Notes under the pieces: model-generated
What the model was told of the DNA's origin: nothing
Seen by the model: only the letters and a program-made list of their open reading frames with translations
The model's database searches: none
In this document: in pieces, positions 1 through 64,000 of the stretch
Layout of the letters: the number at the start of each line of letters is the position of its first letter
Numbering within the stretch: position 1 is the first letter of the stretch
Source: an uncultured Limnohabitans sp.
GTDB taxonomy: Bacteria; Bacteroidota; Bacteroidia; Cytophagales; Cyclobacteriaceae
Length of the DNA: 64,000 nt
Direction of reading: 5' to 3'
NCBI GenBank assembly: GCA_964530015.1
Contig: CAZGYC010000005.1
Location: 39,549 to 103,548 of the forward strand
Translations under genes and position numbers: made by a program

Positions 1-1929
1 AACCGGGATTGGGCCTGGCAGGTGCAGGTGGAGTCCCAGCAGCGGCTGAAAATCTACCAGCAGTGGATGCCCCAACTGCACCTGGACTTTCACGAGCAGG
101 GCATCAACCAGCCCTTCTACATGGCTCCGGCGGCAGAGCCGCTGCATGAGCAACTGAGCCCCTTCCAGCATGAATTTCAGGATATTTTTGGGAGAAACAC
201 CGCCAGGTATTTTGACCAGATGGGTCGGTTTTACTTTACCAAGGAGCGATTTGACCTGCTCTATCCCTCCTATGGAGACACCTACCCGATGTACAACGGC
301 GCCATCGGGATGACGATCGAGCAGGGCGGCGGCGGCGTGGGCGGCATTGGCGGATACAATTCCGCCGGAGACACCGTGACCTTGAGTGGCCGAATCACAG
401 GCCACTACACCGCAGCCATGTCCGCTGCGGAAGTGACCAGCAAACACGCCAAACGCCTGGTGGACGAGTTTGCCGCCTATTTCAAAACGAACTCAACCGA
501 TCCAAAGGGCAAGTACAAAAGCTTTGTGATCAAGGGCGAAAGCAACCCCGCACAGCTCGCAAAATTGCTGGAGCTGCTGGACAAAAACGGAATCCGATAC
601 GGAAAGGCGGGAAACAAATCCGGCCTGAAAGGCTTCGAATATCAAAGCGGAAAATCCGGGGTGGCTTTTTCCACTTCCGAAAACGACCTCATCATCAACG
701 CCTATCAGCCCAGGTCAGTCCTGGCCCAGGTATTGTTCGAGCCAAATCCCGCCTTGAACGACTCCATCACCTACGACATTACCAGTTGGGCACTGCCCTA
801 TGCCTATGGCCTGCAGGGATATGCGCTGGAGACGAAGCTGGACGCATCAGACGCGTATGAGAAGCCCGCATTCACCCCCAATCCCCTTGGCCAAACTCCC
901 GTTGCGTACCTGGCCAAATGGCAGGGAGCCCAGGATGTGGCATTTCTGGCAGCCCTGCTGAAGCAAAAGATCCGGGTGAAATTTGCCGAATTCCCCTTTG
1001 AGGTACAGGGAAAAAGCTATCCGGCCGGCACACTGATCATCGCCAAAGGGGGCAACGAATACGTCGGTGATTTTGACCAAAAGGTGACCAACTCCGCAAA
1101 TGAATTTGGCGTGGCACTTTCGACCACGCAGACCGGGTACGTGGACAAAGGAAAAGACTTTGGCTCACCAAACATCCCGATCATAAAAGCCCCGAAAGTG
1201 GCGCTGATAGGCGGGGCGGGCACCTCCTCCCTGAGCTACGGGGAAATCTGGCATTTCTTCGAAAAGGATTTGAACTACCCGCTTTCCAACCTGGATGCCG
1301 CCGCCTTCGGCAACTATGACCTGGGCAAATACGACGTGATCATCTTGCCCTCCACTTACGGCCCCGCGCTCAATGGGCCTGCCCAACAGAAGCTCAACGA
1401 CTGGGTCAAGGCGGGTGGCAAATTGATCGCCATCGATGCGGCGCTCAATCTGTTTGCAAACAAGGAAGGCTTTGCCCTGAAAAATTTTGATTCCGACGAG
1501 GAGAAAAAGGCGGCTGAAAAAGCCCTGGAAGACCTTTCGAAACTGGAGCGTCTGGAACCTTTTGCAGAAAATGAGCGACTGGGGATATCCACAGGTGCGG
1601 CCGGCGCAATCTATGAAGTAAAAATGGACGAAACACACCCCTTGGGCTACGGTACCGGAGGCAAGTTTTACACCCTAAAAATCAACGCCCGCCGCTTTGC
1701 CTACCTCACCGGCGGGACTAATGCCGGTATCATCGCCGGCAACGATTCCTACCGAACGGGATACATTGGCTACAAAATCAAATCCAAGATGGGCGAGTCC
1801 CTGGCCATCGGGGTCGAACGGCAAGGCCGTGGCCAGATCGTCTATTTTGTGGACAATCCCATCTTCAGGGGATTCTGGGAAAGCGGAAAACTCGTGCTGG
1901 GCAATGCCATCTTCCTCGTAGGCCAGTAG
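1..1929 (+). CDS. M14 family zinc carboxypeptidase, 5' end outside the window
   Basis: Frame is open from base 1 (NRDWAWQVQ...). Has the DFHEQG zinc-ligand motif and a TIEQGGG catalytic Glu region, plus the C-terminal extension typical of long Bacteroidota M14 proteins. Confidence 0.85.
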   Translation, partial: NRDWAWQVQVESQQRLKIYQQWMPQLHLDFHEQGINQPFYMAPAAEPLHEQLSPFQHEFQDIFGRNTARYFDQMGRFYFTKERFDLLYPSYGDTYPMYNGAIGMTIEQGGGGVGGIGGYNSAGDTVTLSGRITGHYTAAMSAAEVTSKHAKRLVDEFAAYFKTNSTDPKGKYKSFVIKGESNPAQLAKLLELLDKNGIRYGKAGNKSGLKGFEYQSGKSGVAFSTSENDLIINAYQPRSVLAQVLFEPNPALNDSITYDITSWALPYAYGLQGYALETKLDASDAYEKPAFTPNPLGQTPVAYLAKWQGAQDVAFLAALLKQKIRVKFAEFPFEVQGKSYPAGTLIIAKGGNEYVGDFDQKVTNSANEFGVALSTTQTGYVDKGKDFGSPNIPIIKAPKVALIGGAGTSSLSYGEIWHFFEKDLNYPLSNLDAAAFGNYDLGKYDVIILPSTYGPALNGPAQQKLNDWVKAGGKLIAIDAALNLFANKEGFALKNFDSDEEKKAAEKALEDLSKLERLEPFAENERLGISTGAAGAIYEVKMDETHPLGYGTGGKFYTLKINARRFAYLTGGTNAGIIAGNDSYRTGYIGYKIKSKMGESLAIGVERQGRGQIVYFVDNPIFRGFWESGKLVLGNAIFLVGQ

Positions 1930-1958
1930 AAGCCCAGAAACCATTTCAGAGCCGAAAG

Positions 1959-1988
1959 ACCGACTGCCCATAAGCCGTCGGTTTTTTG
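1959..1988 (+). terminator. Intrinsic terminator
   Basis: ACCGAC...GTCGGT stem followed by a T run, just after the M14 stop. Confidence 0.65.
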
Positions 1989-2089
1989 TTTCAGGGAGCA
2001 AAGCGTTCTTTTGGCTTTTCTCCCGATGCGGCTGTCCGCTTTCTTGCCACCCGCCAGATCATACAGGGGTTGAGGTCCAAATTGGCCTG

Positions 2090-2131
2090 CCGTGGACTGT
2101 TGACCGTGGTCTGTAGACTATTATCCGTTGT
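2090..2131. repeat. Degenerate 7-bp tandem repeat, 6 units
   Basis: CCGTGGA CTGTTGA CCGTGGT CTGTAGA CTATTAT CCGTTGT. Confidence 0.6.
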
Positions 2132-2289
2132 TTGACAATTCCATTTTAAGCTACTGGAAAAGTATCGTACAATCATTTCTCCCATTGCCAAAAGCATTTT
2201 TTCTGATTTATTATTTGGCTATCTTTTTCAAAAATTTCGGAAAACGTCGGCACTGCCCCACTTTTCAAAATCCAACTTTGGAAAACAGA

Positions 2290-5200
2290 ATGAAACACTA
2301 CCTGACCTCTTTGGGGCTTGCTTTTTTGTTTTTTGCCTGCGATCAGCAGACCAAGCTTGGAGTTTCCCGGGAAGTACCCTCCTACAGTCCGCCTGTGATC
2401 CGGGAGCTTGCTTCCCTTCCTGATTCCCTTCAGCCCATTTCCGTGAGCCTGCAGGACTTGCCACCGCCGAGAAAGATCCAGGTCCCGGGACAGGATGGAG
2501 GCAGCTATGTTTTTCTCGACGAAAACGGAGAGTCCCAGACCATCGCCCTTTTGGCCCCTGTCAGACAGGACCTGCAGGTATTGCTGGACGAAAGCGGAGA
2601 GGTAATCAGGGATTCTGGAGGCAAGCCCTTTCTTCTCGGAGAAGGCGGGCTTTCCCAGTTCAAAACCTATACGACAGATGACGGACTGGCACTCGATGCG
2701 GTCAATTGCGCCATTCTGGACAGCCGGGGCCACCTTTGGTTTGGGACAAACGGAGGCGGGGTAAGCCGCTACGATGGAAGCACGTTTACCAACTTTACCA
2801 CGGCACAGGGATTGGCGGGAAATATCCTCAGAAGTATGCTGGAAGACCGCAAGGGCAATATCTGGTTTGGGACCATCAGTGGAGTGAGCAAGTACGATGG
2901 CTACAGCTTTACCAACTATACCCGCGAAGACGGCCTCGGCGACGATGGCGTGTTCAGCATCTTGGAGGACCAAGACGGAACGATGTGGTTTGGTACGGGT
3001 GGGGGGGGCGTCAGCAAGCTCGAAGGGGAAAAATTCACCACCTACAGAACCGCAGACGGCCTCGCCGACAACTTTGTGATCAGTATCCTGGAGGGCGGGC
3101 AAGGCATCCTCTACTTTGGCACCTATGGAGGGGGGCTCAGCAGGTTTGACGGCCAGACCTTCAAGAATTTCACCGAGCAAGACGGCCTCTCCAGCAACCG
3201 CGTCAGGAGCCTCAGCCACAGCAGTCCGGGCAAAATCTGGATCGGGACGATCGGTGGCGGGGCAAGTCTTTTTGACGGCCAGACCTTTGCCAACTATTCG
3301 GTCAAAGACGGTCTGGCGGGCGATATCGTCCGTACCATCATCGAGGACTCCCACGGACACACCTGGTTTGCCACCGAGACTGGGATCAGCAGGTTGGACG
3401 GACGGAATTTCACCTCCTACACCCGTAACCAGGGACTGCCTGCCAACTCGGTGCTGTCCATCGTAAAAGATGCCTCGGGAAAACTCTGGTTTTGTACCGA
3501 CGGAGGCGGGGTAGCCCGGTTTGACGGCATCGCTTTCACCAATTTTTCGGTGACCCAAGGCCTGGGAAACAACATCGTACTCAGCACCCTGGAGGACAGG
3601 GAGGGAAATCTCTGGTTTGGGACAGCCGGTGGGGGAGTCAGCAAATTTGACGGGAAAAGCTTCCTCACCTACACCACCTCCCAAGGCCTGGGGGGAGACA
3701 TCGTGATCAGCATGATCCAGGATCGCGCCGGGAATTTCTGGTTTGGCACGGGCGGCGGGGGCGTCAGCAGATTTGACGGAAAGACATTTACCACCTACAC
3801 CAGCGCCCATACGCTGGGAGCCGATGAGATCTATTCGATCGCCGAAGACCGTCTGGGCAACCTTTGGTTTGGAAGCGAAGGCGGCGGACTGAGCAAATTT
3901 GACGGAAATGCCTTTACCACCTATACCTCCGATCACGGGCTTGCCGGCAATGTGATCCTCAGCATCCAGGAAGATGCGGAGAATCAGTTGTGGATCGCAG
4001 CCGTAGACGGCGGGATCAGCAGATTCGACGGGGAAAAATTCACCAACTTCTCCACCGCCCAAGGCCTGGCCAACAATGCCGTGGTCCGGATAAAAGAAGA
4101 CCTTCAGGGAAATCTCTGGATCGGCACGGAGCAGGGCTTGTCTTTTCTTCCAAAAAACAAACTCCTCTCCCAAACGAATCCCGGCGACTCCGCGTCTTAT
4201 TTTCTGTCTTTTGGAACACCCGAAGGACTCCCGGACAATCTGATCCAACAGATCGTCCCCATGGAAAACGGAAAAATAGCCGTCGGTACCAACCGTGGTT
4301 TTGCCTTTTTCGATGCCCCAAAAGCGGGAGAGGAATTCACGACGCTCGAAAATATCGAGACCTTCAACTCCAATACGGGCTATCCCGTCAAAGACCTCAC
4401 AGACGGACAAAACGGGATGTTTCAGGACAGCAAGGGGATCCTCTGGGCAGGCACGGGAAACAACAAGACCGCCCTGGTTCGCTTTGACCACCGGGAATTG
4501 GCCCTAAACCAAAGCCCTCCCCGGATTTTTCTCAAGCAAATCCGAATCAACGAGGAAATCATCTCCTGGAGCAGCCTTGCAGAACACCCCGCCCCCAAGG
4601 CCACGGTCTCCGAGGAACTGGCCACCTATGGCAAGGAACTCAGCGCAACCGAAAGAGAGGACTTGAGACGGAAGTTTGGCGGAATTGCCTTTGATGCCGT
4701 TTCCCCGTTTTACCCTTTCCCGCAAAACCTGGTTCTCCCCTATCGGCACAACCATATCAACATCGATTTCGGATCGGATGAACTGGCAAAACCCGACTTG
4801 GTAGAATACCAGTACATCCTGGAAGGGTATGATGCCACATGGAGCCCGGTGTTGAAAAAAACAAGCGCCACCTTTGGCAACATCCTGGAGGGAGACTATA
4901 CCTTCAGGGTAAAGGCGCGATTTACGGGACCTTCTGAGGAAGCGGCTGGGGAATGGACCGAACCGATCGAGTTTTCCTTTTCGGTGGAGCCCCCGATATT
5001 CCGCACCTGGTGGGCGTTTGTGGTCTATGCGCTGCTGTTCCTGTCGATGATCTACCCCATCCACCGGTACCAAAGGAACAAGGCGATCCATGCAGAGCAG
5101 GAAAAAGCCAGGGAACGGGAACTCGAACAGGCCCGGGAGATCGAAAAAGCCTACACCAAGCTGGAATCGGCCCATGAAAATCTGAAAGCCACCCAAAACC

Positions 5201-5982
5201 AACTGATCCAACAGGAAAAACTCGCGTCCCTGGGCCAGTTGACCGCGGGCATCGCACACGAAATCAAAAACCCGCTCAACTTCGTGAACAACTTCTCCGG
5301 ACTAAGCCTGGAGTTTTTGGATGAAATCGCGGAGGAGCTCGACAAAATGCCCGAGAGTGATTCCCTGGAAAACGTAAGGGACCTCCTGGCCGACATCAAG
5401 ACCAACCTGACCAAGATCAAGCACCACGGTGGCAGGGCAGACGGGATCGTGAAGTCCATGCTCATGCACTCCAGGGGAGGCAGTGGGGCGATGGAGCCTT
5501 CCGACCTCAACGAGGTGATCAAGGAATACGTCAATCTTTCCTTCCACGGGATGAGGGCCAACAAAAACCCGATCAATGTGGACGTAATTCTCAAATTGGA
5601 CGAAAGCCTTCCAAAAATCCCCCTCAATACGGAGGATTTCAGCCGGGTGATTCTGAACCTGACCAAGAATGCCTTTGATGCGATGCGGGAAAAAATCAAC
5701 AAATCCGGGCCGGAATACAAAGCCAAACTGGAAGTACGGACCACAGACCTCGGCGATTCCATCCTGATCGAAGTCGAGGACAACGGCCCCGGAGTGCCTG
5801 GGGAGATCCGGGACAAGCTGTTGATGCCTTTCTTTACCACCAAAAAAGGGACGGAAGGCACCGGACTGGGCCTCTCGATCACCCATGATATCATCAAAGC
5901 CCACAACGGCTCCCTGGACATCAGCTCGGAAGTCGGTGAGTGGACCCGGTTCAGCATTACGATTCCGAAGCAGGCCGATTGA
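2290..5982 (+). CDS. Sensor histidine kinase HK1: periplasmic Reg_prop beta-propellers, Y_Y_Y domain, TM helix, HisKA, HATPase_c
   Basis: About 44-aa blade repeats (GNIWFGTxGGGVSxFDG), Y_Y_Y-like LEGYD...GDYTFRVKA, TM segment WWAFVVYALLF, H-box AHEIKNPLNF, G boxes DNGPG and GTGLGLS. Start moved to ATG 2290, which gives a signal peptide. Confidence 0.92.
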   Translation: MKHYLTSLGLAFLFFACDQQTKLGVSREVPSYSPPVIRELASLPDSLQPISVSLQDLPPPRKIQVPGQDGGSYVFLDENGESQTIALLAPVRQDLQVLLDESGEVIRDSGGKPFLLGEGGLSQFKTYTTDDGLALDAVNCAILDSRGHLWFGTNGGGVSRYDGSTFTNFTTAQGLAGNILRSMLEDRKGNIWFGTISGVSKYDGYSFTNYTREDGLGDDGVFSILEDQDGTMWFGTGGGGVSKLEGEKFTTYRTADGLADNFVISILEGGQGILYFGTYGGGLSRFDGQTFKNFTEQDGLSSNRVRSLSHSSPGKIWIGTIGGGASLFDGQTFANYSVKDGLAGDIVRTIIEDSHGHTWFATETGISRLDGRNFTSYTRNQGLPANSVLSIVKDASGKLWFCTDGGGVARFDGIAFTNFSVTQGLGNNIVLSTLEDREGNLWFGTAGGGVSKFDGKSFLTYTTSQGLGGDIVISMIQDRAGNFWFGTGGGGVSRFDGKTFTTYTSAHTLGADEIYSIAEDRLGNLWFGSEGGGLSKFDGNAFTTYTSDHGLAGNVILSIQEDAENQLWIAAVDGGISRFDGEKFTNFSTAQGLANNAVVRIKEDLQGNLWIGTEQGLSFLPKNKLLSQTNPGDSASYFLSFGTPEGLPDNLIQQIVPMENGKIAVGTNRGFAFFDAPKAGEEFTTLENIETFNSNTGYPVKDLTDGQNGMFQDSKGILWAGTGNNKTALVRFDHRELALNQSPPRIFLKQIRINEEIISWSSLAEHPAPKATVSEELATYGKELSATEREDLRRKFGGIAFDAVSPFYPFPQNLVLPYRHNHINIDFGSDELAKPDLVEYQYILEGYDATWSPVLKKTSATFGNILEGDYTFRVKARFTGPSEEAAGEWTEPIEFSFSVEPPIFRTWWAFVVYALLFLSMIYPIHRYQRNKAIHAEQEKARERELEQAREIEKAYTKLESAHENLKATQNQLIQQEKLASLGQLTAGIAHEIKNPLNFVNNFSGLSLEFLDEIAEELDKMPESDSLENVRDLLADIKTNLTKIKHHGGRADGIVKSMLMHSRGGSGAMEPSDLNEVIKEYVNLSFHGMRANKNPINVDVILKLDESLPKIPLNTEDFSRVILNLTKNAFDAMREKINKSGPEYKAKLEVRTTDLGDSILIEVEDNGPGVPGEIRDKLLMPFFTTKKGTEGTGLGLSITHDIIKAHNGSLDISSEVGEWTRFSITIPKQAD

Positions 5983-5985
5983 TTT

Positions 5986-6099
5986 GGGGTAGTGTATGTA
6001 GTTTGGGTCTTGGTGATCGGATTATTGTATCCTTTGTGCAGGTGGTTTGATCGCTATAAAACGAACAACAAAGACAAGTGGTGGCTGAGCTACCTGTAG
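5986..6099 (+). pseudogene. 3'-end remnant (38 codons) of a DUF1624-family gene
   Basis: Translates GVVYVVWVLVIGLLYPLCRWFDRYKTNNKDKWWLSYL*. Matches 11390-11503 with 6 mismatches in 114 nt. Confidence 0.9.
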
Positions 6100-6332
6100 A
6101 AACAAAAAGGCTGGCCCAATCGATGAATTAGGCTGAAAAAAAACAGGGAAAAGAGAAACCGATGTCTGGGAATACACTGAACCGGAGGATTGCCGATGGA
6201 TTGGCTTGGGCCCTGGGAAGGCGCAATGTGGAGAAATAATCTCAGAAAGTGCTTTAAAATCAAGTAGTTCGTTCAAATTCACTATTTTGTCCCTCCAACT
6301 TCCCGTTTGTCCCCAACCTTTCTCCTTTTCAA

Positions 6333-9300
6333 ATGATAAATTTTAAAAAGTGGCTGTTCTTTTTGCCCCTGGTCTTCTTGAATTTGCCACGCTTGGCCTC
6401 TGCACAGGAGATCAGCGTTGAGCCCATCTCCATTTCCAACGGCCTGGCCTCTCCTTTTGTGGTTGATATCCACCAAGACGGCTACGGATTGATCTGGCTG
6501 GCGACGGGCAACGGCATCCAGCGTTACGACGGGTTTTCCTACAAGACCTTCCGCAACATTCCCGGCAATCCGGCCAGCCTCCAGGACAGCCAGTCTTTTG
6601 ACATCGAAGAGGATCAAGACCACAATCTCTGGATTGCCAACAATTTGGGCGTTTCCAAGTTTGATCGCGCTGCCAACAGCTTTGTCAACTATAACTTCGA
6701 AAAAATCTTCAACCTTGCTTCCGGTTCGGGAAGGGTTCTGAAGATCCTGGTGGATTCCCAGGGAAGGGTTTTTGCGGGAAGCGTCGCCAAGGAACTTGTC
6801 CAATTTGACCCCGAGAGAAACACCTGGGTTCAGCCCAAATACAAGGAGCCAGACTATGTTCCCAGCGAATTTGTCGGGATTTCGGTCTCCCTGGCAGAGG
6901 ATTCCCAGGGGGGCGTTTGGATTGGGTCCAGTACTTATGGCTTGATGCACCTTCCAAAGGGCGAGTCTGAGATTGCCCCGCTGGAGTTGGATCCCTCATT
7001 TGGTTTCAATTCCCCTTCCAATGAAATTACCGCCCTGCATTTTGACCAAGCCGACAAACTTTGGATTGCCTCCAGGCAGGGAATCTACACGATGGACAGG
7101 GCCACTCGGAAGGTGACTACACTCAAAGAATACACCGAGGCTCAGGAGGAATTTCTGAACCGCCTCAACTGCATCGTGGAGGACCAGGAAGGCAACATCT
7201 GGATCACCAACAACTTCCGTGGAATTTTGAAATTTGATCCCAAGTCGGAAAAATACCGGGAAATCCAGATCCCGGGCAACAGGAGGATTTTGGGAATGGG
7301 ATGGGAGATCCGGATGGCCCGGATGCTGGTGGACAAAAGCGGGATTTTTTGGTTTGGCACCTATGGCAGGGGCCTTTTCAAATACGATCCGGTAAACAAA
7401 CCCTTCAGTTTCCTGAGCCACGGGCCCGGAAATCCAAACAGCCTAAGTTCAGGCGGGGTTTTTGGGCTTTTGGCTTCCACGGCAAATCCAGGCCGGATCT
7501 TTATCGGCACACGCGGCGACGGGCTTACGGTTTTGGATGAAAAGGACAATTCTCTGCGGAAAGTCCGGTATCAATCTTCCGCCGATATTTTTGGAGGCTC
7601 CGTGAGATCCATCGGGGAGCAACAGGACGGCTCCCTTTGGTTGGGAACCTGGGGAGACGGATTGATCAAAGTGGACAAAAACCTCAAAGAAACCAAACGC
7701 TTCGCCAACAGTCCCGGTGATGAAAACAGCCTGGTCAACAATCAGGTGCGAGTCATCCGGGAGGATCGGAACGGCAAACTCTGGCTGGGGACCAACGGGG
7801 GCTTGACGATTATGAATCCGGAGACGGAATCGTTCCGGGAAGTGCCGAGCCGGTTCTTTCAAACCTATTCGGAGGAGATCATAGCCCAAGTCCAAGGCTG
7901 GCTGGACGCCAAGGAAGAAATCGGGATCATCGACCAGGTGGGAGCAGTCCAGAATTTATCCAAAGAGGTTAAAATCACCGAGGCCGGGACTTATTTCCTG
8001 GCTTTGGTGGGCGAAGGGGACCAGGCCTCCATGGCTGATTTTGGTTGGATTGCAGATTCAAACGGCGATACACTTGCCGGAATGGAGGATTTTGCCACGA
8101 GCTACCATGCAGGAGGAGCGGCCAAAAACAGAATGGTCATCGAAAAAGTAGAACTGACTCCCGGCACCTATACCCTGCACTATCAGTCAGATGACAGTCA
8201 CCACGTTGGCTCTTGGAACGAAAATCCCCCAGAACAACTCAGTCTCTATGGAATCGCCCTTTTTGGCAAGGATGCGGGTGACGAAAACCCGGCCATCATC
8301 AGCCTAAGCGAAGAGAAGGGCGAATCAATCATCCTGGGGCCAAATATTTCAGACATAGAAATTGGGGCGAAATACGTCTGGGTGGCCAGCAATTTTGCCG
8401 GGATCACCCGAATCGACCCTGAGACCAATCTGGTCAGGTACTATGAACACAAAAAAGAAGACATTGCCTCCCTCAGCAGCAACGAAATACTGGATCTCCA
8501 CGAAGACCAAAATGGCTTGCTTTGGGTAGTCACCAATGTCGGACTGAACATCATCGATCCCAAGACCGACCATATCACCAAATACAGCGAGGAAGAGGGC
8601 CTTGCCACCAATTTGCTGGAGGCGATTTTGCCGGGAGAAAATGGGGAAATGTGGCTTTCCTCCCAGAATGGACTGACCCAAATGGTTCGGAATGAGGAAC
8701 TCAACAAAGTCACCTTTATCAACTACAACCTGGAGGACGGAATCGGCGGAGAGGTGTTTCTTTCGCTTGCGGCCGGCAAAAGCCCGGACGGCAGGTTCTA
8801 TTTCGGCGGGGAGCATGGGCTGACCACCTTTACCCCGGTGGCTTCCAAAAGCATCCCGCCGTCAGTCATCATTTCCAATCTGCTGATTTCCAACAGGTCG
8901 GTCTATGAAATGGGCGGGGATTCTCCACTTCGGGAAGATTTGCTTGCCGCAGACCGGATCACTTTGCGGTATGACCAGAATGACCTGAGCTTTGAATTTG
9001 CCGCACTCCATTTTGCCAATCCTTCCAAAAACCAATATGCGCACATGCTGGTGGGGCTGGACGAGGACTGGATCTACAACAACCGAAATTTCGCCTCCTA
9101 CACCAATCTGGAGCCTGGCACCTATGAATTCAAAGTGATCGGCTCCAATGCCTACGGCGTATGGAACCAGGAAGGAAAAACCCTGAAAATCACCATTTTG
9201 CCACCGTGGTGGCTGACTTGGTGGGCTTATTTGGGATATGCGGTTCTGGCCGTGGTTTTGGTTCTGGCGGTCCTGGGAGCAGTCAGAAAGCGGATCCAAT

Positions 9301-10184
9301 CCAGGGAGCACCAAAAAAACCGGGAAAAGGAACTGGCCCATGCCCGGGAGATCGAAAAGGCCTATGGCGAACTCAAAGCCACCCAAGTCCAACTGATCCA
9401 CTCCGAAAAAATGGCCTCCCTCGGCGAACTGACTGCAGGCATCGCCCACGAGATCCAGAATCCGCTGAATTTTGTCAACAATTTTTCCGAAGTCACCAAT
9501 GAACTGATCGCGGAGATCGAGGAGGAAAGGGCCAAAGGCCGGGAATCACGCGATGAAGAGATGGTGACCGAGATCCTGGGAGACATCAGGGAAAACCTGA
9601 TCAAGATCAACCATCACGGCAAGCGGGCGGACACCATCGTCAAAGGAATGCTGCAGCACAGCAGGTCCGGGTCGGGCCAAAAAGAACTGACCGACATCAA
9701 TGCACTGACCGACGAATACCTCCGACTGAGCTACCATGGCCTGAGGGCAAAAGACAAAAGCTTCAACGCGGATTTTAAGATGGATTTGGATCCCGACCTT
9801 CCCAAGATCCACGTGGTGACACAGGATATCGGGCGGGTGCTGCTCAACATCATCAACAATGCTTTTTATGCCTGTTCCTTGAATGGGAAAGACCTTCCAG
9901 GTTTTGAAAACCTGGAAGGTCTGACCCCACCCCTCATCACCGTATCCACCAAAAACTTCGGCGACAAAATCCAGATCTCGATCAAAGACAACGGCCCCGG
10001 CATCCCGGATGCCGTGAAGGACAAAATCTTCCAGCCTTTCTTTACCACCAAACCCACCGGGCAGGGAACGGGCTTGGGATTGAGCTTGAGTTACGACATT
10101 GTGAAAGCGCATGGGGGTGAATTGAAGGTGGAGACTGAGGAAGGGAAGGGAAGTACGTTTATCGTGCAATTGCCCATCACTTGA
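6333..10184 (+). CDS. Sensor histidine kinase HK2: propeller with an inserted domain, Y_Y_Y, TM, HisKA, HATPase_c
   Basis: Signal peptide, propeller repeats, LEPGTYEFKVIGSN, TM segment WWLTWWAY, AHEIQNPLNF, DNGPG and GTGLGLS. Confidence 0.92.
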   Translation: MINFKKWLFFLPLVFLNLPRLASAQEISVEPISISNGLASPFVVDIHQDGYGLIWLATGNGIQRYDGFSYKTFRNIPGNPASLQDSQSFDIEEDQDHNLWIANNLGVSKFDRAANSFVNYNFEKIFNLASGSGRVLKILVDSQGRVFAGSVAKELVQFDPERNTWVQPKYKEPDYVPSEFVGISVSLAEDSQGGVWIGSSTYGLMHLPKGESEIAPLELDPSFGFNSPSNEITALHFDQADKLWIASRQGIYTMDRATRKVTTLKEYTEAQEEFLNRLNCIVEDQEGNIWITNNFRGILKFDPKSEKYREIQIPGNRRILGMGWEIRMARMLVDKSGIFWFGTYGRGLFKYDPVNKPFSFLSHGPGNPNSLSSGGVFGLLASTANPGRIFIGTRGDGLTVLDEKDNSLRKVRYQSSADIFGGSVRSIGEQQDGSLWLGTWGDGLIKVDKNLKETKRFANSPGDENSLVNNQVRVIREDRNGKLWLGTNGGLTIMNPETESFREVPSRFFQTYSEEIIAQVQGWLDAKEEIGIIDQVGAVQNLSKEVKITEAGTYFLALVGEGDQASMADFGWIADSNGDTLAGMEDFATSYHAGGAAKNRMVIEKVELTPGTYTLHYQSDDSHHVGSWNENPPEQLSLYGIALFGKDAGDENPAIISLSEEKGESIILGPNISDIEIGAKYVWVASNFAGITRIDPETNLVRYYEHKKEDIASLSSNEILDLHEDQNGLLWVVTNVGLNIIDPKTDHITKYSEEEGLATNLLEAILPGENGEMWLSSQNGLTQMVRNEELNKVTFINYNLEDGIGGEVFLSLAAGKSPDGRFYFGGEHGLTTFTPVASKSIPPSVIISNLLISNRSVYEMGGDSPLREDLLAADRITLRYDQNDLSFEFAALHFANPSKNQYAHMLVGLDEDWIYNNRNFASYTNLEPGTYEFKVIGSNAYGVWNQEGKTLKITILPPWWLTWWAYLGYAVLAVVLVLAVLGAVRKRIQSREHQKNREKELAHAREIEKAYGELKATQVQLIHSEKMASLGELTAGIAHEIQNPLNFVNNFSEVTNELIAEIEEERAKGRESRDEEMVTEILGDIRENLIKINHHGKRADTIVKGMLQHSRSGSGQKELTDINALTDEYLRLSYHGLRAKDKSFNADFKMDLDPDLPKIHVVTQDIGRVLLNIINNAFYACSLNGKDLPGFENLEGLTPPLITVSTKNFGDKIQISIKDNGPGIPDAVKDKIFQPFFTTKPTGQGTGLGLSLSYDIVKAHGGELKVETEEGKGSTFIVQLPIT
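9890..9922. repeat. Perfect 33-bp palindrome (REP-like) inside the HK2 coding sequence
   Basis: AGACCTTCCAGGTTTT g AAAACCTGGAAGGTCT; 16-bp arms. Confidence 0.85.
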
Positions 10185-10321
10185 CCAGAGCTGCCTTTGG
10201 CAGCGTGGGGGCTTCCAACTTACTGGAGAAAGGCAATGGACAACAGGGTACGGCCGGTTAGCCACAATGCCGACGCACGGATAGCGAAACGAAGACCACC
10301 AAACTTATTCGAAAGACAAGT

Positions 10322-11503
10322 ATGACAACAATCCCCTCCCCGAACCCCAGAATCTCCTCCATTGATCTGGTCAAAGGCCTCGCCATGGTCATCATGGCCT
10401 TGGACCATGTTCGGGATTATGTGCATGCGCCTGCTTTTTTGTTTGATCCGGCGGACCCTGCCCAGACGACTTTGGCGATATTCTTTACCCGATGGGTCAC
10501 CCACTTCTGTGCCCCTGCATTCAGTTTTCTGGCCGGTATGTCAGCTTTTATGGTTGGCAAAAGAAAACCAAAAAGGGAATTGTCAGGGTTTCTTCTCAAA
10601 AGGGGACTTTGGCTTATTGCTATTGAAATGACCGTTGTGAATTTTGCATGGCTTTTTGATTTGAGTTTCGGGACCATCTTGCTGGTGGTCATTTGGTCAT
10701 TGGGAGTCAGCATGATCGTCTTGGCGGGTTTGGTTCACCTGCCCCGCAAGGCCATCCTGATTTTCAGCCTTGCGCTGATTTTTGGGCATAACCTCCTTGA
10801 CGGAATCCGAATGGACGAGTCGATTTGGTGGGCTGTTCTCCACGACGACCAACTGTTCCAATTGTCCGACAATCTTCTGTTGGCAGTAGGCTATCCCATC
10901 GTTCCTTGGATCGCAGTGATGTCTTTGGGCTATTGCCTGGGATCTTTTTACGACAGTGCCATGGATCCGGTCAAAAGAAAGCGGACATTCAACCTGATTG
11001 GGATTTGTGCAATTATACTGTTTGTCGGATTGCGGTGGACCAATGTCTATGGGGACCCAATTGCATTTGCCCATTTTGGCACAATTTCAAAGAGCCTTGT
11101 TTCATTTCTGAATCCAAGCAAGTATCCGCCCTCTCTTTTGTACCTCTTGATGACCTTGGGAGGGACATTCCTCCTTTTGGCCAACTCCGAAAGATGGAAG
11201 GGAAAAGCCGTGGATTTCATGTGTACGTTCGGAAGGGTGCCGTTCTTTTACTACATCCTCCACTTGTACCTGATCCACCTGATTGCGTTTGGTTTGGCAA
11301 CGCTTACCGGTTTTGGCTGGGAAAAGAACGTGGTCCTGTCGACCTGGGGAATTGTTGAAAACCCCATTCCCGGATATGGGTTCCCGCTTTGGGTAGTGTA
11401 TGCAGTTTGGGTTCTGGTGATCGGACTGTTGTATCCTTTGTGCAGGTGGTTTGATCGCTATAAAACGAACAACAAAGACAAGTGGTGGCTGAGCTACCTG
11501 TAG
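10322..11503 (+). CDS. DUF1624 / heparan-alpha-glucosaminide N-acetyltransferase-like membrane protein
   Basis: RISSIDLVKGLAMVIMALDHVRD, FFTRWVTHFCAPAF, KYPPSL and a WWLSYL C-terminus; multi-TM. Confidence 0.9.
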   Translation: MTTIPSPNPRISSIDLVKGLAMVIMALDHVRDYVHAPAFLFDPADPAQTTLAIFFTRWVTHFCAPAFSFLAGMSAFMVGKRKPKRELSGFLLKRGLWLIAIEMTVVNFAWLFDLSFGTILLVVIWSLGVSMIVLAGLVHLPRKAILIFSLALIFGHNLLDGIRMDESIWWAVLHDDQLFQLSDNLLLAVGYPIVPWIAVMSLGYCLGSFYDSAMDPVKRKRTFNLIGICAIILFVGLRWTNVYGDPIAFAHFGTISKSLVSFLNPSKYPPSLLYLLMTLGGTFLLLANSERWKGKAVDFMCTFGRVPFFYYILHLYLIHLIAFGLATLTGFGWEKNVVLSTWGIVENPIPGYGFPLWVVYAVWVLVIGLLYPLCRWFDRYKTNNKDKWWLSYL

Positions 11504-11531
11504 GAACTGGTTTTGGGCCGGGGGTTACCCG

Positions 11532-12584
11532 TTATCTAAAACCTTCATTGATCAGGCTCAGTGCTTGGTTCCCCGGGCACAGCGTATTTTCCTTCAATTG
11601 GTTCAGCGGGATCTCGCTGGTGTTCAGCGTCCGGTGGAGGTCCTTCCACTCGGTGTTGACATAAAGCAGTCCGGTCAGGATCTCCTCTTTCGCCCGCGCT
11701 TTTTGCAGAGCATTCACCGCAGCAATCCGGTCTTCGGGATCCCAGTCCAAGGCCAGCTTGTTCAACTGGATTTCCGAGCCATCGTGCATTTCCACTTGGG
11801 TGGATCTTCCTGCGTCGTAGCGCACATTGATCTCCTTTTTGGGAGGAACCAGATCCCTGGCCGAAGTCGCCTCAATATGCTCCCGGACGTAGTCATAGGA
11901 TTTGGTGGAGCCGGGGTTGTTGTTGAAAGTGACACAGGGAGATATCACGTTCAGAAAGGCAAATCCCGGATGCTGGATGGCGGCTTTGAGCAAAGGAATC
12001 AGTTGCTGCTTGTCACCACTGAAGCTTTGCGCCACAAAGGAGGCCCCCAGCTCAATGGCCATGCTGGCCAAGTCGATCGCCTGAAAGGGATTGATCGATC
12101 CCGATTTGTTTTTGGATCCCTGGTCTGCCGTGGCCGAGTCCTGTCCCTTGGTCAGTCCATAGCAGCCGTTGTTCATCACCACATAGACCATGTTCAGGTT
12201 TCTGCGAATCACATGGACAAACTGCCCCATGCCGATAGAGGCGGAATCCCCGTCTCCGGACACTCCAAAATAGACCAGATTCCGGTTTGCCATGTTGGCT
12301 CCTGTCGCGACGGAGGGCATCCGCCCGTGCACGGAGTTAAACCCATGGGAATTTCCCAAAAAGTAGGCCGGGGTCTTGGAAGAGCAGCCGATCCCGGAGA
12401 TTTTGGCGACCAGGTGCGGCTCAATGGACAATTCGAAACACGCCCGAACAACCGCGGCACTGATGCTGTCGTGCCCACAGCCCGCACACAGGGTGGACAG
12501 GCTTCCTTCGTATTCCTTGAGGGTATATCCCAGTTTGTTTTTGGGAAGCTTGGGATGGCTAAACAGCGGTTTCAGATAGCTCAT
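11532..12584 (-). CDS. korB: 2-oxoacid:ferredoxin oxidoreductase beta subunit (TPP-binding)
   Basis: LCAGCGH, GIGCS, HGRMPS, GDGDS...NN TPP motif, SPCVTFN. Confidence 0.9.
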   Translation of the reverse strand: MSYLKPLFSHPKLPKNKLGYTLKEYEGSLSTLCAGCGHDSISAAVVRACFELSIEPHLVAKISGIGCSSKTPAYFLGNSHGFNSVHGRMPSVATGANMANRNLVYFGVSGDGDSASIGMGQFVHVIRRNLNMVYVVMNNGCYGLTKGQDSATADQGSKNKSGSINPFQAIDLASMAIELGASFVAQSFSGDKQQLIPLLKAAIQHPGFAFLNVISPCVTFNNNPGSTKSYDYVREHIEATSARDLVPPKKEINVRYDAGRSTQVEMHDGSEIQLNKLALDWDPEDRIAAVNALQKARAKEEILTGLLYVNTEWKDLHRTLNTSEIPLNQLKENTLCPGNQALSLINEGFR

Positions 12585-14394
12585 GGCTGGAGTGGTTTTC
12601 TGGGTTTAGACAATGGGTGATTTGCTGCCGGATCGAGTCGGCTGTGATCGGCATCCCGTCGTAGTTGAGCACCGGCACGAGTTTTTTTGGATTGCAGTCC
12701 AGCTCCATGATCAGCATCTTGCGCATCTGGGCATCCCGGTTTTGTTCGATCACGAAAACCTGGGAGTGGCTGTCCACAAACTCGGCGACTTCCTTTCCAA
12801 ACGGGAAGGCTTTGATCCGGATGGAATCCACGGCAATCCCTTCTTCGGCGAGCAGGTCTTTGGCTTCTTCCGACGAAAAGGTGGAAGTGCCAAAAAACAG
12901 GATACCAACAGCCCCCGGACTGGAGGAAACACTGATTTCCGCGGACGGAACCAGTTGTTTGGCAGTCTCCCATTTCCGGATTAGCCGGTTCATGTTCCTT
13001 TCGTAGGCCGCTCCGTCTTCCGTATAGGCCGCATAGTCATCCTTGGAAGTCCCCCTGGTAACAAATGCCCCTTTGGTGGGGTGTGTACCGGGATAGGTTC
13101 GATAGGGAATCCCGTCTCCATCCGGATCCAGGTACCTGCCAAACTTGCCCATATCCTCCAACTCCGCTGCCGTCAACACTTTGCCCCGCTTGTAGTTCCT
13201 TTTGCTGTCCCACTCAAACGGATCACTTATGTGATCATTCATCCCCAAATCCAGGTCAGTCATCAGGATTACCGGCGTTTGCAACTGCTCCGCCAGATCA
13301 AAGCTCTCGGCAGTCATCCCAAAACACTCCTTGGGCGTAGCAGGGAAAAGCAGGATATGTTTGGTGTCTCCGTGGGAAGCAAAACCCGCTGCCATCAGAT
13401 CGGACTGCTGGGTACGGGTCGGCATTCCGGTACTCGGACCCGCCCGCTGCACATCGATCAGCACCGCGGGAACTTCCGCAAAATAGGCCAATCCCAAAAA
13501 CTCGCCCATCAGCGACACGCCGGGTCCCGAGGTCGCCGTAAAAGCCCTGGCTCCGTTCCAATTGGCTCCGATCACCATGCCCATGGCGGCGAGTTCGTCC
13601 TCTGCCTGGATGATCGCGTAGTTGTTTTCACCGCCTTCCGTTTTTCTGTATTGCTTGCAATAAGTTTCAAAAGCTTCGGCCACGGAAGTAGAGGGAGTAA
13701 TCGGATACCAGGCCATGACGGTTGCCCCTGCAAATACCGCCCCCAATCCGCAGGCGGTGTTCCCGTCCACCAGAATCTTGTCTTTCAACAGTTCCCTTTT
13801 TTCCAGCCTGAATGAAAGGGGAAATTCATGGTGTTTTTCCACATAGTCCATTCCCAAATCCAAGGCTCTGAAATTGGCCTCAATGAGTGCCTTTTTTCCT
13901 TCAAACTGTTCCTCTATCAGCTTTCGGATGACCGATTCATCCATCTCCAGCAATCTGACCAGCGCGCCGACATAGATGATGTTTTTCAGCAGTTGCCTTT
14001 TGCGTGGATCCTCAAAAGCCGCGTTGGCCATTTCCATCATCGGAATCCCGAGGTATTGGATGCCTTCCCGGAGATATTCCGGGGCGAGTTTTTTGGTGCT
14101 GTCGTAGACAAAATATCCCCCTTCCTTCACATTCTGCACGTCCTGGGCCATACTTTGGGGATTCACGCTGACCATCAGGTCCACCCCTTCCCGGCGGCCC
14201 AGGTAGCCTTTTTCGCTCACCCGGACCTCATACCAGGTCGGCAAGCCCTGGATGTTGGAAGGGAAAATATTTTTGGGGGTGACCGGAATCCCCATTCGGA
14301 AGATTGTCTTGGCAAACAGGTAATTGGCACTTGCCGATCCTGTCCCGTTCACATTGGCAAAACGGACGATAAAATCGTTGATTCGATGGTTCAT
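12559..14394 (-). CDS. korA: 2-oxoacid:acceptor oxidoreductase alpha subunit (gamma-alpha fusion)
   Basis: NVNGTGSAS, WYPITPSTS, QAEDELAA, TSGPG, VQRAGPSTGMPT. Start at ATG 14394 overlaps the upstream stop (ATGA). Confidence 0.9.
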   Translation of the reverse strand: MNHRINDFIVRFANVNGTGSASANYLFAKTIFRMGIPVTPKNIFPSNIQGLPTWYEVRVSEKGYLGRREGVDLMVSVNPQSMAQDVQNVKEGGYFVYDSTKKLAPEYLREGIQYLGIPMMEMANAAFEDPRKRQLLKNIIYVGALVRLLEMDESVIRKLIEEQFEGKKALIEANFRALDLGMDYVEKHHEFPLSFRLEKRELLKDKILVDGNTACGLGAVFAGATVMAWYPITPSTSVAEAFETYCKQYRKTEGGENNYAIIQAEDELAAMGMVIGANWNGARAFTATSGPGVSLMGEFLGLAYFAEVPAVLIDVQRAGPSTGMPTRTQQSDLMAAGFASHGDTKHILLFPATPKECFGMTAESFDLAEQLQTPVILMTDLDLGMNDHISDPFEWDSKRNYKRGKVLTAAELEDMGKFGRYLDPDGDGIPYRTYPGTHPTKGAFVTRGTSKDDYAAYTEDGAAYERNMNRLIRKWETAKQLVPSAEISVSSSPGAVGILFFGTSTFSSEEAKDLLAEEGIAVDSIRIKAFPFGKEVAEFVDSHSQVFVIEQNRDAQMRKMLIMELDCNPKKLVPVLNYDGMPITADSIRQQITHCLNPENHSSHELSETAV

Positions 14395-16193
14395 TTTAGA
14401 GCGGGAAAGGGAGCGGGAATCTGATAGGCTTTGGTCACACTGTAGAAATATTTCTGCATGTCCCAGGCAGAGGTCGGGCATCGCTCGGCGCAAAGCCCGC
14501 AATGGAGACAGACGTCTTCGTCTTTGACCATCACGCGCCCGGTTTTTAGGATATCGGAGACCAGCAGGTCCTGGGTCGTGTTTTCGGCTGGCACCAACAA
14601 ATTTTGTCTGAGCTGATCCTCCGGCTCATTTGCTGTGAACGTAATGCAGGAGGTGGGACACACGTCCATGCAGGCATCGCATTCGATGCATCGATCCTCT
14701 GTAAAAACCGTCTGCACGTCGCAATTGAGACATCGCTGGGTCTCTTTATAGGCAACGGAAACGTCAAATCCCAGCTCGACTTCCTTTTTTCGGTCTTTGA
14801 GCGTAATGGATTTTTTGGCCTGGGGTACCACATAGCGCTGATCAGCAGCGATCTGACTGTCATAGCTCCACTCGTGGATTCCCATCTTTTGGCTGACCAG
14901 GTTGGTATAGGGAGAAGGCCGGTCCTGCAGGTCTTTTCCCTGGCAAAACAAGTGGATGGACACCGCCGCCTGATGCCCATGGGCCACTGCGGTGATGACA
15001 TTCTCGGGCCCGAAAGCCGCATCCCCTCCAAAAAAGACATTTGGAAGTGTGGATTGAAACGTCTTCCGATCCACCACCGGCATATCCCATTCGTCAAACT
15101 CCAAGCCCAAATCCCGCTCGACCCACGGAAAACTGTTTTGCTGGCCGATGGCGATCAGCACCTCGTCCGCCTCAATAAATACTTCGGGTTCGTCGGTGGG
15201 GATCAGTTGTCTTTTTCCCTTTTCGTCGTACACGGCTCTTACTTTTTGGAATTTCATCCCGACAAGTCGATTCCCATCAATCTCAAAGCTCAAGGGCACA
15301 TGATTGTCAATAATCTGGATATCCTCGTGGGCGGCATCTTCTTTTTCCCAAGGCGAAGCTTTCATTTCGGCAAAGGGGCTCCTTACCACCACCTTGACTT
15401 CCTTGCCTCCCAATCTTCGGGCGGTTCGGCAGCAGTCCATTGCGGTATTTCCCCCGCCTAGGACGATGACTTTTTTGGAAATGGATTTGGTGTGCTCAAA
15501 GGCCACACTCGCCAGCCACTCGATCCCGATGTGGATTGCCGAGGCTCCTTCCTGTCTCCCCGGAAGTTTGGGCAGGTCTTTGCCACGGGGAGCACCTGTA
15601 CCGACGAAAACCGCATCGTATCCTTTTGAAAGCACATCTTTCAGACTTTCGACATAGGTCAAAAACTGGGTATGGATCCCCAAATCCAGGATGTAATCCA
15701 CCTCCTCGTTCAGGACGGTTTCCGGAAGCCGAAAGGAAGGAATCTGGCTCCGCATCATCCCTCCACCGGCAATCTGCTCATCGAAAAGGTGGACTTCATA
15801 GCCCAGCGGAGCCAAATCCCGGGCAACCGTAAGTGAAGCAGGCCCGCCCCCGATCAGTGCAATCCTCTTTCCGTTTTGGGGAAAAGGAGCCTGGGGCATC
15901 AGGCTTTTCACTTCCCCTTTTTGATCGGCAGCAACCCGCTTGAGTCGGCAGATGGCTACCGGCTCCTCCTCCACCCTGACCCTTCGGCAGGCAGGCTCGC
16001 AGGGCCGGTCGCATGTTCGCCCCAATATCCCAGGAAAAACATTGGACTCCCAGTTGACCATATAGGCCTCGGTGTATTTTTCGGCGGCGATCAGGCGGAT
16101 ATACTCCGGCACCGGGGTATGGGCAGGACAGGCGTATTGGCAGTCTACCACTTTGTGATAATATTCCGGATTCCGGACATCGGTCGGCTTCAT
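14391..16193 (-). CDS. GltD-like FAD/NAD(P)H-dependent oxidoreductase with C-terminal 2x[4Fe-4S] ferredoxin domain
   Basis: DCQYACP and CDRPCEPAC N-terminal clusters, GGGPAS and GGGNTAMDC dinucleotide motifs, CIECDACMDVCP and CLHCGLCAERCP. Confidence 0.9.
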   Translation of the reverse strand: MKPTDVRNPEYYHKVVDCQYACPAHTPVPEYIRLIAAEKYTEAYMVNWESNVFPGILGRTCDRPCEPACRRVRVEEEPVAICRLKRVAADQKGEVKSLMPQAPFPQNGKRIALIGGGPASLTVARDLAPLGYEVHLFDEQIAGGGMMRSQIPSFRLPETVLNEEVDYILDLGIHTQFLTYVESLKDVLSKGYDAVFVGTGAPRGKDLPKLPGRQEGASAIHIGIEWLASVAFEHTKSISKKVIVLGGGNTAMDCCRTARRLGGKEVKVVVRSPFAEMKASPWEKEDAAHEDIQIIDNHVPLSFEIDGNRLVGMKFQKVRAVYDEKGKRQLIPTDEPEVFIEADEVLIAIGQQNSFPWVERDLGLEFDEWDMPVVDRKTFQSTLPNVFFGGDAAFGPENVITAVAHGHQAAVSIHLFCQGKDLQDRPSPYTNLVSQKMGIHEWSYDSQIAADQRYVVPQAKKSITLKDRKKEVELGFDVSVAYKETQRCLNCDVQTVFTEDRCIECDACMDVCPTSCITFTANEPEDQLRQNLLVPAENTTQDLLVSDILKTGRVMVKDEDVCLHCGLCAERCPTSAWDMQKYFYSVTKAYQIPAPFPALK

Positions 16194-16330
16194 AGCTATT
16201 TTGGACTACTACAATCTAAAAACTCGAAATTTAACATAGGTATTGGGTATTTAATATAAACAATAATTCTGCAAAAAAGACAAGGGGCAGATTTGTGGAA
16301 ACAAAATGGCGCAGCATTTCCGAACGGGGT

Positions 16331-16531
16331 ATTCATGAAAACGGCCCCGGAATGCCAAACGCGATCATCGACAAGATCTTCCAGCCTTTTTTCACGACCA
16401 AACCCACCGGGCAGGGAACCGGCCTGGGACTCTCGCTGAGCTATGACATCGTGAAAGCCCACGGGGGAGAACTGCAGGTAAAATCAGTGCCGGGAGAGTT
16501 TACCACTTTCACCATTTTTTTGCGAGTTTAA
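16331..16531 (+). pseudogene. C-terminal HATPase_c remnant of a histidine kinase
   Basis: ENGPG...[35 protein letters not shown] with no H-box, N-box or credible start. Confidence 0.85.
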
Positions 16532-16550
16532 AAAACCTAACTTTTACCCT

Positions 16551-16928
16551 ATGAAAATCCTTGTAGTAGACGACGAACGAGATGTGGAAGACCTCTTTCG
16601 CCAGAAATTCCGCAAAGAAATCCGAAATGAGGGACTGGAGCTGCTTTTTGCATTTTCGGGAACAGAGGCCCTGGAAATCCTCGAAAGGAACAATCCCCCG
16701 CAGGTCGCCAGCGTTTTCTCGGATATCAACATGCCCGGAATGAGCGGGCTGGAGATGCTTGGCATCATCAGAACCCGCTTCCCCAAGCTCCGCGTCAGCA
16801 TGATCTCCGCTTACGGCGACGCCGACAACTACCAAAAGGCAATGAGCTTTGGGGCGAAGGGATTTTTCACCAAACCGGTCGATTTCGAATCCCTGAGAAA
16901 GGAGATCGGTGAAATATTGAGAAGCTAA
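16551..16928 (+). CDS. Single-domain response regulator (receiver) REC1
   Basis: ILVVDDE, FSDINMPG (phospho-Asp), ISAYG, FTKP. Confidence 0.93.
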   Translation: MKILVVDDERDVEDLFRQKFRKEIRNEGLELLFAFSGTEALEILERNNPPQVASVFSDINMPGMSGLEMLGIIRTRFPKLRVSMISAYGDADNYQKAMSFGAKGFFTKPVDFESLRKEIGEILRS

Positions 16929-16989
16929 ACCCTGCTTTTTCCCACTTTTCCACTTCAAAAAACAACCCCAAGAAAAGCCACCGAGTACT

Positions 16990-18351
<1,362 letters not shown>

Positions 18352-18353
18352 CT

Positions 18354-18734
18354 ATGAAAATTCTATTTGTTGACGACGAGCGGGATGTAGAGGCACTTTT
18401 TCTCCAGAAGTTCCGAAAAGAGATCAAAAGTGGCCAACTGGAGCTGGCCTTTGCTTTTTCGGGGCAGGAGGCACTGGATCTGCTGGGGGCGGACAATCCC
18501 CCCAAATTCGTCTATGTGTTTTCGGACATCAATATGCCGGGAATGAGCGGACTGGAATTGCTCGAGGAAATCAAATCCCGGTTTCCGCTGATACAGGTAA
18601 GCATGGTTTCGGCCTACGGCGACCAGGAAAATTACGACAAGGCGATGAATTCGGGAGCCAAGGGCTTCTTTACCAAGCCGGTGGATTTTGAAAGGCTGAA
18701 AACGGAAATCGCTGCGCTGGCTGGGGGCAGTTAG
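18354..18734 (+). CDS. Single-domain response regulator REC2
   Basis: ILFVDDE, FSDINMPG, VSAYG, FTKP. Confidence 0.93.
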   Translation: MKILFVDDERDVEALFLQKFRKEIKSGQLELAFAFSGQEALDLLGADNPPKFVYVFSDINMPGMSGLELLEEIKSRFPLIQVSMVSAYGDQENYDKAMNSGAKGFFTKPVDFERLKTEIAALAGGS

Positions 18735-19116
18735 TTTTTTGGAAGGGTGGCCGGACGGCTTCCCAGACCCGGACTTAGGTAGCCAGGTGAGCCATTCCGA
18801 TATTGCCAAAAACACTTTTGGTGATTTGCACGGCAAAATATGTGCTGCAAGATCAGAATATAAGGCTAAATTGGTACTTCGGGCCTGCATCTTGGGAAGA
18901 CAGGCAAAACAGGAGCTGAGGACAATGGAACCGGGGGGAGATTCTGAAACAGTCCCTTTTGTTTTTCACCACAAAAAGGCGAAGGAGATACCGGACTCCG
19001 ATCACGGTCTCCCATTTCCGATACAGCCTGTCAGGGAGACTCAGCGACTGGGTTTTTGGCGGGGATTTGACCCGATTTAGAACGTATTGCCTAAAACAAC
19101 ACCTTAATTTTTTCCA

Positions 19117-19497
19117 ATGAAAATTTTGATTGTAGACGACGAACAGGACGTGGAAATCATGTTCCTCCAAAAATTCAGGCATGAAATCAAAAGCAAACTG
19201 CTGGAAGTGGAATTTGCTTTTTCCGGCGAACAGGCCCTGGATTTGCTGGGAAACTCGGGCTCTCCGGATGTCGTGTACGTATTTTCGGACATCAATATGC
19301 CGGGAATGAGCGGCCTCGAACTTTTGTCCAACATCAAAAGCAGATTTCCCCATATATTAGTAAGCATGATTTCGGCCTACGGAGACAGGGACAACTACAA
19401 CAAAGCGATCGATTCCGGAGCAAAGGGATTTTTCACCAAGCCGGTTGACTTTGAATCCCTGAAAAACGAAATCGCAGAATTGCTAACTAACAAATAA
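19117..19497 (+). CDS. Single-domain response regulator REC3
   Basis: ILIVDDE, FSDINMPG, ISAYG, FTKP. Confidence 0.93.
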   Translation: MKILIVDDEQDVEIMFLQKFRHEIKSKLLEVEFAFSGEQALDLLGNSGSPDVVYVFSDINMPGMSGLELLSNIKSRFPHILVSMISAYGDRDNYNKAIDSGAKGFFTKPVDFESLKNEIAELLTNK

Positions 19498-19498
19498 T

Positions 19499-20539
19499 AT
19501 GGCAAAAATACTGGTAGTCGATGACGAAGAAGATCTGGAAATGCTTTTCCGCCAGAAGTACCGCCAAAAAATCCGATCCGGAGAGTACGAAATGTTGTTT
19601 GCGCTCAACGGGCAACTGGCCATGGATACGCTCAAAGACCACCCGGACGTGGACATGATCCTGAGTGACATCAACATGCCCGTGATGGACGGACTCACGC
19701 TCCTGTCCAACACCAAGGAGAAAAATCCCCTGGTCAAGACCATCATCATCTCTGCCTACGGAGACATGGAAAACATCCGCAAGGCCATGAATCTCGGTGC
19801 CTTTGATTTTGTGACCAAGCCGGTCGATTTTCAGGACCTGGAGATCACCATCGAAAAAACCCTCGGCTACATCAGCCAGATCAAAGGCACCCTGCAGGCG
19901 ATGAGGGAAAACAACATCCTGAGAATGTACGTGGATGAGACCGTCCTCAATTTTATGGGAGGGAAGGAGATCGAAACTGCGCTGATGGAAAACGAGACGA
20001 TAGAGGCATCCGTGGCATTCATCGATCTGGTGGGCTTTACCAAAATCTCGGAAAACGAAGAGCCCAATACCGTCGTGGGCCTGCTCAACGAATACTTTGA
20101 CCTGATGGTCCGGGAAATCATCGACCAAAAGGGGAGCGTGGACAAATTCATCGGAGATGCGGTCATGGCGGTATTCCAGGGGCCTGACCATCTCGCCCGG
20201 TCCATCAATGCCTGCCTGGCCATCCGAAGCAAGATGGAAATCATCCCCGAATACTCCGCGGAGACCCATTTCCGGCCGCAGGTTTCGATCGGGATCAATT
20301 CCGGGGAGATGGTCTCGGGCAACATCGGATCCAAATCCCTCAAACGACTGGACTACACCGTCATCGGTGACGCAGTCAATATCGCGTCCCGCCTCCAAAA
20401 TGCCGCCAACCCCAGCCAGATCCTGATCTTGGACCGCTGTGCAGCGATGGTAAAGGACAAGTTTGAGCTCCAACCCGTGGGAGAAATCAATCTGAAAAAC
20501 AAAGCAAACGCTGTGACGGTTTTTGAGGTGATCGGCTAA
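19499..20539 (+). CDS. Receiver-class III adenylate cyclase fusion
   Basis: N-terminal REC (LSDINMP). Cyclase motifs FIDLVGFT, VDKFIGDAVMA and LDYTVIGDAVNIASRLQ; the K and D specificity residues indicate ATP. Confidence 0.9.
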   Translation: MAKILVVDDEEDLEMLFRQKYRQKIRSGEYEMLFALNGQLAMDTLKDHPDVDMILSDINMPVMDGLTLLSNTKEKNPLVKTIIISAYGDMENIRKAMNLGAFDFVTKPVDFQDLEITIEKTLGYISQIKGTLQAMRENNILRMYVDETVLNFMGGKEIETALMENETIEASVAFIDLVGFTKISENEEPNTVVGLLNEYFDLMVREIIDQKGSVDKFIGDAVMAVFQGPDHLARSINACLAIRSKMEIIPEYSAETHFRPQVSIGINSGEMVSGNIGSKSLKRLDYTVIGDAVNIASRLQNAANPSQILILDRCAAMVKDKFELQPVGEINLKNKANAVTVFEVIG

Positions 20540-21214
20540 GGCGGTTGCTTTTCGGAAAATCGGACAAAACTTCCCGCTTGTTTGCTTCAAAAATCGACAG
20601 CTCCCACCACAAAAGTATTTTTGGTGTTCTCAGGGATTTTCCAAAACCATAGACCGCAGAAGCGGGAAGAATTTTCACCACGGGTAATGGAGGAAGAAAG
20701 AGCAATAGCTTTCAAGCCCTGTCAGGAACTCCAACCCACCCATTCGCCACAAACCTTTTTTGAGGTCACAGAGCTCAAAAGCTTCGCTTTTTTGGCTATG
20801 GAATCCGCATTGATCAGCGGGAAATTTTTCACCGCAGGAGACGCCGGGAAACGCACAGGGATTTAACCACAGAATCTGTGCATCTGTGGCCCATCCAAAA
20901 AACGCCGATTGGTGAAGCTCCCGGCTGGAGCTCCGCCGACGCCTGCTGTTTCGAAACCAAAGACTTCTTTTTCTCCTGTGGTTGGTTTTTTTGCGGTGGA
21001 TGGGCATCCCATGAAGCAACATGAAGCCTCCGATTCCATTTCCCAAATCAGTAAACCGGAACAGAAAAGGCTCGTTTCGACTGGCTCTGTCGTGTTTTGG
21101 GACAAATAATATTTCGAAAATCGTCCGATTCCGATCTATTTTGGCTATGGCCCTTGGGGATTTTGCAAAAAACCAAAGATTCCCAGTAGATTAATTGCCC
21201 AAAACCCAAATGAT

Positions 21215-24200
21215 ATGAGAAAACTTACCCAACCCGCACTTTTCCTGGCACTTGGCATTTCGGTCAGTTTTGCCGCATTGGTTCCCAAGCCCGAAGGAGA
21301 GCTGTTTCCCCTGACAGGAGCGTCCAAGATACCTGCCGACAGTGTGAAAAAAGACAGCCTCGACTACCCAAAATTCAAGGATCTTCCGCTCAAACCTGAG
21401 CGTGAAGTCAAGTTCACCGCAAAAGAAGGAACCTGGATGAGTGTCGATGTCAGTCCAGATGGCAAAACACTTGCTTTTGACCTCATGGGCGACATCTATA
21501 CCGTTCCGATCGAGGGGGGAAAGGCCACGCCGATCACCACCGGAATCGCCTACGAAACCCACCCCAGATTTTCCCCCGACGGGAACAAAATCCTGTTTAC
21601 CTCCGACCGCGCCGGGAGTGACAACCTTTGGTACATCGATACTGCAAAAAAAGACACCATCCAGGTGACCAAAGACAAAAACGGCGAAGTCCCGAGTGCG
21701 CACTGGACGCCGGACGGCGAATACATCATCGTGGCCAAAGGCCGGAGAATCACCAAGCTTTGGATGTACCACAAAGACGGTGGCGGCGGCATCCAACTGA
21801 ACGAAAACCCCACCACGGTCAAGACGATCGATCCTTTTGTGAGCCCAGACGGGAAAAAAGTGTACTTCTCACAGCGAAACGGATCCTGGAACTACAACGC
21901 GCTGTTGCCCCAATACCAAATCGGAACCTACGATTTTGAAAAAGGCGAACTTGCAAGCATTACCTCCAGATACGGATCGGCCTTTACGCCGACACTCAGC
22001 AAGGACGGCATGTGGATGGTGTACGGTACCCGCTGGGAGGACAAGACGGGCTTGGTGCTCAGAAACCTGAAAACCGGTGGGGAAAAATGGCTGGCCTACC
22101 CCGTGCAGCGCGATGAGCAGGAATCCATCGCCCCACAGGGGGTGCTCCCTGCCATGGCCTTCACCCCGGACAGCAAGTTTGTCATCGCTTCTTACGGCGG
22201 CAAAATCTGGAAGCTTCCCGTGGATGGATCAGCGGCGGTCGAGATTCCCTTTGAAGCAGACGTCAAGCTGGCCATGGGTCCACGGCTCTACTTCAACTAC
22301 GAAATCAAAGACACCACCGCAAAGCTCGCCACCCAAATCCGCGACGCGGTTCCTTCCCCTGACGGGAAAAAACTCGCCTTTACCGCGCTGAACAGACTCT
22401 ATGTGATGGACTATCCCGACGGAACCCCAAGACGGGTTACCACCAATGAATTTACCGAGGCCATGCCATCCTGGAGTCCGGACGGCACACAGTTGGTATT
22501 CATTACTTGGGAAGACCAGGCGGGCGGCCACCTCTACAAGGCTTCCCTCGGAGGCGGAGGGTCAGTCACCCAACTGACTGCCGAATCCTCCCTCTACTAC
22601 AGTCCTGTTTGGGGGCCCAACAACAAAATCCTGGTTTACAAAGGATCCAATCGGTTGCTTCAGGAAGCTGAAGGCCCTGGCATAAGCGGTGCCGAGGCGA
22701 TCTTGGCTTGGATTCCCGCATCAGGCGGGCCCTTCAGAAAGATCATGAATGCAGGAAACTACGGAAATCCCCACTTCACCCAGGACACCTCCAGAATTTT
22801 CCTGAACGGTTCCGGGGGGGCATTGCTAAGTGTACAATGGGACGGCACAGACGAGAAAGTACATGCCCGCATCACGGGGATTACACCTTTTGGCTCCGCG
22901 GCCGACCCCCATGCAGACCATGGCCATGCGAGCCCCGAAGAGGCCTCCACGGTCCGCTATGTGATGGGCAAGCCTGTTTCAAATGCAGACGCGGTCAACT
23001 ATTGCATGCTTCCGGAGGGGGCCAATTCCCGTGAGCCGCAGATGATGCCCGCCAGCGCAAGCACGATCTACATGGCCCCCGTTGGCAACAAGGCTTTGGC
23101 CCAAGTCAACAACAACGTATATGTGGTGACCATCCCGACTGCCGGCAAAGTGCCGACCATCAATGTGGCCGATCCTGCTTCCAGCAATTTCCCCTCCCGC
23201 CAGTTGACGGAGATCGGGGGAGAATGGCCAGCCTGGGAGGCCAATGGAAAAAAAGTACACTGGTCGCTGGGAAATGGACACTGGGTCTATGACATCGACC
23301 GAGCCGAATATGTGGAGGACTCAGTGAAAGCAGCCAAAAAGTCAAAAATACTGGCTGATGCGGACAGTGTTTCGGCCTTGAAGGCAAAAGGCGAAGATGC
23401 CGTCAAGCTCGCAGACTCTCTGGCAAAAGCGGACAAAAAACGGATCGATTCGCTTTTCAAGGCCGACAAGGAAAAGTTCAAAGCGGACAGCCTGTTCAAA
23501 GCACAACTGAAAGAAAAGGAATCCTACAAACCGGATGAAAAACAGGTGAAGGTCTATTTCGCCAAAGACACCCCGAATGGAAGCATCCTCCTGAAGAATG
23601 CAAGGATTGTGACCATGAAGGGTTCCGAGGTCATCGAAAACGGGGATATCCTGATCGAAAACAACCGGATCAAGGCCGTGGGTGCCACGGGGACTCTGGA
23701 TGTTGGAAATGCAAAGGTCATCGATGCTTCCGGGAAAACGATCACACCCGGCTTTGTCGATACCCATGCACACATGTGGCCTACCTGGGGCTTGCACAAG
23801 AATACCGTCTGGATCTATGCGGCAAATCTGGCCTATGGAGTGACCACCACACGGGATCCCCAGACTGCCACCACGGATGTCCTGACTTATGGCGATATGG
23901 TGGAGGCTGGTTTGGTCCCGGGGCCAAGGGTCTATTCCACCGGTCCCGGCGTGGGCTACTGGATGTACAACATGAAGTCCCTCGACCAGACCAAAAATGT
24001 CCTCAAGCAGTATAGCAAGTACTACAACACGCAATACATCAAGATGTATCTGGTCGGCAATCGACAGCACCGCCAGTGGGTGATCATGGCCGCCAACGAG
24101 CAAAAACTCATGCCGACCACCGAAGGCGGGCTGGATTACAAGCTGAACATGACCCAACTGTTTGACGGATATCCGGGGCACGAACATGCCATTCCGATCT

Positions 24201-24844
24201 ATCCCCTCTACAGTGACGTGACCCAGACGATTGCCGAAAGCAAGATGGCCTATACGCCGACCCTCCTCGTGGCGTATGGTGGCCCTTGGGCTGAAAACTT
24301 CTACTATACGACCGAAAGCCCCCTCCATGATCCGAAGCTGAACCGGTTTACCCCCTACAACGAAATGAACTCCAAGGCCCGAAGAAGGGCGGGAAGTCTT
24401 GGGGGTTGGTTTGCGCCGGAAGACCATGTATTCAAGAAACATGCAAAAGGAGTGAACTCCATCGTATCGCAGGGAGGTCTTGCAGGCATTGGTTCCCACG
24501 GTCAGTTGCAGGGACTCGGCTACCACTGGGAGCTCTGGTCCGTAGCCAGCGGGGGGATGGACAATCTGGAAGCATTGAAGGTAGCCACCATCCTTGGGGC
24601 CGAGGCACTCGGACTGGACAAGGATCTTGGAAGCATCGAGACGGGAAAGCTCGCCGATCTGGTCATCCTGGACGAAAATCCATTGGAAAACATCCGAAAT
24701 ACGAACACCATCACCCATGTGGTCAAAAATGGCCGTGTGTACGATGGGAATACGCTGGATGAAATCCTGCCTACTCCCAGAAAACTCGACGTGAGCTCCT
24801 GGACCAAGGAAGCTCCCAAGGTGAACACCGCGGTGATTGACTGA
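21215..24844 (+). CDS. Exported amidohydrolase with N-terminal TolB-like PD40 repeats
   Basis: Signal peptide, SPDG repeats, TPGFVDTHAH metal motif, GHEH, GSIETGKLADLVILDENPL. Confidence 0.9.
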   Translation: MRKLTQPALFLALGISVSFAALVPKPEGELFPLTGASKIPADSVKKDSLDYPKFKDLPLKPEREVKFTAKEGTWMSVDVSPDGKTLAFDLMGDIYTVPIEGGKATPITTGIAYETHPRFSPDGNKILFTSDRAGSDNLWYIDTAKKDTIQVTKDKNGEVPSAHWTPDGEYIIVAKGRRITKLWMYHKDGGGGIQLNENPTTVKTIDPFVSPDGKKVYFSQRNGSWNYNALLPQYQIGTYDFEKGELASITSRYGSAFTPTLSKDGMWMVYGTRWEDKTGLVLRNLKTGGEKWLAYPVQRDEQESIAPQGVLPAMAFTPDSKFVIASYGGKIWKLPVDGSAAVEIPFEADVKLAMGPRLYFNYEIKDTTAKLATQIRDAVPSPDGKKLAFTALNRLYVMDYPDGTPRRVTTNEFTEAMPSWSPDGTQLVFITWEDQAGGHLYKASLGGGGSVTQLTAESSLYYSPVWGPNNKILVYKGSNRLLQEAEGPGISGAEAILAWIPASGGPFRKIMNAGNYGNPHFTQDTSRIFLNGSGGALLSVQWDGTDEKVHARITGITPFGSAADPHADHGHASPEEASTVRYVMGKPVSNADAVNYCMLPEGANSREPQMMPASASTIYMAPVGNKALAQVNNNVYVVTIPTAGKVPTINVADPASSNFPSRQLTEIGGEWPAWEANGKKVHWSLGNGHWVYDIDRAEYVEDSVKAAKKSKILADADSVSALKAKGEDAVKLADSLAKADKKRIDSLFKADKEKFKADSLFKAQLKEKESYKPDEKQVKVYFAKDTPNGSILLKNARIVTMKGSEVIENGDILIENNRIKAVGATGTLDVGNAKVIDASGKTITPGFVDTHAHMWPTWGLHKNTVWIYAANLAYGVTTTRDPQTATTDVLTYGDMVEAGLVPGPRVYSTGPGVGYWMYNMKSLDQTKNVLKQYSKYYNTQYIKMYLVGNRQHRQWVIMAANEQKLMPTTEGGLDYKLNMTQLFDGYPGHEHAIPIYPLYSDVTQTIAESKMAYTPTLLVAYGGPWAENFYYTTESPLHDPKLNRFTPYNEMNSKARRRAGSLGGWFAPEDHVFKKHAKGVNSIVSQGGLAGIGSHGQLQGLGYHWELWSVASGGMDNLEALKVATILGAEALGLDKDLGSIETGKLADLVILDENPLENIRNTNTITHVVKNGRVYDGNTLDEILPTPRKLDVSSWTKEAPKVNTAVID

Positions 24845-24858
24845 TTGGTTCCCATCCA

Positions 24859-24905
24859 AATGCAAAAAGAGGCTGCCCGGATTTGGGACAGCCTCTTTTT
24901 GCATT
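24859..24905. terminator. Bidirectional terminator
   Basis: AATGCAAAAAGAGGCTG...CAGCCTCTTTTTGCATT, 17-bp inverted repeat between convergent genes. Confidence 0.85.
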
Positions 24906-24930
24906 CAAGGGACAGGAAGTCGCCGGTTCG

Positions 24931-26049
24931 TCAAAGTCCAAACCGGTACTGAACGCCGGTGATAAACTGCTCCCTGCTTGCCAGAAAGCCATATTCTGCC
25001 CTGACCATGAAATGTTTGCTGAACTGGTATTGCCCGCCCACGATGAAGTTCCACATGTCTTTGGGCCGCTTGTCCATGGAATATTGTACGGTGGAGCTTT
25101 CAATGGTGCTGATCGCCCCGTCAGCGGCTATCAGGATCTCGCTTGCCCTGTCCAATACCTGGTTTGCCTTGTTGTGCTTGGCTTTGTTGACCGGGTTGTT
25201 TTGCTCCGCCTGACTGAGTCCGTTCCACCAAGCGTCCACATTGTTTTGGGCATTTTCCACTTTTTCGAATCCTTCGTCAACTCTTGTACCCAAGGTTCCA
25301 TCAGGAAAAACCTCGCTCAAAGCGATCGATCCGTTCGTTTCCGAGCTGAGGTGTACCCTAAACCCGCCGACCCATACGGTCACGGCCTTTTGGTTTTCCA
25401 ATTTGAAATTTTTCCCAAAACGGGGACCAAAAATAAATGTCTTCGCCGGTTTGGCGAGCTGTGGCACGTCTGTCCAAGCCACATTCATATCCAAAGCCAT
25501 AAATCCCCCGCCGATCCCGATCGTGGGAGTCATTCCCAACCCAAAAGAAGTCGCATTGAACTCCACCAGCGATCCCGCTGTCAGTACCTCCGTATAGTTG
25601 TTGTCCCCGTCGGGAAGCCAAACACCAAAACCGATGTCTGTGGATGCTTGGGACTTGCCCAAAATCCCGTAGATATTCAAGAATGGGAACAGCCAAATAT
25701 CCGGTCTGACGGTCACGGCACTGGCTGTGGCTCTGGCCTTGTTGAACCGGACGATTTCATCCACATTGTACATTTCGCCGCCATTGAATCCAATCATCAT
25801 GTTTTCGAGGATCAGGTCAGATTGCTGCCAAAAATATTGGGCACTTATACCCGCAGAATAGGGAAGTTCAAAACCTGCCCCGACAGCCTTGTCGCCCAAA
25901 ATGGGAAGCACATACGGATATTCGGCCATCTTGATGCTGTCAATGATGTGCTCTTTCTTTTTCCCGACTTCCCTGTTTGAAAAGACCTGAGCTTGGGCAA
26001 AACCCAAAAATAAGGTCAGTCCACAGCCAAGTAGAAGTATCCGTTTCAT
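24931..26049 (-). CDS. Hypothetical outer-membrane beta-barrel protein
   Basis: Signal peptide, amphipathic beta strands, C-terminal GVQYRFGL signature. Confidence 0.7.
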   Translation of the reverse strand: MKRILLLGCGLTLFLGFAQAQVFSNREVGKKKEHIIDSIKMAEYPYVLPILGDKAVGAGFELPYSAGISAQYFWQQSDLILENMMIGFNGGEMYNVDEIVRFNKARATASAVTVRPDIWLFPFLNIYGILGKSQASTDIGFGVWLPDGDNNYTEVLTAGSLVEFNATSFGLGMTPTIGIGGGFMALDMNVAWTDVPQLAKPAKTFIFGPRFGKNFKLENQKAVTVWVGGFRVHLSSETNGSIALSEVFPDGTLGTRVDEGFEKVENAQNNVDAWWNGLSQAEQNNPVNKAKHNKANQVLDRASEILIAADGAISTIESSTVQYSMDKRPKDMWNFIVGGQYQFSKHFMVRAEYGFLASREQFITGVQYRFGL

Positions 26050-26269
26050 AACTAATTTATTTTATTGGTGGCCAAAAATATTGTTCAAATCAAAGGTATG
26101 GGGACAGGCAGCCATAATACATGACGAAAGTCAGTTTCAAACTCATGCAATTTCACAAAACATCCGAGCCCGTGGCATTTCGTCCCGATATCTCCCACAA
26201 GTGGTTTCAAAGGAATTGTTTCAACAAAAATCTCCTTAACTTAAAGCGGTCATCAAACTACTCCAGCGT

Positions 26270-26728
26270 ATGAAAAAACCAGCTATCCTTCTTCTTTTCT
26301 GCCTGACGGTTGCCGCAATAGCCCATGCCCAGCAGAACGATCCCGAAAAACTGCAGTCAGCAGTCGATTCAAAAACCTTCGTGTTTGAGGGGCGCCAGGC
26401 TTCCGGAATGCGGGGAAGGATGATCCAGCTCGATCCGGGCTACACGCTTGACGTAAGTCCCGAAAAAGTGACCGGGGATTTGCCTTTTTTTGGCAGATCA
26501 TACCAAGCCACGCCGGGAAGCACGGACGGGGGGCTGAAATTCGAGTTTTCGGAATTTGACTACCTCGTAAAGCCGCGAAAAAAAGGGGGCTGGGACATCA
26601 CCATTGAGCCAACGGAACAGCAGGATATCCGGTCGATCTTTCTGACCATCCAGACTTCCGGCAACGCCTCCCTTCGGATCACCAGCAACAGCAAGGAAGG
26701 GATGTCCTATTCCGGCATAATCAAATAA
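26270..26728 (+). CDS. DUF4251 domain protein
   Basis: Signal peptide, LPFFGRSY, GNASLRITSN, SYSG. Confidence 0.8.
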   Translation: MKKPAILLLFCLTVAAIAHAQQNDPEKLQSAVDSKTFVFEGRQASGMRGRMIQLDPGYTLDVSPEKVTGDLPFFGRSYQATPGSTDGGLKFEFSEFDYLVKPRKKGGWDITIEPTEQQDIRSIFLTIQTSGNASLRITSNSKEGMSYSGIIK

Positions 26729-26749
26729 CGACCGGAATCCTCTTTTTCA

Positions 26750-27652
26750 TCAATGATGGTGCTCCTCGTCTTCCAGGAGTACACATTCCTCCCGGTCGAT
26801 CTCGGTCTCTATCGTGTAGTGCTCAAACGGATGCTTTTTCATGATCCGTTTGAGCCCGTTTTTCACCTCCAAAAGCTCGTCCAGCGAGACCAGCGGCTTG
26901 AGCTTCACATGGGTGGTGAACACGTGGTGCTCTCCGTCCAGCGACCAGACGTGGGTGTGATGGGTAGATTCCACCTGGGGAATTTCTCGGATTTCGGCTT
27001 CGATTTTGGATTTGTCCACATCGGCGGGTTGGCCTTGCAGAAACAGAAAGACGGTTTCCTGGAGCCTTTTCAGGACATTCCAGAGGATATACATGGAAAT
27101 AAGGAGCGACAGTGCCGGATCGAGGTAGGGGTTGGGGTAAAAGATCAGGACCACCGAAACGATCAACACAGCGGCCCATCCCAGCACATCCTCAATCAGG
27201 TGCCAGGAGATGACCCGCTCATTCAGCGTCTTTCCCTTGCTGAGTTTCCAGGCAGCATAGCCGTTTACAGTCACGCCCAAGATGGCAAAGTAGAGCATTC
27301 CCTGCGCATCGGAATACTCGGGGCTTATGATCCTGAGAATTGCCTCCCGGATCACAAAGACCGAACCCACGATCAGCACGATCGCGTTGATCAGCGCGCC
27401 CAGAAGCGAAAATCGCCTGTACCCAAACGAAAAAGAGTCCGTTGCCTTTTTCTTTGACAGCCGGTCCAAATACCAGGACGTTCCCAGCGAAAGGGAATCG
27501 CCCAGATCATGCACCGCATCGGAAACGATCGAAACGCTGTTCACATACCATCCACCGATCAGTTCGATGATCGTAAAAGCGAGATTTAGGAAAAAAGCCG
27601 TCTTTAGGTTTTTCCCGGATTCGTGGTGATGGTGGTGATGGTCATGGGACAT
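26750..27652 (-). CDS. Cation diffusion facilitator transporter (CzcD-like)
   Basis: His-rich N-terminus, SDAVHDLGD, WHLIEDVLGW, HHTHVWSLDG. Confidence 0.92.
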   Translation of the reverse strand: MSHDHHHHHHESGKNLKTAFFLNLAFTIIELIGGWYVNSVSIVSDAVHDLGDSLSLGTSWYLDRLSKKKATDSFSFGYRRFSLLGALINAIVLIVGSVFVIREAILRIISPEYSDAQGMLYFAILGVTVNGYAAWKLSKGKTLNERVISWHLIEDVLGWAAVLIVSVVLIFYPNPYLDPALSLLISMYILWNVLKRLQETVFLFLQGQPADVDKSKIEAEIREIPQVESTHHTHVWSLDGEHHVFTTHVKLKPLVSLDELLEVKNGLKRIMKKHPFEHYTIETEIDREECVLLEDEEHHH

Positions 27653-27794
27653 TTCCCCAAAGATAGTGGCTTTTCGAAAAGTGTCGAATCCCCCTCCCCT
27701 TCCATTCCATGGGGACGAATGTCCTTTGGAATCGTATATTTAAACCACTCAACTTAGACGGATGAGTTTTTAACCCAAACCTAACCTATTCCCT

Positions 27795-28694
27795 ATGTCT
27801 TCCAGACGCGATTTCATCAAGCAAACCGGGCTGGCGATTTCTGTCGCCAGCCTTGGACTTTCCGGTTTCGGCTTTTCAACCGCAAAACCCTATAAGATGG
27901 GCTTGCAGCTTTTCACCATCCGCCAACCCATGGCCGAGGATCCGGTGAAAACGCTAAAGACCATCTCCAGCTTTGGCTACCAGGATACGGAGATCTACGG
28001 GTACGACGGCCCGGCAAACAAGTATTACGGAATGCCCGCTGCCGACTTCAAGAAAGTCCTGGAGGACAATTCCCTCGAAAGCACCAGCGGACACTACGAT
28101 TTCATCAAGTATTTCAACGGATCTGATGAGGAACTCATGCGCTACACCGATCAGTGCATCGTCGGGGCACACGCCTTGGGGCAGAAGTACATCACCTGGC
28201 CCTGGTTGGATCCCGACTCCCGATCCATCGAAAAGTTTAAACTGCTTACCGACAAGCTAAACCTGGTCGGCGAGCGGGTCAGCAAAGCAAAGCTCGGTTT
28301 CGCCTACCACAACCACGACTTTGAATTCATCGACCACAACGGTGAAAACGGCTTTGACCTCATCCTGAAAAACACCGATCCAAAACTGGTCAAGATTCAG
28401 ATCGATCTCTATTGGGTGGCACATAGCTCTCCGCTCTCGGCTCATGAACTCTTCCTGAAAGCTCCGGGTCGCTTCCCGATGTGGCATATCAAAGACATGG
28501 ACAAAGTCAGCCGCGACTATACCGAGATGGGAAATGGCTCCATTGACTACACGAAAATATTGCCGGACGCCACGCTCGCCGGAATGGAATATTACTACAT
28601 CGAGCAGGGTGGAAACTTTGCCCAAAACCCCATCCAAAGTGTGAAGGACAGCGCGGACTATTTCAAAAAGAACCTGATCGGGTTGTTTGGTTAA
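27795..28694 (+). CDS. Sugar phosphate isomerase/epimerase family TIM barrel, Tat-exported
   Basis: SRRDFIK Tat motif, YHNHDFEF, DLYW, WHIKD, IEQ. Confidence 0.9.
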   Translation: MSSRRDFIKQTGLAISVASLGLSGFGFSTAKPYKMGLQLFTIRQPMAEDPVKTLKTISSFGYQDTEIYGYDGPANKYYGMPAADFKKVLEDNSLESTSGHYDFIKYFNGSDEELMRYTDQCIVGAHALGQKYITWPWLDPDSRSIEKFKLLTDKLNLVGERVSKAKLGFAYHNHDFEFIDHNGENGFDLILKNTDPKLVKIQIDLYWVAHSSPLSAHELFLKAPGRFPMWHIKDMDKVSRDYTEMGNGSIDYTKILPDATLAGMEYYYIEQGGNFAQNPIQSVKDSADYFKKNLIGLFG

Positions 28695-28708
28695 AGGTGG
28701 AAATATGT

Positions 28709-28741
28709 AACTCTCCAAGGGTTCTGAACCCTTGGAGAGTT
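28709..28741. terminator. REP-like palindrome / bidirectional terminator
   Basis: AACTCTCCAAGGGTT ctg AACCCTTGGAGAGTT between convergent genes. Confidence 0.8.
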
Positions 28742-28751
28742 TTGCCTGCTG

Positions 28752-29504
28752 CTACCTGTCCAGCCAATCTTTGAATTCCCCGACTTTTTCACGGCTGATC
28801 AGGATGTCACGGTCAGGGCAGTTTTTGAGTTTCACCTTCAAGCGGCTGTTGGAGTAGGTCAAGACCTCATCGACAGCATCGACCCGGCAGAGATATTTCC
28901 GGTTGAGGCGAAAGAAAACTGCCGGGTCGACCTGACTTTCCACTTGCTCCAGCGTGGAGTCCAGCACAAACTTTTTCCCGGAGAACGTCTGCAAAAAAGT
29001 CACCCGCTCCTCGCTGAAAAAGAAAGCGATGTCTTCTGTGGAGACGCTTTGGATCTTTTCTCCAAAACGTACCAGAAAGCGGTTTTTAAAGCTCTTCTTC
29101 TCCGGTTGGAGCAAGCCTTTCAGCAGTTCCAAATCCAACAAGGGCCGGACTTGGCTGGATTTGAACTTATCCACAGCTCTGGCCAGGTCCGCAGGATCGA
29201 TCGGCTTCAGCAGATAGTCGATCGCATTGACCTGAAAGGCCCGGATGGCATATTGGTCAAAGGCCGTGGTGAAGATCACGGGGCTGGCGACTTTCACCTT
29301 TTCGAAGATCTCAAAGCTGATTCCGTCGGCAAGCTGGATGTCGCAAAAGATCAGGTCGGGAGCGGCATTTTCGGCAAACCAGCGGACAGACTTGCTCACC
29401 GTATCCAGATTTTCCGGGAATTTGGCTTCCGGAAAATGTGGCTTGAGCAGCTTTTCCAACCGGCTGGCGGCCGGTTTTTCGTCTTCGATGATCAGGATTT
29501 TCAT
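28752..29504 (-). CDS. LytTR family response regulator
   Basis: REC (FCDIQLADG) followed by a LytTR domain (FFRLNRKY). Confidence 0.93.
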   Translation of the reverse strand: MKILIIEDEKPAASRLEKLLKPHFPEAKFPENLDTVSKSVRWFAENAAPDLIFCDIQLADGISFEIFEKVKVASPVIFTTAFDQYAIRAFQVNAIDYLLKPIDPADLARAVDKFKSSQVRPLLDLELLKGLLQPEKKSFKNRFLVRFGEKIQSVSTEDIAFFFSEERVTFLQTFSGKKFVLDSTLEQVESQVDPAVFFRLNRKYLCRVDAVDEVLTYSNSRLKVKLKNCPDRDILISREKVGEFKDWLDR

Positions 29505-30571
29505 TGTTGTATAGTCAGTAGGGGCAGCTTGACCAAATACTCATGTTCGGTCTGGGCCACCTCGGGCTGATCTTTGCTCAGCAGGAGATAGCGAGACCGG
29601 ATGTTGTTCATACCAACCCCGGTAGAGGGTTCCGTTTGACTGGATTTGGGTTGGAAGGTATTGCTGATCCACAGCTCTTTTCCTTCTTGGTGAATGTGGA
29701 TAAACAGCGGTTTTTCGGCGGAAGCGATGTTGTGCTTGATGGCATTTTCCAGCAAAAGCTGTAAAGAAAGTGGCGGCAGAAACAGCCCTTTGGGATCGGA
29801 GACTTTGACAGAAAAATTCAGATTTTCCCCGAAGCGGATCTTTTGCAGTTCCAAAAAATTCTGCGCAAAATCCAGCTCCCGATCCAGGGAAACCAGCTCC
29901 TCCTGCTGCACCTCCAATACGTAGCGGTAGATTCGGGACAGTTTTTGGATAAAAGCTGCCGAGCGGTCCGCATCCTCATACACGAGGTTGGACAGGGCGT
30001 TGAGCGAGTTGAACAGGAAGTGAGGATTGAGCTGGTTTTTGAGGCTTTGGTACTGGCTGGCGAGTTTTTCGGAGCGAAGCTGCTCGGCTTCGATGGCCGA
30101 TTTTCGCCACTCCATCAGCCACGAACGGGTGGTGAAGATGGCCATGAAGACCAAGGAAATGCCCAATGGATATTTTGTAAATCCGAGCAAATTTGTCCAG
30201 GGGATTTCTCGGGATGAAAACCCGTCGAGTACTAGATGGTAGCCAAAGACAATGGCAAAGCTCACCATAAAAGAGTAGCTCATAAACAGGGAAACGGTCA
30301 ACAGAAGCCGCTTCACAGGAGAATATACCCATGATACTCTGGGATCCAGAAAGCACTCCACCCGGCTTCCTCCCCAGCTAAGTGCCAACGATACCAAAAA
30401 AGAAAAGATAAAATCCGGAATCATGCTTTTGATCCCATCCCAGCTAAAGAAGCATGAAAAGCAGAACGCTACCTGAATAGACAGCGCAATGGCGAGATTG
30501 ACCAAGATGAATTGCCGGAGGTCATACCAGAGTTTGCTGTGGTGTCTCGGAATTGGCGGGTTTTGGGACAT
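29501..30571 (-). CDS. LytS-type sensor histidine kinase
   Basis: TM helices, LKNQLNPHFLFNSLN, LQLLLENAIKH. Confidence 0.92.
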   Translation of the reverse strand: MSQNPPIPRHHSKLWYDLRQFILVNLAIALSIQVAFCFSCFFSWDGIKSMIPDFIFSFLVSLALSWGGSRVECFLDPRVSWVYSPVKRLLLTVSLFMSYSFMVSFAIVFGYHLVLDGFSSREIPWTNLLGFTKYPLGISLVFMAIFTTRSWLMEWRKSAIEAEQLRSEKLASQYQSLKNQLNPHFLFNSLNALSNLVYEDADRSAAFIQKLSRIYRYVLEVQQEELVSLDRELDFAQNFLELQKIRFGENLNFSVKVSDPKGLFLPPLSLQLLLENAIKHNIASAEKPLFIHIHQEGKELWISNTFQPKSSQTEPSTGVGMNNIRSRYLLLSKDQPEVAQTEHEYLVKLPLLTIQQ

Positions 30572-30679
30572 GTCGGAAGATAATCAAAAACGTTTTTCGG
30601 AAGATCAAGCCGGGAATCAAAAGCCAATCCCCGGCGCAAAACCGGAGACTGGAAGGTTCGTTAAGTATTCGAAGGCGGT

Positions 30680-31324
30680 TTAGTTGCAGGCATTTGCTAC
30701 TTGCTCTGCCTGGGCTTTTCCCCAAGTGGGCAGCAGATAGCCGTCCGTGATTTTTGCCTCTTCGTTGGCGTAAAGTGAGATGGCATTTCTGGCAAGTCCA
30801 CAGGCTTTCTCCGGGCCCGATCCGAAAAACCGCGCCATCCCCTGCTCCATCTGTGCCATGAGCATCAGCGCGCGGGGGTTTTCCCGGTCCAGACTGATCG
30901 CTTTCCCGAAGAGCTGCATGGCTTGGGGACTGAGACTTTGGCCTCGGGACGCAGGATCGAGTGATATTTTCCCCATGACCACATAGCCTTTCATGGCTGT
31001 GATTTCAGAGTTATCCACACTGATTTTCTCGGCTTTTTCGACCAAACTCATCGCCTGATCCAGATATTGATCCTTGTCCACCTCAAAGCGAAAAACCGCT
31101 GTAGTCTGCAAATAGGCGGCATAATAGAGGGGCAGCCACTCTTCGGGCTTGGCTTCGGCGATACGGATAAAGGCATTGGTCACCGCTTGGGATTCTTCCA
31201 GTGTCTGGATGGTTTTCATGGCTGTCACCTGCTTTTTCATCGCGTTTTCATAAGCGGGATCCGCGCAAAAGGCGGAGAAAATAAAGGCAAAAGCCAAGGC
31301 GAGTGTTGTGGATAACTTTTTCAT
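30680..31324 (-). CDS. Exported all-alpha (TPR-like) hypothetical protein
   Basis: Signal peptide, helical pattern, WLPLYY and PTWG motifs; lies within the operon. Confidence 0.75.
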   Translation of the reverse strand: MKKLSTTLALAFAFIFSAFCADPAYENAMKKQVTAMKTIQTLEESQAVTNAFIRIAEAKPEEWLPLYYAAYLQTTAVFRFEVDKDQYLDQAMSLVEKAEKISVDNSEITAMKGYVVMGKISLDPASRGQSLSPQAMQLFGKAISLDRENPRALMLMAQMEQGMARFFGSGPEKACGLARNAISLYANEEAKITDGYLLPTWGKAQAEQVANACN

Positions 31325-31334
31325 AGAACGAGTA

Positions 31335-33494
31335 TTAGAGGTTGTTTAACATGTTTGCGTTTTTGTCTTTGGATAGGGTCAGGAAGACGCCGATCACGAT
31401 AAACCGCGGGGCGGACTGCTGGATAGGCAGCGACGCGTAGCTGCCGGATTCATCGGGAGCGACCGTATAGGTGTACCCGAAGATATTTTCGCTGCCCAGC
31501 ACATTGGTCACTGCGCCGTGGATGATCAGATTTGGCTTTGGCAGGTAGCTCCAGCTTAGACTGAGGTTTTGATAGGATCGTGTCTTGGAGTTCATCTCTC
31601 CCGGCAGATTGGGATCGGTGTAGGTATAGCCGTCGTTGAAAGAAAAGGACGCGCCAATCTGCGACTTCAGGGAAGAGACAAAGTGCTTGATCACAACTGA
31701 GAAGTTGTGTTTCGGCGCAAAATCCGGCTGCACTTGCGTCTCGTATTGGTTGTAGCTCCGCTTGCTGTCCACGAAGCTGTAGGTGATCCAGTAGTCGGTA
31801 TTTTTGATGCTTTGCCGATCACGGAAGAACACATCAAAGCCTTTGGCATAGCCCGACCCTCCGTTTTGCAATAGGCTTGGGTTCTGTGGATTTCCTTCTA
31901 AAAGCACCAAGCCATCATAGGACTTGTAGAACGTTTCGGCGCGGAAAGTGATCCCGTCCGTCTGCAGGAGGTAGTTCAGGATCAGATGCTTAGCCTGTGC
32001 GTTTTGTAGATTTGGATTTAAAACCCGAAAGTTATCCACAGGCAATTGGTGGAATCGTCCGGCGGCAAGTGAAAGCGTTCCATTGTCTGAAACTTGATAC
32101 GCGATGGAAGCTCTGGGATCGACCCAGCTTTCTTCCGCAAGCTTGGAATGGCCCGCCCGAATCCCTCCCCTGAAGACCAGCTTGCGGCTGAGGTACCAGT
32201 CCCACTCGGTGAAGAAGTAGCCTTCATGCTCGTCAAAGGATCGGTTCAGTTCTGATCTTACCAATTTTTCGGCGTAGGAATGGATAAAAAACTCCAGCCC
32301 ACTTTTGGCAGAAATGCGACCGGAGAAATCCTTGACTGCTGTAAATTTCATATGTGTCAGGTCATTGGCCCGGTCGATTTCCGTGGAGTCGTAGCTGACC
32401 TGATCCCGGTTGTGGGAATAGGAAACACCCGAAAATAGCGTCCAGCCGTTTTCATAGGCCTTTCTCCAGTTGGTCTGGGCGTAAGAGTAGTTGTTTTTCA
32501 GGTTCACCAAAACCCCCTTTCCAGAGATGCCAGGCATCGCCTGCCAGAGTTCCATTCCTCCGGATTCTGTGCGGGCAAGTACCTTCAGGATCCCTCCCTT
32601 TTTCAGTTTAGACTGGGCGGCGAGTTCCAGATCCCAACCATGCGGAGCGCGCTCCCAGTCAAAATTCTGTTTGACCAAGGCCTGATAGGGAGCCAGATCC
32701 AGGATATTTCCGCTGAGCGAAATGCTGCGCTTGTCGTCCGCGAGCGTGTGGGCGTAACCTGCACCGACTGAGAGAATCGAGACATCTCCTTGACTTCGAG
32801 CCGCGACATCCTTCGTATTCATGGCTAATGCGGAGGAAAGTGCCTGTCCATATTCCGCGGAATAGCCTCCTGTCGAAAAGAACGTGCCCTTGAAGAGGTT
32901 CGGGTTGAAACGGTTGCGGGTTGGGACGTTGGCTGCGGTGGTGCCGTAGGAATTGGCGACTTTCAGCCCGTCGATGTAGATCCCAACTTCACTGGCGTCT
33001 CCGCCACGAACGAAGAGCCGCCCGTCATTTCCCACCGTGCTGGTGCCCGGCAAAGTCTGGAAAGCACCGATGATATCCCCGTTGGCAGATGGAGTGGTCA
33101 CGATATCCAATGGACGGAGGATAACCGACTTTTTTTCATCCGAAGTCTCCATGGCTCCGGCCGAGATGGTGACCGTGTTGAGCTCGTTGAATTCTTCTTT
33201 TAGAATCAGTGTCGGCAATTCCTGACTTCCGGTTGCTAGCGTCACCGACTTCTCCAGGGTTTTGAAACCCATCATGCTCCAGACCAAGGTCTGAGTTCCC
33301 GTCTCGGTGGTTTCAAACCGGTAGGTTCCGTCCACGCCGGAGCTTGTCCCGTCAAAAGATCCTTTGATGAAAATGTTTACTCCGGGAAGCGGTTGGTTTT
33401 TCTCGTCAAGGACTTTGCCGCTTAAGGTAGTCTGGGCGAATGCCAGGGAATGGCTGAGGAAAAAGTAGCTTAAAAGTAACAGTCGGATTTTCAT
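31335..33494 (-). CDS. TonB-dependent receptor with N-terminal CarboxypepD_reg-like domain
   Basis: LPGVNIFIKG...G, plug GRLFVRGG and FSTGGYSAEYG, barrel strands. Start moved to ATG 33494. Confidence 0.9.
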   Translation of the reverse strand: MKIRLLLLSYFFLSHSLAFAQTTLSGKVLDEKNQPLPGVNIFIKGSFDGTSSGVDGTYRFETTETGTQTLVWSMMGFKTLEKSVTLATGSQELPTLILKEEFNELNTVTISAGAMETSDEKKSVILRPLDIVTTPSANGDIIGAFQTLPGTSTVGNDGRLFVRGGDASEVGIYIDGLKVANSYGTTAANVPTRNRFNPNLFKGTFFSTGGYSAEYGQALSSALAMNTKDVAARSQGDVSILSVGAGYAHTLADDKRSISLSGNILDLAPYQALVKQNFDWERAPHGWDLELAAQSKLKKGGILKVLARTESGGMELWQAMPGISGKGVLVNLKNNYSYAQTNWRKAYENGWTLFSGVSYSHNRDQVSYDSTEIDRANDLTHMKFTAVKDFSGRISAKSGLEFFIHSYAEKLVRSELNRSFDEHEGYFFTEWDWYLSRKLVFRGGIRAGHSKLAEESWVDPRASIAYQVSDNGTLSLAAGRFHQLPVDNFRVLNPNLQNAQAKHLILNYLLQTDGITFRAETFYKSYDGLVLLEGNPQNPSLLQNGGSGYAKGFDVFFRDRQSIKNTDYWITYSFVDSKRSYNQYETQVQPDFAPKHNFSVVIKHFVSSLKSQIGASFSFNDGYTYTDPNLPGEMNSKTRSYQNLSLSWSYLPKPNLIIHGAVTNVLGSENIFGYTYTVAPDESGSYASLPIQQSAPRFIVIGVFLTLSKDKNANMLNNL

Positions 33495-33550
33495 TTCGAT
33501 TCGGATTTGAACCAAAACTGCAATGACGCGCAGACTCTAAAAACTGAAGC

Positions 33551-33583
33551 TGATTGAAGTGTGGAAAAGGGTGACTGAAGTGT
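33551..33583 (-). promoter_or_regulatory. Putative LytTR box: two 12-bp direct repeats with a 21-bp period
   Basis: TGATTGAAGTGT (33551-33562) and TGACTGAAGTGT (33572-33583), upstream of the operon that encodes the LytTR regulator. Confidence 0.65.
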
Positions 33584-33627
33584 AAAAAGTAATGCTTGGT
33601 GAAATATTTAGATAAGAATGATTGAGG

Positions 33628-34047
33628 TTAGGAGCTTAAAAACACGTTTGTCAAATAGTGATTTCTTAAGTTACGATAGATATAAAAGTCTGAATCGATG
33701 CTGACTATTTTATTGGTTTGAATGATGTCAGAGGCGACCATCAAGCTTGCATCTGCCAAATCCATCGGCACGTCAGCGAACTTTTTTGAGTAGGAGATGA
33801 TCTTGCCCAAGTGTTGTTCCGATAGGTGAACAAGCTGAATCCCGCCTCTGTTGACCCATTCCAAGAGATTCATTTGGGCTTGAAGACTATAATCCAGCAT
33901 GTGGGAGGCTTCTGTCAAAACAGGCCAAGTGGTCCAATACACGACGGCAGGATTCTTTTTCAAAAAATCGACGACATCGCTGTGATACCGGTCTCTTTTG
34001 TTGAAAAGTGCGATTAGGGGGCCTGCATCAATGAGAAAATTTTCCAT
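33628..34047 (-). CDS. vapC: PIN-domain (VapC-like) toxin
   Basis: LIDAGPL, VLTEA, DLADASL, SIDSDF acidic residues. Confidence 0.88.
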   Translation of the reverse strand: MENFLIDAGPLIALFNKRDRYHSDVVDFLKKNPAVVYWTTWPVLTEASHMLDYSLQAQMNLLEWVNRGGIQLVHLSEQHLGKIISYSKKFADVPMDLADASLMVASDIIQTNKIVSIDSDFYIYRNLRNHYLTNVFLSS

Positions 34048-34276
34048 GAAGTTTGGCCTTCAGTTCCTTTTTGTAGTCCACAGATCCATCAGGATTTCCT
34101 CCTGCTTGCGTGTCAAATAAATCTTTTCCCAGCTCATAAGCCGAGAGTTGTGACGTCTCATCTTGAATATACTGATTCAAGGCTTCCTTGACCAAGGCCG
34201 ATTTGGAGAGGCCTTTTTTTCTTCGGATCAATTCGAGCTTTCGCTCCAATTCCTCATCCAGTCTGATATTGAGCAT
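34028..34276 (-). CDS. Ribbon-helix-helix (CopG-like) antitoxin
   Basis: MLNIRLDEELERKL...SKSALVKEAL; overlaps the toxin gene. Confidence 0.88.
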   Translation of the reverse strand: MLNIRLDEELERKLELIRRKKGLSKSALVKEALNQYIQDETSQLSAYELGKDLFDTQAGGNPDGSVDYKKELKAKLHGKFSH

Positions 34277-34296
34277 GTTGGAATCATTTTTCTAAA

Positions 34297-34316
34297 TGTA
34301 ATACGAATGTATTACA
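34297..34316. promoter_or_regulatory. Palindromic operator candidate for the RHH antitoxin
   Basis: TGTAATAC gaat GTATTACA, 20 bp upstream of the antitoxin start. Confidence 0.6.
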
Positions 34317-34381
34317 AAACGGTTCGCCAAAGAATAGATTTCTGATTTGAAAATAGGGATAGGCCAAAAACACCACCTGGG

Positions 34382-34458
34382 TTTTCATTTCGATGTCGGT
34401 TTGAACCAAAACTGCATCGGCGTGCCGACTCCAAAAACTGAAGCTGACTGAAGTGTAA
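34382..34458 (-). repeat. Diverged copy of the TonB-receptor start codon and promoter region (33488-33585)
   Basis: TTTTCATTTCGAT...TTTGAACCAAAACTGCA...AAAAACTGAAGCTGA(C/T)TGAAGTGT; about 85% identity by eye. Confidence 0.8.
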
Positions 34459-34518
34459 GGAGAGCCTGCTCAAGTTTTTTCAATTCATAAGGCGGAAAGG
34501 GTGAGGCTCGCTCAAAAT

Positions 34519-34917
34519 CTATTGAAGCAGAAAACGAACCTCGGAAAGTTCTCGACCGATTTGCTGAACCCCTTCCAAAATCCGCTTGGTCTGCGCTACA
34601 GAGGGTTTTTTAATGCCTTTGATGTATTGGGCTAAAAGACTTTGATTCATTCCGATTCGATCCGATAGCGCTTTAGCATTGATTACCTTGTAAAAGTCAA
34701 AGAAACTTTCCAGGTCATATTCAAAGAGAATTTCCCCAAGTTGATATTCAAAACCCAGACTTTCAAAGGTAAGGTTTACCGCTTCCAGTACATTTTGCTT
34801 GAGTTCTTCAAAACCCTCCGCTTCTGTCGCGATAAAGTTTTTATCAATCAAAGCAACCGCACTATACCCGGTTTCTTCTTTGGTGATGGTCATTTTGATC
34901 GTTGGCTTTTTCATCAT
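34519..34917 (-). CDS. hicB: HicB-type antitoxin with C-terminal XRE HTH
   Basis: KEETGYSA...EELKQNVLEAV, IGMNQSLLAQY HTH; directly downstream of hicA. Confidence 0.8.
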   Translation of the reverse strand: MMKKPTIKMTITKEETGYSAVALIDKNFIATEAEGFEELKQNVLEAVNLTFESLGFEYQLGEILFEYDLESFFDFYKVINAKALSDRIGMNQSLLAQYIKGIKKPSVAQTKRILEGVQQIGRELSEVRFLLQ

Positions 34918-35108
34918 TTTTCAATCTTAATCATTGCCTGTTTCAGTATAGCGGGCAACAAGCCTTTTTTCACTTCTTTACCGGAATGGTAGGGGACGGT
35001 TAGTTGTTCGGACTTTGTGGGGTGCTGCATGATGACATGACTGCCTTTTTGTCTTACTTCAAACCAACCATCTCTTTTCAGAAGCCTAAAAAGTTCACTA
35101 TACTTCAT
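34914..35108 (-). CDS. hicA: HicA mRNA interferase toxin (intact)
   Basis: MKYSELFRLLKRDGW...RQKGSHVIMQHP...VPYH; start at ATG 35108. Confidence 0.9.
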   Translation of the reverse strand: MKYSELFRLLKRDGWFEVRQKGSHVIMQHPTKSEQLTVPYHSGKEVKKGLLPAILKQAMIKIEK

Positions 35109-35113
35109 GCTTG

Positions 35114-35134
35114 CAAATGTAATAATATTATTAC
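35114..35134 (-). promoter_or_regulatory. Bacteroidota -7 promoter (TACATTTG) overlapped by a 16-bp palindromic operator
   Basis: GTAATAATATTATTAC at 35119-35134; minus-strand TAnnTTTG at 35114-35121, just before the hicA ATG. Confidence 0.65.
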
Positions 35135-35294
35135 TTATTGATAGCACTTGAGACTGATTTTCAACGATGGAGGGTTTCTGCTTTTTTGATTTGAAAGAGT
35201 TTGCTTGAATATGCCTTTATGCCGGCCACACAGCTTAAAGTTTTCCCAGATTCGGAATTGGGTTAACTTTCTGTCCAAGAATAATCTTCATCTG

Positions 35295-36317
35295 ATGAAA
35301 TCTAAAATATTCCTCCCAATTCTTGCTTTGGCTCTTGCCTGCAGCAGTCCAAAGACCGACGATACGACCTCTCAGAAACTCTCCGGCAACCCGATCTTCG
35401 AGGGCTGGTATGCCGATCCCGAGGGAATCGTATTCGGCGATGAATACTGGATCTATCCAACCTTTTCGGCGGCATTTGGGGATCAGATGCATTTCGATGC
35501 CTTCTCATCCAAAGATCTCGTGACTTGGGAAAAGCACGAGCGAATCCTGGATTCCGCGGACATCAAATGGGCCCGACAGGCGATGTGGGCTCCGGCGGCA
35601 ATAGAAAAGGATGGCAAATACTACCTCTTTTTCGCTGCAAATGACCCCCTGACTCCCGAGCGTCCCGGCTACGATCCCGACAACGACATCAACCATTTTG
35701 GCGGAATCGGCGTGGCCGTGGCGGATCAGCCTGGTGGACCATTCAAGGATCTGCTTGGCAAGCCGCTGATCTCAGATTTTCACAACGGCGCCCAGCCGAT
35801 CGACCAGTTTGTGTTCAAGGACACAGACGGCACTTATTACATGCTCTATGGCGGTTGGGGTCACTGCAACATTGGCAAGCTCAATGCGGATTTCACGGGA
35901 TTTGAGTCTTGGGACGATGGGAAGCTTTTTCATGAAATCACACCGGAGGGCTATGTAGAGGGCCCGTTTGTTTTTGTCCGAGACGGCACCTATTACTTCA
36001 TGTGGTCTGAGGGCGGCTGGACCAACGACAGCTACAAGGTGGCCTATGCCATATCCGACAAGATCACCGGACCCTGGGAAAGAATCGGAACCATCCTGGA
36101 AAACGATACCACCATCGCCACCGGCGCCGGGCATAATTCGGTCATCCAAAAGCCGGGGACGGACGACTGGTACATGGTCTACCACCGCCGCCCGATTCCC
36201 AGCGAAGGCCGTGATCACCGTGTCACCAGCATCGACGTGATGGAATTCAACGAAGACGGTACGATCAAGCCGGTCAAGATGACCTTTGAGGGAGTCGCCG
36301 CAAATCCAATCCGCTAG
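35295..36317 (+). CDS. Glycoside hydrolase family 43 lipoprotein
   Basis: LALAC lipobox, WYADP, MWAP, PIDQFVF, VEGP, GHNS. Confidence 0.9.
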   Translation: MKSKIFLPILALALACSSPKTDDTTSQKLSGNPIFEGWYADPEGIVFGDEYWIYPTFSAAFGDQMHFDAFSSKDLVTWEKHERILDSADIKWARQAMWAPAAIEKDGKYYLFFAANDPLTPERPGYDPDNDINHFGGIGVAVADQPGGPFKDLLGKPLISDFHNGAQPIDQFVFKDTDGTYYMLYGGWGHCNIGKLNADFTGFESWDDGKLFHEITPEGYVEGPFVFVRDGTYYFMWSEGGWTNDSYKVAYAISDKITGPWERIGTILENDTTIATGAGHNSVIQKPGTDDWYMVYHRRPIPSEGRDHRVTSIDVMEFNEDGTIKPVKMTFEGVAANPIR

Positions 36318-36411
36318 CATCCCCGTCTCCCTCTTCACCCACAACCCTCCCATTGACCAGCCCTCCTTTGACTCCACAAGGGCACAGGGTCGCCTGTCTC
36401 AACTCGCCAAC

Positions 36412-36894
36412 ATGAAGCTCCAAAAGCCCCTCACTTTCCTAGTTCTTTCCTTCTTTCTCATCCTCTCCCCGTCGTTCCAGAAGCAAAAAGAGTTTCTGGA
36501 GATCTCCAAGTTTGTGGATGGGGACACCTTCTGGGTCAAGCATGCCGATGGCTCCGAGGAAAAAATCCGCCTGATCGGAATCAATACGCCCGAAGCCAGA
36601 AACACCGGCAGAACACAGGTCGAATATTTTGGCAAAGAAGCGTCGGCTTACTTGAAGACATTTTTGACCGGTAAGAAAGTGCGGCTGGAGTATGACGTGC
36701 AGCGCCTGGATCGATACAAGCGGACTTTAGCATACATCTATCTGGAGGATGGGACATTTTTGAATGCGCATTTGGTGGAAAAAGGTTATGCCACTGTGGC
36801 AACGTATCCACCGAATGTCAAGTATGCGACCCACTTTCTGGATTTGGAAAGGAAAGCCAGATCAGGACAAAAAGGTCTGTGGGCAGCTCACTGA
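36412..36894 (+). CDS. Thermonuclease (SNase) family protein
   Basis: VDGDT, IRLIGINTPE, DRYKRTLAY, ARSGQKGLW. Confidence 0.9.
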   Translation: MKLQKPLTFLVLSFFLILSPSFQKQKEFLEISKFVDGDTFWVKHADGSEEKIRLIGINTPEARNTGRTQVEYFGKEASAYLKTFLTGKKVRLEYDVQRLDRYKRTLAYIYLEDGTFLNAHLVEKGYATVATYPPNVKYATHFLDLERKARSGQKGLWAAH

Positions 36895-36992
36895 GTAGGC
36901 TAAGAAAAGGCCCAATCCAGGGAGTTGTAGGATCTCGCTTGGATTTAACGTAAAATGCCCCTGAGAATCCCCAAAGGCATTTTTTATGGTGT

Positions 36993-37481
36993 TCAGTCGA
37001 CCTTGGTATAGAACTGCTCTCCGATACACATGGCAAGCATGTCGTTGCATTCGAACAAAATGGAGATCTTTTTTCCGTTGTTCTTTCTCTTTAGGGTTCC
37101 TTTGGACTCTGAAAATCCCCCCATCTCGCTTTCTATCAGTTCTTCCAAATCCTCCGCATATCCCTCAGGAAATTTCTCATGGTCGAGGTAAAATGATTTC
37201 AGCCTTTTCAAAGAAAAATCTTCTCCCCGCAACGTGTAGGTGCCAGTAGTATAGGAGGAAAAACCGAGGTCAGGGCCGTTTTTGGAGGATCTCCGCAAGT
37301 TGAATAGCTCAACCGACCCATCGGATTTGAAAGCATATTGGTTGACATACCAAATTCCAGAATCGGTGTTTTCATGAGCCAATTCATAGGTACTTGAAAG
37401 AAAGCTTTGGGGAACCTCCTCATCCTTGCAGGAAGTGAATAAAACAACTGCGAAAAGCAGGAAACACCAGGAGTTTTTCAC
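36993..37481 (-). CDS. Hypothetical lipoprotein
   Basis: LFTSC lipobox; GTG start. Confidence 0.7.
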   Translation of the reverse strand: MKNSWCFLLFAVVLFTSCKDEEVPQSFLSSTYELAHENTDSGIWYVNQYAFKSDGSVELFNLRRSSKNGPDLGFSSYTTGTYTLRGEDFSLKRLKSFYLDHEKFPEGYAEDLEELIESEMGGFSESKGTLKRKNNGKKISILFECNDMLAMCIGEQFYTKVD

Positions 37482-37545
37482 GGAAAAAGGGGTTTTGGTT
37501 AACGGTTATTTCTGAGACGTATACAATGGACAATTCGATACAAGC

Positions 37546-37578
37546 GAAAATGCCCCGGAGATTTTCCGGGGCATTTTC
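37546..37578. terminator. Intrinsic terminator downstream of the M28 peptidase
   Basis: GAAAATGCCCCGGA gattt TCCGGGGCATTTTC. Confidence 0.8.
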
Positions 37579-37602
37579 ACCTGATTTTTTCTCTGCGAAA
37601 GC

Positions 37603-38844
37603 TTAAAACTTCACTTGTGCCTCCACTTTTTGTCCGGCTCTTTCAACGACCACTTGCGCGGAATCGCCTTTTTGGAACGCACTCAAGGCACGCATGTAGC
37701 TCATCATGTCATACACAGTCGAGTCGCCCAACTGCACCACCACGTCGCCCTTGAGCAGGCCTGCTGCTTTGGCGGGTTTGTCTTCAGATACTCCATCGAT
37801 CCGCATCCCTTTCCCGTCAAACATGTAGTCCGGCACCACACCCATGGATACGGTGAATCTGGGGTTGGCGCTGGAGTCCTGGGTTTTGGTGAAAGCCAGC
37901 TTTTCCTCCGGATCCAAGGCCAGAACCAGCCTGGAGATGTACCGCACGACCTTTACCAAGCCTTCGTAATTGATCAGTTCCGAATCGTCGCTGGGCTTGT
38001 GGTAGTCTTCATGCTGTCCTGTGAAAAAGTGCAAAACCGGAAGATCCTGCAGATAAAAGGACGTGTGGTCCGAAGGTCCGGTGCCAGACTCGGAAGTGAC
38101 CAGCTTCAGGCTGTCTGCATTGATCGCGTCAAAAACCGGCGGAAAGCCCGGACTGGTGCCCACGCCGTTGATTGCCAGGGAATTGTCCTCTTTCAGTCGG
38201 CCCACCATGTCCATGTTGATCATGTAGTTGACCGTCTGGAGGTCGATGGTGGGGTTTTTCACATAGTAGTTGGAGCCCCAAAGGCCGTTTTCCTCACCAG
38301 AGAAAGCGATAAAAAGTACGTTGCTGCTGAGCTCCTCATGCTTGAGGATCTTGGCCAAAGCCAAAAGAGCTGCAGTGCCGGAAGCGTTGTCGTCGGCACC
38401 GTTGTGGATGGCCGAATCCCCCCTATGAAGCGATCCCTGTCCACCCATTCCCAAATGGTCGAAGTGTGCTCCGATCACGATGGTCTTGTCAGCCTTTTTA
38501 TCCAAAAATCCGACGACATTTCTGCCAGTCACACCGGCTCCGTCTGTCCCGATCACCGCTTCCTCGTGTGGATTTGACGGTTTGGAAACGGTAAAGGGCT
38601 GGAAGAAGCCTTCGGTTCCTTTTGGTTCCAATCGGATTTTTTCGAATTCCTTGGCCAGGTATTCGGCGGCTTTTTGCTCTCCTTCGGTGCCGATGGCCCT
38701 GCCACCCAAATCATCCGCCGCCAAGAAAGTTACATCAGCTTTTAAGTCGGCCAGCAGGGATTCATCGGTCGGTGCAGGGTTGCAACTGAAGGAAAGTGCC
38801 CCGGCAACAGCCAGAATGGCGCAATATTTTAAATTAGTTTTCAT
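37603..38844 (-). CDS. M28 family aminopeptidase lipoprotein with C-terminal PDZ domain
   Basis: SFSC lipobox, GAHFDHLG, NGADDNASG, GEENG, SDH, MGVVPD PDZ. Start moved to ATG 38844. Confidence 0.92.
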   Translation of the reverse strand: MKTNLKYCAILAVAGALSFSCNPAPTDESLLADLKADVTFLAADDLGGRAIGTEGEQKAAEYLAKEFEKIRLEPKGTEGFFQPFTVSKPSNPHEEAVIGTDGAGVTGRNVVGFLDKKADKTIVIGAHFDHLGMGGQGSLHRGDSAIHNGADDNASGTAALLALAKILKHEELSSNVLFIAFSGEENGLWGSNYYVKNPTIDLQTVNYMINMDMVGRLKEDNSLAINGVGTSPGFPPVFDAINADSLKLVTSESGTGPSDHTSFYLQDLPVLHFFTGQHEDYHKPSDDSELINYEGLVKVVRYISRLVLALDPEEKLAFTKTQDSSANPRFTVSMGVVPDYMFDGKGMRIDGVSEDKPAKAAGLLKGDVVVQLGDSTVYDMMSYMRALSAFQKGDSAQVVVERAGQKVEAQVKF

Positions 38845-38920
38845 GCCTTGGTTTAAATTCGGCTCAAAGATAATAATTGGTATCTTCGCGCTGCAATTTA
38901 TAACCAATCTAATTAGATAA

Positions 38921-40030
38921 ATGAGATTCTTGCTTGTTGTGGCCCTGCTCGCAGCTTCTGCCTGCAGTCCAAAGACCGAAAAATCCGAAGCCTCAGCTCT
39001 CGGGGTACATTCCGCATCCGACTCGCTGCTGCTTCATCCCGAGGAGATGAAATACCTCAAAAACATCAAGCAGCTCACTTTTGGCGGTAACAACGCCGAG
39101 GCCTATTGGTCTTTCGATGACTCGATGCTGGTTTTCCAGTCGGACTTCTCAGACTGGGGCAATGAATGTGACCAGATGTTTTTTGTGAATTGGCAAACCG
39201 ACGACCTGAAGGCACAGGCTCCCAAAAAGATCAGCACCGGCCTGGGCCGTACGACCTGCTCCTACTTCCTTCCCGGTGACAGGACATTTGTCTATGCCTC
39301 CACCCATCTGGGCGGGGAATCCTGTCCGCCCGTGCCTGAGCGAAGAGCCGACGGAAAGTATGTATGGCCGATCTATGACTCCTTCGACATTTTCACCGCA
39401 GATCTGGAGGGCAACATCCTATCCCAGCTCACCAGCGAGCCAGGCTATGACGCCGAGGCGACCGTCTCTCCCAAGGGCGACAAAATCGTCTTTACCTCCA
39501 TGCGAACCGGTGATCTGGAGCTCTACACGATGAATATCGACGGATCGGACGTGAAGCAGATTACTTCGGACTTGGGCTACGACGGCGGGGCATTTTTCTC
39601 CCCGGACGGCAGCAAACTGGTCTGGAGAGCCTCCCGCCCGCAAACCGAAGAGGAAATCAAGGAATACAAAGACCTGCTGAAAGGAGGCCTGGTCAAGCCG
39701 ACCGACATGGAGCTCTATGTAGCCAATACCGACGGCACGGACATCCGCAAAATCACCAGCCTGGGCAAAGCCAACTGGGCACCGTTCTTCCATCCTTCCG
39801 GAGAAAAGCTCATTTTCGCATCCAACCACCAGACAGAGCGCGGCTTTCCCTTCAACCTTTTTATGATCAACCTGAACGGAACCGGCCTCACCCGAATCAC
39901 CCATGACGGGACTTTCGACGCGTTTCCGGTCTTCTCCAACGACGGCAAATACCTGGTCTTCTCCTCCAACCGGAACAACGGCGGAACCCGGGACACCAAC
40001 CTCTTTGTGGCAGAGTGGATAGGAGATTAA
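38921..40030 (+). CDS. TolB-like PD40 propeller lipoprotein
   Basis: ASAC lipobox, NAEAYWS, YDAEATVSP, YDGGAFFSPDG repeats. Confidence 0.88.
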   Translation: MRFLLVVALLAASACSPKTEKSEASALGVHSASDSLLLHPEEMKYLKNIKQLTFGGNNAEAYWSFDDSMLVFQSDFSDWGNECDQMFFVNWQTDDLKAQAPKKISTGLGRTTCSYFLPGDRTFVYASTHLGGESCPPVPERRADGKYVWPIYDSFDIFTADLEGNILSQLTSEPGYDAEATVSPKGDKIVFTSMRTGDLELYTMNIDGSDVKQITSDLGYDGGAFFSPDGSKLVWRASRPQTEEEIKEYKDLLKGGLVKPTDMELYVANTDGTDIRKITSLGKANWAPFFHPSGEKLIFASNHQTERGFPFNLFMINLNGTGLTRITHDGTFDAFPVFSNDGKYLVFSSNRNNGGTRDTNLFVAEWIGD

Positions 40031-40141
40031 TATAGTCCACGGACGACCGTCGACAGCAGGTAAATTAGGACTTCCAGCCTTCTTTCATCTAGTCCGGAAC
40101 CAAAAGCTGAAAAACCACTTTCGTTAAGCAGGAAATCCAAG

Positions 40142-40163
40142 GCCGCCTTTTGGCGGCTTTTTT
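40142..40163 (+). terminator. Intrinsic terminator
   Basis: GCCGCC tttt GGCGGC followed by a T run. Confidence 0.7.
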
Positions 40164-40198
40164 GTATCCTGTCTGGTCTAACCATCTGATAAACAAGC

Positions 40199-40687
40199 AT
40201 GAAAGCGCTATGTATCCCTGTACTGGCGGTTTTTGCCGCTGTGGCTTGCAGAGGCCCGAAGGAAAATTCCCCAATTGATGCCCATTTTTCCCCAGACGGC
40301 GAAGCGAAGGCAAAGATCATGGAAGGCTGTTTTCAGTACGTCAACGGAAAAGACACCGTTCGCCTGAGCATCCAGCCGGATGAATTCAACGTCGCGGGAG
40401 AACTTGCCTACCTGTTTTTCGAAAAAGACCAGAGCCGGGGATCGATCACGGGAACCCTGAAAGATTCCGTTCTGATCGCCGAGTACCACTTTCTGTCGGA
40501 AGGAGACTCGTCCAAGAGACAGGTCGTATTCAGGCGATTTGGGGAAGGCTGGAAAGAAGGGCACGGAGAGACCGAGGAGGTCGATGGGATTGCGGTTTAC
40601 CGAAACGTCGACTCCCTGGACTTTGGCCACGGGGTCAGTTTGGTTCCGGTTCCCTGTGACCAATTTCGCTCCAGACCTGATGAATGA
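40199..40687 (+). CDS. Hypothetical lipoprotein
   Basis: AVAC lipobox, EKDQSRG...AEYHFLSEG motif. Confidence 0.75.
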   Translation: MKALCIPVLAVFAAVACRGPKENSPIDAHFSPDGEAKAKIMEGCFQYVNGKDTVRLSIQPDEFNVAGELAYLFFEKDQSRGSITGTLKDSVLIAEYHFLSEGDSSKRQVVFRRFGEGWKEGHGETEEVDGIAVYRNVDSLDFGHGVSLVPVPCDQFRSRPDE

Positions 40688-40782
40688 GCCCCGGGAATGG
40701 GCCAATCTCCGCCTTCCCTCCCAAAACCGCCCGCCTTCGGCCATTGTGCCCGGCGACCGGCTTGCCTTGAAACCGTGATCGC

Positions 40783-41823
40783 CTAATACTTAAAGCAGGG
40801 CATGGAGGATTTTCTTCCGGCCCCTTTGGCTGATCCGGCCAGGAAGCTATAGCGGATGGAGATTTCATTTGCCCCGCCGGTGTTTCCATTTCCGAGGGAA
40901 GAGATGGTAAAATCGTGGCTGTAGCCCACGTCCAGGCCATTGCCAAGGGAGATTCCGACCAAAGCGATTACGGATTCGTGGTTGGTTTGGGTCACTTCCG
41001 ACACTGGGATACCCCGATACCAGACCCCAAGCACCAAAGGCTGGAGATTGACCTGGGCACCCAGATCCAGTTGGGAAAAAGGAGCCTGATTTTTGTAGTT
41101 GAACGCCAGAGTCAGATCTCTGGTCCCGCTGCGCTTGTTCATGAAGTTGGTGGCGTCACCTCCGGAAAGATCGATCCTGTAGCCGCCATGTGCCGAAAAT
41201 CTCACCGGAAGCTCACTCTGTTGCCCCTCCACAAAAGACAGGTTCGGCTGGGTGACATGGTGGGCAGCCAGGCCAAACCAGGCATTTTCGTTGTTCAGGA
41301 GCACGCCGAAGCTGTAGTCCATAAACTGGTGGTCGAAATCGGCTCCCAGGTTTTCCCCCGAGAAGTCTCCAATCGCACCGGTCTGATCATCGATCTGGCT
41401 TCCGAAGATCAGATTTCCAAAATAGGCATCCCGGTCCATGTAGCTGACCTGGCCCCCCATCCGCAGGAACGTCCGGAATCCCAACCGCGCGCGATAGGAA
41501 TAGGCCGCGCCGATTTCCGTGACGCTGAGACTGGCCATGCTCTGCTCAGACCGATTGAATATCAGTCCAATCCCGCTGTTGAGGTTGAACAGGTAATGGT
41601 CAACGTGGGCAGAATAGGAGGTGAAGGACTGGTCTAGGCCAGGCCACTGATTTCGGTAGTTTACGCCGATTCGGGTCATCTCAGACGCCCCGGCCATGGC
41701 GGGGTTGAGATAGAGCGGATTGGCATAAAACTGCGAGTATTGAACATCCTGAGCCACAAGGCTCAGGGATGCGCAATACAGGGGGATAAACATCAGGGTG
41801 ATACGCATAAATTTTTCTCTCAT
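40783..41823 (-). CDS. PorP/SprF family T9SS outer-membrane protein
   Basis: QDVQYSQFYANPLYLNPAMAG, NYRNQWPG, GYSHD, EISIRY. Confidence 0.92.
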   Translation of the reverse strand: MREKFMRITLMFIPLYCASLSLVAQDVQYSQFYANPLYLNPAMAGASEMTRIGVNYRNQWPGLDQSFTSYSAHVDHYLFNLNSGIGLIFNRSEQSMASLSVTEIGAAYSYRARLGFRTFLRMGGQVSYMDRDAYFGNLIFGSQIDDQTGAIGDFSGENLGADFDHQFMDYSFGVLLNNENAWFGLAAHHVTQPNLSFVEGQQSELPVRFSAHGGYRIDLSGGDATNFMNKRSGTRDLTLAFNYKNQAPFSQLDLGAQVNLQPLVLGVWYRGIPVSEVTQTNHESVIALVGISLGNGLDVGYSHDFTISSLGNGNTGGANEISIRYSFLAGSAKGAGRKSSMPCFKY

Positions 41824-41826
41824 AAT

Positions 41827-43911
41827 CTATCTGATCAGAGTTATGCCACCTGTACGATTGCCCGTTTGGCCGTCCAGCGTGGTGTAGGTGATTTGATACA
41901 GAAAGTTGCCGGCAGGCACCAGTTGTCCTTTGTAGGTGCCGTCCCAGCCGTCACTTTCGGGGCTGTTGGTAGCGAACAGGATTTCTCCCCAGGTGTTGTA
42001 GACCTCCATGCGGAAGGAAGAGATTCCCCTCAGCTTCGGTTTGAAGGTGTCGTTGAGCTGGTCTCCATTTGGGGAAAAGGCGTTTGGAATGACGATCAGC
42101 TCTGTGGGTGAATTGACCTGCACGGTATTGGATTCCACGGTAGCGCATCCGAACAGGTCGTATCCGGTGAGCCTGACCTCAAATTCCCCGGCTTTGGAAA
42201 ACACGTGTACGGGATCCTTTTCGGTCGATTTGCCTCCGTCCCCAAACTCCCACTCCCAGGCGATGATTTCGGGGGCAATCTCACTTTCGAAGAGGATCTC
42301 CTCCTGGATCATCACTTCCGGCTCGCTGCTGATGGCGAGTTTGCGGTAGTTGAAGTCCAGCCGTGCTCCCTGGGTGCTTTGGTTTGGAAAGTCCACCTTG
42401 GCTTCGGTGCGGGCGGTGCAGCCCAGCGCATCCGTCACGGTGACCGTGAGGACTCCCGCAGCATCAAAGTTGATTTCCCGGGAATTTGAGGAGGCACTGT
42501 TCCATTGGATCGCATAGGGCGCCTTTCCTCCCTGAATCGAAACCCAGGCTAGGCCGGTCGCCTTGCCCGATGCGCAATCCATGTCCAAAGCGGTCTCTAT
42601 CTTGGCCTGGATTGTCGTGGTCTCATTCACCGAGACAGACACGACCGCAGAGCACCCCGCTTCGTCGGTCGCAGTGACGGTGTAGGTGCCGGCCTTCAGA
42701 TCCCGTCTTTGAAGCAGGTTTTTTACCCCATCAGACCAGGTAAGGCTGTGGGTGCCTTTTGCCCCGTCGATTTTCAGGGAAATGCCGCCATTGGCTCCCC
42801 CGGAGCAGGAAACGGGGCGGTTTTCCAAAACTTCCAGAGACAACTGGGATTGGCTCGCAAGGGCAAACTGCTTCTCCGTGGTGCAGCCGGAGGCATCCGT
42901 GATTTTCACCGAATAGCTTCCGGGGGAAAGGCCGGAAATCCTGGACGCGGTCTGCCCGGAGCTCCAGAGGTAGGCAAAAGGAGCCCTTCCTCCGATGGCC
43001 CGGACTTCGATCTCGCCGTCCGTGGAACCCGGGCAGCTAGGCTCGCTGATTTTGGATTCCATGGTCGGCGCATCGCCCGAGTCCAGGGAGTAGGAAGCCT
43101 GGAAGCTGCAGCCCTTGCTGTCGGTCACCAATACCTGGTAGGATCCTGCCGCGAGATTGGCCAGGTCTTTGGATTTTGCCCCGTTGCTCCAGGCATAGGC
43201 ATAGGGTGCGGCACCTCCGGTGACGTTAAGTGCTATTTTCCCGGAATCCGAAGATCCGCAAGCGGGATTTTGGATGGATTCGGCGACCTGAATGCCTTCT
43301 GACGCAGCCTTGATGTCAAAGGAGACACTTGCATCGCAGTTGTATTTGTCCGTCACCACGACGGTGTAGGTGCCCGGCGCCAGTCCCTGGGCTTCCCACA
43401 CATCCTTCAGGCCGTTGCTCCAGCTCACCCGGTAAGGGGGGCTGTCTTTTTCATAGTCGTTGCGGCCGACTTTCACGCTGATCTTGGCATACCCGTCATT
43501 TCCCGACCCGCAGGTGGCATCTTTTTTCTCTATGGGGTTCAGGATCAAGGGAAAAGGAGGCTGGATGACCATCCCTTTGGTAAACTCCGTCCCCTCAGAA
43601 TCCGTGATCAAGACGGTGTAGCTACCGGCATTGAGATTTGTCCGGTTTTGGGTGGTTTCCTTGGTGTTCCACAGGAAGGTATAAGGAGGTACGCCTCCGG
43701 TCACATCCAGGACGATGCTTCCCCTGTCGCTGTGGGAGCAAAGGGCCAGCTTTCCGCCCACTTCCACGGAAATTGCCGAATAGCTCCCAATCCTTGCATT
43801 TTCACGGGTTGGAATGGCAAAGGCAAACTGCGCCAGTGCACGCCAATGAACCCCCAAGCTGAGGATCAGCAGGAGGATCGTTGCACCGGACATTTTGCCA
43901 AACTTTTTCAT
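41827..43911 (-). CDS. T9SS type B CTD cargo with SprB repeats and a PKD domain
   Basis: GGxAPYxYxWS / VTDxxGC repeats, WEWEFGDG PKD, IPNAFSPNGDQLND CTD. Start uncertain (43911 or 43929). Confidence 0.9.
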   Translation of the reverse strand: MKKFGKMSGATILLLILSLGVHWRALAQFAFAIPTRENARIGSYSAISVEVGGKLALCSHSDRGSIVLDVTGGVPPYTFLWNTKETTQNRTNLNAGSYTVLITDSEGTEFTKGMVIQPPFPLILNPIEKKDATCGSGNDGYAKISVKVGRNDYEKDSPPYRVSWSNGLKDVWEAQGLAPGTYTVVVTDKYNCDASVSFDIKAASEGIQVAESIQNPACGSSDSGKIALNVTGGAAPYAYAWSNGAKSKDLANLAAGSYQVLVTDSKGCSFQASYSLDSGDAPTMESKISEPSCPGSTDGEIEVRAIGGRAPFAYLWSSGQTASRISGLSPGSYSVKITDASGCTTEKQFALASQSQLSLEVLENRPVSCSGGANGGISLKIDGAKGTHSLTWSDGVKNLLQRRDLKAGTYTVTATDEAGCSAVVSVSVNETTTIQAKIETALDMDCASGKATGLAWVSIQGGKAPYAIQWNSASSNSREINFDAAGVLTVTVTDALGCTARTEAKVDFPNQSTQGARLDFNYRKLAISSEPEVMIQEEILFESEIAPEIIAWEWEFGDGGKSTEKDPVHVFSKAGEFEVRLTGYDLFGCATVESNTVQVNSPTELIVIPNAFSPNGDQLNDTFKPKLRGISSFRMEVYNTWGEILFATNSPESDGWDGTYKGQLVPAGNFLYQITYTTLDGQTGNRTGGITLIR

Positions 43912-43986
43912 TTTTCCGCCTAGCCGCATTTCACGGCTGTTTTGACTATGGTTTTTTGCTTTACAAAAGCTTTTTTGTGTATTTCG

Positions 43987-44042
43987 ATTTTAAGAATATT
44001 ATTTTTTGCAAATCACATACAGCAAAATGATATTCTTAAAAT
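43987..44042. promoter_or_regulatory. AT-rich imperfect inverted repeat upstream of the T9SS cargo gene
   Basis: ATTTTAAGAATAT(t)ATTTTTTGC...GCAAAAT(g)ATATTCTTAAAAT. Confidence 0.4.
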
Positions 44043-44287
44043 GGGTGATTTTTTTGAAAATAGTCGCTAAATATTCTATTTTCCAAGCGGAACGCTCTTG
44101 GGCATGCGCAAAATTCAAAACTTGGAAAAGTCTAATTTTTCTTCAAAATGTCTTATAATTTAAAAAACTGCCGAAGTGATGCTTTTTTCACGGTGTGAAA
44201 TGAAAAAAGGCCTGCCAGGCAGACCTTGAAAATAATTTGGTTTTTTTTTGGTTTTTTTCAGCCGGAGGGTTTTTGCTCCCCAAAAAA

Positions 44288-45328
44288 TCAATACCTAAAG
44301 CAGGGGATCACGCGGGACCGTTGGTTCCTTGAGCGGGGATCACCCCACAAAAAAGTATATCGGATGGAGACTTCGTGGGCGCCGCCACTGTTTTTCTGCC
44401 CAAGTTTGGAAGTGGTGACGTCATAGGAGTAGCCGATGTCCAGCCCGCTCTCCAGGGCCACACCCACCAGGGCGATGAAGGCTTCGTTGTTTGGCAGGTT
44501 GTTTTTGGTCGGGAGGCCGCGGTACCAAAGACCCAATACCAAGGGCTGCAAAAAGAGCTGCGCTCCCACGTCCAACTGGCTAAAGGGATCCTGCTGCTTG
44601 TAGTTGAATGCGAAGGAAAGGGACCTTTCCTGGTAGTTGTGCGTGAAATAATCCCTTTTGCCGGGCACAAGGTCAAGTTTGTATCCGCCTTGCAGGGAAA
44701 TCTTCATGGGCAGGACACTCGTCTGGTCATCCACAAAGGAGACATTGGGCTCGGTCAGGTGGTGCGCGGAAGCACCCAGCCAAAACTTGTCGTTGTAAAA
44801 CATCCCGCCCACTGCGTAATCCACAAACGAGTAGCGACTGTCCAGAGGTACCCCGTTTAGCTCGTCGGTGATGCTGCCCACGCTTCCGTTGACAATGTCG
44901 ATCATGGATCCAAACACCAGATCGGAGAAGAAGGCATCCCGCTGCATATAGCTCACCTGTCCGCCTACCCTGAAAAAAAACCTGTCACCCAGCCGCAGTC
45001 TGTACGAGTAGCTCAGGCCGATTTCATTGGTGGAGAGGTTGGCCATACTCTCTTGGTTTCCGTTGAATATGAGGCCTATGCCACTGTTGTAGTCAAAGAT
45101 GTAGTGATCGATGTAGGCGGAGTAGGAATTGAAGCTGTGGTCGAGGCCCGGCCACTGGTTGCGGTAGTTGACCCCGACGCGGGTAAGCTCGGATGCCCCG
45201 GTAAGTGCGGGGTTGAGATAGAGTGGGGCAGCGTAAAATTGGGAGTACTGCACGTCCTGGGCACTCAAGTGTGTACTACCCAAGAGCCCCAATAACACTA
45301 CCCATATCCCAACTATTCTATTTGGCAT
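44288..45328 (-). CDS. Second PorP/SprF family T9SS protein
   Basis: QDVQYSQFYAAPLYLNPA, NYRNQWPG, GYSYD, AHEVSIRY. Confidence 0.92.
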   Translation of the reverse strand: MPNRIVGIWVVLLGLLGSTHLSAQDVQYSQFYAAPLYLNPALTGASELTRVGVNYRNQWPGLDHSFNSYSAYIDHYIFDYNSGIGLIFNGNQESMANLSTNEIGLSYSYRLRLGDRFFFRVGGQVSYMQRDAFFSDLVFGSMIDIVNGSVGSITDELNGVPLDSRYSFVDYAVGGMFYNDKFWLGASAHHLTEPNVSFVDDQTSVLPMKISLQGGYKLDLVPGKRDYFTHNYQERSLSFAFNYKQQDPFSQLDVGAQLFLQPLVLGLWYRGLPTKNNLPNNEAFIALVGVALESGLDIGYSYDVTTSKLGQKNSGGAHEVSIRYTFLWGDPRSRNQRSRVIPCFRY

Positions 45329-45520
45329 AAACCAATCCCCAATCCCGGAACAAAGTTATAATCAATACTTTATACAGGATTTGATTTTTGTTAAATAAGA
45401 TGATGAAACTACCAGGGCTTAGGATTGGGGCTAGCAATCACTTGGTTTCAAACCTTACTTCTGACGAAAAAGATCCGTTTTTCGCTACTCGACTCCCAGT
45501 GAAAACTCAATAACTATACC

Positions 45521-45544
45521 AAAGGCGCCGAATATGGCGCCTTT
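45521..45544 (-). terminator. Terminator after lysA
   Basis: AAAGGCGCC gaatat GGCGCCTTT. Confidence 0.7.
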
Positions 45545-45547
45545 GAC

Positions 45548-46771
45548 TTAAAATTCCAGTATTTCCTGGTTTCGGACCAAATCCCCAAAACTTTCCCGCC
45601 TGCGGATCAGTTGCGCTTTTCCGTCCCAGACCAGCACTTCAGCCGGTCTCGGCCGTGAATTGTAGTTGGAAGCCATGCTGTAGCCGTAGGCTCCCGCGTT
45701 TTTGATGACCAGCAGATCTCCGGCCCTTACCTCGTTCAATTCCCGGTGTGCGGCAATGGTGTCTGTTTCACAGATGTAGCCCACCACATTGTATTTGGCC
45801 TTTTTCCCTTCCGGATTGCTCAGATTGTACAGGCTGTGATAGGCGTCGTACATCATCGGTCGGATGAGGTGGTTTAGCCCGGAATCCACGCCCACAAAGG
45901 TGACGCTCGGGGATTCCTTGACCACGTTTGCCTTGACCAGCAGGTAGCCCGCCTCGCTCACCAGAAATTTGCCCGGCTCCAGCCACAGTTCCAAGGGCCT
46001 TCCGTATTGCCCGCAGAAGGCCTGGAAGGCTTCCCCGACTTTTTTGCCCACTTCCATCACATCGGTGGCAATGTCGTTGGGCTTGTAGGCTACTTTAAAT
46101 CCTCCTCCGAAATCGAGGAATTTCAGATCCGGAAACTGCACTGCCGCTTCGAAAAGCACATTTCCGCCTTTCAAAAACACTTCGGCATCCAGGATATCCG
46201 AGCCCGTATGGATGTGGAGCCCGACGATGTGAAGCCGGTGTTTTTTGACCATCTCCAGCATCTGCGGCAACTGCTCGATGGAAATGCCAAACTTGCTTTC
46301 CTTGTGGCCAGTGGATATTTTGAGATTGCCGCCGGCCATGATGTGCGGGTTGATCCGGATACACGCCGGAATTGAGCCCCCATACGCCCGGCCAAACTGC
46401 TCCATCAGGGGCAGGCTGTCCAGGTTGATCATGATCCCCAGATCCACCGCTTCCCGTATTTCATCAAAGGAAACACCGCTTGGCGTGTACATGATTTCCC
46501 CCGCGGTGTAGCCTGCCAGCATGCCCAATCTCACCTCCTCGATCGATACGGCGTCCACTCCCGCTCCGGCTTTGCGGATCAGTTTGAGAATATTGACGTT
46601 GGAGAGGGCTTTGGTGGCGTATTTGATTTTGAGGGGAACGGACGAAAAGGCCTCCTGCAGGGTTTTGACCTGGGAGGTGATTTTCTCTCCATCATAGAGG
46701 TAGAGCGGTGTTCCGAACTGGTCGGCCAGCGATGCGATCGACACTCCCTGGATGTGCGTGGGATTTGGCAC
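45548..46771 (-). CDS. lysA: Diaminopimelate decarboxylase
   Basis: YATKAL (PLP Lys), SKFGI, HIHTGS, DFGGGF, EPGKFLV, GYICETD, GAYG. Probable GTG start at 46771. Confidence 0.95.
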   Translation of the reverse strand: MPNPTHIQGVSIASLADQFGTPLYLYDGEKITSQVKTLQEAFSSVPLKIKYATKALSNVNILKLIRKAGAGVDAVSIEEVRLGMLAGYTAGEIMYTPSGVSFDEIREAVDLGIMINLDSLPLMEQFGRAYGGSIPACIRINPHIMAGGNLKISTGHKESKFGISIEQLPQMLEMVKKHRLHIVGLHIHTGSDILDAEVFLKGGNVLFEAAVQFPDLKFLDFGGGFKVAYKPNDIATDVMEVGKKVGEAFQAFCGQYGRPLELWLEPGKFLVSEAGYLLVKANVVKESPSVTFVGVDSGLNHLIRPMMYDAYHSLYNLSNPEGKKAKYNVVGYICETDTIAAHRELNEVRAGDLLVIKNAGAYGYSMASNYNSRPRPAEVLVWDGKAQLIRRRESFGDLVRNQEILEF

Positions 46772-46990
46772 GGTGGATGGGTTTTTGGATTTGAGGGCGC
46801 AAGTTACCCATTCAACAAAAAAGGGAAGCAAGATGCTCCCCTTTTTTTGGATTTGGTGTAATTAAGAAAATCAGTAACTCAAGGGCAAGATTACGCGGAT
46901 TGTTTGGATTTTGCCCGGAGTGGAAAGAGTGCCTGAGTTAAAACATGTTAAGGGGTGTGCCTCCCCTCCGAATCGCCATAAATTTGTAAT

Positions 46991-48700
46991 ATGACCAAAG
47001 GAAGTATCACCCTGGTAGTAGTCCTGATGTCCCTGGCAAGCTTTGGCTTGATGGCTTTCCAATCCTACTGGATCAGAAATGCCATCCGGATCAATCAGGA
47101 GCGCTTTGATCAAAATGTCCTCCAGGCACTCTCCGGGGCCATTGCCGAGCTCGAAAAGGGCGAAACCAGTGATGTGCTCCTGAGTCAACTCATTCAGGAT
47201 TCCGCACTCCAGGAGACCGTGTTCAAAAAAATCGACCCGATCGAGCTGACGATCGAGCCAATGCCGTTCTATAGCCGTCCCTCGATGGTCGATACGATGC
47301 TTTCGTATCCGGTGCCGCAGGTCAGCCCGACCTTTCGCAGGATGTTGATCTCCAGGGGATTCGATACCTCCATCCTTTCCGAGCTGGAAAACTTCTTCAC
47401 CTACATGACGCCGGAGATAGCCTCGACGATGTTTACGCCGGACGAGATGCAGATCCTGCTCCAGGAGAAAGAAAAGCAACTGGACTATCTGAGCAAGTAT
47501 CAGGGATATCCACAGAGACCCCCCTCCACATCGGGAATGTCCGGCATGAGGGCGGAAATCAACATCACAAATGACGCGCTGGACAAAATCCTAAAGACCA
47601 ACCTGAAGATCGAGCTGATGAACCAGGCCTTTGCCGAGTTGGCAGAGGGCCAACAGGCCATTTTGGATCGGCTCGATACCGGATTTGTCAGGAAATTGCT
47701 GAAAAAGCAGTTGGTAGAAAAGGGCATTCCGCAGGATTTTGAGCTCGGATTGCTCAACGACAAAGCCGAGTTTCTTCCCATCGGAAACGTCTCCGACCTG
47801 GTCCGTCTCAAAAACTACGGCATGCAGGCCAAGCTCTTCCCCAACGATATCCTGGGAAAGGACAATTTCCTGTTCGTCTTTTTCCCCGAAAAAAACAGCC
47901 ACGTCATCCGCCAGGTCTGGCTGCCGATATCCAGCTCCATCGTGTTCATCCTGGTCATCGTTTTCTGTTTTGTGTATGCCATCAAAGTCATCATCCGGCA
48001 AAAGGCACTCTCCGACATCAAAAACGACTTCATCAACAACATGACCCATGAATTTAAGACCCCCCTCGCGACCGTCAGCCTCGCGGTGGAGGCCCTGCAG
48101 GATCCGGATCTTTCCTCCCGGGACAAGTTTCGCTCCAGATACCTGGGCATCATCAAGGACGAAAACAAACGCCTGGTCACACAGGTGGAAAAAGTACTCC
48201 AGGCGGCAGCCCTGGACAAAAAAGACTTCAACCTCAAGCTGGAAGCCGTCAATCTCTCCAATCTGCTGGAAAGCACCGTGGACCATATCAGCCTCCAGAT
48301 CGAGAAACGCGGCGGAAGGATCGATTTTGTCAACAAGTTGAGGAATCCCGAGATCGAGGGGGATCCCTTTCACCTGACCCATATCTTCAACAACCTGATG
48401 GACAACGCCAACAAGTATTCCAGGGAAAACCCGATGATCCGCCTGGAAGCCTGGGATGACGCCGACCAGGTGGTGGTGACGATCCGTGATCAGGGAATCG
48501 GCATGAGCAAGGATGCGGTCAAAAAGATATTTGACAAATTTTACCGCGTGCCGACGGGCAACGTTCACGACGTGAAGGGTTTTGGCCTCGGGCTGTCTTA
48601 TGTAAAAACCATGCTGGAGGCCCACAAAGGCGAAATCCACGTACAATCAGAACCCGGAAAAGGAAGTACCTTTACCGTCAACCTACCCAAAAAACAATGA
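46991..48700 (+). CDS. rprX: Sensor histidine kinase, RprX-like
   Basis: Two TM helices, DFINNMTHEFKTP, GFGLGLSYV; coupled to rprY; TAAATTTG promoter box at 46979-46986. Confidence 0.8.
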   Translation: MTKGSITLVVVLMSLASFGLMAFQSYWIRNAIRINQERFDQNVLQALSGAIAELEKGETSDVLLSQLIQDSALQETVFKKIDPIELTIEPMPFYSRPSMVDTMLSYPVPQVSPTFRRMLISRGFDTSILSELENFFTYMTPEIASTMFTPDEMQILLQEKEKQLDYLSKYQGYPQRPPSTSGMSGMRAEINITNDALDKILKTNLKIELMNQAFAELAEGQQAILDRLDTGFVRKLLKKQLVEKGIPQDFELGLLNDKAEFLPIGNVSDLVRLKNYGMQAKLFPNDILGKDNFLFVFFPEKNSHVIRQVWLPISSSIVFILVIVFCFVYAIKVIIRQKALSDIKNDFINNMTHEFKTPLATVSLAVEALQDPDLSSRDKFRSRYLGIIKDENKRLVTQVEKVLQAAALDKKDFNLKLEAVNLSNLLESTVDHISLQIEKRGGRIDFVNKLRNPEIEGDPFHLTHIFNNLMDNANKYSRENPMIRLEAWDDADQVVVTIRDQGIGMSKDAVKKIFDKFYRVPTGNVHDVKGFGLGLSYVKTMLEAHKGEIHVQSEPGKGSTFTVNLPKKQ

Positions 48701-49392
48701 GCAAGGCAAGACTGTTGGTCGTCGAAGACGATCCAAACCTGGGAGACATCCTGAAGGAATATCTGGAAATGAAAGGGTATGAGCCGACCCTGTGCCGGGA
48801 CGGGGAAGAGGGATGGAACAAATTCAAAAAGGACAAGTTCGACCTTTGCCTATTGGACATCATGATGCCCAAAAAGGACGGCTTCACCCTGGCCCGGGAG
48901 ATCAAAAAAGTCCAGGAAGACCTGCCGGTGCTCTTTCTCACGGCCAAAAACCAAAAGGATGACATCATCGAAGGCCTGAAAATCGGGGCGGACGACTACC
49001 TCACCAAGCCCTTCAGCATGGAGGAATTGCTGCTCAGGATCACGGCGATCCTGCGCCGGACCCAAAAATCCTCCGAAGTCAACGCGCTGAAAACCTACAC
49101 GTTTGGTGATTTTGTGCTGCACTACGACGAGCAGTTTATCGAAGGCCCGGAAGGCAAGCACAAGCTCACCTCCAAGGAAAACGAGCTGATCCGCCTCCTG
49201 GCCTCGGAGACCAACAAGCTGGTGAACCGCAGCCATGCCCTCAAGCAAATCTGGGGAGACGACAGCTATTTCAACGCCCGCTCAATGGATGTCTATCTGA
49301 GCAAGATCCGCAAAATCCTCAGAGACGATCCCAAAGTGCAGATCATCACCGTGCATGGGGAAGGCTTTAAGCTGATTGTGGGGGAAGGGTAA
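48697..49392 (+). CDS. rprY: OmpR-family response regulator, RprY-like
   Basis: EDDPNLG, MMPKKDGF, KPFSMEEL, YFNARSMDVY, as in Bacteroides RprY. Confidence 0.85.
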   Translation: MSKARLLVVEDDPNLGDILKEYLEMKGYEPTLCRDGEEGWNKFKKDKFDLCLLDIMMPKKDGFTLAREIKKVQEDLPVLFLTAKNQKDDIIEGLKIGADDYLTKPFSMEELLLRITAILRRTQKSSEVNALKTYTFGDFVLHYDEQFIEGPEGKHKLTSKENELIRLLASETNKLVNRSHALKQIWGDDSYFNARSMDVYLSKIRKILRDDPKVQIITVHGEGFKLIVGEG

Positions 49393-49395
49393 TTG

Positions 49396-49426
49396 AGTAT
49401 CAAGTATCTAGACGTAAGTATCAAGA
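49396..49426. repeat. Degenerate 7-bp tandem repeat
   Basis: AGTATCA AGTATCT AGACGTA AGTATCA AGA. Confidence 0.6.
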
Positions 49427-49431
49427 TTTGG

Positions 49432-49464
49432 AAATCCCGTGGCAGCGACGCTTCGGGATTTTTT
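49432..49464 (+). terminator. Terminator after rprY
   Basis: AAATCCCG...CGGGATTT followed by T residues. Confidence 0.7.
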
Positions 49465-49510
49465 GCTTGAAAAAAGTTAAACCCGCTTCTTCCAAGTTTT
49501 GGGATTTTGG

Positions 49511-49594
49511 CGTGTCCTGGACGTCCCTACTTTGGTGGGCGATGGTAAAGGTGTGTTTAAGCGGAAAATCGAAGACTTGGTAGCTTAATTGCAT
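49511..49594 (-). pseudogene. 5' remnant (about 28 codons) of a dipeptide (L-Ala-D/L-Glu) epimerase-like gene
   Basis: MQLSYQVFDFPLKHTFTIAHQSRDVQDT resembles the Bacteroidota dipeptide-epimerase N-terminus, then similarity stops. TATTTTTG promoter box upstream. Confidence 0.65.
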
Positions 49595-49682
49595 GGCACG
49601 ATTTTTCAGGGAAAGGCAAAAATACAAAGGATAATTTCTCTCAAATGCCTAGTTTTATCAGAATTGACTCAATCGACATCCC

Positions 49683-51164
49683 ATGAATTTGTCTTCCATC
49701 AACAGCATTTTTACCCGGATTTTCTTCCTTGTCCTGCTCACTGCCTGCCAGAGTTTGGCGCAGCACGCCTATACCAAAATGCCGCCCAGCCAGTTGGAGT
49801 CGGCCTTTGAACGGTACAAAGAGCCGACGATCACCCACCGCAGGTTCAAACATGCGGATCTTCAGCCCCTGATTCAGAAGCACGCTGCGGCTTTTACGAT
49901 CGAAAAACTCGGCGAATCGATCGATCAGCGAAGTATTTCTTCCTTGGACTGGGGAAAAGGGCAGACCAAGGTGATGCTCTGGTCCCAGATGCACGGCAAC
50001 GAAAGCACGGCCACGATGGCACTTTTTGACCTGTTCAATTTTCTGGAAGGAAGAGATGACGGGTTCGACGAACTGAGAAAGCTCCTGGGTTCTGAATTGA
50101 ACCTCAAGTTTATCCCCATGCTCAATCCGGACGGTGCGGAGGCTTTCAAGCGGCGCAATTCCCTGGACATCGACCTGAACAGGGATGCGATCTCCCAGAT
50201 TTCCCCGGAGGCGGTGATTCTGAAAAAGGCCCGGGACGATTTCGAGCCGGAATTTGGCTTTAACCTCCACGACCAGCAAACCTATTATAATGTGGTCAAT
50301 ACGCCCAAGCAGGCCACCATCTCGCTTTTGGCACCCGCCTATAACTATGAAACCGAAATCAACGAGGTCCGCGGCCGGGCTATGAAAACCATCGCGGGGA
50401 TGAATGAATTGCTCCAGCAACTGGTCCCCGGAGGTGTGGGCAAGTACGACGATGCCTTTGAGCCGCGCGCTTTTGGCGACAACATCCAAAAATGGGGTAC
50501 GAGCACTATCCTGATCGAATCGGGCGGCTATCCCGGCGATCCCGAGAAGCAGTTCATCCGCAAGATCAACTTCCTGATTATCCTCAATGCCCTGCACCAA
50601 ATCGCCACCAAGGGCTATGAAACCTACACGACGGAGCAGTATTTCTCCATTCCCGACAATGGACTGCAGTTGGTCGATCTGATGATCAACGAGATGCAGG
50701 TCAGGGTAAACGACAGGCTGTATCCCATCGATTTGGTGATCCGAAGACGGGAAGCGGAGGCCGACGGAGGCTATTATGTGTCTGGCGCGATCGACGACTT
50801 GGGAGACATGCAGGTCTATTTTGGCTTTGAAACCTTGGACGCGACCGGTCTGGAATTCTCCTTGGGAAAGGTCTATCCCGAACCCTTTGAAAATATCGAG
50901 GCCATCAACCCAGACAAGGCCCTGGAACTCCTCAGACAGGGATATTTGGCGGCCAAGGTCAAAAACGGAACGGCTCGCCAACTGCATGGATTGCCTATCC
51001 AAGTGCTGAAAAGTACCGACAAAATTGCCGGCGGCTGGATGACGGGTTCCGCTCCCAATTTCTTTTTGGCCAAAGACGGTGTCCTGAAATACGCCGTCGT
51101 CAACGGCTATCTGATCGATCTGGAAAACCCCAAAAAGCAGGAATTCAGAAATCGGATATTGTAG
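49683..51164 (+). CDS. M14 family zinc carboxypeptidase
   Basis: WSQMHGNE, MLNPDG, DLNRD, NLHDQ, LIESG. Confidence 0.9.
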   Translation: MNLSSINSIFTRIFFLVLLTACQSLAQHAYTKMPPSQLESAFERYKEPTITHRRFKHADLQPLIQKHAAAFTIEKLGESIDQRSISSLDWGKGQTKVMLWSQMHGNESTATMALFDLFNFLEGRDDGFDELRKLLGSELNLKFIPMLNPDGAEAFKRRNSLDIDLNRDAISQISPEAVILKKARDDFEPEFGFNLHDQQTYYNVVNTPKQATISLLAPAYNYETEINEVRGRAMKTIAGMNELLQQLVPGGVGKYDDAFEPRAFGDNIQKWGTSTILIESGGYPGDPEKQFIRKINFLIILNALHQIATKGYETYTTEQYFSIPDNGLQLVDLMINEMQVRVNDRLYPIDLVIRRREAEADGGYYVSGAIDDLGDMQVYFGFETLDATGLEFSLGKVYPEPFENIEAINPDKALELLRQGYLAAKVKNGTARQLHGLPIQVLKSTDKIAGGWMTGSAPNFFLAKDGVLKYAVVNGYLIDLENPKKQEFRNRIL

Positions 51165-51219
51165 CAAGGTAAATTTTTATTTACCTTTTTGAATTATTTC
51201 CTACCTACTGTCGGTTTAT

Positions 51220-51363
51220 ATGAAGTGTTCAGAGCTGTTGAGGATGTTGATGCGGGACGGGTGGATGGTCATGTCACAAGCCGTCCCGAATCATGGAAGC
51301 AAAGAAATGGGCAAGGGTTTGGAAAAGAAGATCTTGAAGGACGCGGGAATCAAACTGAAATAA
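51220..51363 (+). pseudogene. hicA: HicA toxin with an in-frame internal deletion (47 aa)
   Basis: MKCSELLRMLMRDGWMVMSQA-VPNHGSKEMGKGLEKKILKDAGIKLK*; the KGSH...HP segment is missing. Below the ORF-track size cutoff. Confidence 0.85.
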
Positions 51364-51367
51364 GGAC

Positions 51368-51751
51368 ATGAAAAAGTATCGAATGATTTTGGAGAAAACA
51401 ACTACCGGATTTTCGGCATATTCACCTGATTTTCCGGTATTTACGACGGGAGAAACCATGAGGGATGTGCTGGAAAACTCCCTGGAAGCCTTCAATCTTT
51501 TCTTTGAGGAAAGCGACAGCAAGATGAATGCAACTCAGATCAAGCTGGAACTGGATTTCCAACAATTTTTCCAGTACTACGGCGTGATCAACTCCAGGGT
51601 CTTGGCTGAGAAAATCGGCATGAATCCATCTTTGCTTTCACAGTATGTAAGTGGAAAAAAGAAACCTTCCGATGCACAATGTCAGCGAATCGTCTCAGGA
51701 ATAAACCAAATAGGACGAGAACTCTCTGAGTTGAACCTAACCTTAAACTGA
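51368..51751 (+). CDS. hicB: HicB-type/XRE antitoxin
   Basis: EKTTTGFSAY, IGMNPSLLSQY; paralogue of 34519-34917. Confidence 0.8.
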   Translation: MKKYRMILEKTTTGFSAYSPDFPVFTTGETMRDVLENSLEAFNLFFEESDSKMNATQIKLELDFQQFFQYYGVINSRVLAEKIGMNPSLLSQYVSGKKKPSDAQCQRIVSGINQIGRELSELNLTLN

Positions 51752-51791
51752 CCTACCCATAAGCCATTCCGAATTCTGACTTTTAGACACT

Positions 51792-52523
51792 ATGAAGACC
51801 AACCTTTCCTCCGTGCTTTTTTCCCTGGCCATCGTCGCAGCGGCATTCGTACTCGGCCACGCCGTCGTCAACCGCAACCGGCCACAGGGAACCATCAACG
51901 TGACGGGGCTCGGTGAGCAAAACTTCACCTCGGACCTGATCGTCTGGGAGGGGAATTTTTCCAGGCAAAGCAGTGACCTCAAGACCGCCTATGCGGATCT
52001 GGAAAGAGACAAAACCGCAGTGACCGACTACCTGAAATCCAAGGGAATCCCTGCCGAACAGTTGGTCTTCAATGCGGTGAGCACCAATCCACTTTATCAG
52101 CAAAACTACACGGCCAACGGCACCTATGCGGGCCAGACTTTTACCGGCTATCAGCTCAGCCAAACCCTGGTCATCGAATCCAAGGAGGTGGAAAAAGTCG
52201 AAAAAATCAGCCGCGAAATCACCGAGCTGCTCAATCAGGGGATTACGTTCTATTCCCAGCCCCCCCGCTACTACTACACCCAACTCGAGTCCCTCAAACT
52301 GGAGATGGTCGCCAAAGCCACCGAGGACGGTCGGATCCGGGCTGAGCGCATCGCGGAAAACTCCAACTCCAAGCTCGGCGACCTGATCACGGCCAACATG
52401 GGCATCTTCCAGATCACGGGGCAAAACTCCGGCGAAGACTATTCCTGGGGCGGCACGTTCAATACCTCGGCCAAGAACAAAACCGCTTCGATCACCATGA
52501 AGCTGAGTTTTGAGGTGGATTGA
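51792..52523 (+). CDS. SIMPL (DUF541) domain protein
   Basis: INVTGLGE, ARIRAERIA-like segment, GIFQITG. Confidence 0.88.
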   Translation: MKTNLSSVLFSLAIVAAAFVLGHAVVNRNRPQGTINVTGLGEQNFTSDLIVWEGNFSRQSSDLKTAYADLERDKTAVTDYLKSKGIPAEQLVFNAVSTNPLYQQNYTANGTYAGQTFTGYQLSQTLVIESKEVEKVEKISREITELLNQGITFYSQPPRYYYTQLESLKLEMVAKATEDGRIRAERIAENSNSKLGDLITANMGIFQITGQNSGEDYSWGGTFNTSAKNKTASITMKLSFEVD

Positions 52524-52566
52524 GTTACCGCTGTGGGAACTTTTTGCTATGTTTACTTTTTCCAAA

Positions 52567-52863
52567 ATGAGAATAATTGCCAAAAGGACACTTTGGGAAT
52601 TCTGGGAAATTCATTCTGAGGCCGAACAGTCCCTTAAATCCTGGTTTAGGGAAATGGAGCTGGGAAGTTGGGCTAATCTCAACCAACTGAAAGCAGATTA
52701 TCCTTCTGCCAGCATCGTAAAGGAAAACCGGGTAGTCTTCAATATCAAGGGCAACCATTTCAGGCTGATGTCAAATTTAGTTTTGAATATCAGACGGGTT
52801 GGATCCGATTTGTGGGAACCCACTCGGAATATGACAAGATTAACGCAAGGCCATTTAAAATGA
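52567..52863 (+). pseudogene. higB: HigB toxin, frameshifted
   Basis: MRIIAKRTL...VFNIKGNHFRL in one frame; VKFSFEYQTGWIRFVGTHSEYDKI continues in another frame after 52768-52770. Confidence 0.88.
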
Positions 52864-53210
52864 AACCTATACACACCGAAGCAGAATACGAGTCGGCACT
52901 CCAACGGGCGGAGGAATTGTTTGATTCCAAAAGAGGCACCCCTGAGGGGGATGAGCTGGAGGTTTTGTTGATTTTGATTGACAAATATGAAAAGGACAAT
53001 TTTCCAATAGATCTGCCGGATCCCATCGAAGCGATAAAATTCAGAATGGACCAGCTTCAAATAAAGCCCAAAGACCTGGCGGCATTGATAGGTTATAAAA
53101 GTCGTGTAAGCGAGATATTGAATAAGAAAAGAAAACTGACTTTGGACATGATCCGGAAAATTCACCGTGCGCTGAATATTCCCACGGAAGTGTTGGTCCA
53201 GGAATATTGA
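52860..53210 (+). CDS. higA: HigA antitoxin (HTH)
   Basis: KPIHTEAEY, LPDPIEAIKFRMDQ, SRVSEILNKKRKLT. Confidence 0.9.
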   Translation: MKPIHTEAEYESALQRAEELFDSKRGTPEGDELEVLLILIDKYEKDNFPIDLPDPIEAIKFRMDQLQIKPKDLAALIGYKSRVSEILNKKRKLTLDMIRKIHRALNIPTEVLVQEY

Positions 53211-53217
53211 TCCAAGT

Positions 53218-53319
53218 TTGAGTCCACTCCGATAAGTATGAAAATGAGAAATTTACCCCTTTAATTTAACTCCTGAGGCACTTTTTTTCAAAGAAAATGG
53301 CTTTTAGGAGTGGACTCAA
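53218..53319. mobile_element. MITE-like 102-bp element with 13-bp terminal inverted repeats
   Basis: TTGAGTCCACTCC (53218-53230) and GGAGTGGACTCAA (53307-53319) around an AT-rich non-coding interior. Confidence 0.5.
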
Positions 53320-53322
53320 GTT

Positions 53323-54264
53323 TTGAAAAAAGGAATTTCGCTCCACCCCCGCAACCTCCACCAGGGACGCTATGACCTGGAAGCGCTTTCGCTGACTTTG
53401 CCGGAGCTGAAAGGCTTCATTTTTACCAATGAATTTGGAAACCAAACGCTCGATTTCTCAAATCCGGAAGCGGTGAAAGCCCTCAATCGGGCGCTTCTGA
53501 CCCATTATTATCAGGTGGGGTTTTGGGATATTCCGGATGGGTTTCTCTGTCCGCCGATTCCGGGCAGGGCGGATTATATCCATTATCTCGCAGATTTGCT
53601 GGCGCAAAGCAAGGGGGGAAAACTCCCAAAAGGCGACAAAATCCGTGTGCTGGACATCGGAACAGGCGCCAATCTGATCTATCCGATCATTGGGAAAGTG
53701 AGTTATGGATGGCAATTTGTCGGCTCCGAGCTGAATCCCAAAGCCTTGGAATCAGCGCAACATATTCTGTCCCAAAATCCCGGTTTGGCTGCTGGCATCG
53801 AGCTGAGACATCAACCGGATTCCGGGAATATATTCTCGGGAATCCTCTTGCCGGAAGAATTCTTTGACCTGACCCTCTGCAATCCCCCCTTTCATGAATC
53901 GGCCGCTGCGGCATTGGAAGGAAGCCAAAGGAAAGTCCGAAATCTCAGCGGAAAGTCCAGCAAAGAGCCAAAACTGAACTTTGGAGGACAGGCATCCGAA
54001 CTTTGGACTGAGGGTGGGGAGCTGGAATTTATCCGAAAAATGATTCGCGAAAGCCTCAATTTCAAAAGTCAGGTCTTCTGGTTTTCCACCTTGGTCTCCA
54101 AAGAAATTAACCTCAAGCCCATTTCCGAACTGCTCCAAAAAGTCGGTGTCTCGCAGCAAAAAACCATCGGAATGGCACAGGGCAATAAGCAAAGCCGGTT
54201 TGTGGCTTGGACTTTTTTGAATCCCAGGCAGCAAGAGGCTTGGAAAAAATACCGATGGGTTTAA
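53323..54264 (+). CDS. rlmF: 23S rRNA m6A1618 methyltransferase
   Basis: LHPRNLH, CPPIPGRADY, LDIGTGA, CNPPF, ELWTEGGE, QGNKQSR. Confidence 0.95.
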   Translation: MKKGISLHPRNLHQGRYDLEALSLTLPELKGFIFTNEFGNQTLDFSNPEAVKALNRALLTHYYQVGFWDIPDGFLCPPIPGRADYIHYLADLLAQSKGGKLPKGDKIRVLDIGTGANLIYPIIGKVSYGWQFVGSELNPKALESAQHILSQNPGLAAGIELRHQPDSGNIFSGILLPEEFFDLTLCNPPFHESAAAALEGSQRKVRNLSGKSSKEPKLNFGGQASELWTEGGELEFIRKMIRESLNFKSQVFWFSTLVSKEINLKPISELLQKVGVSQQKTIGMAQGNKQSRFVAWTFLNPRQQEAWKKYRWV

Positions 54265-54310
54265 AAACAAAACTCTCCGAAGAACCGAATTCCCCGGAGA
54301 GTTTTGTTTT
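54264..54310. terminator. Bidirectional terminator
   Basis: AAAACAAAACTCTCCG...CGGAGAGTTTTGTTTT. Confidence 0.8.
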
Positions 54311-54393
54311 TTCCGCCTTCGTTGGTCTCTTCACCAACCCGTTACTTTTAAATCAAGCGTTCTTTTCGCCGCGGTCTGTGTCACAGACCATTT

Positions 54394-54807
54394 TTACGCA
54401 TTCAGCGTATATTCCACACTGATTTCCATCTTCAATGCCCTGGAGATCGGGCAGTTTTCCTCGGCATCTTTGACCTGCTTGGCAAATTCCTCCTCAGAAA
54501 TGCCATCCACTTGGGCTTTTAGCACCAAATGCGATTTTTTCAGGGTGCCTTCCTCAAAAGTGATGTTGGAGGTCACCTCCAGTGCTTTGGGGGGGAAATT
54601 CACTCCTGTGAGGTTGAAGCTGAGCTTCATCGCAAAGCAGCCCGCATGCGCTGCTGCGACCAATTCCTCGGGATTGGTACCCACCCCGTCTTCAAATCGG
54701 GTTTTGAAAGAGTATTGAGTTTTGTCAAGGACTGTGCTGGCGGTGGTCAGGTGGCCGGAGCCTTCTTTGCCGCTTCCATTCCATACGGCGGTTGCTTTTC
54801 TGATCAT
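54394..54807 (-). CDS. osmC: OsmC family peroxiredoxin
   Basis: YSFKTRFE, GTNPEELVAAAHAGCF, CPIS. Confidence 0.93.
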   Translation of the reverse strand: MIRKATAVWNGSGKEGSGHLTTASTVLDKTQYSFKTRFEDGVGTNPEELVAAAHAGCFAMKLSFNLTGVNFPPKALEVTSNITFEEGTLKKSHLVLKAQVDGISEEEFAKQVKDAEENCPISRALKMEISVEYTLNA

Positions 54808-54883
54808 AGTATTAAAGAGTTTAGAGGTTAAAAGATAAGGGATAAAGGGGATTTTTGGGATTTAAGTTTCTTGATTTTTGAAT

Positions 54884-54946
54884 TTCCCACAGATTTGAAC
54901 AGATTAAAATCACAGATTTACACAGAAAATGACAATCTGTGGGAAC
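54884..54946. repeat. Left flank repeat of the GxxExxY cassette
   Basis: 45-bp unit (54884-54928) identical to 55347-55391, followed by TGACAATCTGTGGGAAC. Confidence 0.9.
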
Positions 54947-54964
54947 AATTATTTAATTTAGTTA

Positions 54965-55345
54965 ATGCACGAGAATGAAATCACATTTTTGATCCGAGGT
55001 GCAATTTTTAAAGTTTACAACACACTTGGCCCGGGACTTTTAGAATCCAGCTATGAGGCGGCATTGGGTTATGAATTAACCAAATCTGGCTTGAATGTGG
55101 AACATCAAGTACCCATGCCTTTGATTTACGAAGGGTTAAAACTTGATGTTGGTTATAGAATAGACCTATTGGTTGAGAAAAAAGTAATTGTTGAAATCAA
55201 ATCAGTTGAGCTTTTACAGAATGTACATCATTTGCAAATAATGACTTATCTGAGGTTGTCAGGCATTAAGGTTGGGCTTTTAGTCAACTTCAATACAGAT
55301 GAGCTAACGGAGAATATTATTCGGAAGATCAATGGATACCTTTAG
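54965..55345 (+). CDS. GxxExxY protein (PD-(D/E)xK nuclease-like fold)
   Basis: GPGLLESSY motif, RIDLLVE...VEIKS; AT-rich. Confidence 0.92.
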   Translation: MHENEITFLIRGAIFKVYNTLGPGLLESSYEAALGYELTKSGLNVEHQVPMPLIYEGLKLDVGYRIDLLVEKKVIVEIKSVELLQNVHHLQIMTYLRLSGIKVGLLVNFNTDELTENIIRKINGYL

Positions 55346-55457
55346 GTTCCCACAGATTTGAACAGATTAAAATCACAGATTTACACAGAAAGGATAACAC
55401 CCCATCACAATAAATCAGTGATAATCTGTGTCCTTTTCTGTGACAATCTGTGGGAAC
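55346..55457. repeat. Right flank repeat / long hairpin of the GxxExxY cassette
   Basis: GTTCCCACAGATT...AATCTGTGGGAAC 13-bp inverted repeat with internal CACAGA and TCTGTG units. Confidence 0.9.
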
Positions 55458-56578
55458 TATTTCCTTGCCAGCCGTTTAAACACCTCCAAATACTGCTCGG
55501 TCACATGATCCCAATTGTATTTCTGAGTCAATCCAGAGCGGGCAGTCTGTCTCAATTCGCTCATGTTTTCCGGTTCGGATTCAGCTTTTTCTACAATTGC
55601 AGAGACAGATTCGGCCTTTTTATCAAAATACCATCCATGCTTTCCGTTTTGCAGCATTTCCTGGTTAAAGGGCGTGTCCAGGGCCAAAATGGCACAGCCA
55701 TAGCCCAAGGCCTTCAGCATCGCCGGATTGGTGCCGCCATACTCATGCCCGTGGAAATAGGCATAGCAATGCAAATAAAGTGAAGCCAACTCCGTCGGAT
55801 CGGTGACGTAGCCAGTGAACAGCAAGCGTGGGTCGTTGATGTTTTTAAGCCGGTTGGCCCAGGCATCTTCAAAGGGCACATCCCCCACAATGACCAGTTT
55901 CCGCCGGGATCCGGACTTCAAAAATCCGGCAATAATCAGGTCTGCATTGTTGTCCGGCACCAGCCTTCCCACGATCAGAAAATACCCCCGACTCTCCAGG
56001 TCCCACTTTTTGATTGGCCCCGACTCGACCGATTCCCTGGGATTTGCGCCGTATGCGATCACCTTGGAGTCGGCATCGAAAAGCTCCAGATACACCCTGC
56101 GCATTTCGTCGGAATCGTTGATGATCTGGTCGTAAAATTTGGTGGCCATCTTGGAGGCCCACTTGAAGTACTTCGAGCCTAGGCCCTTCCACTTGGGTCT
56201 GAGCCACTCCAGTCCATCGACATTGATGGCGGTAGGTTTTCCGAAAATCTTCGAAATCAGGCCAAAAGGACCGTTGCCGCTATTCACCACGAAGATCACG
56301 TCCACGTCCGAAAAGCAGGCATGGATCATCGAAAAAAAGGTATGCGAAAGCTGGGTGAGGCTTTTGGTCTCTATCGCAGGCGTGTAGATGCACTCGATCC
56401 CGTTGACAAAGCGGGGCTTTTCCACAAACAAAGCCCGGTGGTTGTACACCCGCACATGAACGCCTCTTTCGGAAAGTCTTTCCCCAAGTTCCTTGATCAG
56501 GGTATCATAGCCACCGTAGACATAGGGATAGCCCTTGGCACCCATGATGGCTACCTTCAGTCTTCGCTCAGTTGCCAT
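55457..56578 (-). CDS. DUF1972 / GT4 glycosyltransferase
   Basis: KVAIMGAKGYPYVYGG, INVDGLEW, HGHEYGGTNP. Confidence 0.9.
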   Translation of the reverse strand: MATERRLKVAIMGAKGYPYVYGGYDTLIKELGERLSERGVHVRVYNHRALFVEKPRFVNGIECIYTPAIETKSLTQLSHTFFSMIHACFSDVDVIFVVNSGNGPFGLISKIFGKPTAINVDGLEWLRPKWKGLGSKYFKWASKMATKFYDQIINDSDEMRRVYLELFDADSKVIAYGANPRESVESGPIKKWDLESRGYFLIVGRLVPDNNADLIIAGFLKSGSRRKLVIVGDVPFEDAWANRLKNINDPRLLFTGYVTDPTELASLYLHCYAYFHGHEYGGTNPAMLKALGYGCAILALDTPFNQEMLQNGKHGWYFDKKAESVSAIVEKAESEPENMSELRQTARSGLTQKYNWDHVTEQYLEVFKRLARK

Positions 56579-57713
56579 CGCGGGGTTTGATCTTTTGCTC
56601 GAAAGCCTCCAGGCTGTATTCCGAAAGAACCCTGGCCCTTCCGGCTTTTCCAAATTCCGCGCGCAGTGCAGGGTCTGCGATCAGTTTTTCCAGGGCCTCG
56701 ACGCCCCGTTCGACATTGCCGACGGGGATCAAAAAGCCGGTTTTCCCGTCCATGACCATTTCGACCGAGCCTCCGGAATCTGTCGCCACTACCGGCAGGG
56801 CGGAGGCCATCGCCTCCAATACGACCGTGGGAAAAGGATCCTGAAATATGGAGGGCAAAACGAACACATCCATGGCCTTCATCAGCACCGGGACATCCGT
56901 CCGATATCCGAGATAGGAGACCCGATTTTCCAGCTTTTTGTCTTTGATCTTTCTTTTCAAATCTTCCAGGATCGGTTCATAGCCCGCAAATGGATCCCCT
57001 ACCAGGATAAAATGGACCCTTGGGTTTTTTCGGGCGATGCACTCGGCCATTTCCAGGAAAAAAGCCTGTCCCTTGTGCGGATTGACACGCCCCACCATGC
57101 CTACAATCAACCGATCTTCAGGCAGTCCCGCTTTTCTCTTTGCCTCTGGCAGCTCTTCCAAAAACTCCCCGTAGGGGATGCCGTTGTGCACGACCTGGAT
57201 GCGGGATTTTTTCAGCAAAGGCTGCCAATGGTCTGCCACGGCATGGGAGACGGCTATCGGACGGGGTGTGGTGCTGTCCATCAGGCCACAAATGAACTTC
57301 ACCAGCGGCTTTGGTCCGGGAAAAATCTCATGGATATGCCACTGGTGGGGAATCTGGTTTCGCTTAGCCCAATAGGCGCCGACAATCACCGCCAATGTGT
57401 TGGAATACACCGATTCGAAGTTGTACTTGCCGTGAAGGTCGCCCAGGAAACGATAGGCCTGCAGATTTTTGCCCAATCTGTTGAGCAATCCCGAGGGGCT
57501 GACGTATTTCCTCCGGAGAATCCCCAGATTTTGGATATAGACCGGAAATCCTTCCTCCCTCAGGATCGGCTCCAGCGGTCCCGGACCCGTGAGCAACACC
57601 ACGGGATTGTAGCCTTCGCGCCGGTACAGCCGGAGTACCTGCAGGATGATCTTGCCGGTGCCATAAAGGTCCGAGGAGCTTTGCAGAAAAAGGACGTTGC
57701 GTGGGTTAGCCAT
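56568..57713 (-). CDS. GT4 glycosyltransferase
   Basis: VGRVNPHKG, DPFPTVVLEAMASALPVV. Confidence 0.9.
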   Translation of the reverse strand: MANPRNVLFLQSSSDLYGTGKIILQVLRLYRREGYNPVVLLTGPGPLEPILREEGFPVYIQNLGILRRKYVSPSGLLNRLGKNLQAYRFLGDLHGKYNFESVYSNTLAVIVGAYWAKRNQIPHQWHIHEIFPGPKPLVKFICGLMDSTTPRPIAVSHAVADHWQPLLKKSRIQVVHNGIPYGEFLEELPEAKRKAGLPEDRLIVGMVGRVNPHKGQAFFLEMAECIARKNPRVHFILVGDPFAGYEPILEDLKRKIKDKKLENRVSYLGYRTDVPVLMKAMDVFVLPSIFQDPFPTVVLEAMASALPVVATDSGGSVEMVMDGKTGFLIPVGNVERGVEALEKLIADPALRAEFGKAGRARVLSEYSLEAFEQKIKPRDGN

Positions 57714-58602
57714 TTCTTTTCAAGTAAATCCCAAAGATACCGGACTTGCCAAATCCAGAAGACAGCAATTCAAAAATCCATGCAACAGGCAAGAACAACC
57801 CGATCAAGACAAGCAAACCCGGTGATTTTCCCCGCTTCAGTTGCAGGATGAGGTTCTTTCGGTAGCCGATTTTCGAAAGCAGTGCCTGAAGCATCCCCAG
57901 AATCCCCAAATGAACCGAGAAACCCCGGGAGGCGATCTTTCCATAGCCGATTTTGGAAAACTCCCTTTCCAATCCCGACGCTGTCCAGTGGGTCAAATGC
58001 TTGGGAATGTCCCAGTGCATCCAGTTTTTCCCGGCGATCTTCGCCTGCCAGGAATCAGCCCGCGGCACCTCGACATAGACCAGCCCGTCCGGAGCCAGGT
58101 TTTTGTCCAGCAGCTCGGCCAAAAATGCCAAGGGGTCCGGCAGATGCTCCAAGACATGGTTGAGCGTGATCAGGTCAAAGTTTCCGCTTTGGATCTTTCC
58201 GCCCTGATAGAACCCGCTGGAAACTTCCACCTGATAGTTTTTCCGCGCAAAAACAGTTCTTTCGGCGGCGGTTTCCACCCCAAGTCCCTTCCAGCCTGAG
58301 TGCTTGGCCACCAAGAGAAACTGCCCCTTGCCGGAGCCAAAATCCAGCAGGGTGTGGGCTTGGGGATGCAGGGTGCGGGCTTTTCGGAGGATTTTCTTTG
58401 CCTCGGAAAAGATAATCCGCTCAAAGACCGATTTCCTGTTGTCCACCACGGCGTACACTTCATCGGAGTAGAGTGCGTTTGCATCGACCTCTTCGGGCAG
58501 ATAGGTCCAGCGAAGTCCGCAGGAAGTGCAGCCGCAGATGGATTGGGATTCCGGTGCTTTTTCGGGAGGTGTTTTACAAACTGGACAGGTAATTTGCCTC
58601 AT
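57706..58602 (-). CDS. Class I SAM-dependent methyltransferase
   Basis: N-terminal CxxC...CxxC, LDFGSGKG, LNHVLEH, HWDIPKH. Confidence 0.9.
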   Translation of the reverse strand: MRQITCPVCKTPPEKAPESQSICGCTSCGLRWTYLPEEVDANALYSDEVYAVVDNRKSVFERIIFSEAKKILRKARTLHPQAHTLLDFGSGKGQFLLVAKHSGWKGLGVETAAERTVFARKNYQVEVSSGFYQGGKIQSGNFDLITLNHVLEHLPDPLAFLAELLDKNLAPDGLVYVEVPRADSWQAKIAGKNWMHWDIPKHLTHWTASGLEREFSKIGYGKIASRGFSVHLGILGMLQALLSKIGYRKNLILQLKRGKSPGLLVLIGLFLPVAWIFELLSSGFGKSGIFGIYLKRNG

Positions 58603-59774
58603 TTAGCAAGTGGCGAACGGAGGATGATCTCTTGAAAAGCGGTGATGAATTTTTGTGCTGAAAAGTCTTTGGACCGGCGGTGGCCTGCCTGGATCAATCC
58701 GGGTCTCAGCGCGTTTTCACGCTCCAAAAGTATCATTTTTTCCGTCAAATCGGCTTGCACTCCGCTGGAGAACGCCAAACCTGCCCCTCCCGCCACTTCC
58801 ATCAGCGCGGGCTGGTCGGAATGGACCACCGGCACGCCAAAGCCCATCGCCTCCAAGACCGGGATGCCAAAGCCCTCATTTTCTGAGGGAAAGACGTAGG
58901 AAAAGGCCCCCTCATACAAGGCCCGCACTTCCCCGTCAGCCACATATCCGGGCAGCAGCACCCGGTCCTCCAGCCCCAGCTCCCGGACCATTTCCTCCAC
59001 GATCGGCAGGTCGTTCATCACCTTGCTCTGTCCCGGTCCGCCGGCCAGCACGAGTTTTTTATCCGAGCGGGTCTTGCCCAAAAAATCCGCATAGGCCCTG
59101 ACCAGCAAGGGCAGGTTCTTCCGCTTGTCAAAGGTGCCGATATGGAGGAAGTAGCCTCCCTTGTCCAGGTGGTTTTTTTGCAAAAAAGCCCCGGCACTTG
59201 CTCCATCCAGGCCTTTGGGGGCTTGGTAGACGACCGAGATCGGCAGCGAACTCCCCAGGTGCTCCAGGAGGGAGTTTTTGGCATATTCGGTCGTGGTGAT
59301 GATCTCCGTATTTTCCCTCAGCCCTTTTCGGATCAGGCTCAGGAAGTATTTCCTCCACCATCTCGGATAGTTTTGGGGCATCTGCCAAAAAAACGCATCG
59401 TGGACCACGGTCAGTCTCCGGCAGGGCAATGCCGCTGCCGGGGACACAAAGTCGGGGCAGAGCAGGACGTCCGGCTGGTGTTTTTTGACCAAGTCGGGAA
59501 GCTGAAACTCCTTCCACCGGAAATAGTCCAGGTGGTAGTTTAGCTTTTGGATTTTGGACTGGGGGCCTCGGTAGGTTTTGTCGCTTGCCTGCTCCTCGGG
59601 ATCGTGGGTAAAGACCCACTCAATCCCGGGATGCGGATAGGTCCGGGAGGCATGGGCCAGCTCCAGCATGTAGGTTTTGATCCCGGTGGTGGCGACGTTG
59701 AGGTATTGGAGATCGAGGAGGACTTTCAAACCGGAGAAATTTCGCCAAAGATAAACAGATTCAGCCAAACGCAT
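58599..59774 (-). CDS. GT4 glycosyltransferase
   Basis: TTGIKTY, IGTFDKRKN, EGFGIPVLEAM. Start uncertain (ATG 59774 or TTG 59729). Confidence 0.88.
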   Translation of the reverse strand: MRLAESVYLWRNFSGLKVLLDLQYLNVATTGIKTYMLELAHASRTYPHPGIEWVFTHDPEEQASDKTYRGPQSKIQKLNYHLDYFRWKEFQLPDLVKKHQPDVLLCPDFVSPAAALPCRRLTVVHDAFFWQMPQNYPRWWRKYFLSLIRKGLRENTEIITTTEYAKNSLLEHLGSSLPISVVYQAPKGLDGASAGAFLQKNHLDKGGYFLHIGTFDKRKNLPLLVRAYADFLGKTRSDKKLVLAGGPGQSKVMNDLPIVEEMVRELGLEDRVLLPGYVADGEVRALYEGAFSYVFPSENEGFGIPVLEAMGFGVPVVHSDQPALMEVAGGAGLAFSSGVQADLTEKMILLERENALRPGLIQAGHRRSKDFSAQKFITAFQEIILRSPLAK

Positions 59775-59845
59775 GGCCGCCTCCCGGTCAAGCCGCTTGT
59801 GGGGAAGCAGGACAACTGAACGGCACACCATCAGGCCTGCCCTTT

Positions 59846-60655
59846 TCAATACTCAGGCTCCTTAATCCCCCACTGGGATTTTTGCCTGAGATGAACAATG
59901 ACTTCAAGGTCAGCAGCAAAAGCTTTGGTTTTGTTTCCGAGTTTGGAAAGTAGCTTGAACATCAGATAGGGCGGCTTCAGCTCCCAATCCACGTAGTGAT
60001 AAGGATTGATCTGCACTTCGAAATCCGGGGAAAGCGTCTGAAAATAGGTCTTGATTTCGTTGGCGGAGTATTCTTTCCAGTGATGTCCATAGGTTACTTT
60101 TGAAAAGATATCGTCAACCGATACCCCGATAGACTTCATTAATAAGGTATTTTTGAGATTGCGGATATAGTTTGGCAATGCGAAGGCATTCGGTGTAGAC
60201 ACATAAATCACCCCCCCCGGCTTCAGGATCTGATAGATCCGTTTCCAAAAAACAATGGGATTGAAAGTGATGTGCTCCATGATCTCCGTAAATACCACCA
60301 AATCGTATTCATTTTCAACATTTTTAAACGCTTCCATTTTGGAGAGGTCGTTTTCGACGATGGGATTCAGCCTGAATTTTTCCGCTCTGGCTTTCACAAA
60401 GTCCATATCCCAGAATTCGGATACGTCCATGGCGTCCACTTCAAAACCCCTCTGCGCCAAGATCATGGATGAATGCAGGTAGTGGCTTCCAATGTCCAAC
60501 ACTCTGAGTCTTTCGCCTTTGGATGCAGCAGCATACTGAGTATCTAAATACGATACTAAACGGGCTTTCCTGTTTTGGTGAAATCTAAAATACTCCAGTT
60601 CATTGGCATGACCTGTTTGGTTGATTTCCTCGGCAATGGTTTGGAATACGCTCAT
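59846..60655 (-). CDS. Class I SAM-dependent methyltransferase
   Basis: VLDIGS, FTEIMEH, STPNA, HWKEYS. Confidence 0.9.
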   Translation of the reverse strand: MSVFQTIAEEINQTGHANELEYFRFHQNRKARLVSYLDTQYAAASKGERLRVLDIGSHYLHSSMILAQRGFEVDAMDVSEFWDMDFVKARAEKFRLNPIVENDLSKMEAFKNVENEYDLVVFTEIMEHITFNPIVFWKRIYQILKPGGVIYVSTPNAFALPNYIRNLKNTLLMKSIGVSVDDIFSKVTYGHHWKEYSANEIKTYFQTLSPDFEVQINPYHYVDWELKPPYLMFKLLSKLGNKTKAFAADLEVIVHLRQKSQWGIKEPEY

Positions 60656-61595
60656 TTTTTAAAGTAAAACGCAGCTTGATCACCCTGCTGGCGTTGGTTA
60701 AGGATTTTGGCGTGCTTTTCGAACGCCTTCAGCTGTGACTTCGAAAAGCTTTTGTGAGGATCCATGTCCACGAAAGCTTGTCCCTTTTTGTATAATTCTG
60801 TGATCCAAAATTGGTTCCCGATACTGTCAAATTCAAGCTTTTCCAAGGTCAATCCCACCGATTTTCCCAAGATCTCCATCCCCTTGACACTTGGGATAAA
60901 CAGATGCCGGGGTGCATCCACCTGAAACCAGTACTCACGCTCTTTTTTCCAGACAAGCGCGTCAGTTACCGGTAGCCTAGTCAAAACCCTGCCACCCGGA
61001 TTAAGAATCTCAGCTATCTTGGTAAAGGCCAGCCGGGGATTTTCCAAATGCTCAAAAGAATGGTGCAGCATGATCACGTCAAATCCCCCCCCCCCCCGCG
61101 AGTTGGCGTCACCTGATCCAGCGCAAGTCTTTTGATCTTCAGACGGGGGGTGTCCAGCTCTTCGGGGATAAAAGGATCAAACCCAAACAGATTTTGAAAC
61201 CCACAATAGGCCAGTTGCTTGAGCAGAACTCCGCTTCCGCAGCCGATGTCCGCAATACGCTCATGCTCATGGGTTCGGAGCTTTTTGATCCACGTGAGAT
61301 ACTGATTGTCCAGCAGCGATATTCCAGATTTTGAGATCTGATACCTTAGTTTCTTCAGACCTTGCTTAAAAGTAGAATCAGGGATTTCGGGTTTAAATGC
61401 GTAATAATCAGTCGGGTAATATTTCCCGAGATCTGCGGGTGTTGACTCTATCCACAACGATCCACAGTTCAGGCATTCCAGATAGGGGAAACTTCCGCCA
61501 ATGCCCAGCATCCTTTCCGAGGCACTGAAAGAAGAAGATTCTGGTGATCCACAGGCAGGACAGTTGGTTTGGTTCCCTGATTTTGTACTGGTCAT
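60652..61595 (-). pseudogene. Class I SAM-dependent methyltransferase split by a G13 tract (phase OFF)
   Basis: The N-half (CPACG, IADIGCGSG) and C-half (FDVIMLHHSFEH, DAPRHL) are out of frame across C13 at 61085-61097. Confidence 0.9.
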
Positions 61596-61689
61596 TGTGC
61601 AAATATAGGACTTAGTCAGAAAGCAGAAACCAACTGAAAAAAACAGACGACTATTTTCCCGTTCTCGGGGATGGTGCAGAATTGGCCAA

Positions 61690-62565
61690 TCATTTTTTCA
61701 ATACGATCCACTGATTGACCCGAAAGAAATTTTGGATCAGCCGGTTGAGTTTTTTGCCCATCGGCATGTTGTATCGGAGCAAGTTCCCCAGTTTTTCGCC
61801 CAAAGTGTGGGTGAAGTGATCGACTACCTGCAATCCTTCTTCTTTGCAAAGTGATGCGAGGACGTTTTTTGGAAAGATAAAGGTGTGTTCCAGCCCATCG
61901 ATAATATCGGGGACCTGCAATCGGAGCAGCTTGGACCATCTGTGAAAACGGTACAGGTTGCTGGAGATATCGGGTGTCCCAATGGCGATCATTCCACCTG
62001 GTTTTACGATCCGTTTCATTTCCTGAACATAGGCTCTCGGATCCAAGACATGCTCAATCACGTGGGAAATATGGATAAAGTCAAAAAAGTCTTCAGGAAA
62101 ACTTGCTGTCCAAACATCCCCCCTGAAAGTTTTCACATCAAAATGAGCCGATACAAAATCAAGTGCTCCCTGGTCAAATTCTGTGGCATACAGTTCGCAG
62201 TCAAATTGGTTTGCATACGCCAAGCCCAATCCCAAGCCACAGCCGATATCCAGGAATTTTGAGCCCGGAACCAAGCCGCTCAGATATCTTGCTTCTTTTT
62301 TTATCGTCTCGGATGGTAGGCTTTTAATTCTGGAAAAATGATTCAAAATCAGGGCCTCGTAGTCCATCGCCTCATAATGATCCTTCTCGTAGTAGTGATG
62401 GTAATACTCTTCCAGTTCCTTCCCATCGGCCATGGGGTTCGCAAAGACCAGCTTGCAGGAGTTGCACTGCACCCGGGAGATGTGCGGCCCCTTTCTCTTT
62501 GTGTCGATGGCATAGCCTCTGAGATTTTCCGAATTGCAGATCGGACAGGTTTTATAAAGGATCAT
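61690..62565 (-). CDS. Class I SAM-dependent methyltransferase
   Basis: CPIC...CNSC, LDIGCGLG, SHVIEH. Confidence 0.9.
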   Translation of the reverse strand: MILYKTCPICNSENLRGYAIDTKRKGPHISRVQCNSCKLVFANPMADGKELEEYYHHYYEKDHYEAMDYEALILNHFSRIKSLPSETIKKEARYLSGLVPGSKFLDIGCGLGLGLAYANQFDCELYATEFDQGALDFVSAHFDVKTFRGDVWTASFPEDFFDFIHISHVIEHVLDPRAYVQEMKRIVKPGGMIAIGTPDISSNLYRFHRWSKLLRLQVPDIIDGLEHTFIFPKNVLASLCKEEGLQVVDHFTHTLGEKLGNLLRYNMPMGKKLNRLIQNFFRVNQWIVLKK

Positions 62566-63955
62566 GTTTTTCTGTTTTTTTCAGGAAAGAATACTCGTTG
62601 ATACTGGCCCCGATCATCCACCAGGACATCCAGGAGACGTAGGTGTAGATTTCCACATTGGCCGTGAAAAGGGGCAGAAGCAGGCCCACTTTGACCACCG
62701 CCCCGGTAAAGGAGACCCTCGCCATACCCAGCTTGTCGGTGGTCCGAAAGACATGGATGGAGTTTTTCACCCCGGATCCCAGGAGCAGGATGTACAGCAG
62801 CATCCCCGCCCAGCCCAACTGCACGCCATAGATCAAGAATTGGTTTTCGCCGCCTACTCTAAGCTCCTCCGACACGCTGCCAAAGTTGCCGCTCATCGCC
62901 AAGCCGATGCCCAGGGGATTGGCCACCATGGAGTCCAGGGCGAGGAGCCACTCCACCACATGTCCCACGCTGGAGTCACTTTCAAAAGTCAAGGTATCCA
63001 ACACGAAGTAGTAGAATTCCTCCGAGGCAAAAAACAGGATATACGCCACAAAAGCCAACAGCACGAGCAGTCCAAAGCCGATCAGCCGGTACAGCCTGAA
63101 AACCAGGGCCACAAAGAACACCATGATAAAAAAGGCCCCAAATGCCGCCCGGGAGGACGAAAAGACCAGACTGCCGAGGGAGCATCCCATGACCAGCAGA
63201 TACGGCCACGTGTATTCTTTTTTCGAAGTCAAAAACCAGATCAACCCGGCCGCAAAACCCATCAGCACGGAGCTGGCCAACTCCAGCGGATCCGAGAAAA
63301 ATCCCGCCAGACGCTTGGTGACCGCCTGGGTCTCAAAGGTCCAGGTCAGCCCGAAATTCCCCGTGGGATCGATGCCGTTGATCTCCCGATTGTACACCGC
63401 ATAGCCACTGAACTGCTGCAAATGCGCATCGAGGACAAAGCTCTCCGCACAGTTGACCAAAAACCCCAAGATGGCGATGACAAAAATGATCCGAAAAAGC
63501 CAATGGACCTCCCGGTCGCCAAAGCGCGTGTTCCTTCCCAGAAAATAGACCAGGCCCGGGAGGAGCATGCTTTTGTAATACAGGGCCTTGTTGGCAAAGG
63601 AAGCGGCTCCCAAGGGCAACAACAGGTACAGAAATCCCAGGCCCAACAGCGCCAGCATCAGCCAGTCGGTGGACTGCAGGCGAAAGGGGTAATTGAAGAT
63701 CTTTCTTTGATAAAAGACAAAGACCAAGACCGCCAGAAGAACCACCAGCTCCTTGAGGGACTGGAAGACAAGCAGCAGCTCCGGGGATCCCGTGGCCAGA
63801 TAGACGATACTCAGGCTGGTGATGTAAAAGGGCAGGTAGGCCGCCAGAAAGAAGACAAAATAGCTCCATTTGCCCTCGAAAATGACCGTTTTCAAGATCC
63901 ACAAAAATCCCGTGCCAAGGGTCAGGGAAAGGAGGACAAAGGTGGTTTCGATCAT
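62552..63955 (-). CDS. O-antigen polymerase/ligase-like (Wzy_C) membrane protein
   Basis: Many TM helices, SSSRAA, DSSVGH, GIGL periplasmic loop; sits in a glycan locus. Confidence 0.75.
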   Translation of the reverse strand: MIETTFVLLSLTLGTGFLWILKTVIFEGKWSYFVFFLAAYLPFYITSLSIVYLATGSPELLLVFQSLKELVVLLAVLVFVFYQRKIFNYPFRLQSTDWLMLALLGLGFLYLLLPLGAASFANKALYYKSMLLPGLVYFLGRNTRFGDREVHWLFRIIFVIAILGFLVNCAESFVLDAHLQQFSGYAVYNREINGIDPTGNFGLTWTFETQAVTKRLAGFFSDPLELASSVLMGFAAGLIWFLTSKKEYTWPYLLVMGCSLGSLVFSSSRAAFGAFFIMVFFVALVFRLYRLIGFGLLVLLAFVAYILFFASEEFYYFVLDTLTFESDSSVGHVVEWLLALDSMVANPLGIGLAMSGNFGSVSEELRVGGENQFLIYGVQLGWAGMLLYILLLGSGVKNSIHVFRTTDKLGMARVSFTGAVVKVGLLLPLFTANVEIYTYVSWMSWWMIGASINEYSFLKKTEKHDPL

Positions 63956-64000
63956 TTGGGAACGGGACTGACTGGGCTAAGATCGGCAAATATGGAGATA
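63952..64000 (-). CDS. Probable 3' end of the upstream gene (window edge)
   Basis: Open frame ISIFADLSPVSPVPK* whose TGA overlaps the next ATG. Confidence 0.35.
   Translation of the reverse strand, partial: ISIFADLSPVSPVPK

Follow-up and report, generated by a model that had tools for sequence, protein, structure and literature searches.

A Candidate Multikinase Two-component Network with cAMP Output in a Rearranged Algoriphagus Locus

An Algoriphagus locus at positions 2290-20539 of the DNA analyzed here (the window, a stretch of 64 kb) raises the question of what several histidine kinases and receivers control when no DNA-binding regulator accompanies them. Pfam searches identified three intact histidine kinases (HK1-3), three stand-alone receivers (REC1-3), and one REC-class IIIb adenylate cyclase, and no DNA-binding domain was found in any ORF of the region. 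Both results agree with an earlier sequence-only reading of this DNA. We consider it likely, on balance, that a conserved Bacteroidota cassette is present here in rearranged and partly decayed form and that it makes up a multikinase two-component network with cAMP output.

Composition of the locus

The features lie in the following order.

2290..5982, + strand: HK1, 1230 aa; Reg_prop propellers, Y_Y_Y, one TM helix, HisKA, and HATPase_c (Pfam)
5984..6103, + strand: copy of a 120-nt repeat, 94% identical to the 3' end of the membrane gene at 11388-11507 (repeat search and alignment)
6333..10184, + strand: HK2, 1283 aa; architecture as HK1 (Reg_prop/Y_Y_Y, TM, HisKA, HATPase_c; Pfam)
10322..16193, both strands: interruption, outside the system; HGSNAT-like membrane gene (+), OFOR beta, OFOR alpha, and GltD-like Fe-S flavoprotein (-) (Pfam)
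16331..16531, + strand: remnant 1, in-frame 3' stump of a TPR-sensor kinase, last ~65 codons (G1-F-G2 boxes and stop) (tblastn, blastn)
16551..16928, + strand: REC1, 125 aa, Response_reg only (Pfam)
16990..18351, + strand: HK3, 453 aa; hydrophobic N terminus, HisKA, and HATPase_c, with a K-type array core (Pfam, hydropathy)
18354..18734, + strand: REC2, 126 aa, Response_reg only; start 2 nt past the HK3 stop (Pfam)
18799..19105 (approximate), + strand: remnant 2, final ~300 nt of a SnoaL-sensor kinase, from the N-box to G2, degenerate and with a frameshift (tblastn, blastn)
19117..19497, + strand: REC3, Response_reg only; stop 1 nt ahead of the cyclase start (Pfam)
19499..20539, + strand: REC-class IIIb adenylate cyclase, 346 aa; Response_reg and Guanylate_cyc (Pfam)

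All three kinases are of the HisKA type: HisKA is paired with HATPase_c, and the motifs AHEI[KQ]NPL, NLxKNAxDA, DNGPG, FFTTK, and GTGLGL are readable. The nearest NCBIfam models were AtoS, ZraS, and NtrB, all below their cutoffs, and no part of the system reached the cutoff of a named family. HK1 has a lipoprotein-like signal at its N terminus, a periplasmic double-propeller sensor, a TM helix near residues 903-921, and an array-type DHp/CA core with its H-box; HK2 has the Q-type variant of this core and H-box. The HK1 sensor is homologous to the periplasmic domains of Bacteroides HTCS (3v9f and 4a2l; E = 4e-56), such as the propeller/Y_Y_Y sensor of BT4663 (PDB 4a2l/4a2m, 3v9f), and is probably of glycan type. 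HTCS combine propeller, kinase, receiver, and AraC HTH in a single polypeptide, whereas HATPase_c is the last domain of HK1 and HK2, which lack both receiver and HTH. Both kinases probably sense periplasmic glycan-like ligands via their HTCS-type propellers. The sensor of HK3 is membrane-embedded, with several hydrophobic segments in residues 1-135 and no sizeable loop, and HK3 probably senses a membrane-level cue.

The cores of HK1 and HK3 had been described as nearly the same. Both peptides quoted for this claim are present and identical, but identity across the cores is 74% when 266 aa are compared and 61% when 351 aa are; HK2 is further off, with 47% identity to HK3. HK1 and HK3 share 30 identical DHp-helix residues, and their α1 docking helices are identical. 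Recent gene conversion or duplication was rejected as the origin of the identical peptides, as ~40% of third codon positions differ and the paralogues (74% identity) lie much further apart than the orthologues (~90%). Judged from the codons, the peptide identity is kept by selection rather than by conversion.

The cyclase consists of a REC domain (residues 1-118), a helical linker (111-165), and a cyclase homology domain (CHD, 166-346), the latter matching PF00211 with 91.2 bits against a cutoff of 21.9 over residues 168-341. Its key residues are D8, D9, D57, S85, and K107 in the REC domain and D176, K216, D220, T287, N294, and R298 in the CHD. The metal-binding Asp residues D176 and D220 and the transition-state residues N294 and R298 are invariant in 80 orthologues and align with their CyaB equivalents. 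Equally invariant in these orthologues are the D-D-D-S-K set of the REC domain and the adenine-specifying Lys and Thr-for-Asp, K216 (KFIGDA) and T287 (DYTVIGDAVN). The two latter motifs we take to be the signature of subclass IIIb. Best PDB matches were the class IIIb cyclases CyaB of P. aeruginosa (3r5g), OaPAC (5x4t), and CyaC of Spirulina (1wc0). In the AF2 model, REC helix α5 runs uninterrupted into linker helix 111-144; the hairpin at the dimer interface (275-289) is modeled with low confidence, as would be expected when a monomer is predicted. That the enzyme is catalytically competent and makes cAMP is thus a well-supported prediction, and the proposed cAMP output gains support from the invariant catalytic residues, including the IIIb Lys/Thr pair.

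The three stand-alone receivers are not near-identical, as had been stated, but share 69% (REC1/2), 66% (REC1/3), and 75% (REC2/3) identity, and each is ~50% identical to the REC domain of the cyclase. The phospho-Asp, Ser, and Lys ascribed to them are present in all four window receivers (REC1-3 and cyclase REC), together with the acidic pair. Among relatives, 126 stand-alone and 81 cyclase receivers all keep the Asp and the Lys; at the Ser/Thr position, 121 of the stand-alone receivers have Ser and 5 have Thr, and every one of the 81 cyclase receivers has Ser.

Instead of one kinase remnant there are two. Remnant 1 shares 73% identity with the HK2 C terminus (tblastn). The rest of this gene was lost through a ~2.8-kb deletion, which also took the sequence ahead of what was then the first gene; the missing stretch corresponds to 4291-7089 of the A. 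terrigena locus L001 (blastn), where the intact counterpart (5107-7284) encodes TPR, HisKA, and HATPase_c. For remnant 2, ~1 kb of the 5' part was deleted; the intact 443-aa gene, found in locus L005 at 8659-9990 (blastn), encodes SnoaL_3, HisKA, and HATPase_c. An assembly artifact at the two deletion junctions was ruled out: each lies within a single error-free contig in four runs, that of remnant 1 included, and the sequence with both junctions shows zero differences in single contigs from four independent metagenome runs. The network is shrinking in the present genome, with two kinases, of the TPR and SnoaL types, deleted.

The locus is also not a contiguous cluster, as the genes at 10322-16193 split it; the grouping was rescued by comparative genomics. 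This interruption of ~6 kb is made up of unrelated genes and runs for five-sixths of its length on the opposite strand; its three minus-strand genes are 2-oxoacid:ferredoxin oxidoreductase/GltD-like. The 120-nt repeat copy at 5984..6103 is the left boundary of an inserted segment with HK2 and the membrane gene. Unitigs break at both repeat copies, inside the 74-nt exact part, yet depth at the HK2 insertion equals that of its neighbors in all four samples; some residual doubt about an assembly artifact remains at this site.

Searches for further components and signals were negative. No HPt domain, which the relay role suggested earlier for REC1-3 would require, was found in the ORFs of 2290-20539 or the rest of the 64-kb window, and a His-Asp-His-Asp phosphorelay, with an HPt between two receivers, is absent within the window; an HPt gene may lie elsewhere in the genome. 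No cNMP-binding domain that could mark a cAMP receptor was present among the ORFs scanned in the 64 kb, no RNA family was found in the window with Rfam, and no tandem repeats were found downstream of the cyclase. A scan for sigma-70 promoters and terminators gave counts not above those of shuffled sequence, with a consensus that does not suit Bacteroidota, and the 200 nt ahead of the genes contained no copy of the Bacteroidota motif TAnnTTTG. The runs that hold the locus sequence are DNA metagenomes only.

A cassette shared with relatives

A survey of synteny and receiver copy number, which the sequence-only reading had called for, revealed a recurring cassette in ~150 Bacteroidota genomes. 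In it, kinases of one orientation, numbering from one to six or more, stand ahead of a stand-alone receiver (R), and a REC-cyclase (C) comes last. Loci anchored on the cyclase (n = 80) had this nHK-R-C order in all but one case, the exception lacking R. When loci were anchored on R, an array-type kinase, R, and C were found together in 62/75. R and C are always adjacent with a gap of 1-30 nt and are probably translationally coupled. Most species have a single stand-alone receiver; related species carry one, two, or three.

A compact operon, up635-HK1-REC-HK3-REC-C-PD40, was found in A. taiwanensis, A. confluentis, A. mannitolivorans, A. boseongensis, and oki45, with flanking genes as in the window. 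The block 10322..16193 is missing at the equivalent position in these species. The flanking genes of the window locus, 22-1929 and 21215-24844, are the same pair that bounds the cassette in relatives. HK1 orthologues lie directly upstream of REC1-HK3-REC-cyclase in at least five species, and the HK3 orthologue (HK452-459) was found in ~25 relatives. In A. chordae, six contiguous kinases precede R-C, among them orthologues of HK1 and of HK2 (sensor 64% identical); in other species the orthologues of HK1, HK2, and HK3 share an operon with receiver and cyclase. The suggestion that sensors are swapped on a shared core is well supported by these loci, in which a single DHp/CA core bears at least six sensor states: propeller, TPR, SnoaL-like, 7TMR-DISM, multi-TM, or no sensor. 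In Balneolaceae, a REC-SpoIIE (PP2C) takes the place of the REC-cyclase behind the same kinase-R pair, an arrangement which suggests that R acts on phosphotransfer and not on the cyclase domain.

The receivers of the window belong to three orthologous groups, REC1, REC2, and REC3, each of them old, conserved independently of the others, and strongly constrained by purifying selection. As averages over the whole divergence, dN/dS was 0.03-0.07 for REC1, 0.04-0.07 for REC2, and ~0.08 for REC3, and lay within 0.03-0.08 across REC1-3, HK3, and the cyclase. Concerted evolution of REC1-3 was excluded by their separate clades across species. The REC1 group follows HK1 in some relatives and a TPR kinase in others; the REC3 group is conserved in position, immediately ahead of the cyclase in nearly all genomes.

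Predicted phosphotransfer and partner choice

The comparison of DHp specificity residues, also proposed earlier, showed contact residues almost invariant in 190 array kinases: the H-box reads HEI[KQ]NPLNF[VI]NNFS, and N/N/F occupy, with hardly any exceptions, the positions that correspond to EnvZ H+7/+11/+12. On the receiver side, R was 83% identical to the C receiver of the same genome at 16 Spo0F-type contact positions and 45% at the other 97 (n = 126). The contact residues of α1 and β5-α5 are the same in REC1-3, and two unrelated response regulators in the window differ at the Spo0F-type positions. The genomic proxies of a multikinase network are thus present, with one to six or more kinases per one R and one C, invariant docking residues, and a shared receiver surface. 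Since conservation of the H-box is in part characteristic of the family, identical contacts do not prove cross-phosphorylation. R and C also differ systematically at two contact positions, Spo0F-15 (V/I in R, L in C) and Spo0F-87 (S/T/K/R in R, M/L in C), which could give a kinetic preference or even insulation. The proposal that several inputs feed one receiver pool holds insofar as DHp contacts, the 83% versus 45% identity, and shared operons point to a shared receiver set; it fails for a redundant, near-identical pool, as the receivers form separate orthologous groups and most species have one R.

In the mechanism we favor, each kinase would autophosphorylate on its own signal, and all kinases could pass phosphate to both R and C, because the docking helices are almost identical and the kinase-facing surfaces of R and C are almost the same. 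Phosphorylation of D57 in C would act through helix α5 and the linker helix on the geometry of the predicted cyclase homodimer and would therefore, most likely, increase cAMP synthesis. R would compete for the same phosphoryl groups at the level of phosphotransfer, either buffering or draining them or regulating the kinases by feedback, and would thereby tune the cAMP response in gain and timing. cAMP is probably the point at which many signals meet, because differing sensors are followed by one catalytic core and then by a receiver and a receiver-fused cyclase. In this reading, duplication of R in the window lineage gave three old, separately kept paralogues, each first behind its own kinase; the metabolic block and the segment with HK2 and the membrane gene are insertions, and deletion of the TPR and SnoaL kinases left REC1 and REC3 with no kinase next to them, still under purifying selection.

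The role of R in this scheme may be different. With a small but real chance, the stand-alone receiver is an active regulator and not a sink: R~P would act back on the kinases by allostery, in the manner of DivK, or pair with the receiver of the cyclase and control its dimerization. The constant adjacency and probable coupling of R and C, the ~50% identity of their receivers, and a precedent (DivK regulates the kinases that it shares with PleD; PMC7003649) are in line with this. The pairing of R with a REC-output protein survives the swap of output to PP2C, which ties R to the receiver or kinase level. However, the sequence gives nothing to tell such a regulator from a sink, and the idea refines the R step of the favored mechanism rather than contradicting it.

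Insulated pairs are less probable still. Each kinase would then serve only the receiver just behind it (HK1-REC1, HK3-REC2, and the lost SnoaL kinase-REC3), the cyclase would be phosphorylated by the last kinase only, or by none here, and the clustering would stem from tandem duplication rather than from a common signaling pathway. The unit of the window clade is indeed a kinase followed by a receiver, HK3 and REC2 being 2 nt apart; the stably distinct R paralogues, each with its own kinase ahead, also fit a partial one-to-one pairing, as do the two consistent R/C contact differences. Most species, however, have several kinases for a single R, and the REC1 group has HK1 or a TPR kinase as partner depending on the species. 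No specificity-determining differences are visible in α1 of HK1 and HK3 or in the contact residues of REC1-3, and REC3 is under purifying selection even in lineages without its upstream kinase.

That the locus is a decaying, non-functional relic, broken up after loss of two kinases, is highly improbable: the two pseudogene stumps, the unrelated genes between HK1/HK2 and the receiver operon, and the lost upstream region would fit, but none of the seven genes that remain is damaged or has lost a catalytic or phospho-acceptor residue, dN/dS for REC1-3, HK3, and the cyclase is 0.03-0.08 (though averaged over the whole divergence), and the receiver-cyclase operon is without differences in four samples.

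Beyond the multikinase network itself, we regard as speculative, and rather improbable, a portable three-part device of kinase array, stand-alone receiver, and receiver-enzyme. Kinases with different sensors might form mixed dimers, because the DHp helices of the array are nearly identical, and compute signal combinations before phosphotransfer. The obligatory R might be a phospho-buffer or feedback element that travels with the output enzyme, an adenylate cyclase in Bacteroidota and PP2C in Balneolaceae.

Relation to known systems

No characterized Bacteroidota REC-cyclase and no characterized member of the cassette was found in the literature. A close parallel in logic is DivJ/PleC (PdhS)-DivK-PleD of Caulobacter and Agrobacterium (PMC7003649), where several kinases likewise act on a single-domain receiver and a receiver-fused nucleotide cyclase, with a second messenger and not transcription as output. 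PleD, however, is a GGDEF diguanylate cyclase making c-di-GMP, whereas the window system has a class III adenylate cyclase; kinases of the DivJ/PleC type are scattered in the genome and polarly localized, whereas those of the window type form a tandem array with swapped sensors. The DivK/PleD lineage is alphaproteobacterial, and the likeness is at the level of generic REC and HK domains.

The Chp system of P. aeruginosa, in which the single-domain receivers PilG and PilH control the class IIIb cyclase CyaB (PMC10519157; PDB 3r5g), also joins single-domain receivers and cAMP synthesis in one pathway, and CyaB is the solved structure most similar to the window cyclase domain. CyaB has a MASE2 membrane domain, no receiver, and indirect control by a CheA-type kinase, whereas the window cyclase carries a receiver and its kinases are classical HisKA proteins. 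Cyanobacterial CyaC (Spirulina/Anabaena; PDB 1wc0) shares the class IIIb catalytic domain with the Lys/Thr pair. According to a secondary account, its activity is controlled by phosphotransfer to the adjacent receiver (Kasahara and Ohmori 1999, as cited in PMC1183210). In CyaC, a single polypeptide that receives one input comprises REC-HK-REC-cyclase; in the window, kinases, receiver, and cyclase each have genes of their own, with many kinases and an extra stand-alone receiver.

Convergence of several sensor kinases on a shared single-domain receiver as integrator is known from KinA-E/Spo0F (PMC8749435), Pak/PhyR/SdrG (PMC5898713), the MrrA hub (PMC5964349), and the GacS network (PMC5992135). 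These networks end in transcription or sigma-factor control via HPt proteins or partner switching; in the window system, with no HPt found in the window, the end point is a predicted cAMP-making enzyme, and the kinases stand in one array. Dictyostelium adenylate cyclase R (ACR) likewise combines a class III cyclase with histidine-kinase and receiver domains. There, phosphorylation of the receivers beside the cyclase plays no part in its regulation, the phospho-accepting residues can be dispensed with, and the only role of HisKA is dimerization (PMC3009899), a caution against assuming phosphorylation control of the window cyclase.

In an early census, adenylate cyclases were absent from the first sequenced members of the Bacteroidota (PMC1183210), and cAMP signaling in this phylum is almost unexplored. 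Because a single cyclase is tied here to as many as six or more kinases that differ in what they sense, this one conserved cassette would be a main route into cAMP control in environmental Bacteroidota. It would also give two-component research a compact, naturally occurring multikinase network whose enzymatic output is easy to measure. Its natural variants, with at least six sensor types, one to three stand-alone receivers, and one to six or more kinases, allow direct tests of signal integration, of the roles of single-domain receivers, and of how paralogous kinases avoid or use cross talk.

Gene content of the locus

The gene contents of the window were determined by ORF listing and Pfam scans. 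The sequence-only reading had proposed a multi-kinase, three-receiver, adenylate-cyclase network with swapped sensors and cAMP as output. The genes and remnants assigned to the locus and its flanks are listed below.

Genes and remnants of the locus (window positions)
22-1929, + strand: up635, conserved gene of unknown function, left flanking anchor
2290-5982, + strand: HK1, histidine kinase of 1230 aa; lipoprotein-like signal, Reg_prop propellers, Y_Y_Y, one TM helix, HisKA, HATPase_c
6333-10184, + strand: HK2, histidine kinase of 1283 aa; HK1-like architecture (Reg_prop propellers, Y_Y_Y, HisKA, HATPase_c)
10322-11503, + strand: HGSNAT-like membrane gene
11532-16193, - strand: three metabolic genes (2-oxoacid:ferredoxin oxidoreductase beta and alpha, GltD-like Fe-S flavoprotein)
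16331-16531, + strand: kinase remnant 1, in-frame stump of the last ~65 codons, 73% identical to the HK2 C terminus
16551-16928, + strand: REC1, stand-alone receiver
16990-18351, + strand: HK3, histidine kinase of 453 aa; hydrophobic N terminus without sizeable loop, HisKA, HATPase_c
18354-18734, + strand: REC2, stand-alone receiver
~18799-19105, + strand: kinase remnant 2, degenerate, frameshifted stump from N-box to G2
19117-19497, + strand: REC3, stand-alone receiver
19499-20539, + strand: REC-cyclase, 346 aa; Response_reg and Guanylate_cyc
21215-24844, + strand: PD40/amidohydrolase gene, right flanking anchor

No DNA-binding domain was detected by Pfam in any ORF of 2290-20539, in agreement with the proposal that the cluster lacks a DNA-binding regulator. 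The H-box of the shared kinase core occurs within the 64 kb only in HK1, HK2, and HK3. Over 266 aa, the cores of HK1 and HK3 have 74% identity (61% when 351 aa are compared), and HK2 and HK3 share 47% identity. Both peptides quoted as common to HK1 and HK3 were found, identical in the two proteins. Their codons differ at ~40% of third positions, and the peptide identity has therefore been kept by selection; recent conversion as its source is ruled out by the same differences. The receivers had been called near-identical, but REC1-3 are paralogues with pairwise identities of 66-75%, each ~50% identical to the cyclase receiver, and two kinase remnants were found instead of one. With these corrections, the earlier observations were largely right.

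Elsewhere in the window, on the minus strand, two PorP/SprF paralogues (40783-41823 and 44288-45328) bracket an SprB-repeat/PKD/CHU_C protein (41827-43929); the three genes (40783-45328) make up a cargo module of type IX secretion.

Conservation of the cassette and rearrangement in the window

The closest relatives of the locus belong to Algoriphagus (Cyclobacteriaceae), with the cyclase 93% identical to that of A. terrigena. At 80 cyclase-anchored loci, one or more kinases are always followed by a stand-alone receiver and then the REC-cyclase, all co-directional; the sole exception is a Rhodonellum locus without the stand-alone receiver. A search anchored on this receiver gave 75 loci from many more genera and groups, including Cecembia, Fontibacter, Cyclobacterium, Christiangramia, Gelidibacter, Salegentibacter, Cryomorphaceae, and Saprospiraceae, and the kinase core, receiver, and REC-cyclase occurred together in 62 of them. 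In A. taiwanensis, A. confluentis, A. mannitolivorans, A. boseongensis, and strain oki45, the order up635-HK1-REC-HK3-REC-cyclase-PD40/amidohydrolase forms a compact block, bounded by the two genes that also flank the locus in the window. Because this block includes HK1, HK1 was counted as part of the system despite its 10.5-kb distance from REC1. In A. chordae, the receiver and cyclase are directly preceded by an unbroken run of six kinases, among them orthologues of HK1 and HK2 (the latter with a 64% identical sensor), and a seventh kinase lies two genes further upstream. Tandem arrays of kinases with this core were also present in Aquiflexum, Cognataquiflexum, and Chitinophagales and Cytophagales MAGs, and the receiver and cyclase follow wherever the locus reaches far enough. 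In three MAGs labelled Flavobacteriaceae (L073, L076, and L077), up to three extra class III cyclase-domain genes flank the cassette in opposite orientation (near 2700-3270, 11440-11990, and 13970-14500 on the minus strand of those loci), with ~30-35% identity to the cyclase domain of the window.

The window holds a rearranged, partly decayed copy of the cassette. Compared with A. terrigena, ~2.8 kb is absent between the GltD-like gene and REC1, a loss that took a 725-aa TPR-sensor kinase except its 3' end. Relative to L005, an Algoriphagus MAG, and to several further relatives, the stretch from REC2 to REC3 is shorter by ~1 kb; a 443-aa SnoaL-sensor kinase was largely lost with it, its leftover has decayed, and the same kinase is missing in A. 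terrigena and its close relatives. The metabolic block between HK1 and the receiver operon is present in only part of the genus. A 120-nt direct repeat (94% identity, with an exact stretch of 74 nt) encloses the 5.4-kb segment of HK2 and the membrane gene, with its copies at 5984-6103 and 11388-11507; this pattern is a signature of insertion by recombination and looks like integration by a single crossover. The left copy, directly after the HK1 stop codon, is a displaced 3' end of the membrane gene. Neither the repeat nor the membrane gene was found among the relatives' loci compared.

The window sequence, which derives from a metagenome, was reproduced by four independent metagenome runs, and both remnant junctions lay inside single contigs without differences. 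Unitigs break at both repeat copies, so the HK2 join rests on the original assembly; a depth equal to that of the neighbouring sequence in all four samples points to one chromosomal copy of this segment. Some variation was seen among samples. The intergenic stretch 20765-20875, 3' of the cyclase, is polymorphic (41 nt skipped by contigs from three of the four runs, 47 nt in one run), and the 3' part of HK2 before the G1 box (9874-9957) had a divergent allele with many substitutions and small indels in two of the four. Within it, 9895-9919 had a very high word depth, an indication that its words are common to many other kinases of the community. In every one of the four runs, one contig joined 17729 (HK3) to 20080 (cyclase), skipping 2350 nt; with only 21 letters on the shorter side, this is probably a chance word join.

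Sensors, docking surfaces, and outputs

At least six sensor types occur on one DHp/CA core in the family.

Sensor types of the kinase family
1: Reg_prop/Y_Y_Y propellers
2: TPR repeats
3: SnoaL-like domain
4: 7TMR-DISM
5: compact multi-TM domain
6: none (~305-aa kinase adjoining the stand-alone receiver in marine Algoriphagus)

The periplasmic domain of HK1 is homologous to those of Bacteroides hybrid two-component sensors (3v9f, E=4e-56; 4a2l); in contrast to these systems, HK1 and HK2 have no fused receiver or AraC domain. The sensorless kinase (L047 9075-10004 and equivalents in L028-L049) consists of HisKA and HATPase_c only, has the K-type core, and always lies immediately upstream of receiver and cyclase, preceded by several Q-type kinases that carry sensors. 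It may act as a central or regulated kinase.

The main alternative to a shared receiver pool is a set of insulated kinase-receiver pairs, which would suit the adjoining kinase and receiver genes in the clade of the window and the three stably distinct receiver paralogues. REC1, REC2, and REC3 are separate orthologous groups retained across species, the stand-alone and cyclase receivers form two deep clades, and dN/dS against three relatives was 0.03-0.08 for REC1-3, HK3, and the REC-cyclase. Against insulation, arrays exist with a single stand-alone receiver, and no differences of the specificity type were seen. The helix that follows the phospho-His has the sequence HEI[KQ]NPLNF[VI]NNFS, and helix 2 the sequence RAxxIVK[SGA]ML[MQ]HSR, in 190 array kinases of 81 genomes. 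With hardly an exception, N, N, and F stand at H+7, H+11, and H+12, which correspond to the specificity residues of EnvZ in Skerker/Capra-type analyses. The four receivers of the window share the Spo0F-type contact residues E, D, V/L, L/M, Q, K, N, A, Y, G, K, P, V, D, and F, which two unrelated response regulators of the window, used as controls, do not share. They come from two ordinary two-component pairs (28752-30571 on the minus strand, 46991-49392 on the + strand): a LytTR regulator coupled to a His_kinase-type sensor, and a pair of OmpR type. The docking residues of both differ from those of the array system. In 126 same-genome pairs of stand-alone and cyclase receivers, identity was 83% at 16 contact positions versus 45% at the other 97, with systematic differences only at 15 (V/I in the stand-alone receiver, L in the cyclase) and 87 (S/T/K/R versus M/L). 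As judged from sequence, this is the pattern expected of a deliberately shared interface, which would allow cross-phosphorylation. REC3 is still conserved in lineages that lost the kinase in front of it, which is consistent with its being served by others.

The receiver half of the cyclase (19499-19870) is the best-conserved part of the locus, with 98% identity to its counterparts in L001-L004 (A. terrigena and three near relatives), compared with 85-90% for the catalytic half (19940-20539). Across 80 orthologues, 53 of 120 receiver residues are invariant, including D8, D9, D57, S85, and K107, as are D176, K216, D220, T287, N294, and R298. The best solved relatives, all class IIIb adenylate cyclases, were P. 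aeruginosa CyaB (3r5g), photoactivated OaPAC (5x4t; match beginning in the linker at residue 120), and Spirulina CyaC (1wc0). In the AF2 model (mean pLDDT 77), alpha5 of the receiver runs on as a long helix to residue 144, followed by a low-confidence segment and the catalytic domain. REC-cyclase proteins numbered thousands in a database search, all with generic names only.

In Balneolaceae, the same kinase-receiver pair is followed by a REC-SpoIIE protein (PP2C phosphatase, ~391 aa) in place of the REC-cyclase (L224 3001-4568; L227, L229, L235, L260, L262, L265). The receiver of this protein has 58-66% identity to that of the cyclase, and the output domain has been swapped on a conserved receiver. 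The stand-alone receiver thus travels with the kinase/receiver level and not with cyclase chemistry, which makes a role in phosphotransfer (as sink, buffer, or feedback element acting on the kinases) more probable than a direct effect on the catalytic domain.

Proposed signalling scheme and known systems

From the observed domain content, synteny, residue conservation, and selection, we infer a scheme of phosphotransfer, with a direction of regulation and a role for the stand-alone receiver. Several kinases with differing inputs would autophosphorylate and pass phosphate through a common interface to both the stand-alone receiver and the REC-cyclase. Phosphorylation of the latter would shift the geometry of the cyclase dimer through the alpha5/linker helix and alter, probably raise, cAMP synthesis, while the stand-alone receiver would compete for phosphate or feed back on the kinases.

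The closest working analogue is DivJ/PleC/PdhS-DivK-PleD, which combines several kinases with a single-domain receiver and a receiver-cyclase (PMC7003649). Chp-PilG/PilH-CyaB (PMC10519157), cyanobacterial CyaC, and the multikinase networks KinA-E/Spo0F, Pak/PhyR-SdrG, and MrrA (PMC8749435, PMC5898713, PMC5964349, PMC5992135) are further comparable systems. The receivers beside the cyclase in Dictyostelium ACR serve no phospho-control (PMC3009899), which is a warning for the phospho-control reading here. Literature searches found no characterised Bacteroidota member of this system, and an early census reported the first Bacteroidetes genomes to be without adenylate cyclases (PMC1183210).

The earlier interpretation is partly supported, and the comparative data back it better than the window alone could. 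The system may be regarded as a multikinase two-component network, and what would be new relative to known networks of this kind is that tandem-arrayed kinases with swapped sensors are combined with an obligatory stand-alone receiver and with cAMP as the output.

Follow-up and report, generated by a model that had tools for sequence, protein, structure and literature searches.

Insertion sequences, together with their derivatives MITEs and mobile insertion cassettes (MICs), are short units bounded by terminal inverted repeats and inserted in spacers; gene-less derivatives made of a left plus a right arm exist, and copies and fragments pile up locally. The ends of Tn7- and Mu-type transposons are built from several phased, directly repeated protein-binding sites, the left and right ends differ, and Tn7 uses a PD-(D/E)xK nuclease, TnsA. 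In REP/REPIN elements a single-copy RAYT gene is flanked by palindromic doublets whose sequence goes with the gene type, and the gene is inherited vertically over long periods. In integron gene cassettes an ORF is followed by an imperfect palindrome (attC) of variable length with conserved ends; palindromes lie on both sides of the gene, gene-less units occur, and the palindromes are similar to one another within a genome. Free-standing homing endonuclease genes, such as that of the PD-(D/E)xK enzyme I-Ssp6803I, are small selfish-looking nuclease genes in spacers, with presence/absence polymorphism and a pattern of gain, decay and loss. Finally, ORFs inside 23S rRNA intervening sequences (four-helix-bundle family TIGR02436) are small, have no known function, are bracketed by inverted repeats and inserted into conserved transcription units, often with many paralogues.

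Here we consider a 574-bp insert between two Algoriphagus housekeeping genes, found in a 64-kb stretch of DNA (the window). It is one copy of a very widespread, apparently undescribed mini-element: a gene for a 126-residue predicted nuclease boxed in by arrays of short phased repeats that travel with the gene and change when the nuclease changes. The first-pass annotation had described an AT-rich GxxExxY gene between two identical 45-bp direct repeats, each with four ACAGA units and each closed by a sequence that pairs with the repeat start, and had inferred a minimal mobile or excisable unit with no recombinase in cis. What it reported seeing proved correct in every detail, while its interpretation received partial support only. 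The parts of the cassette and the two boundary genes are listed in Table 1.

Table 1. Positions within the 64-kb window of the parts of the cassette and of the genes that bound it
Coordinates	Strand	Feature	Details
54884-55457	.	Whole cassette (574 bp): outer left arm, gene, outer right arm	Fills the spacer between osmC and the glycosyltransferase gene; same layout in A. litoralis, A. alkaliphilus, A. sanaruensis, A. taiwanensis and MAG C9
54884-54928	+	Outer left arm (direct-repeat copy 1)	Four iterons: CACAGA at 54888, AACAGA at 54898, CACAGA at 54911, CACAGA at 54921; 82-91% identical to the left arms of other species
54930-54946	+	Short internal right-end piece, TGACAATCTGTGGGAAC	One inverted iteron (TCTGTG at 54936); with the left arm forms the 63-bp palindromic element 54884-54946
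54965-55345	+	GxxExxY/PDDEXK_3 nuclease gene, 126 aa	Motif G24-L-L-E27-S-S-Y30; catalytic residues D67 and E77-x-K79
55346-55391	+	Internal left arm (direct-repeat copy 2 is 55347-55391)	Starts at the base after the stop codon; four iterons, at 55351, 55361, 55374 and 55384
55392-55412	.	Variable centre of the right palindromic element	Not conserved between species
55413-55457	-	Outer right arm	Four inverted iterons: TCAGTG at 55415, TCTGTG at 55425, 55437 and 55447; contains the conserved block TCTGTGTCCTTTTCTGTG; spacers conserved across species and loci; last base shared with the glycosyltransferase stop codon
54394-54807	-	OsmC peroxiredoxin gene	Boundary gene, not part of the cassette
55457-56653	-	GT4/DUF1972 glycosyltransferase gene	Boundary gene, not part of the cassette; last gene of the glycan locus

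The two direct repeats match at 45 of 45 positions and lie 463 bp apart start to start; ACAGA starts at offsets 6, 16, 29 and 39 of each copy, giving the spacing of 10, 13 and 10 that had been noted. The closing sequence TGACAATCTGTGGGAAC occurs a second time at 55441-55457. It pairs with the repeat start: one pair of arms is 12/12 complementary, and another pair of 21 nt is complementary at 86%. Folded as single-stranded DNA, both flanks were better than every one of 200 shuffles (z = -3.5 for the left element and -5.5 for the right one). The left 63-bp element is the right 112-bp element minus 49 internal bases. We observed TTCCCACAGATT, with up to one mismatch allowed, four times in the window, all at this locus, against 0.55 expected, and none of 100 shuffles reached four; the two-iteron pattern gave seven matches against 0.41 expected. 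GC content is 0.31-0.37 in the cassette against about 0.52 in the flanks.

The protein product matched PF13366 PDDEXK_3 (E = 3e-41; 140.8 bits with a cut-off of 22, over profile positions 2-116 of 117) and TIGR04256 GxxExxY (E = 2e-41; 140.8 bits with a cut-off of 35). Residues E27, D67, E77 and K79 are invariant in 38 homologues. The AF2 model (pLDDT 94) has the secondary-structure order H-H-E-E-E-H-E of a restriction-endonuclease-like alpha/beta fold. In a Foldseek search the top matches were Cas4 SSO0001 (4ic1, probability 0.97-1.0), lambda exonuclease, CinB and DrdV, with AdnAB also matched; still, the Foldseek E-values are only 3e-3 and a sequence search of the PDB found nothing. With Cas4/RecB-family nucleases, which also gave weak HMM hits, the protein shares the E...D...ExK catalytic site, but it is about 125 aa long, with no Fe-S cluster domain and no CRISPR context. 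A PADLOC search gave only marginal Cas4 hits and a PHROGs search marginal hits; there was no hit in 50,697 phage records and one in 2.9 million viral contigs. We therefore rejected both a phage-borne origin and membership of a known defence system. Exact look-ups of the GxxExxY and OsmC proteins of the window returned no entry in the collection searched. Rfam gave no match at E <= 1, so the flanks are not a known RNA element, and a sigma-70 and terminator scan, which does not cover Bacteroidota promoters, gave nothing above chance.

The repeats are a family-wide feature rather than a local oddity. Among 72 dereplicated metagenomic loci (relatives at 56-86% identity), 69 carry at least four CRCWGA iterons within 200 bp, at a density of 22.5 per kb against 2.2 per kb more than 600 bp away. 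In 766 kb of Bacteroidota loci, iteron palindromes occur only beside GxxExxY genes or at the osmC-glycosyltransferase junction. The commonest arrangement (19 loci) is left-arm iterons, gene, right-arm iterons; its terminal repeats are near-perfect (GTTTCCCGCAGATTAC ... GTAATCTGCGGGAAAC) and the elements measure 442-575 bp. The layouts are, however, heterogeneous, and some copies have arms on one side only. Each end is an array of 3-4 short iterons (consensus TTYnCRCWGATT) spaced 9-10 or 12-13 bp, and the left and right arms are not mirror images, as each keeps its own spacers. The window copy carries an extra internal right-end stub and an extra internal left arm, and thus reads as palindrome, gene, palindrome.

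The iteron follows the protein. CRCWGA is used by the clade down to about 43% identity, in Bacteroidota, Gemmatimonadota, Spirochaetota and Fusobacteriota, while the Sphingomonas copy (44% identical) uses the variant CGCGAAGG. AGGATT is used by the L082/Persicobacter subfamily (L082 is one of the sampled loci). A second Gemmatirosa paralogue uses GGACTGAAGAA, on the same replicon as a CCGCAGAGGA paralogue. Distant members with repeats were seen in six phyla. These observations argue against a shared host factor or a shared trans-acting enzyme as the reader of the iterons. It should be said that the protein-iteron covariation rests on a handful of subfamilies and, except for the Gemmatirosa pair, is confounded with shared ancestry. 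Moreover, the purine at iteron position 2 can switch (CACAGA to CGCAGA) beside a gene that is 95% identical (loci L008-10 against L105); fine specificity is therefore loose, and we rejected a strict link between cassette type and iteron purine.

In Bacteroides and Sphingomonas, comparison of occupied and empty sites showed that the insert ends exactly at the repeat arms. B. finegoldii has radA, 2 nt, the cassette, 5 nt and then the FAD gene, where Parabacteroides has radA, 13 nt and the FAD gene; S. parapaucimobilis has fabD, the cassette and fabG, where S. paeninsulae has fabD, 33 nt and fabG. The empty sites hold no iterons. In Algoriphagus the osmC-glycosyltransferase junction is occupied in 10 species, holds solo or degenerate palindromes in nine, and is empty in the outgroup and one inner clade. 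Two cassette types, with CACAGA or CGCAGA/TCAGCG iterons, hold this same site; the second type is polyphyletic and keeps a stub of the first next to the glycosyltransferase stop codon. Relatives 80-81% identical sit at two other loci with the same arms, and locus L011 has tandem units made of a gene 3' remnant plus a palindrome. The resident copies are old: four-fold sites of the gene are 0.3-0.5 identical, like those of its neighbours, and synonymous sites are near saturation, yet amino-acid identity is 0.81-0.94 and the left arms are 82-98% identical between species. The latter value led us to revise an initial view of purely concerted evolution of the arms.

The grounds on which the first-pass annotation would have been rejected, in so far as they could be examined, did not hold: homologues do carry such flanks, empty and solo-palindrome alleles exist, and the locus is not fixed in the genus. 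The segment is a discrete insert that is, or was, mobile, and its phased iterons are real and general. No recombinase or transposase domain was found in the cassette, among the annotated ORFs from 42 to 64 kb of the window (13 kb to the left and 8.5 kb to the right of the cassette), or within 5 kb in syntenic relatives, a search that did not extend to the rest of the genome. Still, the statement that there is no recombinase in cis overlooks that the nuclease itself is the best candidate reader of the repeats. The unit is also better defined by the outer left and outer right arms, as inverted repeats, than by the two direct repeats. The proposed single-stranded hairpins gained no support: only the iterons pair and the spacers do not, only one of 30 predicted pairs shows a compensatory change, and the covariation term (+1.56) is unfavourable. 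It is sequence, not structure, that is conserved. As to the proposed 463-bp circle, the only data were assembled Logan unitigs, which break at the repeats; they contained no joints at this locus, and the single joint seen in another dataset is a solo palindrome at another site.

The cassettes resemble each of the systems named at the outset in the features given there. In comparison with insertion sequences, MITEs and MICs, the arms coincide with the insertion limits and the terminal consensus TTTCYCRCWGATT is found at both ends, but the only gene encodes a PD-(D/E)xK protein of about 125 aa and not a DDE, HUH, serine or tyrosine enzyme. No target-site duplication was seen at more than 20 ends, in 22 compact copies or in the two occupied/empty comparisons, and no cognate IS with the same ends was seen in about 190 loci. 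In comparison with Tn7 and Mu there is no TnsB or MuA-like DDE partner, no ATPase and no target selector, the element is 50-100 times smaller, and its termini are TTTCYC...GRGAAA rather than TG...CA; resemblances to Tn7 ends, DnaA boxes and RSS heptamers were considered and dropped as too weak. In comparison with REP/RAYT and IS200/IS605-type elements, no HUH Y1 enzyme is encoded in the cassette, and only one weak Y1_Tnp gene was seen, about 4 kb from one paralogue, with no iterons near it; the palindromes are not dispersed in hundreds of copies as in REP elements, in that no other copies were found in the window or in the 766 kb of related loci, apart from one solo copy in unrelated flanks in a metagenome, and for want of such copies we dropped the reading of a dispersed REP-like repeat within that sample. 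The ends of the cassette, GTTCCCACAGATT ... AATCTGTGGGAAC, read GTTCCC...GGGAAC with the GTT/AAC triplets outermost, whereas the order in attC is RYYYAAC...GTTRRRY; there is no intI or attI nearby, the arms are iteron arrays, and in most relatives the gene lies inside the palindrome. Pseudogenes and remnants are seen, as in the gain, decay and loss pattern of homing endonuclease genes, but here the conserved sites are inside the element and not in the empty radA-FAD and fabD-fabG targets; the Algoriphagus solo palindromes could be either targets or leftovers. From the ORFs of rRNA intervening sequences the protein differs in fold, the repeats here are phased iterons with a conserved sequence, and no rRNA context or RNase III processing has been shown.

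We read the segment as one copy of a large family of compact cassettes, about 0.45-0.6 kb long and bounded by inverted repeats, whose only gene is a GxxExxY nuclease with a predicted Cas4/RecB-like core. The comparisons themselves establish that the unit is an insert limited by its arms, that it occurs at many unrelated sites, that the iterons travel with the gene and differ between nuclease subfamilies, and that the Algoriphagus copy at the osmC-glycosyltransferase site is old, mostly vertically inherited and under purifying selection on both protein and arms. This copy has been lost repeatedly, leaving solo palindromes (with the ambiguity noted above), and a sister cassette type holds the same site in at least two separate branches, which is best read as replacement. 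Beyond this we infer, from sequence and a predicted structure alone, that the nuclease itself binds the phased iterons as a multimer on duplex DNA, that it acts at or between the two arms, and that cleavage leads to excision, copying or retention of the element, which in this view would be an autonomous minimal mobile or selfish element. In favor of duplex recognition, the core sequence is kept in genomes as different as Gemmatirosa and Bacteroides, which complementarity alone would not require. We hold this explanation with about even confidence, as it lacks experimental or read-level evidence of movement, excision or circles, no target-site duplication is seen, no PD-(D/E)xK enzyme is known to carry out strand transfer alone, and long residence at one locus with protein and arms conserved fits a host-useful or addictive gene with cis-regulatory sites at least as well as an active transposon.

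It is possible, though we consider it unlikely, that the cassette is non-autonomous, like a mobile insertion cassette, an integron cassette or a PATE, with arms serving as sites for a recombinase, transposase or HUH enzyme encoded elsewhere and GxxExxY being cargo with another job, for example defence or addiction. The lack of a recombinase in the regions searched, the solo palindromes, the exchange of palindrome modules beside a nearly unchanged gene and the weak Y1_Tnp gene speak for it. On the other hand, the same gene family is the only passenger in all loci sampled, across six phyla, the iteron type follows the nuclease subfamily even for two paralogues on one replicon, no recurrent neighbouring gene is seen, and neither the order of the ends, nor dispersal in the loci sampled, nor the insertion sites point to integron, REP-like or duplication-generating mobility. 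Equally doubtful is a domesticated or addictive nuclease gene that no longer moves, with iteron arrays as operators that titrate or repress the nuclease and, in operon-embedded copies, perhaps forming an RNA stem cut by RNase III as in rRNA intervening sequences.

The selection on protein and arms would fit this regulatory view, as would the position of the cassettes, which usually fill the spacer and are co-oriented with both neighbours (6/6 annotated plasmid-record cases and 13 of 22 clear metagenome cases), and the upstream arm, which in compact copies ends 0-40 nt from the start codon. Regulation does not explain, however, why the downstream arm is an inverted copy of the upstream arm in every subfamily, why insertion limits coincide with arm ends, or the presence at many unrelated loci, the solo palindromes and the tandem remnants; also, an RNA stem needs only complementarity, yet the core sequence is conserved across phyla without supporting covariation, and no Rfam family matches. 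Least likely, in our view, is the mechanism suggested in the first-pass annotation, in which the flanks fold as ssDNA hairpins and recombination between the direct repeats releases a circle that reinserts. The identity of the direct repeats and the folding of both flanks agree with it, solo palindromes at otherwise syntenic sites are what such recombination would leave, and the tandem units in L011 fit unequal exchange between repeats. Yet the direct-repeat arrangement is peculiar to the Algoriphagus-type layout, the commonest family layout has no direct repeats flanking the gene, hairpin pairing is confined to the iterons, and homologous deletion between repeats explains loss but not arrival at new sites that lack iterons.

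GxxExxY/PDDEXK_3 is a very large family (17,641 clusters at 50% identity, E <= 1e-3) with no assigned function; the searchable literature mentions it only in passing, and we found no published description of repeats around its genes. That these genes come packaged with subfamily-specific, phased repeat arrays marking the limits of an insert turns an unknown function into concrete questions, whether the protein binds and cuts its own arms and whether the cassette moves. One could tentatively propose that GxxExxY genes are the enzymes of a previously unrecognised superfamily of minimal autonomous mobile elements of about 450 bp, in which a single Cas4/RecB-like nuclease recognises private iteron arrays in its own differentiated ends and drives excision, copying or retention without any DDE, HUH, serine or tyrosine recombinase and without a target-site duplication. 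That would be a new transposition or homing chemistry and the smallest protein-coding mobile element class in bacteria. If the nuclease is the mobility enzyme, this is a new kind of transposable element, and it would also be a source of small DNA-binding nucleases programmable by choice of paralogue. If it is not, these cassettes are still a common, unannotated cause of spacer length variation, of false ORF calls over the repeat arrays, of assembly breaks and of insertions inside conserved operons such as fabD-fabG and radA.

Our examination confirmed the features described in the first-pass annotation. The two 45-nt direct repeats are identical and lie 463 bp apart; each has four ACAGA units at offsets 6, 16, 29 and 39, giving spacings of 10, 13 and 10, and each is closed by TGACAATCTGTGGGAAC, which pairs with the repeat start. 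The terminal 12-mer occurs four times in 64 kb, all at this locus, against 0.55 expected. As single strands, both flanks fold better than all 200 shuffled sequences. The right flank carries TCTGTG three times plus TCAGTG, and ends on the first base of the glycosyltransferase stop codon, while the left 63-bp element is the right 112-bp element with 49 internal bases missing. GC content falls to 0.31-0.37 in the cassette from about 0.52 in the flanks.

Coordinates of the cassette parts and of neighboring or related features (L-numbers designate retrieved loci, X-numbers sequencing runs)
Sequence	Position	Feature
Window	54884-54928	Direct repeat, first copy
Window	54965-55345	ORF, full-length PF13366/TIGR04256 protein
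Window	55347-55391	Direct repeat, second copy
Window (runs X1-X4)	55423-55461	Right-arm match of a unitig
Window	52510-53326	Accessory insertion, gene pair with inverted repeat
Window	52510-53210	HigB (PF09907) plus HTH_3 antitoxin pair
Window	53211-36 / 53301-26	26-nt inverted repeat following the pair
L004, A. alkaliphilus (run X24)	4874-5495	Match of a contig with solo palindrome
L004, A. alkaliphilus	3745-4131	Extra 128-aa gene
L004, A. alkaliphilus	10195-10381	Fic-family gene
L183, Treponema	1621-2697	Fic-family gene
L008-L010, A. ornithinivorans	1-290	Gene with weak Y1_Tnp hit
L105, A. ornithinivorans-like metagenome contig	1548-1714	MITE-like insert
L095 (also L096), Saprospirales MAG	4380-5100	Tandem 59-bp iteron units
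L011	4373-5229	Tandem gene-remnant units

Residues E27 (in GLLESSY), D67 and E77-x-K79 of the protein are invariant in 38 homologues. An AlphaFold model is confident (pLDDT 94), and its best fold matches in the PDB are Cas4 SSO0001, lambda exonuclease, CinB, DrdV and MGME1, all at modest E-values; no sequence match exists in the PDB, and searches with PADLOC and PHROGs gave only marginal Cas4-like hits. The protein is best described as a minimal Cas4/RecB-type PD-(D/E)xK core, a predicted one, that is probably catalytically active. The family is very large, with 17 641 clusters at 50% identity at E <= 1e-3. It includes proteins of 270-295 aa with two GxxExxY domains (P0121, P0124-P0126 and others in the same search), which may be fused tandem cassettes or true two-domain enzymes.

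The nearest homologues (85-94% identity) are from Algoriphagus species. In A. litoralis, A. sanaruensis, A. alkaliphilus and a fourth genome the gene sits in the same place, between osmC and the glycosyltransferase gene, with palindromic iteron elements on both sides. To sample this junction without bias, we searched for OsmC in 185 579 species genomes. The junction is occupied in ten species or MAGs; in nine, including the closest relative of the window, whose OsmC is 95% identical, it holds only a solo or degenerate palindrome; in an outgroup and in one inner clade it lacks any element. Two cassette types share the site. One, to which the window belongs, is a 126-aa protein with CACAGA/TCTGTG iterons; the other is a 125-127-aa protein with CGCAGA/TCAGCG iterons. 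The second type appears in at least two separate branches of the host tree, and in three of its four loci it keeps a first-type stub, TCTGTGGGAACTA, against the glycosyltransferase stop codon.

For most species pairs, four-fold-degenerate sites of the gene are as diverged as those of its neighbors (0.3-0.5 identity); nevertheless, amino-acid identity stays at 0.81-0.94. Two pairs, window-litoralis and two MAGs, are clearly more similar in the cassette than in the flanks. Thus, the copy is old, mostly vertically inherited, under purifying selection, occasionally exchanged and repeatedly lost. The neighborhood is a small hot spot for accessory genes. A low-GC HigB plus HTH_3 antitoxin pair followed by an inverted repeat forms a second small accessory insertion 2 kb from the cassette; it has no iterons, and the pair is absent from the same spacer, between the SIMPL and RlmF-like genes, in A. 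alkaliphilus. Conversely, A. alkaliphilus has an extra gene with no Pfam match between the RlmF-like gene and osmC, which the window lacks. Fic-family genes lie directly downstream of the Treponema copy and about 5 kb from the A. alkaliphilus copy, though this may be coincidence.

The repeats go with the gene rather than with the locus. Relatives 80-81% identical lie at two other loci: in A. ornithinivorans between a hypothetical gene and an aminotransferase gene, and in A. oliviformis, whose osmC junction is empty, between an MFS transporter gene and a phospholipase C gene. Both copies carry the same kind of arms. A scan of 766 kb of retrieved loci found iteron palindromes nowhere else. Still, further copies of the arms exist elsewhere in the communities sampled, as in runs X1-X4 a 53-nt unitig at 3-4 times the depth of the locus matches the right arm with 2 mismatches and then continues into other sequence, and in run X24 a 1068-nt contig holds a solo left-plus-right palindrome in unrelated flanks. 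Among 72 dereplicated metagenomic loci (56-86% identity), 69 have at least 4 iterons within 200 bp; the density is 22.5 per kb against 2.2 per kb further away. Same-strand spacing peaks at 9-10 bp, then at 12-13 and 23 bp, and is never 11 bp; the logo is T-T-Y-n-C-R-C-W-G-A-T-T.

Tandem arrays, gene remnants and a disrupted gene were also observed. A Saprospirales homologue (68% identity) is followed by eleven tandem 59-bp units that begin TTCCCGCAGATTT, and by one inverted copy; gene callers place a 223-253-aa ORF with no Pfam match on the opposite strand across this array, which is probably a false call. Locus L011 has five tandem units of about 186 bp, each made of a decayed 3' remnant of the GxxExxY gene plus a palindrome; the units are 94-98% alike, which points to recent local amplification. 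In L105 an unrelated 167-bp MITE-like insert with ends acccgcattatgcattag ... ctaatgcatatttcgggtt and a TTAA-like duplication disrupts a GxxExxY gene.

An orientation map of 111 loci and its classification showed that the gene lies most often inside one inverted-repeat pair, in the order left arm, gene, right arm. The termini are near-perfect (GTTTCCCGCAGATTAC ... GTAATCTGCGGGAAAC), and the elements measure 442-575 bp and usually fill the whole spacer. The cassettes are co-oriented with both neighbors far more often than not; the window copy, opposite to both, is an exception. The Algoriphagus layout of palindrome, gene, palindrome is a more elaborate variant. Its left and right arms are not mirror images; each keeps its own spacers (GGATTAAAATCACAGATT on the left, TCTGTGTCCTTTTCTGTG on the right) across species and across loci, and the left arms are 82-98% identical between species. 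Transposon ends are differentiated in the same way.

Seven distant homologues in plasmid or chromid records (35-51% identity, six phyla) all have flanking repeats; in six of these the repeats bracket the gene in inverted orientation, while the Fusobacteria copy has direct repeats of right-arm type on both sides. Comparison of occupied and empty sites showed that the cassette is an insert whose limits are the arms. In B. finegoldii the cassette lies between radA and an FAD-protein gene, which in Parabacteroides are 13 nt apart; in S. parapaucimobilis it lies between fabD and fabG, which in S. paeninsulae are 33 nt apart. In both comparisons the extra DNA runs from arm end (TTCAC...) to arm end (...GTGAA), the empty sites contain no iterons and no target duplication is visible.

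The iteron changes with the nuclease. CRCWGA is kept by the clade down to about 43% identity, in genomes as different as Gemmatirosa and Bacteroides, with the Sphingomonas copy (44% identical) using the variant CGCGAAGG. A 35%-identical subfamily (a Chitinophagaceae MAG and Persicobacter, 64% identical to each other) uses AGGATT, and a Prevotella copy uses ACAAATC-type units. On the single Gemmatirosa replicon, one paralogue is flanked by CCGCAGAGGA palindromes and another by GGACTGAAGAA palindromes. A common host factor or a common trans-acting enzyme is therefore an unlikely reader of the repeats; the only protein that always co-varies is the one encoded inside. Fine specificity, however, is loose, as CACAGA and CGCAGA palindromes occur beside genes 95% identical.

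We consider duplex sites more likely than hairpins. In the right element of the window the two arms match at 33 of 46 positions, and the mismatches fall in the spacers. In eight aligned palindromes the consensus fold consists only of iteron-on-iteron helices; only 1 of 30 pairs has a compensatory change, and the covariation term is unfavorable. Conservation of the core sequence across phyla is not what a structural requirement alone would give.

In comparison with known systems, the cassette works most like an IS, MIC or MITE family with Tn7- or Mu-like multi-site ends. Integron cassettes are not matched, as the order of the ends differs, no integrase was found among the ORFs from 42 to 64 kb of the window and structural covariation is lacking. 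HUH elements are not matched either, as no Y1 enzyme was found in the cassette; no dispersal was seen in the sequences scanned. A gene of 176-208 aa with a weak Y1_Tnp (PF01797) hit lies about 4 kb from the A. ornithinivorans cassette, but no iterons lie next to it. Homing endonuclease genes are not matched, as there is no site in the empty alleles, and neither are classical DDE elements, as we saw no transposase in the cassette and no duplication. No recombinase was found between 42 and 64 kb of the window, and a search of Rfam gave no match. We found no description of such cassettes in the literature, although remarks in database curation notes or in closed-access papers cannot be excluded.

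The alternatives to a self-mobilizing element are mobilization in trans, a regulatory or RNA-processing role of the repeats, and the mechanism proposed in the first-pass annotation, a circle together with hairpins. Mobilization by a shared enzyme fits poorly with the change of the iteron along with the nuclease. The long, constrained residence at one locus stands against an actively moving element and fits an addictive or host-useful gene with cis sites. The proposed circle and hairpins do not gain support; the available unitigs break at the repeats.

The observation is thus real, and more general than could be known from the window sequence alone; the interpretation is supported in part, in its core but not in its specific mechanism. 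What our data show, with high confidence, is the existence of a discrete, widely distributed cassette bounded by inverted repeats, gained and lost at many sites. Binding of the nuclease to its own phased iterons, like its catalytic activity, is an inference from sequence and predicted structure, and we regard such binding as somewhat more likely than not; that binding or cleavage drives mobility or retention is likewise inferred, and is only a tentative possibility. The core inference, a minimal mobile unit of an undescribed kind, survives.

Follow-up and report, generated by a model that had tools for sequence, protein, structure and literature searches.

A homopolymer of 13 G residues interrupts MT-B, a predicted surface-glycan methyltransferase gene of an environmental member of the Bacteroidota, and splits it into two open reading frames (ORFs). 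On balance, though with limited confidence, we favour the view that this tract is a contingency switch that turns MT-B ON and OFF by slipped-strand mispairing and that it currently stands at OFF. This view draws on the frame arithmetic of the tract, on purifying selection in the part of the gene that lies out of frame, and on the poly-G tracts of an adjoining methyltransferase gene in related lineages.

The poly-G tract and the gene that carries it

All genes of the region lie on the minus strand of the window (the whole stretch of DNA analysed, 64 kb), so that the coding strand carries G13 whereas the plus strand reads ...CAAAT, C13, GCGAG.... In the direction of transcription the features are as follows.

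62552..63955, minus strand: Wzy/O-antigen-ligase-like polymerase, first operon gene within the window
61690..62565, minus strand: MT-A, a zinc-ribbon SAM methyltransferase adjoining MT-B, with no tract in the window (…GLVPGSKFLDIGCG)
61074..61595, minus strand: MT-B upstream ORF of 173 aa, with a Cys4 zinc ribbon at the N-terminus and motif I for SAM binding (IADIGCGSG)
61085..61097, minus (coding) strand, C13 on the plus strand: G13 homopolymer, slippage-prone tract inside the MT-B coding sequence
60652..61077, minus strand: MT-B downstream ORF, 141 aa, strand beta4 (FDVIMLHH) and C-terminal substrate-side half
59846..60655, minus strand: MT-C, third methyltransferase, its start overlapping the MT-B stop (ATGA)
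58599-59849, minus strand: GT4, downstream operon gene
57706-58602, minus strand: MT-D, downstream operon gene
56568-57713, minus strand: GT4, downstream operon gene
55457-56653, minus strand: GT4/DUF1972, downstream operon gene

Simple sequence repeat contingency genes carry an uninterrupted mononucleotide repeat, typically of 7-8 or more G or C, in their coding region or promoter. In MT-B such a repeat lies within the coding sequence, and single-unit changes in its length switch the product, in silico, from full length to truncated or back. When the gene was rebuilt with 8-18 G, lengths of G8, G11, G14, and G17 gave one ORF of 312-315 aa, reading ...GG-FDVIMLHHSFEH... across the site, and every other length led to a stop 1-3 codons past the tract and a product of 170-174 aa. 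G13 thus splits a 314-aa protein into ORFs of 173 and 141 aa, which become contiguous at G11 or G14. The upstream ORF ends in ...QVTPTRGGGGDLT (TPTRGGGGDLT), its TGA standing 3 codons past the tract; the downstream ORF opens at a GTG overlapping this out-of-frame TGA (GTGA), reads (V)IMLHHSFEHLENP..., and has an ATG 6 nt after the overlap.

G13 is also the longest G/C run of the window, in which no other exceeds 8 (the next are G8 at 3001-3008 and C8 at 60211-60218). Dinucleotide-preserving shuffles yielded a mean of 0.08 G13 per window, with at least one in 5 of 100 shuffles, and the run-length distribution of the window itself, which drops about 4-5-fold with each added base, puts a 13-mer near 1e-3. 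A chimeric origin of the tract can be set aside because the sequences on its two sides form collinear halves of a single conserved gene and because independent assemblies contain it, with 13, 13, 13, and 12 G.

The protein restored by reading through the tract matches the Pfam model Methyltransf_23 (E-value 1.3e-17, 64.4 bits, cutoff 27) and scores above threshold for four more class I methyltransferase models (the Methyltransf_11/12/25/31 family group); none of the NCBIfam models reached its cutoff. Its motifs comprise an N-terminal CPxC...CxxC zinc ribbon, the motif I sequence IADIGCGSG, which is invariant across the homologue alignment, an acidic residue after strand 2 (GFDPF), and strand 4 (FDVIMLHH). 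An AlphaFold model built with 19 homologues (pLDDT 89.8, pTM 0.88) has the Rossmann-like seven-strand fold, and by both profile and predicted fold MT-B is a class I SAM-dependent methyltransferase. More than 1000 methyltransferases in the PDB match this model at E-values below 1e-3. The best Foldseek matches are MtmC, KijD1, and TcaB9 (E-values 5e-13 to 1e-10, TM scores 0.50-0.56), and TcaB9 was also recovered by a sequence profile search (E-value 2.5e-7). Like these NDP-sugar C-methyltransferases, MT-B has a class I methyltransferase fold preceded by a Cys4 zinc domain at the N-terminus; unlike them it is about 100 residues shorter, with only 13-17% identity to them, and it shows no match to the Methyltransf_13 and Methyltransf_14 models of TcaB9-type enzymes, C3-methyltransferases of 4-keto sugars that have a dedicated C-terminal domain.

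In an in-frame allele the tract encodes a glycine run (residues 167-171), which lies in the only internal low-confidence loop of the AlphaFold model (residues 166-168 below 50), directly before the strand formed by residues 172-178. The alignment varies in length at the same place, where MT-B of the window exceeds its nearest relatives by 3 residues and all others by 6. One glycine more or fewer at this place should be tolerated.

Apart from MT-B, the operon encodes three further methyltransferases, three GT4 glycosyltransferases, and Wzy, and most neighbouring genes are joined by stop/start overlaps, the exception being a gap of 94 nt from MT-A to MT-B. MT-C contains the second of the two 8-nt runs as an in-frame G8 at 60211-60218 (CCG GGG GGG GTG), where its orthologues show CCGGGAGGA. 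Related loci carry genes for Wza-type export, a Wzx flippase, and a GT2 upstream, and two of them (L088 and L089) share the order export protein, Wzx, GT2, Wzy, MT-A. Judged by its gene content, the locus is a Wzx/Wzy-dependent surface-polysaccharide operon, which gives MT-B a surface structure as its likely target; with Wzy, GT4, and methyltransferase genes as neighbours, "glycan methyltransferase" is a fair reading of MT-B by context. A scan for promoters and terminators returned counts at the level of shuffled sequence, its consensus being one that does not apply to Bacteroidota. The host displays Bacteroidota markers (T9SS sorting domains, SusC, and PorP/SprF), and its housekeeping 2-oxoacid oxidoreductase is 84-86% identical to those of named Algoriphagus as against 76-78% for other Cyclobacteriaceae; on these markers it is an Algoriphagus-like member of the Cyclobacteriaceae.

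Much of what a first-pass annotation had claimed for this site is borne out by these results. It had located G13 at 61085-61097 on the coding strand with an ORF ending in ...PTRGGGGDLT and a stop, as the sequence and its ORF confirm, and had predicted that G14 or G11 would read into the C-terminal half, as the rebuilt gene does. That no other long G/C homopolymer is present holds for the entire 64 kb, and the assignments to a glycan methyltransferase and to an environmental member of the Bacteroidota agree with the Pfam match and Wzy-dependent operon in the one case, and with the markers and oxidoreductase identity in the other.

Selection on MT-B and poly-G tracts in related loci

The first-pass annotation had also proposed to look for the tract in orthologues, and there the outcome was negative. 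Orthologues with 83-86% nucleotide identity to MT-B have GAGAGGGAGGA at the tract site, six orthologue loci (69-86% nucleotide identity) carry GAGAGGGAGGATTC or a similar purine-rich sequence in place of a tract, and the relatives from soil metagenomes in runs X5-X7 are likewise devoid of one. G13 is therefore a recent expansion, confined to this lineage. Farther afield, GTDB representative genomes contained relatives at no more than 46% identity, and the best match among JGI metagenome contigs was 57% (L053), with no contig of the same species.

Alternatively, the tract might simply have arisen at a mutational hotspot, where a G-rich stretch of glycine codons was expanded by slippage and MT-B was inactivated; the loss would be neutral or favoured, the gene would be about to disappear, and switching back would have no role even though the tract is hypermutable. 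We consider this explanation fairly unlikely. Against three orthologues, dN/dS is 0.06-0.12 over the codons (143 in all) that G13 puts out of frame, compared with 0.08-0.16 in the N-terminal half, and no further stop or indel was found in the out-of-frame half. The low dN/dS and the lack of any additional lesion indicate that MT-B has not been a pseudogene for long. An uninterrupted run of 13 nt is, moreover, far longer than a one-off frameshift needs, and should decay fast if unselected. A pseudogene would nevertheless agree with the fact that only OFF lengths (12 and 13, see below) were seen and that an ON allele of MT-B was not found in the public collections searched. It would also agree with a somewhat divergent variant co-occurring in two sister metagenomes (X3 and X4), in which position 60952 is joined to 61473 with only 105 nt between them, so that this variant lacks about 415 nt of MT-B, the tract site included.

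Further evidence on both sides comes from MT-A, whose orthologues in related lineages carry poly-G (G9/G10), always at the same site, which directly precedes motif I. The forms of this site are listed below.

L004: TTG-G10-AAA, in frame (ON)
L087: TAT-G10-AAT, in frame, 292 aa (ON)
L005: context of L087 but G9, frameshifted (OFF)
L001: GTG GGG GGG GGT (G9), in frame (ON)
L053: TTA-G9-CTA, frameshifted (OFF), G10 would restore the frame
Runs X22 and X27: TTG-G10-ACT, in frame (ON)
L088, X20, and L089-91: interrupted, e.g. GGGTGGGGGG, stable ON

The natural occurrence of both ON and OFF alleles, which we did not find for MT-B itself, is thus seen in MT-A of its relatives, and in closely related strains: L087 and L005 share 96.8-98% identity across 2.3 kb, yet one has G10 (ON) and the other G9 (OFF). 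Uninterrupted GGG-GGG-GGG at the MT-A site persists across lineages whose flanks differ by 15-30%. Neither the coexistence of ON and OFF forms in strains about 97% identical nor the upkeep of uninterrupted tracts across such distances is what a decaying gene would lead one to expect. G/C runs of at least 9 occur in 7 of the 91 loci fetched (the first 85 of which total 1.05 Mb), and in six of these seven the run lies in the MT-A or MT-B gene of this family of loci; in the remaining one it lies in the motif I sequence of an unrelated methyltransferase from a glycan locus. Among 120 representatives of MT-A clusters, GGG was present at the MT-A site in 3. Recurrent, uninterrupted tracts that are polymorphic in length and have ON and OFF forms within one glycan locus are, as far as sequence comparison goes, the classical signature of contingency loci.

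The same loci also provide arguments for inactivation. The L053-type G9 OFF allele of MT-A was identical in 9 runs from several studies spanning 10 years (2015-2025), from which it follows that OFF is at least a stable consensus in that lineage; L005 has an extra 67-nt deletion beside its OFF tract, and L090 has a nonsense mutation in Wzy. Loss-of-function variants of one type or another are evidently frequent in these loci, which fits diversifying selection on the glycan and fits dispensability equally well. The unchanged OFF allele of the L053 type, the deletion in L005, and the loss of about 415 nt in X3 and X4 all fit loss of function rather than switching.

Tract length in metagenome assemblies

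Seven public runs share words with the region, and four of these, the sister metagenomes X1-X4, hold near-identical DNA in the form of Logan contigs, which are assembled data from which minor variants have been dropped. In all four metagenomes the contigs break at the tract, those that cross it terminating 2-9 nt beyond, and the contigs of X4 (5-7x depth) do not cross it. Both X1 contigs and the X3 contig give exactly G13, as read from record coordinates in one-sided layouts. In X2, a contig of 1545 nt at about 75x depth (L086) matches the window without a difference over 1541 nt and reads CTCGC-G12-ATTT up to its end, while the X2 contig approaching from the opposite side shows a run of at least 13 C and then two more bases, the first of them differing from the reference G. 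Because these two contigs disagree, the deepest sample should hold at least two versions of the tract, and the length as deposited carries an uncertainty of at least 1. The difference between G12 and G13 fits real heterogeneity; it fits polymerase slippage or the failure of Illumina chemistry past long G tracts equally well.

Neither of the lengths read, 12 and 13, is in frame. An in-frame MT-B allele was absent from a collection of about 15 billion proteins, in which the best full-length match was 85% identical, and exact look-ups of the G9-G17 forms from both start codons (M1 and M29) returned only the 141-aa ORF of the deposited contig. With G13 throughout, apart from G12 in one sample, the sampled population would be predominantly OFF.

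Such data raise the possibility of a miscount in assembly or sequencing, the true tract being in frame (most likely G14) and MT-B simply ON. Homopolymer miscounts are usually off by one, in either direction. Assemblies of one population do differ here (G13 and G12), and each Logan contig stops just past the tract. Illumina sequencing is, moreover, unreliable through G tracts, and a G11 tract in the Bifidobacterium breve reference proved in fact to be mostly G12 (PMC9187656). We nonetheless judge a miscount to be improbable, because four independent contig ends (two from X1, one from X3, and the deposited MAG) give 13 and none gives 14 or 11, and because the only other length read, 12, is also out of frame.

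Enzyme might also be made despite the frameshift, by slippage of RNA polymerase on C13, by ribosomal frameshifting, or by assembly of two halves made separately after reinitiation at GTGA. The GTGA overlap and the ATG 6 nt on would allow termination-reinitiation, and transcriptional slippage is known to occur at long homopolymers; the documented bacterial cases, however, concern mainly A/T runs (PMC3711429). An enzyme in two pieces is unlikely, since the break would lie within the Rossmann fold, with motif I on one side and strand beta4 on the other, and programmed sites are conserved among orthologues whereas those of MT-B are in frame and tractless, so that we regard expression by these routes as very improbable. 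Programmed transcriptional slippage or ribosomal frameshifting as the main explanation can be rejected, because the orthologues are single in-frame ORFs without the site.

A proposed switch and its known counterparts

Returning to the contingency switch that we favour, MT-B has acquired its 13-nt poly-G in this lineage, at a surface loop that leads into strand beta4, and slipped-strand mispairing at replication would add G residues to it or remove them. Lengths of G11, G14, and G17 would give the full enzyme with 4-6 glycines in the loop, and other lengths would bring a stop 1-3 codons on and remove the C-terminal half. The tract would thereby turn one methyl decoration of the polysaccharide ON and OFF, stochastically and in principle reversibly, and a polar effect on the translationally coupled genes downstream is possible. 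Among the paralogous methyltransferases of the locus, several tracts of this kind, the present one included, would be gained and lost in Algoriphagus-like bacteria. For its reversibility, its switching rate in vivo, the sugar that it modifies, and its benefit against phages or grazers, we rely on inference. The switch by slippage proposed in the first-pass annotation is thus upheld in part: the occurrence of G12 and G13 in otherwise identical DNA, the ON and OFF tracts of MT-A, and purifying selection all speak for it, whereas no in-frame MT-B was found and 12 and 13 are both OFF.

Repeat-mediated phase variation is textbook knowledge for host-adapted pathogens with small genomes. The closest counterpart is found in Campylobacter jejuni, which has 29 poly-G tracts, 8 of them in the capsular polysaccharide (CPS) and LOS loci, including that of the CPS methyltransferase gene cj1426 (PMC8437040). 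This gene, which bears out the precedent first invoked for MT-B, encodes a CPS heptose 6-O-methyltransferase whose switching was measured at about 2e-2 (PMC8437040). Like cj1426, MT-B combines an intragenic poly-G with a SAM methyltransferase in a surface-polysaccharide locus, its ON and OFF states being set by the reading frame, and the two locus families are alike in having several tract-bearing modification genes per locus. The likeness is one of functional analogy alone. C. jejuni belongs to the Campylobacterota and is a host-associated pathogen, while the host of MT-B is a free-living, Algoriphagus-like member of the Bacteroidota; and switching has been measured in C. jejuni, whereas MT-B is known from sequences in which no ON allele was seen.

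A second counterpart comes from a species that, like the host of MT-B, is a nonpathogen. In B. breve, intragenic G-tracts are present in the sortase-pilus genes bbr_0113a/b and bbr_1889a/b, and error-corrected (maximum-depth) sequencing resolved the G11 of the reference into a mixture of G11 and G12, Illumina chemistry failing just beyond long G tracts (PMC9187656). As in MT-B, the tract (G10-G12 in B. breve) splits a gene into two annotated ORFs, the length in the reference is uncertain by 1, and equivalent tracts recur in relatives; a possible polarity on downstream operon genes has been discussed for B. breve (PMC9187656). Unlike the host of MT-B, B. breve is an Actinobacterium, the gene affected is a pilus gene, and heterogeneity was proven by maximum-depth sequencing.

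Within the Bacteroidota, the capsular polysaccharides of Bacteroides undergo phase variation by means of invertible promoters (PMC11868660), in line with the initial statement that this phylum is known mainly for such promoters. The two cases share the phylum and, as proposed for MT-B, the stochastic ON/OFF control of a surface glycan; the mechanism differs, being site-specific promoter inversion in Bacteroides and, by our proposal, slipped-strand mispairing in a coding homopolymer in MT-B. The literature searched yielded no account of phase variation driven by repeats in Cytophagales or Flavobacteriia, and no repeat-driven glycan switch in Bacteroidota beyond a speculative C4-to-C5 frameshift in an acetyltransferase of Bacteroides fragilis (PMC3090145). 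What is new here is a probable gene of the poly-G contingency type in an unusual phylum and lifestyle, the kind of system being known from C. jejuni.

A broader scenario, which is possible but which we put forward as tentative and still doubtful, is that free-living Algoriphagus-like Cyclobacteriaceae run a small "phasome" of simple sequence repeats in a Wzy-dependent operon. Poly-G would arise, expand, be interrupted, and move between paralogous zinc-ribbon methyltransferases, several marine and soil lineages having it in MT-A and the present one in MT-B, with an incipient G8 in MT-C, and the outcome would be combinatorial, heritable, and reversible methylation of the glycan. It would give Bacteroidota, a phylum otherwise associated with invertible promoters, their first described case of repeat-driven phase variation, and one that could be read directly from metagenomes.

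If MT-B does not switch, the lesson is one of caution in calling homopolymer lengths in metagenome assemblies. If the tract does switch in vivo, environmental Cyclobacteriaceae would use a Campylobacter-style strategy of glycan decoration, and it would be wrong to discard apparent "pseudogenes" from MAGs when the split lies at a long G run. In that case, the tract lengths found in metagenomic reads could offer a direct read-out of the selection that phages and grazers exert on surface glycans in the field.

Start codon and internal deletion of MT-B

On the Logan contig (contigs assembled from public metagenome runs), automated gene prediction placed the start of MT-B, the SAM methyltransferase gene split by the G13 tract (window 61085-61097, minus strand), at M29 (MLGIGG..., window 61511). 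Initiation at this codon would cost the zinc ribbon its conserved CPAC half; comparison with homologues favours the ATG further upstream, at 61595, as the probable start.

In X3 and X4, two of the four sister runs carrying a near-identical region, a slightly divergent contig links window 60952 to 61473 by only 105 unrelated letters and therefore lacks roughly 415 nt of MT-B; motif I and the tract site both fall within the missing part. This co-occurring variant was found in both independently assembled runs, at a depth of about 10, and shares the SNPs at 60921/60922 with the soil relatives from runs X5-X7.

Other G runs in the window and in L077

The adjoining methyltransferase gene MT-C contains a G8 run at window 60211-60218, which is in frame (CCG GGG GGG GTG, encoding an LKPGGV motif) and reads CCGGGAGGA or CCTGGAGGA in orthologues. 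In this third methyltransferase of the operon, the run may be an incipient tract. The sole further G8 of the window (3001-3008) is also in frame and lies in the first of two consecutive genes:

2128..5982, plus strand, sensor histidine kinase gene (1284 aa) containing the G8 run
6333..10184, histidine kinase paralogue of near-identical length

An in-frame G9 was also observed in L077 (4221-4229). The glycan-locus methyltransferase concerned is unrelated (33% identity class), and the run encodes its motif I glycines (DVGGGSG).

MT-A tract states and loss of function in related strains

L053, from a marine Algoriphagus lineage, has MT-A, the other adjoining methyltransferase gene, frameshifted at G9 (5178-5186); this allele showed zero differences across nine metagenome runs dated 2015-2025 (X8, X15-X19 and X24-X26), over the contig-covered parts of a 400-nt stretch. 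In strains related to this lineage from X22 and X27, the tract is G10 and in frame, and in X20 and L088 it is interrupted.

A further loss-of-function variant at this type of locus involves no repeat: one C-to-A nonsense substitution (position 4415) splits the Wzy polymerase in L090, and it is present in only one of two contigs that are 99.9% identical (L089 and L090).

The MT-A of L005, OFF at G9, also bears a 67-nt internal deletion (L005 position 3172 versus L087 1903-1969) relative to the 97%-identical strain L087, suggesting that decay of OFF alleles can occur.
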